Of a stretch of DNA of 36,739 nucleotides, positions 1 to 36,739 are shown piece by piece. Position 1 is the stretch's first letter; each line of letters opens with the position of its first letter. This DNA comes from a virus (taxonomy: Duplodnaviria > Caudoviricetes), in the IMG/VR virus record IMGVR_UViG_3300031588_000005, positions 1 to 36,739 of that record; one strand, written 5' to 3'. The notes beneath the pieces are model-generated. The model did no database searches. It worked only from the letters and a program-made list of their open reading frames with translations, and was not told the DNA's origin. The translations under genes and the position numbers were made by a program.

Positions 1-113
1 AATTTCGGAATGCCTTGAGACAATTGAAAGATACTCGCGAAGCACTAAAGACTGCCGAAAAAGATGTAGAATATTTGATTCAAGAAGCAATAATGAATCG
101 AAGGTTTTCTTAA
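1..113 (+). CDS. 3' end of a gene entering the window (partial)
   Basis: Open frame from nt 3 (FRNALRQLKDTREALK...NRRFS) to TAA at 111-113. Confidence 0.5.
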   Translation, partial: FRNALRQLKDTREALKTAEKDVEYLIQEAIMNRRFS

Positions 114-146
114 TCCGCAGTAAATACTATTCTTGAATTACGAACT

Positions 147-192
147 ATGACCCACCTGATATGGGATAAGGTGGCGAGTGACCAAATCCCAT
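147..192 (+). ncRNA. Putative H-type pseudoknot RNA element, family A copy 1
   Basis: CCACCT(152-157)/AGGTGG(169-174) stem; loop ATGGGAT(161-167) complementary to ATCCCAT(186-192); homologous to 3477-3521 and 3838-3882. Confidence 0.6.
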
Positions 193-252
193 TTTCAACA
201 CAAGCACACGCGCCGTCTCGATGAATTCGGTAGTTAAGAGCAGTGTTGACCC

Positions 253-290
253 TGGTCTCGCAGTGAAAATGACCACAAACTGCACTTACC
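253..290 (+). ncRNA. Putative pseudoknot/hairpin, family B, ending at ACTTACC
   Basis: TGGTC(253-257)/GACCA(271-275) and GCAGT(260-264)/ACTGC(279-283), immediately followed by the motif. Confidence 0.45.
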
Positions 291-536
291 ATCCATATCT
301 ACCAAACCTCCCTCCTAATAACGCAAGAGGGAATTGGGTGTGGATCCTTCACCAGCCTCTCTACGGTCAAATGAGAGGTCTATGATTACCAAGCGGAATC
401 CTGAGCAAGAACGCGGTAATTATCTATAAAAGGCTCACTTACCGTCGCCAGAATCCGCCTAGGACTCCTCTCTTATACCAGACAGATGAGAATGCGGGCT
501 TAACGCCCTCCTTAATTGGAGGTGGCGGCACTTACC
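291..536 (+). ncRNA. Two structured non-coding modules delimited by ACTTACC (291-443 and 444-536)
   Basis: CCCTC/GAGGG, CCTCTC/GAGAGG and ATTACC/GGTAAT stems, with TGAGC(402-406)/GCTCA(433-437) cross-pairing; second module closed by GTCGCC/GGCGGC; no credible ORF. Confidence 0.4.
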
Positions 537-628
537 GTTCCAGAGATGTAATGATCGGCAACGAGAATGAGTGTGCTGACCCCCACTCATTTCAGACCAA
601 AGAATTTGCCCTGGAACACTTACTTACC

Positions 629-733
629 ATGTACACACATACATGTTCATGCGGAATAGAATACGATGATGATTTGCCAATGCACCCAGAATGGAAAATC
701 TGCGAGTGCGGCACAATGAATTGCAGAATCTAA
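629..733 (+). CDS. Zn-ribbon microprotein (34 aa)
   Basis: ACTTACC-ATG at 622-631; CSC...CEC motifs. Confidence 0.65.
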   Translation: MYTHTCSCGIEYDDDLPMHPEWKICECGTMNCRI

Positions 734-763
734 ATCCGCATCTTATGGGTTGGGCAAACCCTA

Positions 764-1038
764 ATTGCCAAACACCAAAAATAATGCGTCTAGCAGTACG
801 CGCAAAACTGCACTTACCATGCGAAATTTTTCCAGAAAGCAAATTAGGCAGATGATTGAGGTTGAATACCCAGAAGAAAAGAAAAAGGGATTCATCAATA
901 TGCAGACTATTATTTGGTCGGTATATTTAGGCCGCGATAATATGGACTAAAACGCAAATATACAGTATGGGCAACACTTAGATTGCCAAACACCAAAAAT
1001 AATGCGTCTAGCAGTACGCGCAAACTGCACTTACCATG
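764..1038 (+). repeat. Direct repeat of ~57 bp (764-821 and 982-1038) containing a family B element and the motif
   Basis: ATTGCCAAACACCAAAAATAATGCGTCTAGCAGTACGCGCAAA(A)CTGCACTTACCATG in both copies. Confidence 0.95.
819..950 (+). CDS. Hypothetical microprotein (43 aa)
   Basis: ACTTACC-ATG at 812-821. Confidence 0.6.
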   Translation: MRNFSRKQIRQMIEVEYPEEKKKGFINMQTIIWSVYLGRDNMD

Positions 1039-1455
1039 TAAAAAACGCTCACACAGCCAAGAGTGTGTGACAAGTCCTCGATCAGAGTTCGAGGAGTGTT
1101 GATACAGCATAACTACACCGACCCTGCAGAGGTGTTCGGAGCAAGCGAAACCTTGCAACGCTCGAAAGAGCAACAACAATAAATAATGGTCGGATGAATG
1201 GAAATCCGATAATTGAGTCCAGTCCTCTACCAGAGGATAAAATGATGCCATTAGGCCGAAAGGCCACAAAATGCTCGAAAGAGCAACAGGGGTAGAAATG
1301 GATAGATGACTAAAAATCATCAATCCGGTTACTACCTATGAGCCGTAAAAATTCAAAGGCAAGTCATGGACAATCTGCAGATTGAAAATGACTGAGTGAC
1401 GACTGTAAAAGGTCGGCGTCAATGATAAGCTCAATTTCCACTACTCAACGGAACT
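1036..1455 (+). ncRNA. Putative large structured non-coding RNA
   Basis: More than 10 consecutive hairpins, including GAAA tetraloops (GCTC-GAAA-GAGC twice, GGCC-GAAA-GGCC), TCCTCGA/TCGAGGA, ACACC/GGTGT, TCGGAT/ATCCGA, TCCTCT/AGAGGA, AGTCAT/ATGACT; no + strand ORF of 60 aa or more; bounded by motif copies. Confidence 0.55.
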
Positions 1456-1475
1456 ACTGACCATAAATACTTATC

Positions 1476-1699
1476 ATAAAATATTGTGTGGAATAAGTCA
1501 GACCATTAAAGGGTGAACCTATAATTGGTTTGGTGAAGCATCTAAGCAGCAATTTTTACTGCGGTTCAGCGAACATGCCGAGAAAAAACTTTGACGAACA
1601 AAGGATCCCAAGTCTGGTCGTGCTAACCCTCGACTTAGGACAAAAGGATGGTGGACTCTCAATGACACCGCAGAGAGCAAGTATGCCACAATCTTGCTT
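1476..1699 (+). ncRNA. Putative structured non-coding module
   Basis: Hairpins GCAG/CTGC, CTTTG/CAAAG, AAGTC/GACTT, CTCTC/GAGAG, GCAAG/CTTGC; flanked by tandem motif pairs. Confidence 0.4.
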
Positions 1700-1719
1700 A
1701 CTTATCATAAATACTTACC

Positions 1720-3453
1720 ATGCACATGAAAAATGCAAGCGTAGAAATCTACGCTGATATGACAAAAGATGAAATAATGACTGAATTTACCCTAAAGGGT
1801 CTAAAAGCAGATTTGGCTGCTATTAGCAAATTGCCTCAATTTGAGCAAATTGCAAATGCAACGCCAAAGAATGCTAAAAGCCCTATCGTAGATACATTAA
1901 AAATTATTTCACAAGAAATAAAAAACAACGCAAAGCAAAACGACGCAACAGACCAGTTTATCGAGTGTGTAAGATCTTTTGAACATGCAAAATCAGAAAA
2001 TGACGGAACTTTCTTTATAGGAGATTCTAAAGTTGAGATTTTATTGTATGGGAAAGAGCACGCACAATCAAAGAAACAAGTCTTTGCAGACCTAGAAGAA
2101 AATGAAAGAACTGAGAAAACAGGTCCTAATGGAACATTTAATGTCCCTAATAAAGAAGTGTGGGTTTCCCACGCTCTTATAGAGGCAGCAGATACACAAG
2201 GAGCTACAACGCAAGAAGGCCGAAATATGGTGGCTGGCAATTTATTGTCAGGTTCCATGTCATTCGGTAATATAGGAATAGATCCTAGCGTTCATGCCTT
2301 GATGTCCAATTTACTATCTGATGACGGCAAGACAGCCAAAACATCAGGATTAATCAGCCGAGATGATGCTGATTCATTAGTAAAAGACCTCCAGTTACTA
2401 GCACCAGCGGGCACAAGTGTGCGCTACATCGCAGAAACAGACGACAAAGAATTCGCGTCTATGATTATTTATGATGTAACGCCACAATATACCCCTGGTA
2501 TGTTCAAAGTCGGCAAAGGCGTACCTCGTATAACTGAGAGAAACCCAACTGCACAAGAATTACTTGGCATTAACTTGGATCAATACCTGAGCCAAGAGAA
2601 TCAAAAGTACGCAGACATATTGGTATATCGCGTCAACGCACTGAGTAGGTTTAACCTAATCAGACTTGCAACTCCGTATGGACAAACCATACTACCTAAG
2701 ACTGGAAACCTTAAAGATTTACAAATCAATCACGGAATAGATCGAGATGACCCGAACTTGGGTACACTGAAACTCGCTCGAAATCCGAGCAAGAACGCTC
2801 GCTTCCTTGATTGGGAAATTGTGTCTCAACTGCTAGAAATGAAAACCAAAGTTCTACAAAAACTAGGTTATAGCATAGAAGTTCACAGTTCAATCTTCAT
2901 GAGAGGTTCGAAAGCAGAAAAGTCTTGTGATAAGAGAGGACGAAAAACTCTTGAACCACGGGATGTATCTGATATTAAGAAGGGAGCCAAGTTGGCAGAA
3001 CTTTACTTTCAACAAGTTTTAGGACAAGGCAAAGCAGCTTCGATTATGAATATCTTAGCTTCTGAGTCTAGGACAGCCCAACACGGCTATGAGCCAACTG
3101 GGGTATTATCCAACATCGCTTACCTACTAAAAATAGGCGATAAAGCAAATAAAAAGGATAAGTCCACTGTAAAAGCATTGCAACAATTAAAGGATAATAG
3201 CGTATTCTGGCCTTTCGGCTTTGAGAACGCCCAACTATCTGGAAAGAGCAATGGTTCTAAAGGAGAGCAAAAAGTCGGCTTAAACGGAAAAATTGGGAGA
3301 AATAGGTCTCAATTGACTCCGGCAATGGTGACAATCGGTGGCAGAACAGTCATCGGAGTAAAAGCAGTGCCTCTAACCAAGGATGCTTACGATCACCGAG
3401 CCAAGCAAAGCAAAAAACCAACACGCAAGCCTGCTCGAAAACAGCAGCGTTGA
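1720..3453 (+). CDS. Hypothetical protein (577 aa, basic C-terminal tail)
   Basis: Long ORF after ACTTACC; no family recognised. Confidence 0.9.
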   Translation: MHMKNASVEIYADMTKDEIMTEFTLKGLKADLAAISKLPQFEQIANATPKNAKSPIVDTLKIISQEIKNNAKQNDATDQFIECVRSFEHAKSENDGTFFIGDSKVEILLYGKEHAQSKKQVFADLEENERTEKTGPNGTFNVPNKEVWVSHALIEAADTQGATTQEGRNMVAGNLLSGSMSFGNIGIDPSVHALMSNLLSDDGKTAKTSGLISRDDADSLVKDLQLLAPAGTSVRYIAETDDKEFASMIIYDVTPQYTPGMFKVGKGVPRITERNPTAQELLGINLDQYLSQENQKYADILVYRVNALSRFNLIRLATPYGQTILPKTGNLKDLQINHGIDRDDPNLGTLKLARNPSKNARFLDWEIVSQLLEMKTKVLQKLGYSIEVHSSIFMRGSKAEKSCDKRGRKTLEPRDVSDIKKGAKLAELYFQQVLGQGKAASIMNILASESRTAQHGYEPTGVLSNIAYLLKIGDKANKKDKSTVKALQQLKDNSVFWPFGFENAQLSGKSNGSKGEQKVGLNGKIGRNRSQLTPAMVTIGGRTVIGVKAVPLTKDAYDHRAKQSKKPTRKPARKQQR

Positions 3454-3454
3454 G

Positions 3455-3932
3455 CCCTTCGGGGCAACTAGACACAATGACCCACCGATACGGGATAGGT
3501 GGCGAGTGAACAAATCCCGTAACTGACCATGCAAGATAAACGCACGAATAATGAACCAATGAACGAAAGAAAACTAATAATAAAGACCGGTTACGGAACT
3601 GCATGGAAGGAAAATGACGAAATAAAAGTCAAGTTCGCTTCCATGTCCGGAATACCAACAGTCTACAATATTACGGATCTAGATTTATCAGCCGCCATAG
3701 GTTACAACTTTCCCTTGACTATTCGTCAAGTGTTAGGAAGTTGGGGACCATCTAATGAACTTAAAATGTTTTTAGAAAAAAGAATGGCCAAGTGAATAAT
3801 GAACGAGGTTTACGCCCCTTCGGGGCAACTAGACACAATGACCCACCGATACGGGATAGGTGGCGAGTGAACAAATCCCGTAACTGACCATGCAAGATAA
3901 ATGCACGAATAATGAACCAATAATGAACGAAA
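3455..3932 (+). repeat. Direct repeat of ~114 bp (3455-3568 and 3816-3932): UUCG hairpin + family A pseudoknot + motif + first ~13 codons
   Basis: CCCTTCGGGGCAACTAGACACAATGACCCACCGATACGGGATAGGTGGCGAGTGAACAAATCCCGTAACTGACCATGCAAGATAAA identical in both copies. Confidence 0.97.
3529..3795 (+). CDS. Hypothetical protein
   Basis: Motif-led ORF, 88 aa; N-terminus shared with next gene. Confidence 0.75.
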   Translation: MQDKRTNNEPMNERKLIIKTGYGTAWKENDEIKVKFASMSGIPTVYNITDLDLSAAIGYNFPLTIRQVLGSWGPSNELKMFLEKRMAK

Positions 3933-4936
3933 TTGCAAGCCAAAATGGCCGCATCTCTTCTCTAACTGAAAGAGAAGCCGCCATAAGGAAACGCGCTATG
4001 AAAATAAGTAAGCGTAATTCCGGTGCAGGCAAAAGTGCTCTAAGAAGAGCATCTTACCTAAAAATATTGATTTCGATAATAAAGCCATACTTGGATAACC
4101 TCACTACCGAAGAAGAAGATGTAGTAATACTGAATAAAAATGCTAAGATGCTGACACCGAATGTGTTAGTACAAAAAATTAACTATGCATTGAATTTGTT
4201 TTATGACGCATCTAATGACGGTCATGTGACTGAAAAAGTTATACAATTGGCAAAATGCAAAGTAGAATGGAACGAAGAGATCCCTACAAATAAACAAGGG
4301 AAACTCGATGGAAGATTCAAGCCAGTACGATTCACAGCAACCACGATGGTTGTCAAATCCGAAGCCCCGCCCAAAGCGGAAGCCATGGCTACTTCTACGA
4401 GAACGCCGCAAGTACCCTATAATTGGGTAGATGCTATGCAGAGAAGGTCCAAGAAATTAGAATCTTCTCGTACACGCAGAGCAAAGGCTCGTTTGAATGA
4501 CGAAAAACTGCATTTGAAAAAAGTTACTAAAGAGAAAGGTTGCCACATCAGGAAAAGGAATTCTGAAATCATGGGCACCCGTAGAGGCAAGTGTGAACTT
4601 TGTGAATCAATCCTAGAAGGAAATGTTAAACATTCTAATAGGGTTAAAAGATCACTTTCGCACGCCCCTCCTCAAAGAAGAACAAGATTTTATCGGAAAA
4701 AACAGCAACCACGCATCGAATCAGATGTTTGCAAAAACGATTTATCAAGCAATCCAGGTGACTGGGACAAATCGGAGAAGCAATGGCTCTCAAACAACAT
4801 AAAAATAAATCAAGAAGCCGCAGCAGAATTGCTCAAGAAAGGGGAACAACACCTTTCTGAGATAATCTCCAAGAATATGACCCAGAAAGTAAGAGAAAAG
4901 TCAAATGTTGACTACCTTGTACTGGAAGCCGAATAA
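3890..4936 (+). CDS. Hypothetical basic protein (348 aa, one CxxC)
   Basis: Motif-led long ORF, K/R rich. Confidence 0.85.
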   Translation: MQDKCTNNEPIMNEIASQNGRISSLTEREAAIRKRAMKISKRNSGAGKSALRRASYLKILISIIKPYLDNLTTEEEDVVILNKNAKMLTPNVLVQKINYALNLFYDASNDGHVTEKVIQLAKCKVEWNEEIPTNKQGKLDGRFKPVRFTATTMVVKSEAPPKAEAMATSTRTPQVPYNWVDAMQRRSKKLESSRTRRAKARLNDEKLHLKKVTKEKGCHIRKRNSEIMGTRRGKCELCESILEGNVKHSNRVKRSLSHAPPQRRTRFYRKKQQPRIESDVCKNDLSSNPGDWDKSEKQWLSNNIKINQEAAAELLKKGEQHLSEIISKNMTQKVREKSNVDYLVLEAE

Positions 4937-5019
4937 TCAAATTCGTTAGCCTTAATTGGCAAAAAGCAAGACCCTTCGGGGCAGTGGAAGGCACACCACT
5001 ACCTATGTGCCTACTTACC

Positions 5020-5442
5020 ATGACATTGCACATATTGTTAATGCCCCGACCAGGGCATCAACCAAACAAGAATGACGGAACACCAATTGACTATCTCGTT
5101 TTCGACGAGAGTAAGGTCAAGGACCCCGTTCATCCTAACAAGTTAGATCCAAAAAATCCGGATTCTTACTATGCTAAAGCAACAAAAAGGATTCAATCAA
5201 TTTATGAGGAAGATCCAACCATATTTCACGATTTACAAGTAGCTCTTTACGCATCAGGCCTTACTTCTGCCCTATTCGGGACAGTAAACGCCTGTGTCAA
5301 ACTAGGGCTAAATCTAAGCGTAGGAATATGGGACAGAGAAACAGAACAATACAATTTTCAGCCATGGGAACACAAAAATTCCAAATTATTTGTTGAAAAA
5401 ATTGTTCCGCTTTCTGCACTTAATAAAATAATTTACAAGTGA
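5020..5442 (+). CDS. Phage-type hypothetical protein
   Basis: ACTTACC-ATG at 5013-5022; LYASGLT...WDRETEQY pattern resembles common phage hypotheticals. Confidence 0.8.
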   Translation: MTLHILLMPRPGHQPNKNDGTPIDYLVFDESKVKDPVHPNKLDPKNPDSYYAKATKRIQSIYEEDPTIFHDLQVALYASGLTSALFGTVNACVKLGLNLSVGIWDRETEQYNFQPWEHKNSKLFVEKIVPLSALNKIIYK

Positions 5443-5451
5443 TACTGACCA

Positions 5452-5724
5452 ATGTCGAATCGAAAAGCAGCAACAGCAGCAACAGACATAAGTACCAAGT
5501 CAAGGTACTTCAAAAAACTAGAACAAGACATTAAATTTGGTAATGAATACCAAAAGAAAAGGGCATCAAAGAATGTAAAGGAACAGATTCTATTATGGGA
5601 ACTAGACCAAAGCAGTCCTTATGATGATCCAATAACAAATGATGAAAAATACTATTCTGCCAATTGGGCAGATAGTTACCACGGCACAATCAATCTCGAA
5701 TTATGGGATGAATTGAGCCAATGA
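5452..5724 (+). CDS. Hypothetical protein
   Basis: ACTGACC-A-ATG; 90 aa. Confidence 0.75.
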   Translation: MSNRKAATAATDISTKSRYFKKLEQDIKFGNEYQKKRASKNVKEQILLWELDQSSPYDDPITNDEKYYSANWADSYHGTINLELWDELSQ

Positions 5725-5734
5725 CTAAAATAAA

Positions 5735-5772
5735 GCCGAGGCACCAATATGGGTGTCTCGGCACTTTTTTTT
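5735..5772 (+). terminator. Stem-loop plus U-tract terminator
   Basis: GCCGAGGCACC/GGTGTCTCGGC 11-bp stem followed by AC and T8. Confidence 0.75.
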
Positions 5773-5790
5773 GGTCAATCCGAACTTATC

Positions 5791-6147
5791 ATGAGTACAG
5801 CAATACATCATGCGATGAGTTCAGTTAAGAAATGGGGCGGAAAGCCGGAAGATTATATGTCCATACACGAATGGTTCGACCAATCAAAAGAACATGGATG
5901 GAATTTCACCCATAGATCGATACTACATCACACACTAGGAATCACAATCTGCGAACAAGTCTTTGGCTCAATGTGGACTGTGAAAAGCACAGGAAAAGAA
6001 GTACCAACAAGATGGATAGGAGAACAGCATCTTATGGAAGATTTCGGATTTGTTCCGACTCCAGCAGATTGGATGAAAACTATCAAACCAGCAGATTGGA
6101 TGATACGAGGCGGTAAAACCGCCAAAGAATTAGGCCTTGAAGCCTAA
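5791..6147 (+). CDS. DUF6915-like protein
   Basis: ACTTATC-ATG; HAMSSVKKWGG..EDY..IHEWFDQSK, HR..LHH..G, IGEQH..EDFG.VPT..DW signature. Confidence 0.8.
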   Translation: MSTAIHHAMSSVKKWGGKPEDYMSIHEWFDQSKEHGWNFTHRSILHHTLGITICEQVFGSMWTVKSTGKEVPTRWIGEQHLMEDFGFVPTPADWMKTIKPADWMIRGGKTAKELGLEA

Positions 6148-6155
6148 TACTGACC

Positions 6156-6380
6156 ATGACAGATATTGAAAAATATAAAAAACACTTAGGAAAAAAAGTA
6201 GAATGGGTTGTAGACTACGGAGACGATCTACCTAATGATATATTCATTATACATTCTATCCTTTGGGCAGGAGATGTGGGTACTTTCACAGACGGACCGT
6301 TTGAAGAGCATATGTTCCTAAACGAATGCGGCGACAGATGGATGCCCCTTGATTATGTGTTATCACACTTAATAGAGTGA
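6156..6380 (+). CDS. Hypothetical protein
   Basis: Motif-led ORF. Confidence 0.8.
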   Translation: MTDIEKYKKHLGKKVEWVVDYGDDLPNDIFIIHSILWAGDVGTFTDGPFEEHMFLNECGDRWMPLDYVLSHLIE

Positions 6381-6395
6381 TTTCACCTACTGACC

Positions 6396-6713
6396 ATGAT
6401 AAAATTATCAGAGATTCCCATACAATGCGAAGTATGGGTATGTGAAAGATTAACGCCTGACGGCGGAGTATGCGAAAAATGCGTCGACGCTACAATGAAT
6501 AGCGGCGCAAACAATACTTGTGCAAATGATGAATGCGATATTCATTTCATGTGCGACAATTGCGGTGAAAAAGCAATTGTTGGTTACATGGGTGGTGAAG
6601 GTTCAGCATTCCTTTGTTGCGAAGATTGTTGGGAAGAAGTTAGTATGCTTAGTCCCTCAGACCGCGATTACCAAAGCGAACAAAAACAAGATTACTGCGA
6701 ACATTGCAGATAA
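6396..6713 (+). CDS. Cys-rich Zn-finger protein
   Basis: Motif-led; multiple CxxC. Confidence 0.8.
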   Translation: MIKLSEIPIQCEVWVCERLTPDGGVCEKCVDATMNSGANNTCANDECDIHFMCDNCGEKAIVGYMGGEGSAFLCCEDCWEEVSMLSPSDRDYQSEQKQDYCEHCR

Positions 6714-6719
6714 CTGACC

Positions 6720-7055
6720 ATGAGTATAAAAAAATTAGACCCAGCAAAAGTTTGGGTCGTAGCAGAAAACCAATTGTTTGGATGGTGTGCTTGTGATGTT
6801 ATTGACGGCCTCCTACGCACATACGCCACTCAAGAGGAAGCGCAGAAGGAAGCAGAGGGAGTAATCGATGAACTACACACACCACACACACCATACGATG
6901 ATGAATCATGGGGTGCAATTCTACTAGAAGATGCCATCATAGGTGATAATGTAGATTTCATCATTTTTCCTTACGGAAGTTGGAAACCCTACTTACATTT
7001 CATTGTAAGTATAAAGGAATATAGGGATGAATTTCCTAATCAAAAATATGATTAA
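6720..7055 (+). CDS. Hypothetical protein
   Basis: Motif-led ORF. Confidence 0.8.
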   Translation: MSIKKLDPAKVWVVAENQLFGWCACDVIDGLLRTYATQEEAQKEAEGVIDELHTPHTPYDDESWGAILLEDAIIGDNVDFIIFPYGSWKPYLHFIVSIKEYRDEFPNQKYD

Positions 7056-7064
7056 ATACTGACC

Positions 7065-7313
7065 ATGACAGAAGAAGTAAAGAAGTTCCCGTATAAAGAA
7101 GGGGATGATTTCAACGAAGTAGGACACGGCTCATCATGCCCAGCATGTGAAGCTCCATGGTTCGAAGATTCGGAAGACGAAGAAGGATTCAATTGCACAA
7201 ATTACGATCGCTGGGGGCGTGAATATGAAGCCTTATGTTCAATATGTGGATATTTCGCTTACATCGAAATGAAAGCAGTTGTAATAAAACAATCATGGAA
7301 AAAAAAACCATGA
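7065..7313 (+). CDS. Zn-ribbon protein
   Basis: Motif-led; CPAC...CSICG. Confidence 0.8.
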   Translation: MTEEVKKFPYKEGDDFNEVGHGSSCPACEAPWFEDSEDEEGFNCTNYDRWGREYEALCSICGYFAYIEMKAVVIKQSWKKKP

Positions 7314-7322
7314 CTACTGACC

Positions 7323-8180
7323 ATGACACTATTAAGTGAAATACTCGGTATTGAATTAACAAAATTCACTATTGAAAATATGACTGAAAAACAATGGAGA
7401 GCCCTTTCCGATGAAGAATTGAAAAATACTCAATCATTCGCGGATATTATTTCTTCATTAAATGATAAAACAAACAGGGATATGGAACGGCTTAGAAATG
7501 CAGTAAACAATCCAAAACCTTCCGAGTGGCAACAGCCATTGATAGAAGGTTACAAGAAAGAGATAGAAAAGTTCGAAACTTTGACTACCTCAGAAGTAAA
7601 TGACAGAAGGACAGAAGAAGCCCTTCTGACCATTAAGAATCAAACAGTGTATCCAGGAGAAGGATTTCTAAATCAAAAAGAGTGGGAAATAGCAAAAGAA
7701 AGCGTTCTTGCCCTATGGAAACAAGATGGAGACGAACCTCATAAAGCAATGAGAGAATTTGTAAAGAGAAACGAATGGCAAAACATCGAAGCCGCGTTTT
7801 CAGGAGGACATGATTCAGGTTATTTTGAATCAGTTACTTATACAAAGAAAGGAGATATGGAGGGCATTAAACACCCATTAAATATAAACGAATTAGAAGT
7901 TTATAGTTGTCGATTTGACAACCATACTCTAACTCCATCCGGTTGGGAAACCAAAGGAAAAATACTCAATCTTGCAACTTTAATGAATGCTAGATACATA
8001 AGTATGTATAGCCCTTTGAACAGATCTCTAACTGAAAACTTTGGAAGTTTCGCTAATCACCCCTCAGTTAATGGGGTAGTGACCTACTATGCGGAACCTT
8101 CGGAAGATGAAGATGAAGATCCAGATGACCCCTGGGAACCATATGATATAGAATATTCAGTATATGGAAGAAGTTACTGA
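7323..8180 (+). CDS. Protein with DUF6878-like C-terminal domain
   Basis: FSGGHDSG motif; paralog of 12701-13576. Confidence 0.65.
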   Translation: MTLLSEILGIELTKFTIENMTEKQWRALSDEELKNTQSFADIISSLNDKTNRDMERLRNAVNNPKPSEWQQPLIEGYKKEIEKFETLTTSEVNDRRTEEALLTIKNQTVYPGEGFLNQKEWEIAKESVLALWKQDGDEPHKAMREFVKRNEWQNIEAAFSGGHDSGYFESVTYTKKGDMEGIKHPLNINELEVYSCRFDNHTLTPSGWETKGKILNLATLMNARYISMYSPLNRSLTENFGSFANHPSVNGVVTYYAEPSEDEDEDPDDPWEPYDIEYSVYGRSY

Positions 8181-8190
8181 ATAACTGACC

Positions 8191-8424
8191 ATGAAGATTA
8201 TTACCGAAACAGGTGAAGTATTCGAAGAATACACACATAAACTAATTGGAAAACTCGTAACAATAACAGATAAAACAGGTAAAAGGACAGAAGCAGTAAC
8301 AGAAAGATACTGTTCTCACTGCGATGGGCACATGATAGGAACAATCTCTGCTTGCGGAGGATTTCTGGCCCAGCACAAATACCTACACGACGATGATTCT
8401 CAAATAGCAATAATTGGAACATAA
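8191..8424 (+). CDS. Hypothetical protein (CxxC)
   Basis: Motif-led ORF. Confidence 0.8.
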   Translation: MKIITETGEVFEEYTHKLIGKLVTITDKTGKRTEAVTERYCSHCDGHMIGTISACGGFLAQHKYLHDDDSQIAIIGT

Positions 8425-8432
8425 GACTGACC

Positions 8433-8606
8433 ATGACAAAAACGAGAGAAGAGATAGTGGAAGACTTGATCAGCCACGCTAAGATATTAGGCGGTGGCGT
8501 TGAGGACTGGCAATTCATAGAAAATATAATTTTCATGGGCATGGCTTTACTAGAAATAGACCATGATGGAGTTGAAGAAGACTCCACAACTGACCATGAC
8601 AATTAG
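8433..8606 (+). CDS. Hypothetical microprotein (57 aa; not in ORF track)
   Basis: ACTGACC-ATG at 8426-8435; MTKTREEIVEDLISH...; reads through the next motif. Confidence 0.7.
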   Translation: MTKTREEIVEDLISHAKILGGGVEDWQFIENIIFMGMALLEIDHDGVEEDSTTDHDN

Positions 8607-8961
8607 AATAAACTTGAGTAAATATGAAGGCCACACAAAAGGGCCTTGGGACCTCGAACTCTGGGGAGATGAAGCGTATATTTACGCGCCACAAATAATG
8701 ATCCCAGAACCAGAAGGGAAGAGTATATGCAAAATGCACGAACACAACCAATCACCAGAACAATTGCAAATAAACGGATGCCTGATGGCAGACGCACCAC
8801 TTATTCTAGCAGAATACAAGAAGTTGCGTAAAGCATACGAAGTAATGGGCGAAGCATTGAGGGAGAATGGGACAGACTACTGCGAGCATTGTCTTAGGGT
8901 GTATTGCGATACATCCGATGAAGTATTGTATAGGCACCGAGAAGGAAGGTGCTTAACATGA
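8596..8961 (+). CDS. Phage hypothetical of the HTPGPW...LIAAAP type
   Basis: HTKGPW and LMADAP motifs; start moved to motif ATG. Confidence 0.75.
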   Translation: MTIRINLSKYEGHTKGPWDLELWGDEAYIYAPQIMIPEPEGKSICKMHEHNQSPEQLQINGCLMADAPLILAEYKKLRKAYEVMGEALRENGTDYCEHCLRVYCDTSDEVLYRHREGRCLT

Positions 8962-8976
8962 ATGAACCAACTGACC

Positions 8977-10032
8977 ATGATACTAAAAAATATGAAACTG
9001 CAAGTAGAATGGGAATTACCCGTTCTACCAAAGCAGACATCACAAAAAGTAAATGGTTCTGGAACGGTACTAACGCCTTTCCCTAACAAAGTGATTAGAC
9101 TATATGAGAATAATAAAACAGACAAGAATATAATGGACACAGTAAAAGGCTGCAAAGGTGGATGTTTCGGTTGTTATGCCGAATCCTCCATGGGAGTCAC
9201 ATTCCAGGCCATTAAGTTCGACAGTCCACAATCTCAAATACTCGAACCCGTAAAACTTCAAACTGATGTGCTAAAACACTTAGAAAGGTGTAGTAAAAGC
9301 ACAACAGATATTCCGAAGGAATGGGTTAGAAACGGAGTAATGGGAGATCCCTCATATGACTGGGATCTAACAGTCAAAGCAGCAGAAACAGTCAGCATGG
9401 CTGGTTCAAGAATGGTGATTATCACCAAGTTTTGGCATACACCTAGTCCATCACAACTAGGGAGGTTAGCACTTTCTGGCGCAATCCTACATTGGAGCGT
9501 CATAGCAGGGTATGACTGGACTAGAGAATTCGATCCGAATTCCCGAGTTCCAGTGATTATAGACATTATCAGGAGATACAAAAAAATGACTCCGCAAGAA
9601 TCGATATTCATGCGGCTATGTACATTCCCCTGGAAAAAGAACCAACCAATCGAAGAAGGTATGGGAGATATCCTATGGCATGGTCAAGACGCTTTCTACA
9701 ATCTAACTATAAAAGAAGGAATTAGAATAATTGAAACCCCTTGGCAAATGAGAAGGAGTGATCCTAGAATGGAACACATAGACAAAGACATATTGATACA
9801 TCCAAAATCTTACAAAGCCAAAAAGTACGGCTTAAAAGATGAAGATGGCAATACAAAACTCAAAACAGGGTGGGTCTATGGTGGTCCAAAATACTTTAAC
9901 GATAAAGACGCACTTACAGAAGCAGATGCACATGTAATAGGTTGTGTAACAGACTGTGGGCCTTGTCCAAACCAATGCGGTTCGACAAGCACTACAAGCA
10001 CACAAAGAACATTTCATGCTCTTATGATGTAA
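8977..10032 (+). CDS. Radical SAM-like Fe-S protein
   Basis: CxxxCxxC (GCKGGCFGCYA), RNGVMGDPS, C-terminal CxxxCxxCxxxC. Confidence 0.7.
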   Translation: MILKNMKLQVEWELPVLPKQTSQKVNGSGTVLTPFPNKVIRLYENNKTDKNIMDTVKGCKGGCFGCYAESSMGVTFQAIKFDSPQSQILEPVKLQTDVLKHLERCSKSTTDIPKEWVRNGVMGDPSYDWDLTVKAAETVSMAGSRMVIITKFWHTPSPSQLGRLALSGAILHWSVIAGYDWTREFDPNSRVPVIIDIIRRYKKMTPQESIFMRLCTFPWKKNQPIEEGMGDILWHGQDAFYNLTIKEGIRIIETPWQMRRSDPRMEHIDKDILIHPKSYKAKKYGLKDEDGNTKLKTGWVYGGPKYFNDKDALTEADAHVIGCVTDCGPCPNQCGSTSTTSTQRTFHALMM

Positions 10033-10040
10033 GACTGACC

Positions 10041-10328
10041 ATGACAACAACAAAACAGTTGAAAGCCGCCATCGACGAAGCGCGGCAAAATTATGATGAT
10101 AAGGCTACATATTTAGGAGAATACCATGGGAAATGGTACCACGAAGGCGTAGCAATCGCTTTCGATAGAAGCTACACCATGACAATAATCAAAACTTTAT
10201 TGGAGTATTGTCCTAACATCGGAGAACCCGACCAAAAGGACGATCTTGCATTCGAGGCATTATGGTCTTGGGACAAATCAAAGTTCTCAGACGGCAAAGA
10301 ACCAGTCGCTCGGGACGAAGACGAATAA
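10041..10328 (+). CDS. Hypothetical protein
   Basis: Start moved to motif ATG. Confidence 0.8.
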   Translation: MTTTKQLKAAIDEARQNYDDKATYLGEYHGKWYHEGVAIAFDRSYTMTIIKTLLEYCPNIGEPDQKDDLAFEALWSWDKSKFSDGKEPVARDEDE

Positions 10329-10337
10329 AAACTGACC

Positions 10338-10829
10338 ATGGGATATACACACTATTGGTATATGAAAAAGGACAAGAAAGTGTCCGATAAAAAATGGAAT
10401 AATATGACAAGGGATGCCAAGCAACTGCTTGAAGAAAGCCCAATAATTGAAAGAGCTAAACAAAACAATCAATACGAACACTGGAACGACCCTACAATTA
10501 CGGATAATGAAATCCGTTTCGACGGTGGACACGAAACATTCGTCTTAGAAAGGAAACCGATTCAAAGTAGTTGGAGAAAAGACGAAGATATGGTATTCAA
10601 TTTCTGCAAGACTGCGAGAAAGGAATACGACGGATTGGTTACAGCAACTTTGTTGCTCGCCAAACACCACTTAGGAGATGAAATTACAATTTCTAGCGAC
10701 GGTGACGCACAAGAATGGGCAGAAGGAGCCTGGGATGGTGTTCCATCGGGATATGAATTTGTAAAAGAAATACTCAATGAAAAAGATGCTAAGGCTGCTT
10801 TCGTAGCCGTTACATCAGGATTCGAGTAA
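10338..10829 (+). CDS. Conserved phage hypothetical (MGYTHYW...FCKTARKxYD type)
   Basis: MGYTHYW, HETF, FCKTARKEYD and SSDG motifs. Confidence 0.85.
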   Translation: MGYTHYWYMKKDKKVSDKKWNNMTRDAKQLLEESPIIERAKQNNQYEHWNDPTITDNEIRFDGGHETFVLERKPIQSSWRKDEDMVFNFCKTARKEYDGLVTATLLLAKHHLGDEITISSDGDAQEWAEGAWDGVPSGYEFVKEILNEKDAKAAFVAVTSGFE

Positions 10830-10836
10830 ACTGACC

Positions 10837-11727
10837 ATGATAAGCCTACGAAAAAGATTAATGGAATTCTTGGAGCACCCTAAACCGCTTCAAGTGATCT
10901 ACCAAAACTTCGGAGAAGAATTACCTACCACTATTCGTGGAAGGTTAAATGAAAATATAGGAAAGTGCTTCCAAAGAATAGAAAGAGGTGTATATATTGC
11001 CCATTGTGGTGATAATCAAGCCCTCATTCTTGAAGGAGACGCATGGGAAACATTACCAACATTCCCCGATAATCACTTTGATGCGATAATTACTGATCCC
11101 CCGTATTCTGCTTTAGACAAGCAAATGCAAACAGGAACAGCTAGAGAACGAAACAGAAGAGGTGGTTGGGATTTCCAAACAAGAGATCTTGACGAAGATT
11201 TGCTAAATGAATTATTCAGAGTGCTAAAGCCAAGTGGACACATGTTTGTGTTCATGCCTGCTGCCGGACAATCAATGTACGGAGATACAGCAGATTATAA
11301 TGAACAACAGCGCCAATTAACAATGGGTGCTGGATTCAGATATAATAGGACTTGGATTTGGGATAAGGTGCAAATTGGTATGGGGTATTATGGAAGAGCG
11401 AGGCACGAACTCATCTTCTTCTACTCCAAAGGAAAACCATACAACATGGGTGGATTCAAGCGAAAGCCGAATCCACAGCACTATGTTCACGATGTTCTAG
11501 TAGCAACTAGACCAAGTCACAGTAAAAAGAAGCATCAAACAGAGAAGCCAATAGAAATACTGGCAGATATGCTCCAATTCAGTACAGACGAGGGCGACAT
11601 AGTCCTCGACCCATTCGCAGGCGGCCTTGGATTAGCCGAGGCTTGTTTGAAAACGGGTCGAAATGCCGTCTGTATCGAACTAGATATGGAGAACATTCAA
11701 ACAGGCCTTACGCGCTTCGATGATTGA
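10837..11727 (+). CDS. DNA N6-adenine/N4-cytosine methyltransferase (beta class) with short N-terminal putative wHTH
   Basis: ITDPPY catalytic motif, RVLKPSG, HQTEKP, VLDPFAGG SAM-binding motif after DPPY. Confidence 0.92.
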   Translation: MISLRKRLMEFLEHPKPLQVIYQNFGEELPTTIRGRLNENIGKCFQRIERGVYIAHCGDNQALILEGDAWETLPTFPDNHFDAIITDPPYSALDKQMQTGTARERNRRGGWDFQTRDLDEDLLNELFRVLKPSGHMFVFMPAAGQSMYGDTADYNEQQRQLTMGAGFRYNRTWIWDKVQIGMGYYGRARHELIFFYSKGKPYNMGGFKRKPNPQHYVHDVLVATRPSHSKKKHQTEKPIEILADMLQFSTDEGDIVLDPFAGGLGLAEACLKTGRNAVCIELDMENIQTGLTRFDD

Positions 11728-11737
11728 GAAACTGACC

Positions 11738-11839
11738 ATGAAAGCAATGTTTGAACCAACCGATGACCTCGGAGTATTGAGATTCCGAATAATAAAAGAT
11801 GAATACATCTTCGAATTATGGGATTTAGATGACGAATAA
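11738..11839 (+). CDS. Microprotein (33 aa; not in ORF track)
   Basis: Exactly fills the interval between two motif copies (11731, 11840). Confidence 0.7.
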   Translation: MKAMFEPTDDLGVLRFRIIKDEYIFELWDLDDE

Positions 11840-11846
11840 ACTGACC

Positions 11847-12101
11847 ATGACAGAAAAAACATACGGCCACAAAGGCCTACACAAACTGTATGGAATATCA
11901 GCAGGTGTGAAAATTGAAATCACCGTTGAACAAATCATCTCCGACATAAACAAAGGATTAGGATTCGCAGATGACGAATACTACTTCTTAACTGAAGAGG
12001 AGAGGGACAATTACTTGAAAGACGAGATATGTTCACACTTAAATTATAGCGATACTATGATAGGTATGGTTTGTAATGACTGTGGACTAATAGAAACATA
12101 A
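11847..12101 (+). CDS. Hypothetical protein (C-terminal Zn ribbon)
   Basis: Motif ATG; CSH...CNDCG. Confidence 0.8.
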   Translation: MTEKTYGHKGLHKLYGISAGVKIEITVEQIISDINKGLGFADDEYYFLTEEERDNYLKDEICSHLNYSDTMIGMVCNDCGLIET

Positions 12102-12111
12102 GGGTGATTAA

Positions 12112-12372
12112 ATGAGCAGATACACGATACAAGTTGAAAACGACGATTACTTTGATGTGATTTACGGATTTGATACTGGAGGATTATTGGGCGAAAGAAG
12201 CCCCACCTTTGGTTTTTTTCTACAGGCTTGGCTAATCGTAGATGGAGTTACGGACTTGACCTATAACAAAACAGGTGGCAAATCAGCAATAATTGAATCT
12301 CCGTTTTGGGATGAAATTGTAAAGTCAAATCCAGACCACAGCATGAAGATTGCACTTGACTTGCCTTTTTAG
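12112..12372 (+). CDS. Hypothetical protein
   Basis: No motif; GGGTGA Shine-Dalgarno-like site upstream. Confidence 0.8.
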   Translation: MSRYTIQVENDDYFDVIYGFDTGGLLGERSPTFGFFLQAWLIVDGVTDLTYNKTGGKSAIIESPFWDEIVKSNPDHSMKIALDLPF

Positions 12373-12385
12373 GCTAATACTGACC

Positions 12386-12691
12386 ATGAGACCAGCACTT
12401 ATTAGAAAGAAAGGAGAAGAACTAGATGTATTGCGCCGAAAGGCCTCTGCATTATTCCAGATGCTTCCCGATACAAACGAAAATATAGCGAATATTGCGA
12501 TTGAAACATATATTGCACTATGGCAAGCGCAGCGTAAAGCACGATACGAACTATTCGGAATGGAAATACAAGATAAAGAATTTCCGTTACATTGGAAAAA
12601 CCAATTATCTGCAGCAGCAAATCCCAATAAGGAAGCAATCAAAATAATTACCAAATTTGTAAAGGCTGGCTACGCCAACTTACATTTGTAA
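12386..12691 (+). CDS. Hypothetical protein
   Basis: Start moved to motif ATG. Confidence 0.8.
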   Translation: MRPALIRKKGEELDVLRRKASALFQMLPDTNENIANIAIETYIALWQAQRKARYELFGMEIQDKEFPLHWKNQLSAAANPNKEAIKIITKFVKAGYANLHL

Positions 12692-12700
12692 TTACTGACC

Positions 12701-13576
12701 ATGACAGCATACAAAGAAAATATAGTTCTCGTAGAGTCTAAGACTCTCCCTGAATGGAACAATATGAACGATGATGAATTAATGAAAACTAAAAGTTATG
12801 GAATTTCACTTGAATACATGACAAAAGACAAAATACTAAGATTGGAAAGAGCCGAGAAAAGACTGAAAGAATCGACCTATCCAGAATACAATGAGGCCCG
12901 AGAATGGGAATCAAAGTCATATCTTAGGCTACAATTAGAGGGAGAAAAAGATTCAAACTCTAATGAAAATGCCCTTTTGACACTAAAAGGAGAAATTAAA
13001 AGATTTAGTACGGCATTCCCCAACAATACATTTTTCACTAGCGACAAAAAACAATCTGAAAAAGGATTTTTGCTTATGAAAGAACTAGGTTGGGCATGGT
13101 GCCGTATATCTTTTAGCGGAGGGCATGATTCTGGCGGGATCGATGAAATTGATTATGAATCAGAGACTACTTCAATTCAGAAGACGGGACATTACGATGT
13201 AGAATCAATGATTGAAAAGTATACGAAAAATTGTATAGAGGGTAAAACTCCTACTGGGGCTGACCCTTTCTTCTCGATTGAAAATCAGCAAAATCAAGAT
13301 AAATACATCCACTTACGGAAATATCATATCAAAGAAGATAATCCATTGTTAGATGGTATCTATGATAAATTTGATTTTAACGGTTTTCCAAGTGTTGATG
13401 GATATATAGAATGGGACCTAAAGAAAGAAATTCTGAAGGACGATGTTCTTGTACCCAATCCAGATTACAAAAAAACACCAATAATGCAATTCAGAACAAC
13501 TGAATATGTAGATTATCAATCAACAATTGATGATCCAGATGATGAAATCAGAGGCCAATCCTATTCAATGGATTGA
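12701..13576 (+). CDS. Protein with DUF6878-like domain
   Basis: FSGGHDSG and PSVDG motifs; paralog of 7323-8180. Confidence 0.65.
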   Translation: MTAYKENIVLVESKTLPEWNNMNDDELMKTKSYGISLEYMTKDKILRLERAEKRLKESTYPEYNEAREWESKSYLRLQLEGEKDSNSNENALLTLKGEIKRFSTAFPNNTFFTSDKKQSEKGFLLMKELGWAWCRISFSGGHDSGGIDEIDYESETTSIQKTGHYDVESMIEKYTKNCIEGKTPTGADPFFSIENQQNQDKYIHLRKYHIKEDNPLLDGIYDKFDFNGFPSVDGYIEWDLKKEILKDDVLVPNPDYKKTPIMQFRTTEYVDYQSTIDDPDDEIRGQSYSMD

Positions 13577-13587
13577 ACTCACTGACC

Positions 13588-14664
13588 ATGAAAATACCAT
13601 TTTTCAGAAAGAAAAAACAAAATGAAGTGGGTGCAGAAGCCCTATGGGAATCTGCAACAAAAACGGCAGGCACGAAGTCAAAAGAAACCGAAGTAATGAA
13701 CGACGACGGCCCGAGGGATCGAACTAACAGTAAAATCTCTCATACACCGAAACATACACCTTTGTTCAACGCAAAGGCGGAAAGCCGTAGAAAAGCTATG
13801 GGTTCGGCGATGCAAATATTCGCCTCACATAAGAAACCGAAAGAACAATTCGGAATCAGAACTGTGAAAGTCCTAGAAAAAAGTGTAAAAGATCGTTTCA
13901 ACGACATGCACGAAACCGTTCAAGATGTGTGTAAGGGAAACCTAACCTCAGTAGTCCTTTATGGAACTGCAGGAATAGGCAAAACTCACACAGTCAAGAC
14001 GGCCCTTAAACAACACAATCTGATTGAGGGAAAAGATTGGACTTTACTCACAAGCAAATGTACACCATCCGCTTTATACGAAACAGCACTAAGATACCGA
14101 CACCCAGGAAATATAATTATACTAGACGATGTTAATTTCGCAAAAGGGACTACAGGTAAGGATATGTGGGAATTGGTGAAAGCCATGACCGACACTTACT
14201 CGGTGAGAACTGTATCCTCAACTACTAAAGGTTCTAACATGAAGTTAGTCGGCAGCCCCGATGAAGCAGAAAAGTTCCTAAAGCAGCAAGGAAGCAAGGA
14301 TAATAAAATCCCAACAATGTTTGGGTTTCAAGGCAGATTAATTGTAATAACAAACTTGCCTGAAAGTTTCTTTGATGAAGCATATCTAAGCAGAAGCATA
14401 ACAGTTCCACTTTTCCTAACAGAATCGGAGAAAATAGAGCACATGAGAAATATTCTAGAACAAATTAAACCTCACATGGACATATTCATCAAAGAAGAAG
14501 TCCTAAACGCCCTCAAAACGCAACATGAGGAAGATCTAGAATTGAACAAAATCGCAGGGACAGAAAGCCTGACACGAACCCAGTTCGATATACGGACACT
14601 TGAGTTAGCTCTCAATATGGCCGAAACAGATTCAAACTGGAGGAAAAGACTTCACTTCTTGTGA
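13588..14664 (+). CDS. AAA+ family ATPase
   Basis: Walker A GTAGIGKT, Walker B IIILDD, sensor-like IVITN, LSR. Confidence 0.88.
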   Translation: MKIPFFRKKKQNEVGAEALWESATKTAGTKSKETEVMNDDGPRDRTNSKISHTPKHTPLFNAKAESRRKAMGSAMQIFASHKKPKEQFGIRTVKVLEKSVKDRFNDMHETVQDVCKGNLTSVVLYGTAGIGKTHTVKTALKQHNLIEGKDWTLLTSKCTPSALYETALRYRHPGNIIILDDVNFAKGTTGKDMWELVKAMTDTYSVRTVSSTTKGSNMKLVGSPDEAEKFLKQQGSKDNKIPTMFGFQGRLIVITNLPESFFDEAYLSRSITVPLFLTESEKIEHMRNILEQIKPHMDIFIKEEVLNALKTQHEEDLELNKIAGTESLTRTQFDIRTLELALNMAETDSNWRKRLHFL

Positions 14665-14673
14665 TTACTGACC

Positions 14674-15498
14674 ATGACTACAGAACGCAATGCCAAGCAA
14701 TTGGCAATGATAAAAGAATTAAGGCCGTACTTCCGTATGCTACACGCATTGGAAGAATATGGGTGCGATATTGAAGAGGGTCTAAAAAAGGGCCTCATAG
14801 ATCGCACATTGGAATTACTTACACAAAGTAGCACAATTAAACCTGAAAAACTTGATGAAAAGATAAAGGAAGCATGGGGAGAAATTATGGACCATCTAAA
14901 AAACGATATTATGGAAGAGCATGGAATAGAAAAACTCTATTCATTTCATTGGAACCCAAAAGAAATCTTTCCCCTTGAAGAACTTAATCAACAGAATGAG
15001 GGTGAAAACCTAAAGATTTATGAAAAAGCATTAGTGGAAGAAACCGTAGTGGAAGAAACCGTAGTGGAAGAAACCGTAGTGGAAGAAACCGTAGTGGAAG
15101 AACCCGTAGTGGAAGAAACCGTAGTGGAAGAAACCGTAGTGGAAGAAACCGTAGTGGAAGAACTCGTAGTGGAAGAAACCGTAGTGGAAGAAACCGTAGT
15201 GGAAGAACCCGTAGTGGAAGAAACAGATCTTACAGAGGTGTTTGAAATTGCAGATTCACTACTACCATACCAAATTGGTACTGGATTACTAAACTGGACT
15301 TGGTATCTCGAAATGGTAACCATGTCAGAAACAAGTGAAGGCTTAATTGGCCTCCCTAATGTTCTGATTAATTTACACAACAAGAAACTAATTACCAGCA
15401 AAAGAGATCTGTTAGATACTATGTTGATGTCGCTTCATAGCGAAATCGATACAAATGGTATAAGACAAATTTCAGCCCTGTTCGAGAAACTTGAATAG
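14674..15498 (+). CDS. Acidic protein with (VVEET)13 repeat
   Basis: Motif-led ORF with internal tandem repeat. Confidence 0.85.
   Translation: MTTERNAKQLAMIKELRPYFRMLHALEEYGCDIEEGLKKGLIDRTLELLTQSSTIKPEKLDEKIKEAWGEIMDHLKNDIMEEHGIEKLYSFHWNPKEIFPLEELNQQNEGENLKIYEKALVEETVVEETVVEETVVEETVVEEPVVEETVVEETVVEETVVEELVVEETVVEETVVEEPVVEETDLTEVFEIADSLLPYQIGTGLLNWTWYLEMVTMSETSEGLIGLPNVLINLHNKKLITSKRDLLDTMLMSLHSEIDTNGIRQISALFEKLE
15031..15225 (+). repeat. 15-bp coding tandem repeat, 13 units
   Basis: GTAGTGGAAGAAACC with CCC/CTC variants. Confidence 0.98.
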
Positions 15499-15510
15499 GC
15501 ACTGACCATA

Positions 15511-16881
15511 ATGAATGAAAACAATTCAATTCAAGAAAGAAATGGCAAAGAACCATCCTCTGAACATAGTTTCCCAGAAGTGGAAACAATAAATGAATGT
15601 GACGAATGTGGATCTCTTTTGAAAGTAAAGCACAACCACGACATACCTCACGACTATAGTGAGGGCGTATGTGGGATGTATTTCTGCGAAGAATTCTATG
15701 AACACCCATCAGGTGACGAAATGGAAATATGCGGATGTGAATTACTTGAAGATGGAGAGATGTGCAACTGCGGGTGCTATGAAGTATCCTGCCAAGCAAC
15801 AGGAATTTCACAATTCAGAAATGAGGGTGAAAACTATAAAACATGGGAAGAAGCGTGTAAATGCTTAAACTTCATGGACGGAGATGATTTGCCTATTACG
15901 GAGAAGCTAGAACAAATGTTCTGCAAACTATGTAATAAAGAATTAACTGATGCTCCCTCAAGAGAAAGGGGCATTGGAAACACATGTTTCAAAAAATTCT
16001 CAATGAAAGTGGTCGCAATAAAGTCAGAGCGTATTGATGATAATGATATATTATTATTATTGGAAAAGTTTGACTTAGTGCATCACAGCAAAGGATATTT
16101 TGAAACCGACGAGAGAGATATCCAATCGGATGAAATATACTATCCGATAGATTCTCCACCCTATTATCAAAAATTAATTGCAGATGAACCGATAGTTCAG
16201 GAGATTGATTTAGATGCCCTAAGAAATTTTGGCTCCAAATGGGGAATAATATGGAATACAGACTTAGACGAAAGCGAATGGACTTCAGATGATTGTTTAA
16301 CAAAAACGCATCAAATTATTGAAGAACCAGACTGGACAATTATGTTCCAGGGTTCTTTCGAAGGAAAAACACTTAGAAATGGGGAGTATGATAACCCTAT
16401 GTATCAGAGTTTTTATGATTCAATATCCAACCTAAGCGGCGACCCTTCTTTACAAGGGCAATTGGGACATAATTTATACCTGCTAATCTATGAGGTTGGT
16501 GGGGATTGGGCAGCAGATACATTCATTAAAATGTTTAGTGAAGTAACGAGGGCTGCTTATGCAGATCAACCAAATTGGTTCTTAGGACACAGTATTGAAG
16601 ATTATTACGAAGCGAAGGCAGAAGGAGCACTACGAGTAGAAGGAGAGATTAATCCCGTCTACGGAATGTGTGTTCTCAATCAAGGATATAAGTTGTCTTC
16701 TGAAAACCCGTATAAAGCGGCGTATGAACTCCACGGAGAACATACTGATGAAGGATTAGCCTTCAAACTTTTTATAGAAGAATGCGGCGAGATGTTTTGG
16801 GGTAGTAGGAGTAAAGCTATCCCCTTAATTACTGATACATTACTCAGAGAGATGAATTCTCACAATGTTGAGAAAGAGTAG
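15511..16881 (+). CDS. Cys-rich acidic protein with DUF6011-like Zn finger
   Basis: CKLCNKELTDAPSRERGIGNTC; preceded by ACTGACCATA-ATG. Confidence 0.8.
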   Translation: MNENNSIQERNGKEPSSEHSFPEVETINECDECGSLLKVKHNHDIPHDYSEGVCGMYFCEEFYEHPSGDEMEICGCELLEDGEMCNCGCYEVSCQATGISQFRNEGENYKTWEEACKCLNFMDGDDLPITEKLEQMFCKLCNKELTDAPSRERGIGNTCFKKFSMKVVAIKSERIDDNDILLLLEKFDLVHHSKGYFETDERDIQSDEIYYPIDSPPYYQKLIADEPIVQEIDLDALRNFGSKWGIIWNTDLDESEWTSDDCLTKTHQIIEEPDWTIMFQGSFEGKTLRNGEYDNPMYQSFYDSISNLSGDPSLQGQLGHNLYLLIYEVGGDWAADTFIKMFSEVTRAAYADQPNWFLGHSIEDYYEAKAEGALRVEGEINPVYGMCVLNQGYKLSSENPYKAAYELHGEHTDEGLAFKLFIEECGEMFWGSRSKAIPLITDTLLREMNSHNVEKE

Positions 16882-16988
16882 TCTGATTAACGCTACTAAG
16901 TTTGAATCGGAAAAAAATACCACCGGAATTATTTTCGGTTGGCATGAAACACGGAAGCGTAACTGTCATTTGATAGTTCGCACTGACC

Positions 16989-17171
16989 ATGGAAAGCCAT
17001 TGCAGAAAATGTGGAAAAAAATTAAAAGATGAAACTTCACGAAAAAGAGGATTTGGACCCGTATGTGGTGCAGGCCTCGATTGGAAAGAACCAATCAGCG
17101 TGACAGATCTTCTTTTTCCCAAAAAGAAAACCTTGAGAGATAGGATTACAAGCCTCCTCAAAGACGAATAA
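16989..17171 (+). CDS. DUF6011-like Zn-finger protein
   Basis: CRKCGKKLKDETSRKRGFGPVC. Confidence 0.85.
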   Translation: MESHCRKCGKKLKDETSRKRGFGPVCGAGLDWKEPISVTDLLFPKKKTLRDRITSLLKDE

Positions 17172-17177
17172 CTGACC

Positions 17178-17765
17178 ATGCCAATACCAGGTACAATGAA
17201 ACTGATAGACAAAGATGGGGTTTTAGCCCTGACTATCGAATTAACAAGCACAGAGTACGATCTCTTATCCGTCTTAGGGAAAAGAGAATTGAGAGATATT
17301 TGGGGGCCGTGGCAAATCAGCCTAGAGAACCTAAGTAATCATCCAACAAACATCGAACTCTTAGAAAGATTAAGAATCGAACAACAAGAAATGATAACAG
17401 CAAAACAAGCTAGTATCGGTGAAAAGATAGACAACAACAAACACTATCAATTCGTAATGAAAGCATTCGAAGATGCTGGCATGAAAGGATTAACCGATGA
17501 AGAACTAGCAGACCGCTGCGTTCACGCGCAAGCCTACGATTTTAGGGCTAAACCGACTGTCTCCAAAGAAACCCTCCGTAAAGGTTGGGCAAATCGAACA
17601 AGGAGCATACGAGGCATTCTTGACAAAGCAGATTACATAATCAAGACCAATGAGAAGAGGCCAACTGCTTCTTCCAAAGCAAGGCATCGCGCCATTGGCG
17701 TAGAGCCAAAAGGTACTGCCGCAGTCTGGAGGTTACGAAACCTACAAACAACAGGCAACGCCTGA
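17178..17765 (+). CDS. Hypothetical protein, possible C-terminal winged helix
   Basis: Motif-led; GLTDEEL...AAVW pattern. Confidence 0.75.
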   Translation: MPIPGTMKLIDKDGVLALTIELTSTEYDLLSVLGKRELRDIWGPWQISLENLSNHPTNIELLERLRIEQQEMITAKQASIGEKIDNNKHYQFVMKAFEDAGMKGLTDEELADRCVHAQAYDFRAKPTVSKETLRKGWANRTRSIRGILDKADYIIKTNEKRPTASSKARHRAIGVEPKGTAAVWRLRNLQTTGNA

Positions 17766-17772
17766 ACTGACC

Positions 17773-18078
17773 ATGACATCTATTGAAGACGAGATTCAAA
17801 ATCGAATTGAGGCAGGAGAATTCAACGACTCACACGGGGACTTGGATATTGGTACTGTAATCAAAGCGACAGCAGAACTCACGAAAAATAAAAAAGAAGC
17901 AATTGTTGGAATTTCTGGGCTATGGCCCAACGAAAGAAGTTCGAAAGTTGCATATGAAGGAAGAACAAAATCGGATGAAGATATAGTGATCCCTGGTGGA
18001 TCCAAAATCCTAGTGTTCAATAATAACAAAACTGATGACAGGCAGCCAGAGTTAAATCTGTGCTATGTCGAGGATTGA
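17773..18078 (+). CDS. Hypothetical protein, possible ssDNA-binding beta fold
   Basis: GLW...Y.G...ILVFNNNKTDDRQPELNL; function tentative. Confidence 0.7.
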   Translation: MTSIEDEIQNRIEAGEFNDSHGDLDIGTVIKATAELTKNKKEAIVGISGLWPNERSSKVAYEGRTKSDEDIVIPGGSKILVFNNNKTDDRQPELNLCYVED

Positions 18079-18086
18079 GACTGACC

Positions 18087-18566
18087 ATGACTAAATTCAA
18101 CAAACAAGAAGAAGAACTTCTTGACAAATATTATCCTCCAAGAACAGGATATAGTGAAGAATATTATGAAACCAACGAATGGAGTTGGTATGGGGAAGAA
18201 TACGATGAGTTGATTCCCTGGCAATTCGGTAATGATGAAATAGATACAGAAGAAAAATTCCTAGTCTTATATTATGGCTGGAATGGAACATTCAATAGTA
18301 TGCATTTCACAAGCACCGATAGACTACCATATCGTGAAGATAGTATTCACGAAAGTTACGATACGATAATAATGTATAGAAACAAGATTTGGCAAATAGC
18401 CATCAACGAAAACATGGCTTTACACGCCCTTGTAGTTTTACAGGAACTCCCAGAACACTTCAAAGTTGAAGATATACAATTCAAAATTACTGGAAAGTAT
18501 TGGGATGGTAAAAGCGTGCAAGATCTATCTACATTCAAAGCAGAGTATGAACCTGCAGAAGAATGA
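18087..18566 (+). CDS. Hypothetical acidic protein
   Basis: Start moved to motif ATG. Confidence 0.8.
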   Translation: MTKFNKQEEELLDKYYPPRTGYSEEYYETNEWSWYGEEYDELIPWQFGNDEIDTEEKFLVLYYGWNGTFNSMHFTSTDRLPYREDSIHESYDTIIMYRNKIWQIAINENMALHALVVLQELPEHFKVEDIQFKITGKYWDGKSVQDLSTFKAEYEPAEE

Positions 18567-18573
18567 ACTGACC

Positions 18574-19008
18574 ATGCCAGCAAAAGACCAAAGATACAAA
18601 GTCACAGCAGACGATGTGAAAAGAATGCAAGAACTTAGTGAAAGGGGAATGAGTCAAGCAGCCATTTGGAAATTGCTTGTCGAAGAAATCCCTCTCTCAA
18701 GAGGCATGGTACATTATTGGGTGAACGAAGAATCTCGAAAAAAGCAAAGAGAGAAGAACGCTCGCCGGAAATATGTACCAGGAACACTCGAACACTCTCT
18801 TAGAGTGGAAAGGGATCAACAAAAGAGAAAAGAAAACTGGAAAGCAGATCCAGACATGAAGCTACGCCACACGATTCAATCCGCAAAGGATGAGTCTCGA
18901 GTACCAAGACATACTGTAAAAGGCATGAAAATGAGCGAAGCGGAGAAGTTATTGGATTCTGGAAAACTCCAGCGTTCTAATGCTAAGATCCCCGAAGAAG
19001 ATGAGTAG
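18574..19008 (+). CDS. Putative HTH DNA-binding protein
   Basis: RGMSQAAIW...LSRGMVHYW HTH-like segment; start moved to motif ATG. Confidence 0.7.
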   Translation: MPAKDQRYKVTADDVKRMQELSERGMSQAAIWKLLVEEIPLSRGMVHYWVNEESRKKQREKNARRKYVPGTLEHSLRVERDQQKRKENWKADPDMKLRHTIQSAKDESRVPRHTVKGMKMSEAEKLLDSGKLQRSNAKIPEEDE

Positions 19009-19017
19009 ATACTGACC

Positions 19018-19263
19018 ATGATTAAGATTGGACAAAAATATACTGGTAATCAATTAAAGAAAGAGGGAGTATTCCCTGCTTGGCACCAACACGCCAAATC
19101 CAGATGTAAATGGGAAATTCTTACCTTAAAGCAAATTAAGCGAAATACATTCGGAGGCGGCACAGAGTTCGCCTTCCAAGTAACAATGGTTGGAAAACCC
19201 AAAACCAATTCGGGTAAAACAAGAAAGCATCCGATAAAAATGAATTGTATTTACACAATCTAA
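19018..19263 (+). CDS. Hypothetical basic protein
   Basis: Motif-led ORF. Confidence 0.75.
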   Translation: MIKIGQKYTGNQLKKEGVFPAWHQHAKSRCKWEILTLKQIKRNTFGGGTEFAFQVTMVGKPKTNSGKTRKHPIKMNCIYTI

Positions 19264-19270
19264 ACTGACC

Positions 19271-19483
19271 ATGACACAATACAGAATATTAATGTCCCAA
19301 ACAGTATATTGGGATGAAATAGTAGAAGTAACTAAAAAATTAAGAAAAGAATACGAGTGGATAGATCAAGATTTATCTAACGAAGAGTTTGCCGTAGAAG
19401 TAGCAAAAGATAATGCTACTCTTGACCGCACGATTGACGGCGGCAAATTAACTATCGATGATAGAATCGAGGTGAAAGAGTAA
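19271..19483 (+). CDS. Hypothetical protein
   Basis: Motif-led ORF. Confidence 0.8.
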   Translation: MTQYRILMSQTVYWDEIVEVTKKLRKEYEWIDQDLSNEEFAVEVAKDNATLDRTIDGGKLTIDDRIEVKE

Positions 19484-19698
19484 TGGTCGGCCTTAAGACA
19501 AGGAAAAGACCAGTAGCACCACCTCCCTTTCAATCTGGCGTAATAGTTAGAATAAGGGAAAGTCAAGGTGCATTACAAAGGAATACGGTTTGTAGAGTCA
19601 TTAGATGTGGCTCATTTGAAGCATTAGTGAAACCATTAGTGGGATCCTTTGCTGGAGAACAAATCGATATTAACCTTGAAAATCTTAAACTAGATTAA
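19483..19698 (+). CDS. Hypothetical protein (SH3-like pattern)
   Basis: No motif; GAGGTGA SD and TAATG overlap. Confidence 0.75.
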   Translation: MVGLKTRKRPVAPPPFQSGVIVRIRESQGALQRNTVCRVIRCGSFEALVKPLVGSFAGEQIDINLENLKLD

Positions 19699-19706
19699 CA
19701 CTGACC

Positions 19707-20300
19707 ATGACTAATGAACAAAGAGCCTGTGTTCAATGTCTTGGGTGCTACAACGAAGGAGTGTTAGCATTCAAGTGGATGAACGCAGAAAAGATAGAAG
19801 AGGCGTACAGCAAAGGTTACGATGGCTTGACAAAAGTTGTTTGTAAGGCTGAACCCACTATGAAAATAGGAGACAGAGTATTTCCAGTAATACACGAAGA
19901 ATGGCACATAGCAGACTATGATGGTGCTATCTCTTCGATGAATCTTGGAGAAAATCCAAGCATTTCAAAACTGGTAGCTATGATGAAAAATATCGAGAGA
20001 GACGACGATGAAGAAGAACTCTACATTGCTGCCTACAAGATATATCACGACAATTATAATGTTGGCGAACACAGTGTAGCAGAAATGTGTGAAAAAGCCA
20101 GAGAAATCGCAGAAGACCTCTACCATGTAGGGGATCTATCCCTCAAGGACCACTTTATGGAAGAAGCCTACATGCTAGGAGACATCAAAGATGGCGATAT
20201 TTGGGAATCATACATCGACTGGGAGCATTATGCACAAAATCAAATGTATAATTACCAAAAAGTCGAAGTAAATGATGCCACATACCTATATCAAAGGTAA
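19707..20300 (+). CDS. ardA: ArdA-like antirestriction protein
   Basis: CLGCYNEG.L...W, HEEWHIADYDG, LGE, YIDWEHYA; acidic. Confidence 0.8.
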   Translation: MTNEQRACVQCLGCYNEGVLAFKWMNAEKIEEAYSKGYDGLTKVVCKAEPTMKIGDRVFPVIHEEWHIADYDGAISSMNLGENPSISKLVAMMKNIERDDDEEELYIAAYKIYHDNYNVGEHSVAEMCEKAREIAEDLYHVGDLSLKDHFMEEAYMLGDIKDGDIWESYIDWEHYAQNQMYNYQKVEVNDATYLYQR

Positions 20301-20308
20301 AACTGACC

Positions 20309-21406
20309 ATGAACGAAATAAACTTACTGGCCTTTGGCGGCGGTGTGGATTCTTCCGCACTACTGGCAATGCACCTAGAAAGAGATAAGGCAGCAGCATA
20401 TTTGGGAATCAGTCGAATACAACTCGATGAAGCATTCCCTCCCTTTGCTGCGGCAGTATTCTCCGATCCAGGTAGCGAATGGCCGGAAACATATGAAAAT
20501 ATTGAGTACGCTAAGAAAAGATGCGCCGAAAAAGGCGTAGAACTAGCAGTAGTCAGGCATCACTACAACCGTTACTTTCACAATGTAACGGGAGATGCTT
20601 TACGGCGAAAAGAATGGCTTCTCCTTCCCGAATCGGAACGAGAAGACTATGAGAAACGAAAAGAACCCTATACAATTTTTGAGTGGCTTAGAGATAGCCG
20701 CGCATTCCCACTTATGCCTGGAGGCGGACATGTCTGCAGTATGAGATTCAAGGGAGAAGTTATGCAAAAGTGGGCCGATGAAACATTTGGAACACATGAA
20801 ACATGCACAAAAAATTGGTATTTAGGTATAGAAGCCGAAGAAGAAGGCCGTTCAGATCGTTTCACAGCAAACCGTAAGAAATCTGACAGTAAAGGTAAGA
20901 AAATACTCGGTCACGAGTACCACTACCCGCTAATGGCACTCAAAATGAATCGAGTAGACCTTCTTGATATCCTCAGCCACCTTGGTTGGGACTATCGGGG
21001 TGATGGAACACAAGTTCAGAAAAGTTCCTGTATGTGGTGCCCATTCTCAAAAGAATGGGAAGTGGATAGGCTAATTGAAGCAGAAGGTGGATTTAGCAAG
21101 GGATTAATAGAAGCTCTAACAATAGAACAAGGCTTCTATAAACAAGATAAACACGCATTATGGCATGAAGCAGGCAAACCTTTGAACAAAGGAGGAGGTT
21201 GCTTCGCAGGCCATCACCGGCAGCCCTACGCTACTGGTTATTGCGAACATCCTGAATGTTCAGACCACAACAAACACGGCCAGGCAACCCTAATTCAGAT
21301 CAGATATCCGAATGAAGGAAAACAGCCACACGCTAAAGGAACGATTAGAAAAACAATCAAAGAGCACATCGCCCGTAAAATATTGAAAGATACAGAAAAC
21401 GAGTGA
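20309..21406 (+). CDS. PAPS reductase-like / adenine nucleotide alpha-hydrolase family protein
   Basis: PP-loop AFGGGVDS, FSDPGSEWPETY, CS.RFK, LGI..EE..R, YPL, KSSCMWCPF. Confidence 0.82.
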   Translation: MNEINLLAFGGGVDSSALLAMHLERDKAAAYLGISRIQLDEAFPPFAAAVFSDPGSEWPETYENIEYAKKRCAEKGVELAVVRHHYNRYFHNVTGDALRRKEWLLLPESEREDYEKRKEPYTIFEWLRDSRAFPLMPGGGHVCSMRFKGEVMQKWADETFGTHETCTKNWYLGIEAEEEGRSDRFTANRKKSDSKGKKILGHEYHYPLMALKMNRVDLLDILSHLGWDYRGDGTQVQKSSCMWCPFSKEWEVDRLIEAEGGFSKGLIEALTIEQGFYKQDKHALWHEAGKPLNKGGGCFAGHHRQPYATGYCEHPECSDHNKHGQATLIQIRYPNEGKQPHAKGTIRKTIKEHIARKILKDTENE

Positions 21407-21413
21407 ACTGACC

Positions 21414-22190
21414 ATGACAATACAAAAAAATACACCAGAGATACTCTGGGAAATTAAAGCAACTAGGAGACAAGTGGAAAATGTGTTTAAGCATTTAACT
21501 TCATTAAATGAAGAAATCACACTCCAAGTTAAAGAAGACGGAATAAGAGTTGAGGTTGTCAATGGACAACACACATCTATGATGACTTTGTTTTGGCCTA
21601 ATAGCGCATTCGAACAATACGCTATGGACGACTGGAACAGGTTTACAATTGCAGATGGAAATGATATAATTCACTCTATGAAGACAGTAGGGCTCAATGA
21701 CTTAGTCGTATTAAAATACGACGATTTAGGGCTCCATATTCATACGGATTATCAAAAAACAAATATTAAGCCATATGAGAACCCATCGCAGGGCCCAAAA
21801 TTACCAGATTTTTCAGGATTGAAAATGATGGAAGTCGAAGCACCTGTAAAATGGTTCAAGGAAGCCATAAATGGGATTGGTCGTAAAACCAATCTTGCTG
21901 AGTTCATTGTAAATGATGAATCATTGATAATTAAAGCCGCAGATTTGGCTCAAAAGGAAGTTTGGGAATACGAATGGAAACATGGCAAAACATTTGGAAG
22001 CAAGGATAATTTCCCATCAACAATTTTAGACTTAAATCAGATTAAAAGACTAGCGGGACATGTAAATGCCGCCAAAGTTGAGAAGATAACTATGAATATA
22101 GGAAATAGGATGCCTTTAGACGCTTATTGGACTCTAAGAGATGGAGCAGAGATTAGATTCATCTTAGCTCCGAGATTAAATGGGAACTAG
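21414..22190 (+). CDS. pcn: PCNA-like DNA sliding clamp (divergent)
   Basis: 258 aa; EEITLQVKEDGI...HTSM..L....SAFEQY N-terminus; MPL....L.DG.EIRFILAPR C-terminus typical of archaeal PCNA. Confidence 0.85.
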   Translation: MTIQKNTPEILWEIKATRRQVENVFKHLTSLNEEITLQVKEDGIRVEVVNGQHTSMMTLFWPNSAFEQYAMDDWNRFTIADGNDIIHSMKTVGLNDLVVLKYDDLGLHIHTDYQKTNIKPYENPSQGPKLPDFSGLKMMEVEAPVKWFKEAINGIGRKTNLAEFIVNDESLIIKAADLAQKEVWEYEWKHGKTFGSKDNFPSTILDLNQIKRLAGHVNAAKVEKITMNIGNRMPLDAYWTLRDGAEIRFILAPRLNGN

Positions 22191-22204
22191 AATTTCCACT
22201 GACC

Positions 22205-22465
22205 ATGTATGAATACATTATAGGTACAATGGTAGGATTAATTATTGCTCAAATCTACTACCAAATACACCTAACCAAACAAATAGATATTTTAGGAGAA
22301 ATGTTGCATGTACTAATGTTCCATCCGGAAGAATTAGAAGCATGGGATATCATTTCATCTCTTAATATGATTGAAAAGATAGAAGAAGATCCAGAAGATT
22401 CAAATGAATCTTGGGACAATTGGGATGAAAAAACCATTAAACACGAAAAGGAAACTATCAAATGA
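22205..22465 (+). CDS. Small membrane-anchored protein
   Basis: Hydrophobic N-terminus; motif-led. Confidence 0.8.
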   Translation: MYEYIIGTMVGLIIAQIYYQIHLTKQIDILGEMLHVLMFHPEELEAWDIISSLNMIEKIEEDPEDSNESWDNWDEKTIKHEKETIK

Positions 22466-22499
22466 CGGTAACGCCAAGGAAATCAGCAGGAGGGAGAGA

Positions 22500-22607
22500 A
22501 TGAAGATTAAAATTCCAAACAAATTGAATCCATGGCTCGCTATGGAAACACATACTAATCCGACATTAATGAAAAAATTGTTGGAGTTGAGGAGGAGGAA
22601 GAAATGA
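22500..22607 (+). CDS. Basic microprotein (35 aa)
   Basis: GGAGG upstream; fills gap. Confidence 0.5.
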   Translation: MKIKIPNKLNPWLAMETHTNPTLMKKLLELRRRKK

Positions 22608-22777
22608 TGAACCAAAGTACAGTAAAAAGATGTTCTTGCTGGGACAAATTCAAACCACAAGCGAAGAAGTGGAGAGAAGAAGTAATGGCAGATGGACACG
22701 GATATTGTAAACACTGTGCCTTACCTATGACAAGGTATTGGCCTGAAGTAACTGACCATGTTAATGAAAGAATTTAA
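22604..22777 (+). CDS. Zn-binding microprotein (57 aa; not in ORF track)
   Basis: GGAGGAGG SD, ATGA overlap, CSC...CKHC; reads through the next motif. Confidence 0.6.
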   Translation: MMNQSTVKRCSCWDKFKPQAKKWREEVMADGHGYCKHCALPMTRYWPEVTDHVNERI

Positions 22778-23996
22778 GAATCTCCATATGGAAGCGTTCT
22801 CAAAAGCAATAGGATCTCACTTCAAATACTGCACAGATTGTAGTAAAGTGTTAAAAGATGACTATGCTAAATCAATAGGATTAGGTAGTTCATGTCAGAA
22901 AAGACATATTATAAATTACACAATAATTCCTGAATTCCAGGAATGTGAAACTATCTTAGACGAACTCGCAACAGAGTTAGATTTAGAGATGATCATAATC
23001 CTAAACAGAGACGATGAGAGAAGCGAAAAATGGATGATTCAAAATGAAAGTCCGCCATATGATTGGCGAGATATAAACGAGACAGACTTGAGCGAAATTG
23101 AAAAATTACGGAAATACTCGATAAACCTTCACAAATATGTCCCTCACAATTTATACGAGGGGAAAGATGTAGGAGAATGGAATATGTTAGTGATGTTAAA
23201 TCCTAGTTCTAGTTTGTTTATGAAAAGACACGAAGCGACCCCAGGGTATTTCGAAGATAGAAATGAATACTTGAAGGTTCATTGGACCGACCAAGATACA
23301 AGATATCTTGGCGACAAACACGATAAATTAGATATTAGAAAACTATCTGTAAAGGACATGCTCTATGGTGATGGAAATTACTCACCACCAGAATATCCAT
23401 CCACAAGAGATGCAAAAGAAATGGGATGGCATAGTTCATTCCAAGAGGCATTCGCGGAACATTACCAATCATGCAATGAGGGATGGGAATGGGAAGGTTA
23501 CATTAATGAAATCGGATGGTTAAATCCTGAAGATGACGACCTAAATCATTTGTTTCCCAGTGAGGATATCGAAAAATATCGATATGACTTGAAAGATTGG
23601 GAGGAGGTGTTTGAGCAATATATAGAGATCCACGGCCATTTGTCTGACGATCTAATTATGCCGACTCAAATATCGAATAATATGCGAAACGATACACTAG
23701 AAAATAAACACATGAACCGTCTTGGGTTTTTCCAATTAGATTGGATATCCTGGCTATTTCCTGTGTGTAGTGCCTACTACTACTATTATGCATGTTACGA
23801 TGCAGCAGGAAAAGTAGTCCATGTTATCGACACATGGAAACAAGTAGTAGACCATGACTTATGGATGATAGAGGAATACTCTTTCGGACATTACTGGTAT
23901 TCTGAACAAATGTTTACAGATAACTCTGATTTATACAAGAAACTCATACTAGGGTGTTTAAGCAATCTTCAAATGACGAAGCCGCTTACAACCTAA
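22758..23996 (+). CDS. Acidic protein with N-terminal DUF6011-like Zn finger
   Basis: CTDCSKVLKDDYAKSIGLGSSC. Confidence 0.8.
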   Translation: MLMKEFKNLHMEAFSKAIGSHFKYCTDCSKVLKDDYAKSIGLGSSCQKRHIINYTIIPEFQECETILDELATELDLEMIIILNRDDERSEKWMIQNESPPYDWRDINETDLSEIEKLRKYSINLHKYVPHNLYEGKDVGEWNMLVMLNPSSSLFMKRHEATPGYFEDRNEYLKVHWTDQDTRYLGDKHDKLDIRKLSVKDMLYGDGNYSPPEYPSTRDAKEMGWHSSFQEAFAEHYQSCNEGWEWEGYINEIGWLNPEDDDLNHLFPSEDIEKYRYDLKDWEEVFEQYIEIHGHLSDDLIMPTQISNNMRNDTLENKHMNRLGFFQLDWISWLFPVCSAYYYYYACYDAAGKVVHVIDTWKQVVDHDLWMIEEYSFGHYWYSEQMFTDNSDLYKKLILGCLSNLQMTKPLTT

Positions 23997-24006
23997 TGAA
24001 CTGACC

Positions 24007-24354
24007 ATGACTTGGAGAGATAGTGACCATGCAAGATTGGTAGCATTAAAGATGCAAAGAGCACAAATGCGTAGAGGACCAGATGAAGAAAAAGACAAAA
24101 ACAAGATGAGCAAACTCACTACTGAAATCAAGGCATTAAGAAAAAGATTGATCAACTATGAAAAAATCAAGATGAATCAAGCAAATGCATTAGAAAATCC
24201 CATAGAAGAACCTGTAGAGGATTCTGTGGAAGAAATCTCAACAATTCCTGAGCCAGTAAGACTATCCTGGCCTCAATTCAGAACGAAACACAAAGGCAAA
24301 GCAACTGCCGAGATTTCAAAACTATGGGCTGAATATAAAGAATCAGCCAACTAA
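24007..24354 (+). CDS. Hypothetical coiled-coil protein
   Basis: Motif-led ORF. Confidence 0.8.
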   Translation: MTWRDSDHARLVALKMQRAQMRRGPDEEKDKNKMSKLTTEIKALRKRLINYEKIKMNQANALENPIEEPVEDSVEEISTIPEPVRLSWPQFRTKHKGKATAEISKLWAEYKESAN

Positions 24355-24356
24355 TC

Positions 24357-24497
24357 ATGTTAGGAAATTATTCTGTGAAATGTATATGCGGAGCTACACT
24401 CAGACGAGTGAAGTACAAGGAAGGACACCCTAAGAACGAAGATCCGCGATTAGACATTTGTCTAATATGCGACAGAAACTTCTTTGAAGAAGAATGA
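24357..24497 (+). CDS. Zn-ribbon microprotein (46 aa; not in ORF track)
   Basis: ACTAATC-ATG; CICG...CLICD. Confidence 0.65.
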   Translation: MLGNYSVKCICGATLRRVKYKEGHPKNEDPRLDICLICDRNFFEEE

Positions 24498-24509
24498 ATG
24501 ACACTGACC

Positions 24510-25022
24510 ATGACCAAATTAAGAATCTCAGGCCACGAAGGCGGCCAAGATGAAGAAAAAGAAGAAGGGCTAACTATCATTGAGATAGGAATTTTCTCAG
24601 GAAATATGTGGGAAATGGCCGTAAATGATTACAAAAGATATGGAAGAGTAGAAAATATGGCGGGTACAGCATTCGCCTATGGGATGACGACTGCACTAGC
24701 AGAATACCTACTATCTCGGCCATTTGAAAAAATAAACAACGGGCTTCATGTCGATATAGACATCGGAGAATACCCTAAACAAGAAATTGTAAAAATCATG
24801 GAACTCAATAACGAACTAAAGAAATTGGAAAGAAATCTTCCAGGGGAAGATAAAAAAGCGAAAAATGAATCTACTAGGCTAATGCTCTCATTAAGAAAAG
24901 AAGAGCAGCTAACTAACCTCGTAGAAGAATATGTTTCTTGGACAAACGAATTAGCAGATGGGCTACAATACGATGCCCTGGAATATATGAATGAGAAAGC
25001 ACAAATCACTCTAGAAGGGTGA
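24510..25022 (+). CDS. Hypothetical protein
   Basis: Start moved to motif ATG. Confidence 0.8.
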   Translation: MTKLRISGHEGGQDEEKEEGLTIIEIGIFSGNMWEMAVNDYKRYGRVENMAGTAFAYGMTTALAEYLLSRPFEKINNGLHVDIDIGEYPKQEIVKIMELNNELKKLERNLPGEDKKAKNESTRLMLSLRKEEQLTNLVEEYVSWTNELADGLQYDALEYMNEKAQITLEG

Positions 25023-25029
25023 ACTGACC

Positions 25030-25437
25030 ATGACAGATATAAGAAAAAACCTGATTATCAGGACAAACGGAAAAGTCGAGCCCATTGAAATAAATGGGTA
25101 TAAAGGACTTAAAGAAGCAGTTGGCGGTTTAATCGAAGCCTGTATTGGCGGAGATGACTACACGCTATGGGCTAATGAAGAAGGTAGGCTAATGGGCTTA
25201 CCAATGAACCAAGTAGCAAGAGAATTTGTAGCAGAAATGAAGCAAATACCGATCTCTAATGTTCTATCACTTCACGGTGATATGGTATTAGCAGGGTGCG
25301 ACGGAGAAGGAGGCGACACAGATACGCCAGAACACATTCGTATAATCGCCGAAGGACTATCTATGTTTGATGAACCTCAGTCTACTTTAATTACAGAAGA
25401 CGAAGATGGTAACATCACAAAAGAGTGGATAGGATAA
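25030..25437 (+). CDS. DUF3846-like protein
   Basis: LKEAVGGLIE, NEEGRLMGLPMN, LHGDMVLAG.D.EG. Confidence 0.85.
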   Translation: MTDIRKNLIIRTNGKVEPIEINGYKGLKEAVGGLIEACIGGDDYTLWANEEGRLMGLPMNQVAREFVAEMKQIPISNVLSLHGDMVLAGCDGEGGDTDTPEHIRIIAEGLSMFDEPQSTLITEDEDGNITKEWIG

Positions 25438-25446
25438 CTACTGACC

Positions 25447-25719
25447 ATGACAACTATAATAACTATAGACAATCAGAGTGACCTGTGGAAAAAATGGTCG
25501 CAGAAAGCACATAAAGCCCTAACAGGTAAGAAAATAACTGGGTGCAGGTACCTTACGCCCACAGAGACCGAGGACTTCGGCTGGTACAAAGCAAGCCTGC
25601 TCATCATGTTAGATGACGGCTCTACGCTACTGGTACAAATGGATGACGAAGGAAACGACGGTGGAGTAATTGTCCACCTTCACAAAGACGGAAATGAACA
25701 AATATTTCCAACACTATGA
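25447..25719 (+). CDS. Conserved phage hypothetical
   Basis: L.GKKI...RY, LDDG, MDDEGNDGG motifs. Confidence 0.82.
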   Translation: MTTIITIDNQSDLWKKWSQKAHKALTGKKITGCRYLTPTETEDFGWYKASLLIMLDDGSTLLVQMDDEGNDGGVIVHLHKDGNEQIFPTL

Positions 25720-25726
25720 ACTGACC

Positions 25727-26047
25727 ATGACAGAAATGAAGCGACAGCTAAAAAAAATAGCAGAAACTTGGGAACAAAATAACGGAGCCATCGGCTTCGC
25801 AGAGTTCCTGTGCTGGAAAGGCAACGACGGCAAAAAGATCACTAGTCCTTTCTATGACAACGAAGAAGATGTTCTAGACGAACTTCTTCCATCAGATAAC
25901 AATGAACACTGGAGCAAAGATAGTTGGGTGAATAAACAATACTACAATTGGAGATCTGGATTCACACATCTGATACTCGCATCAGACTCGCGAATGGATA
26001 TAATCGATTGGCTAGAAATGAAAATGATGCAAAGATATAATGAGTAA
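25727..26047 (+). CDS. Hypothetical protein
   Basis: Start moved to motif ATG. Confidence 0.8.
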   Translation: MTEMKRQLKKIAETWEQNNGAIGFAEFLCWKGNDGKKITSPFYDNEEDVLDELLPSDNNEHWSKDSWVNKQYYNWRSGFTHLILASDSRMDIIDWLEMKMMQRYNE

Positions 26048-26055
26048 TACTGACC

Positions 26056-26094
26056 ATGAGACAAGTATTATACACTGAAGGTTATAGGAAGTAG
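26056..26094 (+). other. Motif-led 12-codon mini-ORF upstream of DUF3860-like gene
   Basis: ACTGACC-ATG, MRQVLYTEGYRK*. Confidence 0.5.
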
Positions 26095-26098
26095 TCCT

Positions 26099-26380
26099 AT
26101 GGCTCGAACAAAACGCATAAGAGAAACGGTGGTCAAACTATTATTAAATAAAGGGCCACAAAACTCAAGACAAATATACGAACATGTGAATGATGAACTA
26201 CGGTGGGGAGCTACAATGCAACAATTGGGTAACATCCTAGCAAAAAACTCCAAGATCGTAAAACTAAATACAGAGAGAATTGGGTCCTTTACAGGTAGAT
26301 ATGATATTTGCATTTGGAATCTTTCAGATTTAGAAAGACAAAAATTAGAAGGAAATTCTAATGACAACAATAAAGTGTAG
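26099..26380 (+). CDS. DUF3860-like winged-helix protein
   Basis: RTKRIRE...I.EHVN...RWGATMQQLGNILAK...IVK...G.YDIC.W matches my recollection of the Thermoplasmata DUF3860 family. Confidence 0.75.
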   Translation: MARTKRIRETVVKLLLNKGPQNSRQIYEHVNDELRWGATMQQLGNILAKNSKIVKLNTERIGSFTGRYDICIWNLSDLERQKLEGNSNDNNKV

Positions 26381-26546
26381 ATTCTGCGGAATTATCACTG
26401 AAATATCAGAAACAGGAAAGAAATTAGAAAAATTAAGAAAGGGTCCTCCAATGCCGTGTGGCGGAGACAACTCCAAACTATCTCCATCACATATGGAAGC
26501 AGTTTACAGTTGGGACGACCACTTTCAAGTGCTAGAGCACAATTAA
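26361..26546 (+). CDS. Zn-binding microprotein
   Basis: CRFCG; overlaps upstream gene; no motif. Confidence 0.65.
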   Translation: MTTIKCRFCGIITEISETGKKLEKLRKGPPMPCGGDNSKLSPSHMEAVYSWDDHFQVLEHN

Positions 26547-26570
26547 ACGACTATGACCTCTCCACTGACC

Positions 26571-26954
26571 ATGCAGCCCGTAACTATGAGGAGACTTATT
26601 GGTGTCCTACTGATGATTGCAGCAGGAGCCTATTGGTACACAAGATTAGCAGAAGTTAATCTAGGAAGCCTAAATCTTCCTGAACAACTTGAATTACCTG
26701 TGTTTTGGATAGGTTACGGAATTTTAACAGCATGGTGCATGATCCCACAACTAATCAGAACTCCAGGGGCAAAAGAAGTAAACTTACTTCCCAATGCTCC
26801 AACACCGTTTTCTAATCAGATGATGGCAAATTCAGACCCATTTCAAATGCATGGGCAGTGGTATGTTCAATGGGAAGGTGTATTATGGGTATGGGATGAT
26901 CCCACAGCAAAATGGGCTCAAGCCCAAGCACCAGCTACAGTACCACAATACTAA
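26571..26954 (+). CDS. Membrane protein (2 TM) with Trp-rich C-terminus
   Basis: Two hydrophobic segments; WYVQWEGVLWVWDD; start moved to motif ATG. Confidence 0.8.
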   Translation: MQPVTMRRLIGVLLMIAAGAYWYTRLAEVNLGSLNLPEQLELPVFWIGYGILTAWCMIPQLIRTPGAKEVNLLPNAPTPFSNQMMANSDPFQMHGQWYVQWEGVLWVWDDPTAKWAQAQAPATVPQY

Positions 26955-26956
26955 TC

Positions 26957-27043
26957 ATGTTAAAAGAAAAATTAGGAGTATTTTACGAGAATACCTTATT
27001 ATGGATAGCTATAAATATTGTACGGCTACCAAAACCAGAATAA
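26957..27043 (+). CDS. Microprotein (28 aa)
   Basis: ACTAATC-ATG; fills gap. Confidence 0.45.
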   Translation: MLKEKLGVFYENTLLWIAINIVRLPKPE

Positions 27044-27052
27044 TGGAGATAA

Positions 27053-27295
27053 ATGACCATGGAACCAACGAGAGCGCGAAATATAGATCACGCAGAGTAT
27101 GAAATAATACAATTCCTTTTGGAATTCAAAGACTTAAATCCATTACAGAAGGTAATGGGCAGTGATGAACACAGCCATGATCGCTGGATTAAAGCAGCAT
27201 CGAGGATAAAAGATAGACTCGAAAAAAGGCAACTATCACTAATTAAGTCGCTGCCCCCTGAACACAAAGCCAGGAAGGGTAGCAATGCTAAGTAG
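27053..27295 (+). CDS. Hypothetical protein
   Basis: GGAG upstream; alternative start 27059 after degenerate AATGACC. Confidence 0.75.
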   Translation: MTMEPTRARNIDHAEYEIIQFLLEFKDLNPLQKVMGSDEHSHDRWIKAASRIKDRLEKRQLSLIKSLPPEHKARKGSNAK

Positions 27296-27524
27296 AGCAC
27301 CAAAAAGAATTAAGTGCAAGATATGTGAACAAATGTTTGACAATCCCATTCACAAGGGTTCAGGCATAGTGATCGTAACTTGCGATGGTTGCAGGCGTGC
27401 AATGTATTCGCCAGCGTCACTAAAAAGGATGGAGCAAGAAGGAACTCAGAAAACAGACGAGCAAATCCTCGAAGAACAGTTTAGTCGGCTCAAAAGGCCA
27501 AAGAACACACTCTCCACCTACTAA
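27285..27524 (+). CDS. Zn-finger protein
   Basis: CKIC...CDGC; no motif. Confidence 0.75.
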   Translation: MLSRAPKRIKCKICEQMFDNPIHKGSGIVIVTCDGCRRAMYSPASLKRMEQEGTQKTDEQILEEQFSRLKRPKNTLSTY

Positions 27525-27532
27525 TACTGACC

Positions 27533-27868
27533 ATGACTAAAATAGTAAACTATGATAGAATCAAAGAAGAAGAATACACGGTGAAACGAATTGGGGTGTA
27601 TAAAATAATACTAGGCGAATTTTATGATTTGCCTTGGATTATGAGAAATGGAAAACACAAACCCCTTCTAATCATGTGTGCTTTTTGCGGCGAAAAGCCA
27701 GCAGAATGTATACTCGAATGTATGGCCTGTGGGCCGGCTAGACCTTGGGAGTTTCAGGACAATGCTTTTTGTGAAGCCTGTCTTGAAGATAATCTCATGA
27801 AAGAAGACGAATATGCTTGGCAGTTCGTAGATGGTGCCACAGAATGTATCATGTGTAAAGAGGAATAA
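27533..27868 (+). CDS. Cys-rich Zn-finger protein
   Basis: Four CxxC; motif-led. Confidence 0.8.
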   Translation: MTKIVNYDRIKEEEYTVKRIGVYKIILGEFYDLPWIMRNGKHKPLLIMCAFCGEKPAECILECMACGPARPWEFQDNAFCEACLEDNLMKEDEYAWQFVDGATECIMCKEE

Positions 27869-27887
27869 TCCTCTACATAAACTGACC

Positions 27888-28199
27888 ATGACAGATAAAG
27901 AACCAACAATAAAACTCGGCGGGCCATCTCTTCTTGAGGAAGATCCGCATCGACATTGGGACATAATACTAAATGATACTTGGTATCATAACGAATACTA
28001 TGACCTCATGTGTAAACTAATGTGGAAGAAATACCCAATAGAAGAGCATGAATCTAGCGTTTGGGCAGATCCAGTGACAAAAAGTGAAGAAGAAATGAGA
28101 CAACTAATAGACGAAATAGCAGATTATTGGAAAGGTCACATAAGAACACTATTGACACAGGTAGATGAAGAAGAATATCCGAAAGGGTTCTTGGGCTAA
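27888..28199 (+). CDS. Hypothetical protein
   Basis: Start moved to motif ATG. Confidence 0.8.
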   Translation: MTDKEPTIKLGGPSLLEEDPHRHWDIILNDTWYHNEYYDLMCKLMWKKYPIEEHESSVWADPVTKSEEEMRQLIDEIADYWKGHIRTLLTQVDEEEYPKGFLG

Positions 28200-28211
28200 A
28201 CCTGACTGACC

Positions 28212-28250
28212 ATGACAATAAGTAAATTTTATGAACTGAGGCAAGCCTAA
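28212..28250 (+). other. Motif-led 12-codon mini-ORF abutting next gene in frame
   Basis: MTISKFYELRQA-TAA-ATG. Confidence 0.5.
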
Positions 28251-28925
28251 ATGGGCTGGTGGCCTCTAAATATAAGAACAGGTGGAATAAATTGGGGTAA
28301 ATCCAATAATGACGATAACAAAATGCCAGGAATAGTAAATGTGGTAGCAACAAACGCACCACTACCCGACTCAGAATTGGTTTGGGGAGACGGACCCGCA
28401 GACATAGTTGATAAGTGGATGGAAGATGAAATGAAACCATTATTCGACAAACTGAATGTAGAATTCATAGACGAAATGGGTCGAGAAATGGGCGCATTAG
28501 AATTTCTAAGCGGCCTAGCATTCTCTCTTCCAGGCATTTGTCACCCTGACTACTCTTCAAGTTACTTGAAGGGTTTACCAATCTGTGAAACACACAGTTT
28601 GGATATTCAAGTCCTTCCTGAAGATAGAAAAAGGGTTGCAATAAAATTAGCAGACGAACATTATTTCTTATGCTCCTGGAACGGAACAGAAATCGTTGAA
28701 ATACATACAAAAGAGAGCCTATATGAAGAATACAATGGCACAAATTTGTTTGATGATTCAGAACTTGATTGGAATGATACCACTTTGGACAAATGGATGG
28801 ACGATATGATTGCCACCGGCACCTTGAATGAACCATGCACCAATGACAACATGACTATTATCTATATTAAGATAAAGAGTGATACTGACCATGACAAAAA
28901 GAAAATTTGTAATGGACGAACCTGA
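28251..28925 (+). CDS. Hypothetical acidic protein
   Basis: 224-aa ORF; MGWW...WGDGPAD; reads through the next motif. Confidence 0.8.
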   Translation: MGWWPLNIRTGGINWGKSNNDDNKMPGIVNVVATNAPLPDSELVWGDGPADIVDKWMEDEMKPLFDKLNVEFIDEMGREMGALEFLSGLAFSLPGICHPDYSSSYLKGLPICETHSLDIQVLPEDRKRVAIKLADEHYFLCSWNGTEIVEIHTKESLYEEYNGTNLFDDSELDWNDTTLDKWMDDMIATGTLNEPCTNDNMTIIYIKIKSDTDHDKKKICNGRT

Positions 28926-29088
28926 CTCCGAAGGTTTCAGTGAAATCCGTCAAGTATATGAAAATGGAACAGAAGGTATTATTGGTTGGTTTCTAATCGA
29001 TAGACATTCTGAAAAAACATTGTTTGAGAAAATCATACTAGATAGTTTGAATTCTCACAACTACGAGCCAGGAGACTGGAAACCTTGA
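28891..29088 (+). CDS. Hypothetical protein
   Basis: Start moved to motif ATG. Confidence 0.75.
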   Translation: MTKRKFVMDEPDSEGFSEIRQVYENGTEGIIGWFLIDRHSEKTLFEKIILDSLNSHNYEPGDWKP

Positions 29089-29104
29089 ACATCTAATACT
29101 GACC

Positions 29105-29848
29105 ATGACTAGCTTACAAAAAGAATTAACACAAACCAATATGAAATGTGTCCCTGATGGATTACATCATATTGAAGTGATATATGATTATGTTCAAGAA
29201 GCATTTCCAAACATATGCGATGAAGTAATTTGCACTACTGGTTGGAAAGAATCACTTGAATGGCAACATAAAGTAAGAAACGCACTCCAAACTCTAAAGG
29301 GAAAAGGGCGCGTACATAAAACAGGATTAGAAAAGGGGTATTGGAGAATACAAGTAAACCTAAACGGCAAAACGCTGCTAGACGCATGTTGTGGAGGCCG
29401 ATCAATATGGTTCGATAAAAAACACACTGATGCAATTTACATGGATATTCGAGAAGAATTACCAGGGACAATTGCATTACAACCAGGATGGTCGGTTGAA
29501 CCGGACATTATTGGCGATTATCGCGATATGGTATTCAAAGACGAAACATTTCACCATGTAATGTGGGACATTCCGCACATTCTAGAAGCTAGAGCCGGAA
29601 TAATGTTACAGAAATACGGGAAACTAGGGCACGATTGGAAAAACGATGTCCAAAGAGGATTCAAAGAAATTTGGAGAGTATTGAAACCACACGGAACATT
29701 AGTGTTCAAGTGGTGCGATCTACATATCTCCGTTTCAGAAATGTTAAGACAATTTCCAGAAACACCTTTACACGGTACAAGAACAAAGAAAAGCGTAAGT
29801 GCCCAACATGGCACATACTGGATCTTTTTCATTAAGATACCGAAATAA
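29105..29848 (+). CDS. Phage-type class I SAM-dependent methyltransferase with N-terminal putative winged helix
   Basis: LDACCGGRSIWFDK, YMDIRE, PD...DYRDM.F.DETF, KYGKL, RVLKPHGTLVFKW; DIPH where this family usually has DPPH. Confidence 0.85.
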   Translation: MTSLQKELTQTNMKCVPDGLHHIEVIYDYVQEAFPNICDEVICTTGWKESLEWQHKVRNALQTLKGKGRVHKTGLEKGYWRIQVNLNGKTLLDACCGGRSIWFDKKHTDAIYMDIREELPGTIALQPGWSVEPDIIGDYRDMVFKDETFHHVMWDIPHILEARAGIMLQKYGKLGHDWKNDVQRGFKEIWRVLKPHGTLVFKWCDLHISVSEMLRQFPETPLHGTRTKKSVSAQHGTYWIFFIKIPK

Positions 29849-29855
29849 ACTGACC

Positions 29856-30119
29856 ATGCATGTACTATATGTAAAACCACCAAGAAAGCCAAAAATGGCT
29901 CTTATCGTGGAAAAAAAATCATATAAATTCGCTAATGACATAATTTCAACGATGGCAGTAATGAAGCCAACTTGGAAATGCGAATTAGTCAAAGCAGAAA
30001 AATTTCCTGGTAACGAGGGCATAATTCCATTAGAAGTAATGAAGCAAGCAATAATAAAGCCGCTTGTGCCATTTGATAGAGAATCATTCGCCGAAGCAAT
30101 TTTATCGGCTCTCCAGTGA
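29856..30119 (+). CDS. Hypothetical protein
   Basis: Start moved to motif ATG. Confidence 0.8.
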   Translation: MHVLYVKPPRKPKMALIVEKKSYKFANDIISTMAVMKPTWKCELVKAEKFPGNEGIIPLEVMKQAIIKPLVPFDRESFAEAILSALQ

Positions 30120-30127
30120 AACTGACC

Positions 30128-30670
30128 ATGACAACAGAACAAAAAATACTATTCTATGAAGGAATGGATTGGAAAGAACTACGAGAAAGTGACATAATTG
30201 CTAATTTAGCAGAAAAAGTAGCAATTGTTATGGGACCAATCCTATACAAAGACTGCTTGATGCTAGGAATAAGGCCTCAAGAGGCCTTTGCAGAAGAATA
30301 TCTATCCAGTTACATGCATAGAATAGAGATAATAGACGAGTGGGAAGGAAAACAAGAATTTCTTTCCCCTATGGGAAGTAATCCGTTAAGTGATTTTACA
30401 CTCAACGGCAGTAAACCTTCAATGAAGAAGGAATTAAGATACGCACTTTCTAAAGATGGAGAACACTTAGAATTTAGAAGATACTGTTTATTAAACGATG
30501 AAGAAAAGACACAGTACGAAATCAAGACGAAAGTCTTTTCGAGAACAGAAATAGTTACAATCTTAAGATTGAATTTGTTCTTTAGAAGTCTTTCTGCGAA
30601 AGATCAAACAAAATGGCTCGATGCCCAAATCGAAGAATACGAACACCTAAGTGGTGAAAATATTGAATAG
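30128..30670 (+). CDS. Hypothetical protein
   Basis: Start moved to motif ATG. Confidence 0.8.
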   Translation: MTTEQKILFYEGMDWKELRESDIIANLAEKVAIVMGPILYKDCLMLGIRPQEAFAEEYLSSYMHRIEIIDEWEGKQEFLSPMGSNPLSDFTLNGSKPSMKKELRYALSKDGEHLEFRRYCLLNDEEKTQYEIKTKVFSRTEIVTILRLNLFFRSLSAKDQTKWLDAQIEEYEHLSGENIE

Positions 30671-31019
30671 ATGGACCGTAGCCACGACAAAAACAAGCAA
30701 AATAGATCTTAGAATCATCCAAGGAAATTATCCCTGGATGATAGAATCGGAACTAGGCGACAACATCGCCCTTGTCAAATCGCAAAGCAAGTCCAAGACT
30801 GGATTTGCCAAAGCAGGAGAACTGAATGAAAGGGATGAGGGTTTCGCAATAGCAGAACTTATCTCAGCAGCACCAGAGATGTATGCAGCAATTATAAAAT
30901 TGGTTTCCAGATTTAACAAGATAAATTACCTACACTCTGAGGATAAGGAAGCAATTGAAAATGCTAAAAAAACTCTAAGAAAGGCCAAGCCTAATACTCT
31001 TATTAATTGGGACAATTGA
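30651..31019 (+). CDS. Phage hypothetical (LIAAAP type)
   Basis: PW...AELISAAPEMY; no motif; start uncertain (TTG 30663 after GGTGA possible). Confidence 0.7.
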   Translation: MVKILNRWTVATTKTSKIDLRIIQGNYPWMIESELGDNIALVKSQSKSKTGFAKAGELNERDEGFAIAELISAAPEMYAAIIKLVSRFNKINYLHSEDKEAIENAKKTLRKAKPNTLINWDN

Positions 31020-31030
31020 CCTGACTGACC

Positions 31031-31324
31031 ATGAAACTAAAAATTCAAAATCCAAACACCCTCAAAATAGAGGAACAAGCCAGGCGTTACCGTAAGCTAC
31101 ACCGAATGGTGTGGAAGAGGTTCAGCCTAATATTGGATGGAAAAGAAGATTTCGACTATCTTGCGAGAAAGATAGCACAAGAAGTGACTGACGAACTTCT
31201 GGATCCTATGATTCGGAAAGTAACCAACCCCGAAATAGCCTGGGATGCAGATGTTACTAGAAAGGGTTATACTATCACAGTAAAACCGAAGGAAGGCCGA
31301 ATGGAGCCAATACTAGGTGAATAA
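31031..31324 (+). CDS. Hypothetical protein
   Basis: Motif-led ORF. Confidence 0.8.
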   Translation: MKLKIQNPNTLKIEEQARRYRKLHRMVWKRFSLILDGKEDFDYLARKIAQEVTDELLDPMIRKVTNPEIAWDADVTRKGYTITVKPKEGRMEPILGE

Positions 31325-31325
31325 G

Positions 31326-31424
31326 ATGACAATTAGCTCAGAATGTGAATGCGATGAACCTCATCCTCGATACAGAGGAAGTCATCCAGTCTCATGTAAT
31401 AGATGCTGCGGAGTGATACATTGA
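31326..31424 (+). CDS. Zn-binding microprotein (32 aa)
   Basis: AGGTGA SD; CEC...CNRC. Confidence 0.6.
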   Translation: MTISSECECDEPHPRYRGSHPVSCNRCCGVIH

Positions 31425-31537
31425 GTCCAAGCAGATATTATACTTGCCCAAAATGTGGCAAACCTATAGAAGCAAATTTCGCGGTAAATTATCCCGATGA
31501 ATGCTATCAAGAAGGGTGCCCTAACAAGGTAAACTGA
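31421..31537 (+). CDS. Zn-ribbon microprotein (38 aa, TTG start)
   Basis: GGAGTGA SD; CPKCG...CYQEGC; stop lies inside the next motif. Confidence 0.6.
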   Translation: MSPSRYYTCPKCGKPIEANFAVNYPDECYQEGCPNKVN

Positions 31538-31539
31538 CC

Positions 31540-31953
31540 ATGACAAAGCAAAAAGCCAGTGATGTTATAATGAGGTTAAGAAGAACCATTGAAGCCAAAA
31601 TCAATGATGGCTCTCTTGATAACATCCATGAAGGACTGCAGGTAAAATTAGGAAACGCCAGTTACACAGGTGACAGCATATTTCCTATAACCTTCAAAAT
31701 TGAAGTATCTGCAACAAACGATGACGGAACAATTGAGACAAAAGAGGTTAAAGATTTCAAGACAAATGCTATCCATTATGGATTGTCACCAGACGATCTA
31801 GGAAAGGAATTCACGCAGAACGACCATACCTTCAAGATCTCAGGATTAAACGGAAAAAGGAGAAAGTATCCAATTTCCGTTACAAGAAATGACGGGAAGA
31901 AATTCAAATTCACCGCAGAACAAATTAAGCAGCTCTTACAGAGGGCTGCTTAA
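31540..31953 (+). CDS. Conserved phage hypothetical
   Basis: YGLSPDDLGKEF...G....RKYP motif. Confidence 0.85.
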   Translation: MTKQKASDVIMRLRRTIEAKINDGSLDNIHEGLQVKLGNASYTGDSIFPITFKIEVSATNDDGTIETKEVKDFKTNAIHYGLSPDDLGKEFTQNDHTFKISGLNGKRRKYPISVTRNDGKKFKFTAEQIKQLLQRAA

Positions 31954-31962
31954 CTACTGACC

Positions 31963-32160
31963 ATGACAGATATAGAAAAAATCAAAGGGACAATACATAT
32001 GTCCAATGGAAAAGAAATAAAATTTTACATAGATGAACAAATGTGGGAACAATGGAATCAAAACGGCGCTTATCTAGTCCAAGCAGGAACATCAAAACTG
32101 CTAGAAATGATGCAGAAAGCATTCGCAGCCTTCCAATTAGAAGGCCCAGAACAAGATTAA
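31963..32160 (+). CDS. Hypothetical protein
   Basis: Motif-led ORF. Confidence 0.78.
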   Translation: MTDIEKIKGTIHMSNGKEIKFYIDEQMWEQWNQNGAYLVQAGTSKLLEMMQKAFAAFQLEGPEQD

Positions 32161-32184
32161 ATGCAACTAGAATTGCCACTGACC

Positions 32185-32499
32185 ATGACAGAACATAGAA
32201 AAATTGACGAGGCACGATACCTCGGACGCACACCTACTAGCAAATGGCAAGAAATAGTTTGGGCCGATGGATTGAAAGCAATCTATCTGGACGATGATAC
32301 ACCTGCTAGTGACACAGATAGGCAACTTATGGCAGACGCACCTTTGTTTTTAGATAAATTAGAGGCTTTGCATGGGTTAATTTGCCTTCTTGATGAAATG
32401 CTGGATCACGATACCATGACATTCCATGCTAGGGAAGAACTAGGGGAACCCCGCGAGTTATGGGATTCGCTCTTCTATGAAAGCAAACTCTCCGATTAG
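32185..32499 (+). CDS. Phage hypothetical (LMADAP type)
   Basis: Y.G.TP..KW...LMADAP; paralog of 8596-8961. Confidence 0.78.
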   Translation: MTEHRKIDEARYLGRTPTSKWQEIVWADGLKAIYLDDDTPASDTDRQLMADAPLFLDKLEALHGLICLLDEMLDHDTMTFHAREELGEPRELWDSLFYESKLSD

Positions 32500-32510
32500 G
32501 AGGACTGACC

Positions 32511-32789
32511 ATGACAAAAATAGAAAATTTAAGAAATTTCATCCAAGATATAAACAGATGGAATAACATAACAGGAGGGACCGACATTACGATCCCTCTT
32601 AATGAAAATACGGCAAAGGACATCGCCAATCATTTAGGAAGCAGACTTTCACCAGAAAATCTTGCGTGTGACGGCGAGTTATCTTACAGTCAAATAAAAT
32701 CTAAATTAAAATATTTGAATAATATTGAGTTAGAGTTTCACAAACACTGTGATTCAGTTGGAATAACTAGACAAGAGATATTGTACTAA
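32511..32789 (+). CDS. Conserved phage hypothetical
   Basis: LSPENLACDGE motif. Confidence 0.82.
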   Translation: MTKIENLRNFIQDINRWNNITGGTDITIPLNENTAKDIANHLGSRLSPENLACDGELSYSQIKSKLKYLNNIELEFHKHCDSVGITRQEILY

Positions 32790-32798
32790 AAACTGACC

Positions 32799-32963
32799 AT
32801 GACAGAAACTAGAGAGAGAATATGTGAACAATATCAATGTGGAAAACCTTACTTCTATGCACTACCAGAGTTTGGTGATTTGTGTAAGGCATGTTACTTG
32901 AAGATGCACGAAGATGGTAGAGTTAAGACCATATACATCGAAGGTGAACATTATATTGTATAA
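32799..32963 (+). CDS. Zn-finger microprotein (54 aa; not in ORF track)
   Basis: Motif-led; CEQYQC...CKAC. Confidence 0.72.
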   Translation: MTETRERICEQYQCGKPYFYALPEFGDLCKACYLKMHEDGRVKTIYIEGEHYIV

Positions 32964-32973
32964 TGACAAAACC

Positions 32974-33234
32974 ATGACTGAAACAGAGATAGCAGAGAAA
33001 AATAGATCCGAGTTAAAAGTCGGAGATAGAATAAAATCATTTGATTTCGGACGGATTGGGAAGTTTGATTCCTTCATAGTTGGAGTGGTTAAGAAAATAG
33101 CGCCTACCAAATTTTGCGGCTCTGAATGCGACCACATACACTTAGAAGCAGAATACGCAATCCCAGAAAGGGAAGAAATAGCGGGAAGAATGTATTACCC
33201 TCATTTGGGGAATCACATAGAAATCATAGACTGA
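32974..33234 (+). CDS. Hypothetical protein (SH3-like)
   Basis: Degenerate AAAACC-ATGAC start; LKVGDRIKSFDF; stop inside next motif. Confidence 0.72.
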   Translation: MTETEIAEKNRSELKVGDRIKSFDFGRIGKFDSFIVGVVKKIAPTKFCGSECDHIHLEAEYAIPEREEIAGRMYYPHLGNHIEIID

Positions 33235-33236
33235 CC

Positions 33237-33737
33237 ATGACAAGATATTTAGAAACAACCGAAATATCAAAGATGTTGAAAGCAGCGATTCTTTCCATAG
33301 CGCCAGACGCTAAGGTAAGTGTAAGAATAGCCAATACTTACTTTACAAGAAAAAACCAAGAAGTAAAGCAAGTCGATGTCTTTGTCAGAAATTTCGACAG
33401 AATTCCCGTTGAGACACTCAACAGGATAGCACAAGCCTGCAGGGCCCACCAGGGTTCTGATATACTCTGCGGCACACCGCTAAGGAGATGGATTCTAGCA
33501 GGTGAATTAGCACAGATGGATGGAGTCAAAGGGCTCAAAGTTCCATGGAGAGGTTCTCAACAAAGACAATTAGTCATGTACGAACCAGAAGAAGTAATTG
33601 TAGGTTGTGAGCAAGTAAACCTCTACATCGGTAGAGGGACAACAGGCTCATTTACGCTACAAAACGACTTCTCCTACATAGTGGAGAACTATGCTATGTG
33701 CGATGATGGATATGCTATGAAATTAATCCTAGCATAA
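33237..33737 (+). CDS. Hypothetical protein, LPD29-like N-terminus
   Basis: YLETTEISKMLKAAI....PDAKVSVR; family tentative. Confidence 0.6.
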   Translation: MTRYLETTEISKMLKAAILSIAPDAKVSVRIANTYFTRKNQEVKQVDVFVRNFDRIPVETLNRIAQACRAHQGSDILCGTPLRRWILAGELAQMDGVKGLKVPWRGSQQRQLVMYEPEEVIVGCEQVNLYIGRGTTGSFTLQNDFSYIVENYAMCDDGYAMKLILA

Positions 33738-33879
33738 ACTGACCATATATTTATTAACAATCTATTTCAATCTAAGATGTCCGAGGAATACAAATGAAAA
33801 TGACATACGAAGAAGCACTAAAAAAATTGATTGAGAATATAGTAAAAGACCTAAAAAAAGAAGAGGAGTGATACTGACC

Positions 33880-34101
33880 ATGACCATGAAATATGAAAAA
33901 ACGACTTACATAAGTCAAATGGCGAAAGAAGATAAAGAAACAATATACAATGAAGTATTGGCAAGTCTTCAACAATATGTTGATTTTGGACCAAGACTTG
34001 CAACAATGAAGTCAATTGCAAGTTATTTAGAAGAAGCGATGGCAGGTCGAATATGCGATATAGAAGACCTAATTCCTATTTCAAAATACATAGGAGACTA
34101 A
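33880..34101 (+). CDS. Hypothetical protein
   Basis: Start moved to motif ATG. Confidence 0.78.
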   Translation: MTMKYEKTTYISQMAKEDKETIYNEVLASLQQYVDFGPRLATMKSIASYLEEAMAGRICDIEDLIPISKYIGD

Positions 34102-34107
34102 CTGACC

Positions 34108-35481
34108 ATGACAGATACATCAAATAATGATGACAATATAGAAGTTATCGAACTTAGCAACTTGCTAGGGAACGAGACTATGACGGAAAATGATGAAATC
34201 CCAAATTGGGACAGACATACGGCAATCGCTAATTCGATGGCCGAATCAGAAGGAGAAGGTTTTGCCTTCTTAAAGAGAGGTAATAGAGGGTCATCGACCT
34301 GCGACTGGAATTTCCAGCCGCTATCGTTCCCCGTACAAATCAATCTTGAAGGAGAACTGAAAGACGACCTGCTTGCTGCAGGTGTATATGATAACAACAA
34401 TTACGCAGACGGAAAAGAGCGTGAGAATGACATAGAAAGTGGATTTTACACTTCGACAAACACTCAAGGAAGGCCTAACCATATCCTGATCTTGAATCCG
34501 AAGCAATCCTCTGAGAACCAACCTATCGGCGCACCACTTGGAGTGGTGAGTGACAGATATGCGGTGGTTTCCTATACAGATCTATACGCTCCTATCGCAA
34601 GATACTGCGACAGGGCTGGTTGGAGTTGGGCAATTACCTGCTACGACCAAGGAAAGAAGGCTAGAATGGACATAGATGTGACAAATCGTGGTGGCTTCGG
34701 AAACGGAACCAACTACTCAATGACACCAGATGGACAATCACGATCAAAGATTATGAAAGCCGCAGACCTAAGAACTGGAGATTTATACAACTACGGTATA
34801 TCAATCCACAACAGCTTAGACGGATCTGGCAGCCTACGAATGGTAGGAGTCGCTCAGAGAGTCGCATGCCTAAATGGAATGGTTGCTAGCAGCAAAAGAC
34901 ATCTATTTTCGTTAAGACACACCGAAAACTCAATCGGATCTATTGATTGGGATAAGTTTGGTTCTCAAATAGGCGAGATGATAACTGATGTAGAGAATGA
35001 ACTACTCTTTGTAGAGTCTCTACAAAACTATGAAATGACTGACGAAATCTTCGATAAGTTACTTGTTGCTGCTCAACAGCGCAAGATATTGACATTACCG
35101 AAGGCTAACCCAATTCTCAACGAAAGAACTGGGGAAATCATTGACTACGAAATGCATCAAGGACACATGTTCCTGGTTTCTAAAGACGGATGGAAAGATC
35201 CTGATAGAGATTGGGTAAAAGTCAAGGGAGAAGCGGTAGGAACCGCCTTCCATGCATACAATGTTCTGACAGGCGGCTTTACACATAAGCCCGCTTGGGC
35301 AGGGCCAAAAACAGATAATGGCTCAGGAGAGAGAAAAATGGCGGGGCGAACGCTCAATCTAAAATCTCTCGACAAGAGGCTATATGATGTTCACCATCTT
35401 CTAAAGGATGTAGTGGAAGGCCGAGTTAATCTCGAAGCGTTCCCAACATCTAGGGAAGCAATGAACATCACGGTGGCTTAG
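34108..35481 (+). CDS. DUF932/DUF945-like protein
   Basis: LGVVSDRY, NSLDGSGS, RVACLNG, RHT, T.FHAYN..T...TH. Confidence 0.85.
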   Translation: MTDTSNNDDNIEVIELSNLLGNETMTENDEIPNWDRHTAIANSMAESEGEGFAFLKRGNRGSSTCDWNFQPLSFPVQINLEGELKDDLLAAGVYDNNNYADGKERENDIESGFYTSTNTQGRPNHILILNPKQSSENQPIGAPLGVVSDRYAVVSYTDLYAPIARYCDRAGWSWAITCYDQGKKARMDIDVTNRGGFGNGTNYSMTPDGQSRSKIMKAADLRTGDLYNYGISIHNSLDGSGSLRMVGVAQRVACLNGMVASSKRHLFSLRHTENSIGSIDWDKFGSQIGEMITDVENELLFVESLQNYEMTDEIFDKLLVAAQQRKILTLPKANPILNERTGEIIDYEMHQGHMFLVSKDGWKDPDRDWVKVKGEAVGTAFHAYNVLTGGFTHKPAWAGPKTDNGSGERKMAGRTLNLKSLDKRLYDVHHLLKDVVEGRVNLEAFPTSREAMNITVA

Positions 35482-35495
35482 GCCACCAACTGACC

Positions 35496-35720
35496 ATGAC
35501 CAAATTAAATGAATACTATGTGTCAAAAACAATTTTATTGACAGTATCAACCAAAGTCAAAGCCCCCAACTCATTGGAAGCAATTGATAAAGAGAATATT
35601 CCTTGGGACCTAGCAAGGGCAATAAAAGAAGGGTATTTGGAACAAGGTTCTCAATGTACTTTGACAACAAAGGTATGGGATAAAGAATACGAAAACTGCC
35701 TACTAGAACTAGACGGATAA
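35496..35720 (+). CDS. Hypothetical protein
   Basis: Motif-led ORF. Confidence 0.78.
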   Translation: MTKLNEYYVSKTILLTVSTKVKAPNSLEAIDKENIPWDLARAIKEGYLEQGSQCTLTTKVWDKEYENCLLELDG

Positions 35721-35730
35721 CATACTGACC

Positions 35731-36099
35731 ATGACAAAAATTCATATTGAATATGACATAGATAATGCGGCGTTCGACGAAACACCGCTACCAGAGACAA
35801 AAAGAATCTTTGCAGAAATAGTAGATCTTATCGCAAACGGAAATGACGGTGGAAGCATACAAGATATCAACGGAAATACGATTGGTTCTTGGAAAATCCA
35901 CGATTATACAGAACGCTACGAAGAAACCGAAATAGACAGGTTGAATAAGCACATGGATGAAATCTTAGAAGTTAAGGCGAGGCTTCTTGAAGAAAACATA
36001 GAGGATTACGACGCGAATGACATCGACCAACAAGCGGAAAACGATGCTATCTTTGAAGTGTTTTCCAAATACTACTCCGATATTCCATGGCCTGAGTGA
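35731..36099 (+). CDS. Conserved phage hypothetical
   Basis: DNAAF...E..RI...I.DINGNTIG motif. Confidence 0.82.
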   Translation: MTKIHIEYDIDNAAFDETPLPETKRIFAEIVDLIANGNDGGSIQDINGNTIGSWKIHDYTERYEETEIDRLNKHMDEILEVKARLLEENIEDYDANDIDQQAENDAIFEVFSKYYSDIPWPE

Positions 36100-36107
36100 T
36101 ACTGACC

Positions 36108-36410
36108 ATGACAGAAACATCAGATAAAATCTTAGAAGCACAAATGAAGGAGTGCTTTAGCTTCGAACCATCACAACTTGAAGCCCTGTTATTCAGGGCT
36201 CTTAGCAGAGCCTATGCAACAGGGATCAGAGATGAAGAAGCGAATGATGAGGCATACAACGCACTTTGTAGTGCTTCCTACGACGGAAGAAACGAATTAA
36301 GTTCTCATATTTGGGTAGAACCAGAAGAACAAGCAGAAAACAATCCACAAAGAGTGGACTGGGAACCAAGCGGCTCGATTTACGAGGGCGTGGTTACAGA
36401 GATGCGATAA
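36108..36410 (+). CDS. Hypothetical acidic protein
   Basis: Start moved to motif ATG. Confidence 0.78.
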   Translation: MTETSDKILEAQMKECFSFEPSQLEALLFRALSRAYATGIRDEEANDEAYNALCSASYDGRNELSSHIWVEPEEQAENNPQRVDWEPSGSIYEGVVTEMR

Positions 36411-36417
36411 ACTGACC

Positions 36418-36739
36418 ATGACAAGAAAAGAAACTAAAGATATTACAGCAAAACTACCAGAAGGAGTTAGAATAATGATTGACAGGAGTTATGTCGATCT
36501 AGGAGGTTTAGAGTGGAGATTAGGACTCGGGATGGAAGACGGATTTATCGTTCTCACATCAGAAGGGACAAAGGAATTCGAAGAAAGAATTTTCTACACG
36601 CAAAATTTCATCTTAGGTACAGAATTTAGAGTAGGAGAAGAACCAGACGGAGATATTGTACTCAATATCACTGATGAAGATCTTGATGTAGGGGAAGTAA
36701 ACCCCCTCTTTACAGTCGAGGAGCAATACCACAACATAT
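36418..36739 (+). CDS. Hypothetical protein (partial, runs off window)
   Basis: Motif-led; open to the window end. Confidence 0.8.
   Translation, partial: MTRKETKDITAKLPEGVRIMIDRSYVDLGGLEWRLGLGMEDGFIVLTSEGTKEFEERIFYTQNFILGTEFRVGEEPDGDIVLNITDEDLDVGEVNPLFTVEEQYHNI

What the first reader, a model, noticed from the sequence alone, without database searches (positions are those of the whole stretch)
147..3889. Repeated H-type pseudoknot with a compensatory base-pair change (family A)
Seen: three copies (147-192, 3477-3521, 3838-3882) of ATGACCCACC..GGGAT..GGTGGCGAGTGA.CAAATCCC. Stem 1 is CCACC/GGTGG. The loop pairs with the 3' tail as TACGGGAT/ATCCCGTA in copies 2-3 and ATGGGAT/ATCCCAT in copy 1, a C-G to T-A covariation. 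Copy 1 also has an extra T-A pair in stem 1. Each copy lies shortly after a stop codon, and copies 2-3 end directly at ACTGACC. I cannot match it to HDV-like, pistol, preQ1 or SAM-II consensus. Inference: a new cis-RNA motif such as an exonuclease block, small ribozyme or ligand/protein sensor. The flanking ATGA and GAGTGA might form a kink-turn-like L7Ae site.
Basis: partly seen in the sequence, partly recalled or inferred. Interest (0 to 1): 0.8.

Follow-up and report, generated by a model that had tools for sequence, protein, structure and literature searches.

The report
Pseudoknot end-caps on punctuated viral RNAs
A small knotted RNA fold, kept by compensating base changes in viruses that likely infect marine archaea, lies just after genes and before a seven-letter mark where the viral RNA appears to be divided into single-gene pieces, so it likely shields the new RNA ends from decay, and the cutter may be a rearranged RNase P-like RNA encoded next door.

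Summary
The three copies are real. Six distinct versions from three virus lineages give double-sided changes at 3 of 8 stem-2 pairs; stem 1 never varies. Rfam has no match. The window is the early block of a 118-129 kb tailed virus, probably of Poseidoniales archaea. ACTGACC occurs 63 times on one strand, 59 times directly before ATG. Metatranscriptome contigs respect this mark: 0 of the 24 longest bridge one (19 expected) and 17 start 0-50 nt after one, while DNA contigs run through. Every family A copy lies 15-48 nt after a stop and 5' of a mark, often touching it, as do unrelated pseudoknots. Best reading (0.5): a 3'-end cap that blocks the host exosome on single-gene RNAs cut from a long transcript. 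It is not a known ribozyme, riboswitch or standard kink-turn. Just upstream of the window the same virus encodes a ~600-nt RNA with RNase P-like core helices in permuted order, the boldest candidate for the cutter (0.3). Nothing was tested biochemically. A viral RNA polymerase A'' homolog keeps a promoter/terminator reading of the mark alive.

The parts
147..193 (+). Family A pseudoknot, copy 1: 5' GAC 149-151, stem 1 152-156/170-174, loop 1 157-159, stem 2 160-167/186-193, loop 3 175-185
3477..3521 (+). Family A copy 2: stem 1 3482-3486/3498-3502, stem 2 3489-3496/3514-3521; ends 0 nt before the mark
3838..3882 (+). Family A copy 3, duplicate of copy 2; ends 0 nt before the mark
3455..3560 (+). 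106-nt direct repeat (partner 3816-3921): CUUCGG-type hairpin, pseudoknot, mark and start of next gene
   Evidence: (D9)
3522..3531 (+). Mark ACTGACC + ATG after copy 2 (same at 3883-3892 after copy 3)
284..36417 (+). Array of 63 ACTGACC and 8 ACTTACC marks, likely RNA boundaries; 59 of the 63 directly before ATG
1..113 (+). 3' end of the short gene upstream of copy 1 (stop 111-113)
1720..3453 (+). 577-aa gene of unknown function whose 3' flank holds copy 2; first large early gene in related viruses too
3529..3795 (+). 88-aa gene whose 3' flank holds copy 3
253..283 (+). Unrelated H-type pseudoknot (GCAGT/ACTGC stem) ending 0 nt before ACTTACC; closes the unit that holds copy 1
785..811 (+). 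Unrelated pseudoknot ending 0 nt before ACTTACC (second copy 1003-1028)
4983..5012 (+). Third pseudoknot type, after the stop of gene 3890-4936, ending 0 nt before ACTTACC
1036..1455 (+). Non-coding RNA unit bounded by two marks; own contig in four RNA runs; conserved in G001, L210, L211
1463..1712 (+). Second non-coding unit bounded by two marks; own contig in three RNA runs

Best explanation
Family A is a conserved H-type RNA pseudoknot that lies between a stop codon and the next ACUNAHC mark, and it likely acts as a 3'-end cap that would stop the host exosome on single-gene RNAs that are likely cut from one long early transcript at those marks. Steps: (1) shown in sequence: the fold covaries in stem 2 and always has this position; (2) shown as a strong pattern in assembled RNA contigs, not as mapped ends: RNA units begin just after a mark and end before the next; (3) inferred: the ends come from an endonucleolytic cut between the mark and the AUG, leaving leaderless mRNAs and an upstream piece ending in pseudoknot plus about 7 nt; (4) inferred: that knot with so short a tail resists 3'-to-5' threading and tunes the lifetime of selected early RNAs; (5) speculative: the cutter is the permuted RNase P-like RNA encoded 340-930 nt upstream of the window.
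For: Covariation: 73 of 74 cells paired, 3 of 8 stem-2 pairs with double-sided change, covariation score reached by 1 of 500 shuffles. Position: all 8 genomic contexts lie 15-48 nt after a stop; the gap to the next mark is -1 to 1 nt in 5, 22-23 nt in 2 and 90 nt in 1, where another pseudoknot touches the mark. Unrelated pseudoknots take the same slot: 6 of 11 candidates in 1-5100 end 0 nt before a mark. RNA: 0 of the 24 longest RNA pieces in 1-20000 bridge a mark (null 19.3 +/- 1.8) and 17 start 0-50 nt after one (null 2.3); in 1-5400, 2 of 25 bridge (null 11.7) and 14 start there (null 2.8). A DNA contig spans 3872-14525, and an RNA piece (11876-12330) does bridge a gene boundary that lacks the mark. 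No promoter-like bias at -45 to -1 of 59 marks. 4 of 4 likely host genomes carry an Rrp41-like gene at 300-306 bits (cut-off 318.7); the archaeal exosome channel takes single-stranded RNA only (PMC3838930, passages).
Against: No biochemical test and no mapped RNA end: only assembled contigs, without strand, and DNA can be in RNA libraries. In the deepest run one contig (1-580) bridges three marks, another (995-1441) one, and 1734-3545 runs 17 nt past the mark after copy 2. About 55 gene units end at a mark with no pseudoknot, so the cap is not required. Stem 1 never varies (0 of 5 pairs), partly because my searches fixed it. Unpaired GA, GAGU and 5' GAC are invariant, more than a generic block needs. 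Only 6 distinct versions from 3 lineages; the pair-count statistic alone is reached by 31 of 500 shuffles. G001 encodes an enlarged RNA polymerase A'' homolog, so the mark could be read at the DNA level.
Confidence: 0.5

Rival explanations
1. The knot is a binding or docking site for a viral or host protein (or for the processing enzyme) that sets how well the neighbouring mark is cut or how the upstream mRNA is translated.
For: Invariant unpaired GA, GAGU and 5' GAC and an invariant stem 1; it touches the mark in 5 of 8 contexts.
Against: Unrelated pseudoknots, hairpins and a tRNA occupy the same slot, and most marks have no structure; no binding partner identified.
Confidence: 0.2
2. The mark is a DNA-level stop-and-start signal for a virus-modified RNA polymerase, each unit is a primary transcript, and the knot serves as a pause or termination aid or still as an end cap.
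For: The first base after the mark is a purine at all 71 + strand ACTGACC/ACTTACC sites, as at transcription starts; G001 encodes an 839-aa Rpo1C (A'') homolog, E 3e-15 to archaeal subunits.
Against: One 7-bp word would have to both end and start transcription every few hundred bases; no upstream bias; read-through contigs exist as expected of precursors; the A'' gene itself lacks the mark.
Confidence: 0.12
3. The knot blocks 5'-to-3' decay (xrRNA-like), leaving small RNAs that start at its 5' edge after the upstream mRNA is degraded.
For: The invariant 5' AC could pair with the invariant GU of loop 3 and hold the 5' strand (inference); position after a stop codon.
Against: No RNA contig starts at a copy's 5' edge; pieces 1-580 and 88-255 start upstream of copy 1; where the knot touches the mark the product would be only about 50 nt.
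Confidence: 0.1
4. Ligand-sensing switch whose folding exposes or hides the mark and start codon of the next gene.
For: H-type fold with conserved loop bases ending at a translation start in 5 of 8 contexts.
Against: Downstream sequence varies from a 348-aa gene to a 3-codon frame or no gene; no Rfam riboswitch match.
Confidence: 0.05
5. Small self-cleaving ribozyme of a new class.
For: Repeated, compact, pseudoknotted, near RNA ends.
Against: RNA contigs run through copies 1 and 2; RNA boundaries occur at marks with no knot.
Confidence: 0.03

Closest known systems
MALAT1 / MEN-beta 3' triple helix after RNase P cleavage (recalled, not read here)
   Same: A folded element sits at the 3' end that an endonucleolytic cut leaves and is thought to block 3'-to-5' decay.
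   Different: Here a 45-nt H-type pseudoknot in an archaeal virus; the cut site would be a 7-nt word with no tRNA-like structure downstream.
Phage T7 early mRNA processing by RNase III (recalled, not read here)
   Same: One early transcript divided into gene-sized RNAs at intergenic sites.
   Different: T7 sites are hairpins read by a host enzyme and keep ribosome-binding leaders; here about 60 sites are a linear word directly before AUG and hosts do not use it.
Exoribonuclease-resistant RNAs (xrRNA) of flavi- and dianthoviruses (recalled)
   Same: Compact pseudoknot downstream of a stop codon.
   Different: No Rfam match; RNA contigs do not start at the knot; placement fits a 3' end.
Archaeal RNase P RNA (Rfam RF00373) - for the neighbouring ~600-nt RNA
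   Same: CR-I, CR-IV and CR-V-like words and P2, P3, P4, P5, P7, P15, P19-like helices; 12 of 44 pairs with double-sided change.
   Different: Order is permuted (CR-IV and CR-V precede CR-I), P4 pairs without the bulged-U register, CR-IV is 2 nt shorter, Rfam score 9.7 bits against a cut-off of 84.
Poseidoniales viruses (Magrovirales, Adrikavirales; PMC11706807, PMC13108676)
   Same: Tailed marine archaeal virus; relative G001 has a thermosome, and no DNA polymerase was found among the 54 G001 proteins scanned.
   Different: Family membership not tested; the passages I saw mention no such RNA elements.

Membership tests
H-type pseudoknot | Two crossing stems with loop-to-tail pairing supported by covariation | tested here: met
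   Stem 2: 3 of 8 pairs with double-sided change; stem 1 invariant
H-type pseudoknot | Both stems form together in solution | not testable with these tools
   ViennaRNA cannot fold knots; it picks one stem or the other
Any Rfam 15 family (riboswitch, ribozyme, cis element) | Match to a covariance model | tested here: not met
   No match at E<=1 in the window except a chance snoRNA hit; none at E<=10 on 3440-3540
Standard kink-turn / L7Ae site | Tandem sheared G-A, A-G pairs next to a 3-nt bulge (consensus recalled) | tested here: not met
   GAGUGA is GAGUAA in 2 of 6 versions; an extra C separates the 5' GA from stem 1
Self-cleaving ribozymes (HDV-like, pistol, twister, hammerhead, hatchet) | Class-specific catalytic core | tested here: not met
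   No Rfam match; cores otherwise compared from recall
Self-cleaving ribozymes (HDV-like, pistol, twister, hammerhead, hatchet) | Self-cleavage | tested here: inconclusive
   RNA contigs run through copies 1 and 2; no in vitro assay
Frameshift or read-through pseudoknot | Slippery heptamer or stop codon 5-9 nt upstream (recalled) | tested here: not met
   No slippery site; stop-to-stem distance 15-48 nt
3'-end stability element | Lies at the 3' end of an RNA | tested here: inconclusive
   Position before marks and RNA contig pattern agree, but ends are not mapped and repeats break contigs at copies 2-3
3'-end stability element | Resists 3'-to-5' exonuclease | not testable with these tools
   Needs in vitro assay
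xrRNA | Stable RNA beginning at the structure; 5'-to-3' nuclease stop | tested here: inconclusive
   No contig starts at a copy; low depth, no assay
RNase P RNA (neighbouring ~600-nt RNA) | CR-I/CR-V P4 helix crossing P2 | tested here: met
   8-bp P4, 4 pairs with double-sided change in 5 sequences of 4 viruses
RNase P RNA (neighbouring ~600-nt RNA) | Bulged U in P4 that binds the catalytic metal (PMC11143913, PMC10966300, passages) | tested here: not met
   Covarying register leaves two U-G pairs and no bulged U; host RNA has the bulge
RNase P RNA (neighbouring ~600-nt RNA) | Canonical 5'-to-3' order and RF00373 score over cut-off | tested here: not met
   Permuted; 9.7 bits against 84; host profile finds no hit
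RNase P RNA (neighbouring ~600-nt RNA) | Endonuclease activity | not testable with these tools
   Needs in vitro assay

The most novel reading that the evidence does not exclude
These viruses carry their own RNA-based processing machine: a naturally circularly permuted RNase P-like ribozyme, transcribed first, cuts the 40-kb early transcript at about 60 ACUNAHC marks directly before AUG, turning it into leaderless single-gene mRNAs and non-coding RNAs, and swappable pseudoknot caps such as family A set the lifetime of chosen pieces.
Probability: 0.3. Interest if true: 0.93.

Novelty: new variant of a known kind. Interest (0 to 1): 0.7.

Why it matters
Gene expression in viruses of Marine Group II archaea, among the most abundant surface-ocean microbes, is essentially unknown. 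If right, this is a way to run about 60 genes from one promoter by cutting at a seven-letter word, with small pseudoknots as modular stability parts; it makes 3'-end protection against the archaeal exosome testable with a 45-nt RNA. If the permuted RNase P-like RNA is the cutter, it would be a natural sequence-specific mRNA-cutting ribozyme in a virus. If the knot is only a local end cap, it is a modest new motif of a narrow virus group.

Tried and rejected
Homolog scans that gave only chance hits: 0 of 27 loci; 0 of 119 matches; 18 of 64 parts scanned; 2 of 3 loci chance; 7 of 9 chance, the other 2 already held. Protein-anchored scans found nothing. No family A copy in the fourth virus G002 (39% complete) or in 11 likely host genomes (best 16 bits). 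Leader-body joining (nidovirus-like or trans-splicing) at the mark: no joints or fitting loose ends in RNA contigs. Per-gene TATA promoter or Shine-Dalgarno role: no upstream bias; SD-like words at 10 of 59 marks only. Host-derived signal: mark at background level in 18 of 18 genomes. Protein nuclease candidates: no PemK/MazF or Pop5 match in G000-G002, nor in two host genomes; the 577-aa first protein has no clear fold match (best Foldseek E 0.08; best Z 5.7, rmsd 2.6 over 65 residues). No catalytic RNA polymerase DxDGD motif in long frames of G001 or the window. Contig depth was not used to rank genes (runs were chosen with 1-5100; the unit ending in copy 3 has low depth). A host-derived CR-I matrix did not pick the viral CR-I. 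Expression of the permuted RNA was not tested: it lies outside the window and both read-laying runs were used.
Full report
OBSERVATION. Copies 2 and 3 belong to one 106-nt duplication, so the window holds two independent versions. Rfam gives nothing for the element. ViennaRNA cannot fold knots and picks stem 2 in the window copies and stem 1 in two homologues, with unremarkable z-scores.

WHAT THE WINDOW IS. The record is a 36.7-kb virus fragment. Its ORFs are small, on one strand, and include PCNA, ArdA, DNA methylases and DUF3860 (70 ORFs scanned). Loci L185, L204 and L205 are the same virus (99.7-100%; L204/L205 lie on a 118-kb contig). A complete relative, G001 (128.8 kb, terminal repeats), has tail-fibre, thermosome and PCNA genes. 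The viral tRNA-Lys differs at 5-7 of 74 positions from 13 of 51 genome loci, 7 of them named Thalassarchaeaceae, Thalassarchaeum or Poseidoniales and 6 only Euryarchaeota or Methanobacteriota; the next best differ at 11 or more. The host is therefore likely Marine Group IIb (inference). Public RNA runs from seawater hold the region.

HOMOLOGUES AND COVARIATION. blastn found a copy in G001. A metagenome scan (56 of 64 parts scanned) gave 121 loci, of which 8 carry the motif and the rest are chance; a second copy in L210 and L211 turned up. This makes 6 distinct versions from 3 lineages (L210 and L211 are 87-96% alike). On their alignment 73 of 74 cells pair; 3 of 8 stem-2 pairs change on both sides; the covariation score is reached by 1 of 500 shuffles, the pair count by 31 of 500; stem 1 never varies. 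The aligner left a gap at one stem-2 position in 4 rows; one search shows that U-A pair in all. Stem 1 was part of most of my patterns, so its invariance is partly built in; a model without stem 1 pairs found no diverged copy in 241 kb of viral loci or in 11 host genomes. Invariant unpaired letters: 5' GAC, GA in loop 1, GAGU in loop 3. The kink-turn idea fails: GAGUGA is GAGUAA in 2 of 6 versions.

THE MARK. ACTGACC occurs 63 times on + and never on -, 59 times directly before ATG; ACTTACC occurs 8 times, all in 284-5019. G001 has the same block; a fourth virus uses ACTGAAC. In 18 of 18 cellular genomes the word is at the level of its reversed control. There is no base bias at -45 to -1 (at most 0.08 bits) and TATA-like words occur at 1-2 of 59 sites. 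Marks also separate non-coding modules and follow the tRNA and the large RNA described below.

RNA DATA. One search showed 32 of 140 pieces (the longest; 24 RNA, 8 DNA). None of the 24 RNA pieces bridges a mark by 31 nt on both sides (random placement 19.3 +/- 1.8) and 17 start 0-50 nt after one (2.3 expected). One search showed all 27 pieces on 1-5400; I dropped 2 foreign ones (1185-1250, loose on both sides). Of 25, 2 bridge (11.7 expected) and 14 start after a mark (2.8 expected); 7 pieces are common to both sets. A DNA contig spans 3872-14525. One RNA piece, 11876-12330, crosses a gene boundary that has no mark and an SD-like word, an internal control. Against: X7 1-580 bridges three marks, X7 995-1441 one, and X7 1734-3545 runs 17 nt past the mark after copy 2. 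These are assembled contigs without strand; repeats break them at copies 2-3; the tool rates shared stops as a weak hint. No leader-body joints were seen.

POSITION OF THE KNOT. In 8 genomic contexts family A lies 15-48 nt after a stop (38 nt for copy 1, read; the 15 printed for it is another frame) and upstream of a mark: gap -1 to 1 nt in 5, 22-23 nt in 2, 90 nt in 1. What follows the mark varies from a 348-aa gene to no gene. A scan with criteria I set after seeing the motif found 11 distinct H-type candidates in 1-5100, 6 ending 0 nt before a mark, against 2 candidates in the next 30 kb. So several unrelated knots fill the same slot, which argues for a structural job at an RNA 3' end. RNA contigs run through copies 1 and 2, against efficient self-cleavage.

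MECHANISM. Most likely a long early transcript from the TATA-like repeats upstream of the window is cut at each mark, giving leaderless mRNAs; the upstream piece ends in knot plus about 7 nt. Four of 4 likely host genomes have an Rrp41-like gene just under the curated cut-off, and the archaeal exosome channel admits only single strands (PMC3838930, passages). The knot would then slow 3'-to-5' decay of chosen RNAs. Cut, cut position and resistance are inferred. Most units have no knot. G001 encodes an enlarged A'' subunit homolog, so a DNA-level reading of the mark remains open.

THE CANDIDATE CUTTER. About 340-930 nt upstream of window base 1 (L205) and at the same place in L210, L211, L280 and G001 lies a ~600-nt RNA. 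It has CR-IV- and CR-V-like words before P2/P3 and a CR-I-like word, joined by a linker helix. Of 44 pairs in 8 RNase P-like helices, 98.2% of cells pair and 12 change on both sides, 4 of them in P4; 0 of 500 shuffles reach this (5 sequences of 4 viruses; I drew the structure from these sequences). Rfam RF00373 touches only CR-V of one virus (9.7 bits, cut-off 84). A host profile finds no hit; a host CR-V matrix ranks the viral site first or tied first in 4 of 5 sets and second in L280, the CR-I matrix misses. 14 of 18 cellular genomes tested have a canonical RNase P RNA. The viral P4 lacks the bulged-U register that binds the catalytic metal (PMC11143913 and PMC10966300, passages), so it may be inactive. 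RNase P contacts leader positions -8 to -1 and leaves a 3'-OH, which would fit a 7-nt word 5' of the cut. I found this RNA; later showed that other agents noted it in other genomes, which is not independent evidence.

LITERATURE. Searches listed nothing on this knot, the mark or a permuted viral RNase P RNA; the library lacks most subscription papers. Seen: PMC13108676 whole text; PMC11706807 abstract, outline, passages; PMC11143913, PMC10966300, PMC3838930 passages; PMC10690425 search listing and a search of 4 of its 6 listed supplements, no hit. Its two alignment archives and three large files could not be read and may hold the motif. MALAT1, T7 RNase III, xrRNA and kink-turn features are recalled.

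VERDICT. Real, uncatalogued pseudoknot; best read as a 3'-end cap in a punctuated early transcript (0.5). New variant of a known kind; interest 0.7, carried by the system around it.

Noticed in passing
L205 about 4120-3530 (- strand), 340-930 nt upstream of window base 1; L211 1854-2440; L280 7399-7975; L035 15549-14990 (-): ~600-nt conserved RNA with RNase P-like core helices in circularly permuted order, P4 without bulged U.
   Followed up: partly
window 1036-1455: Structured non-coding RNA between two marks, own contig in four RNA runs, conserved in G001, L210, L211; no Rfam match.
   Followed up: partly
window 1463-1712: Second non-coding unit between marks with its own contig in three RNA runs.
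   Followed up: no
window 253-283, 785-811, 1003-1028, 4983-5012; L280 8254-8282 and L035 about 11222-11194 (-): At least three further H-type pseudoknot types; one shared by G001 and L280 with changed stem 2.
   Followed up: partly
L033 9544-12063 (+), G001 69544-72063: 839-aa homolog of archaeal RNA polymerase subunit A'' (Rpo1C) with large insertions.
   Followed up: partly
G001 near 49750 and 61050 (-), 69530 (+): Late-type genes preceded by a CCCCTAT-containing word instead of the mark; possible late promoter.
   Followed up: no
L205 4700-4130 (-); L211 1230-1840; L035 16180-15560 (-); L280 6850-7390: Five to seven repeats of GCCGRTGGC followed by a TATA-like stretch ahead of the early block; promoter array or origin iterons.
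   Followed up: no
L205 3337-3410 (-); L035 14795-14871 (-): tRNA-Lys(CUU) close to Thalassarchaeaceae copies, followed within 0-3 nt by a mark.
   Followed up: yes
window 1720-3453: 577-aa first early protein; 11 hits among 1.8 billion representatives, confident model (mean pLDDT 76), no fold match, helical N-terminus resembling Rho-N/SAP domains (Z about 5).
   Followed up: partly
window 15040-15225: 15-nt tandem repeat encoding EETVV, also present in G001.
   Followed up: no
window 127: 8-nt insertion variant upstream of copy 1 in L205 and in RNA run X8.
   Followed up: no
L280 8150-8215: GATTT tandem run inside an inverted repeat right after the tRNA mark.
   Followed up: no

Follow-up and report, generated by a model that had tools for sequence, protein, structure and literature searches.

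A punctuated viral arm

The window, the whole stretch of 36,739 nucleotides analysed here, is the accessory arm of a marine virus of about 120–130 kb with archaeal-type genes. The virus is uncultured, its likely hosts are archaea, and its sequence was present in DNA runs. Its tRNA-Lys was 84–87% like the best match among 301 genomes, all from one phylum. The two DNA methyltransferases, ArdA, PCNA and AAA-type ATPase that an earlier sequence-only reading had named as unrelated genes behind a shared motif were correctly identified; a PAPS-reductase-like protein and a DUF932 protein are also encoded. Across the virus family, punctuated arms are 40–45 kb long and carry 60–95 words each. Single-protein scans with the DUF932 protein and with an RpoA''-like protein (see below) found no relatives, and no PDB match was found for three conserved core proteins of the family. 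An IMG/VR scan with the motif pair of the window gave 12 loci, all judged to be chance matches.

Throughout the window, ACTGACCATG (ACTGACC fused to ATG) was present in 59 exact copies, all on the + strand and none on the − strand, as the sequence-only reading had estimated; 100 dinucleotide shuffles gave a mean of 0.06 copies and at most one. The array had been placed at 284..36420. Its end stands, whereas exact 10-mers occur on the + strand only at 3522..36420, where they bound both RNA units and swappable cassettes, and position 284 carries ACTTACC, a variant that lacks the ATG. On its own, the heptamer ACTGACC occurred 63 times on the + strand and never on the − strand, and the next base was A in every copy. 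Four of these copies have no directly fused ATG. At 5444..5454 and 15501..15513 the ATG is displaced by one and three bases, respectively, and there is none at 1456 or at 33738 (33738..33872), where AT-rich sequence and a frame of 25 codons come next. Eight copies of ACTTACC, five of them fused to ATG, lie on the + strand near the array head between 284 and 5019 (284, 437, 530, 622, 812, 1029, 1713 and 5013), with one further copy on the − strand of the window. Position 4 of the word varies near the array head in relatives too.

The claim that nearly every gene is headed by the word holds with a limit, as 62 motif-led and 14 motif-less starts were counted in a hand-picked gene set between 3529 and 36739. 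The upstream stop lay 0–9 nt from the heptamer at 44 of 64 motif-led starts. The expected rarity of the word elsewhere was borne out for the − strand of the window and for cells, since five cellular genomes held background numbers (3–10 copies each). Against the wording of that reading, the bare heptamer shows no avoidance in the other genes of the virus: in sense strands of non-array genes it was found five times in the relative G002 (1.9 expected), twice in G003 (2.1 expected) and three times in G001 (1.2 expected), mostly without a following A. Antisense copies were absent from the arrays (0 versus 4.1 expected, from related and hence non-independent sequences) and present outside them. A different word lies upstream of genes outside the array.

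Upstream of the word almost no information was detected. Between −57 and −12 it did not exceed 0.06 bits in 252 ACTGACC sites, and it stayed at or below 0.19 bits (n = 69) and 0.11 bits (n = 87) in the other two word lineages. The TATA box or BRE of a canonical archaeal promoter was not found 25–35 nt upstream of the word, nor did the upstream profile reveal a U-rich or T-rich terminator run before it; T runs of at least six numbered two on the sense strand versus 6.2 expected. Predicted folding showed no end-to-end pairing of the mRNA units (−3.41 versus −3.22 kcal/mol). Among copies lacking ATG, the next base was a purine at 42 of 47 sites in the array or head and at 15 of 22 sites in other places (Fisher p 0.043, a marginal test on copies that are not independent), as expected for a start nucleotide.

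The word differs between lineages: ACTGACC in G002 (60 copies), ACTGAAC in G001 (69 copies) and ACCGCTC (87 copies) together with ACCACTC (11 copies) in G003. Gene-cassette crossovers between close relatives map inside it. Judged from sequence comparison, the word is the point at which relatives exchange gene cassettes, and the recombination idea of the sequence-only reading is supported as a second role. Recombination would use a shared core of 10–12 nt (ACTGACC-ATG-AC). A serine recombinase gene is present in G001, G002, G003 and the sister lineage G310; a tyrosine integrase and attC-like palindromes were not found.

RNA ends at the word

RNA evidence came from contigs assembled from three seawater metatranscriptomes, all of one year and one habitat; 48 of 188 pieces, the longest eight of each run in each stretch compared, were considered, over the window apart from 20001–25488. 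Only three of the 44 listed array RNA pieces crossed a heptamer with at least 31 nt on each side, whereas random placement gives 34.1 ± 2.6. In a DNA control run, from a sample other than those of the RNA runs, seven of eight pieces crossed heptamers, spanning 19 words versus 21.1 expected. The 5′ ends of 32 of the 44 pieces lay 0–40 nt behind a heptamer (3.6 expected), and the 3′ ends of 22 lay at most 60 nt before the last base of one (5.2 expected). Most pieces started 11–37 nt behind a word and stopped before the next. Two 3′ ends extended to heptamer base 6, and one 5′ end was at the G of ATG. RNA pieces also begin 14–20 nt behind the ACTTACC copies at 1029 and 1713.

Gene junctions lacking the motif were crossed. 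This was seen at five + strand junctions inside the array, namely one with a GGTGA word that served as internal control (12101..12112) and those at 26954–27053, 27285–27295, 30670–30738 and 32963–32974, and also at SD-type junctions outside the array. Some heptamers are leaky: that at 36101..36110 was crossed in two RNA runs and split in the third, that at 30121..30130 was crossed by one piece extending 32 nt upstream, and at 15501 pieces from two runs start at 15519 while one reads through from 15489. In one RNA contig, 34 unrelated bases were joined inside the word at 31027. Another contig carried a 13-base A-rich loose end behind 13589; a tail, a chimera and a different strain are all possible sources.

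The word also bounds non-coding RNAs and a tRNA. A non-coding unit of about 420 nt at 1029..1462 (+), which begins with ATG-TAA and is represented by an RNA piece at 1052–1454, lies between ACTTACC (1029) and ACTGACC (1456). Its core is conserved in an alignment with G002, and no Rfam family matched it. Structured elements adjoin the word as well. A UUCG hairpin with a pseudoknot-like part at 3455..3521 (+) lies directly against the heptamer, at the 3′ terminus of the preceding RNA; it has a near-identical copy at 3816–3882, a diverged one near 150–212 and a homologue in G002, with paired changes in the alignment as judged by eye.

The heptamer is a boundary mark where RNA pieces of the viral arm end and begin. 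Since pieces end and start there, the word marks both ends of mostly leaderless, single-gene RNAs, and the RNA data support the punctuation system proposed from sequence. The array messages would be translated without leaders.

Candidate readers and rival explanations

Parts of an archaeal-type transcription apparatus are encoded by the virus family. Of the proteins encoded on the parent contig, one of 885 aa resembles RpoA'' (L064; Pfam Rpb1_5, 9e-23) and has an insertion of about 390 aa (residues 246–636) that it shares with G002 and G003, and another is a TFIIB/TFB homologue (L042; PDB, 5e-11); Rpo5 genes are present in G001, G002 and G314. An RpoA or RpoA'' gene occurs in each of the three complete punctuated genomes that were compared (G002, G003 and G310); G310 encodes full RpoA, was checked for RpoB by motif and by a 30-protein Pfam scan, and gave no TFB. 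The insertion had no PDB match. The fold predicted for RpoA'' (pLDDT 42) gave only weak polymerase rows in Foldseek, none at E 0.001 or better, and a scan of genome contigs yielded cellular RpoA only among the 80 loci listed. RNA cover of the RpoA'' gene was thin and gave no evidence of timing. Searches of G001–G003 for a catalytic A' or B subunit were negative; in the complete G002 and G003 there was no PF00562 match, no A' profile match and no DxDGD in frames longer than 150 aa. For this reason, we can only infer a hybrid enzyme.

Two other candidate readers were rejected. The first large gene of the array, an orphan at 1720..3453 (+) encoding 577 aa, has no homologue in G001 or G003 and is an unlikely reader because it is not universal in the family; its predicted fold (pLDDT 40) was not usable and the Atlas gave no lead. 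A guide RNA was dismissed, as the head regions hold no complement matching the word of each lineage.

We tentatively favour stop-and-restart at the word by a hybrid RNA polymerase, an explanation that stops just short of being probable. Host catalytic subunits are predicted to carry the viral RpoA''; the enzyme would release its RNA after writing ACUGACC and would restart at the next purine, producing leaderless single-gene messages. This presumes that the viral subunit is swapped into the host polymerase and that initiation rather than cleavage occurs at the word. The RNA boundaries, the lack of upstream information, the purine bias at +1, the viral RpoA'', TFB and Rpo5 genes, the lineage-specific words and the phiKZ precedent for a very short polymerase motif at the start site argue for it. 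On the other side, position −1 is G rather than a pyrimidine in the sister lineage G310, whose A'' part lacks the insertion. The zero gap between RNA end and RNA start has no power against cutting, because a cut gives it automatically. To our knowledge, no multisubunit DNA-dependent polymerase stops and restarts at the same site. Outside the array, RpoA'' and TFB may instead serve the other upstream word. A wider proposal, somewhat more doubtful still, is that RpoA'' with its 390-residue insertion refits the host polymerase so that the word acts as terminator and promoter at one base, that the same word is the crossover core, allowing single genes to be exchanged as self-contained units of expression, and that word and subunit diverge together between lineages.

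A close rival, itself quite possible, is that long precursors from a few conventional promoters are diced by a viral or virion-borne endoribonuclease cutting directly behind the heptamer, so that each upstream RNA would finish with ACUGACC and the one after it would open with AUG. The same boundary data fit this, one word yielding both ends without a gap, and partial read-through at 36101, 30121, 15501 and 36411 resembles incomplete processing. TATA-like words occur at the array head, and the first head RNA of G002 seems to begin behind one, with no heptamer there, which fits one long precursor and speaks against stop-and-restart; the scarce T runs would also fit such a precursor, and structured 3′ elements adjoin the word. 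Ribonucleases with seven-base sites are known, as are leaderless mRNAs generated by a nuclease (MazF-hw and MazF-ec, in the available text of PMC5408214). However, no ribonuclease family, PemK/MazF included, was found among 79 window proteins and 77 non-array proteins of G002 in a scan of frames of at least 70 aa, and a complementary guide is absent from the head regions. Non-array sense strands show no avoidance of the bare heptamer, although most copies there are not followed by A; in predicted folding the word is no more single-stranded than the control (0.56 versus 0.52), and the purine bias at +1 also counts against dicing. That the heptamer is only an initiator for a virus-modified polymerase, with 3′ ends left by unrelated decay or collision, is unlikely. 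The 5′ ends are indeed sharper than the 3′ ends (32 versus 22 pieces), the +1 base is mostly a purine and phiKZ offers a precedent (available text of PMC7598289), but 3′ ends extend as far as heptamer base 6 and seldom beyond, read-through should yield RNAs that cross words whereas 41 of the 44 pieces do not, and no U-rich terminator precedes the word. The compact promoter of the sequence-only reading is therefore incomplete by itself, because RNAs also end at the word.

The remaining two explanations are very unlikely. The word might pair with rRNA or receive a spliced or template-switched leader; ATG is fused to 59 of 63 heptamers, and an exact ACUGACC complement lies near position 1137 in three Thermoplasmatota 16S rRNAs. 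Pairing was rejected, as this internal complement exists for ACTGACC only and not for ACTGAAC or ACCGCTC (in these three 16S genes), while the 16S 3′ ends carry the usual anti-SD. A leader might account for the 34 bases at 31027, yet these are absent from the window and from 276 loci, and the contigs of the three RNA runs contain no joints and no shared loose 5′ end, although a leader under about 20 nt would escape contigs starting 11–37 nt inside. A pure translation signal, as once suggested, is contradicted by a word that heads and closes non-coding RNAs and to which RNA ends map. Equally improbable is a recombination core alone, with RNA contigs breaking at the word because co-existing strains differ in gene order. 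Crossovers inside the word and the serine recombinase would fit, but branching of the graph should, from the way k-mer assembly works, leave the word at contig ends, whereas RNA pieces mostly start 11–37 nt behind it and stop before it; DNA contigs, from a different sample, cross it, and the RNA contigs contain no circular or skipped joints.

Comparison with known systems

Very short initiators are known from viral late promoters, such as TAAATG in poxviruses and TAAG in baculoviruses. The late promoter of the phiKZ non-virion RNA polymerase, T-3ATG+1, is likewise a very short motif on the start site (PMC7598289, available text). All three resemble the present word in lying on the RNA start with no other conserved upstream sequence and in accompanying virus-encoded multisubunit-polymerase genes, and the clustering of 5′ ends behind the word agrees with a phiKZ-type promoter. 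However, those viruses encode a whole polymerase, whereas the present family yielded no more than A'', TFB and Rpo5, and a complete catalytic core with both double-barrel subunits was not found in the complete G002 and G003. For their words only a role as start is described; the present word is also where RNAs end, heads nearly every gene of one arm and doubles as a DNA crossover point.

Non-segmented negative-strand RNA viruses use stop-start transcription at gene junctions, where a short repeated signal likewise gives single-gene messages with occasional read-through. They have an RNA template, an L polymerase, separate gene-end U-tract and gene-start signals and poly(A), in contrast to the double-stranded DNA, single 7-mer and lack of a U-tract here. 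Polycistronic RNA is processed by RNase III in T7 early transcripts, and by tRNA punctuation and at a dodecamer in mitochondria. MazF-hw is a seven-base cutter and MazF makes leaderless mRNA (PMC5408214, available text). Here too, one site gives a 3′ end and a 5′ end and the products are single-gene RNAs with no or short leaders; those systems, however, depend on structure or on a small number of sites, or else degrade mRNA, and in our case no such nuclease was found and cleavage is putative. Integrons are gene-cassette arrays with attC palindromes and the IntI tyrosine recombinase. As in integrons, the mobile unit is one gene with its downstream boundary and gene order is shuffled between close relatives. 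Unlike them, the array has no attC-like palindromes (spacers are mostly 0–9 nt), only a serine recombinase was found, and the crossover core coincides with the word that bounds the RNAs.

Magroviruses and other Poseidoniales viruses share the marine habitat, a size of about 100–140 kb and archaeal-type chaperonin and glycosyltransferase genes (PMC13108676, PMC11706807 and PMC5332604), and the available text of these reports mentions neither polymerase subunits nor a comparable motif. In contrast to magroviruses, G002 gave no HK97 capsid, portal or PolB match in family searches of its proteins, most core proteins being without a family; a 243-aa ATPase of G002 matches a terminase PHROG, and tail-fibre-like repeats also occur. 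A literature search, in which subscription papers and supplements were poorly covered, found no paper on the virus family or the word and no earlier description of a genome divided into single-gene messages by one word.

Whichever leading mechanism is right, none of the compared systems has a counterpart to a word of 7 nt that forms the two ends of dozens of RNAs in the absence of any upstream promoter or terminator. If a polymerase reads the word, the virus would reprogram the polymerase of an archaeon through exchange of a large core subunit and would make it stop and restart at the same site on DNA; if a nuclease does, it would represent a new family of RNA cutters that recognise seven bases and differ naturally in specificity. 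The shuffling of accessory genes is explained in that each gene brings along a crossover core and a minimal signal for its expression. Specificity can be compared across the three word variants that occur in nature and the protein variants that match them, and the existing RNA samples hold the transcripts.

Occurrence of the heptamer and features of the array

An exact count of ACTGACCATG, in which the heptamer ACTGACC is fused to ATG, gave 59 copies on the plus strand of the window and none on the minus strand (0.06 expected). This bears out the sequence-only reading, which had proposed about 59 plus-strand copies, where chance would give far fewer than one, and had called for a count on both strands. 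The window contains 63 heptamers in total, always followed by A, and eight copies of the variant ACTTACC between 284 and 5019. Of 64 motif-led starts, 44 have a gap of 0–9 nt between the upstream stop codon and the heptamer; ACN serves as codon 2 in 37 of the 59 motif-fused genes. The claim that nearly every gene is headed by the motif stands with a restriction: in a hand-picked gene set for 3529–36739, 62 starts are motif-led but 14 are motif-less. Five cellular genomes carry just 3–10 copies each. Inside genes beyond the array, neither strand shows avoidance of the bare heptamer; functional copies add a following purine (42/47 versus 15/22). Dense ACTGACCATG was also seen in low-GC or short contigs (L071, L069, L049, L040, L086, L024, L016, L045), which have no protein match to the window and are probably unrelated repeats.

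The array genes of the window are typical viral accessory genes. Among the few common to all four lineages are those for a cysteine-motif protein (8977–10032), which by eye looks radical-SAM-like, a PAPS-reductase-like protein (20309–21406), a methyltransferase (10837–11727) and an ATPase (13588–14664), which suggests a DNA-modification pathway. A 70-nt unit ending in ACTTACC-ATG is duplicated (751–821 and 968–1038), and a 15-nt tandem repeat (15037–15224) encodes (EETVV)n in a 274-aa protein. Two 12-codon frames lie directly behind a heptamer (26056–26094 and 28212–28250), and in both cases a gene without the motif comes next, at most 4 nt away; RNA at 28230–28889 spans such a frame and the gene behind it.

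No sequence information was detected upstream of the word at 252, 69 and 87 sites of three lineage words. A conserved, word-bounded non-coding RNA of 420 nt with GNRA hairpins (window 1036–1455; L264 18860–19370) had no Rfam match, and its core (1185–1250) also occurs in RNA contigs from other sources. Word-bounded non-coding RNAs also occur in the partial relative G001, their paired terminal stems starting exactly behind ACTGAAC and finishing exactly before ACTTAAC. A 3′ element resembling an H-type pseudoknot, in which base changes are paired (window 3455–3521, 3816–3882 and ~150–212; G002 ~114460–114500), adjoins the heptamer at the 3′ end of the upstream RNAs in three of four copies.

RNA ends and cassette borders coincide at the word

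One word marks both ends of the RNAs, and the same unit is swapped in DNA. For the RNA analysis, three metatranscriptomes from one year and one habitat, and one DNA run from a different sample, were compared over 1–20000; the same RNA runs were used over L064 (window 25495–36739 plus 9 kb beyond). We analysed 48 of 188 RNA pieces (the eight longest per run per region), excluding four outside the array. These are assembled contigs, with exact ends, strand and level beyond their resolution. Only 3 of the 44 listed pieces, two at 36101 and one at 30121, cross a heptamer with at least 31 nt to either side, compared with 34.1 ± 2.6 for random placement. This deficit is conservative because choosing the longest pieces favours crossing. 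In the DNA run, seven of the eight listed pieces cross heptamers (19 words, 21.1 expected). RNA 5′ ends fall 0–40 nt behind a heptamer in 32/44 listed pieces (3.6 expected), and in 22/44 (5.2 expected) the 3′ end stops no more than 60 nt short of the heptamer's last base. The boundary is bracketed at the heptamer end by two 3′ ends that extend to heptamer base 6 and by a single 5′ end on the G of ATG. Some pieces overlap by a shorter stretch, namely 12 nt at 15501 and 6 nt at 36411, as well as within the duplicated 3522 unit. Of 13 word-less junctions, five are crossed by RNA pieces, and none of the listed pieces covers the other eight; beyond the array, SD-type junctions are crossed by two pieces.

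Comparison with relatives in three metagenome loci (L041, L090, L092) showed homologous blocks extending from word to word and reordered even at 97–99% identity; such a comparison of gene order had been called for in the sequence-only reading. Among adjacent shared pairs in seven relatives, order was kept in 5/16 and changed in 11/16, one of the latter being a single unit that an additional word divides. Where a unit of at least 85% identity has a different neighbour, the match reaches 0–3 bases upstream of the heptamer in 11/11 cases. At the far end, 9/12 cases retain the 12 nt that precede the next heptamer (11–12/12), with two more shifted by one base, and identity stops 0–7 nt behind that heptamer. 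These limits place the crossover within ACTGACC-ATG-AC, and its position there may account for the bias towards threonine at codon 2. With such tiny spacers, part of this pattern comes from selection to keep genes intact.

Transcription genes and competing explanations

A motif-pair scan of metagenome contigs identified a 118-kb contig containing the window at ~100% identity, of which ~47 kb was obtained (L042, L037, L028, L064). A divergent TFIIB/TFB homologue is encoded upstream of the array (profile of four sequences; PDB E 5e-11). Between this gene and the array head lie three to five near-identical units of 90–130 nt in which a GC-rich word precedes a TATA-like word (L042 ~17900–17350, reverse strand; G002 ~115500–116100; G003 ~57500–58000), candidates for promoters, an operator array or a replication origin. 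A second long conserved non-coding region follows (L042 ~17340–16720, reverse strand), opening with GGTTGCC here and in G002 and with GGTTGGCC in G003, again without an Rfam match. Behind the CCA of the upstream tRNA-Lys, ACTTACC-ATG begins after 3 nt. Downstream, the array closes with three further motif-led genes and one ATG-less copy. After its end an 885-aa RpoA″-like protein is encoded on the opposite strand; its matches are 17 clusters at 48–100% identity, then archaeal RpoA.

The layout is kept across the virus family, and the word is real and expressed. G001, G002 (128,784 bp) and G003 (127,570 bp), the latter two complete with terminal repeats, share it with lineage-specific words: ACTGACC (60 copies) in G002, ACCGCTC (87) and ACCACTC (11) in G003, and ACTGAAC (69) in G001. 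G002 further encodes Rpo5, a serine recombinase, RusA, glycosyltransferases and a group II chaperonin nearest to archaeal thermosomes. Neither RpoB nor RpoA′ was found in G001–G003. The G003 array includes a tRNA-like match with a long insertion (L268 12413–12540). Three viruses of a more distant sister group carry a gene for a fused, full-length RpoA of 1608–1664 aa with the catalytic motif (G310 38532–43523; G311 10164–14987; G314 55955–60805); a motif check and a Pfam scan of 30 proteins showed no RpoB in this group. The complete G310 also encodes PolB, MCM and primase, and its arm is punctuated by CA(C/T)AG before A; some of its units have complementary ends. Archaeal-type genes, together with GAGGTGA-type words before 24/64 non-array genes versus 7/59 motif-led ones, suggest an archaeal host. 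All compared runs containing the virus are from seawater. In G002, another word (CCCC, then T/C-rich and GCG bases) ~15 nt before the ATG of non-array genes (upstream of 48447, 60296, 128426, 69544 and 67547) may serve the viral TFB as a late promoter.

The mechanism probably lies between two unusual options. We tentatively favour, at somewhat below even chances, a hybrid RNA polymerase that would stop and restart at the word. It is ranked first on four grounds: each of the three complete genomes with the punctuation has a gene for RpoA or RpoA″, A″-only lineages have a common 390-aa insertion, a purine occupies +1 even where the RNA is non-coding, and no nuclease was found among 79 window and 77 non-array G002 proteins and no guide in the head regions. 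We consider cutting of a long precursor RNA at the word nearly as likely, since the zero gap between RNA ends would come for free and TATA-like words stand at the array head.

Cutting was one of four models in the sequence-only reading; the other three, each taken alone, are much less probable. That it is a promoter alone is improbable. A recombination site alone would account for the swapped units, with the RNA pattern due to strain mixing. The fit is poor, as mixing should yield contigs whose ends still contain the word, not a hole around it, and we give this reading very little weight; a translation signal or leader joining is just as improbable.

Relation to known systems

The literature listings gave no account of such a virus or word, although supplements, outside their scope, may list these genomes. 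There is no such virus in the text of PMC13108676, nor is one described in the parts seen of PMC11706807, PMC5332604 and PMC13465236. Partial likenesses exist at each level, and for each known system a defining feature is absent or was not seen here. At both RNA ends the word parallels the stop-start junctions of RNA viruses or the processing of polycistrons, and at the DNA level it parallels integron cassettes. At the RNA 5′ ends it resembles phiKZ late promoters (PMC7598289). The processing systems compared include MazF (PMC5408214).
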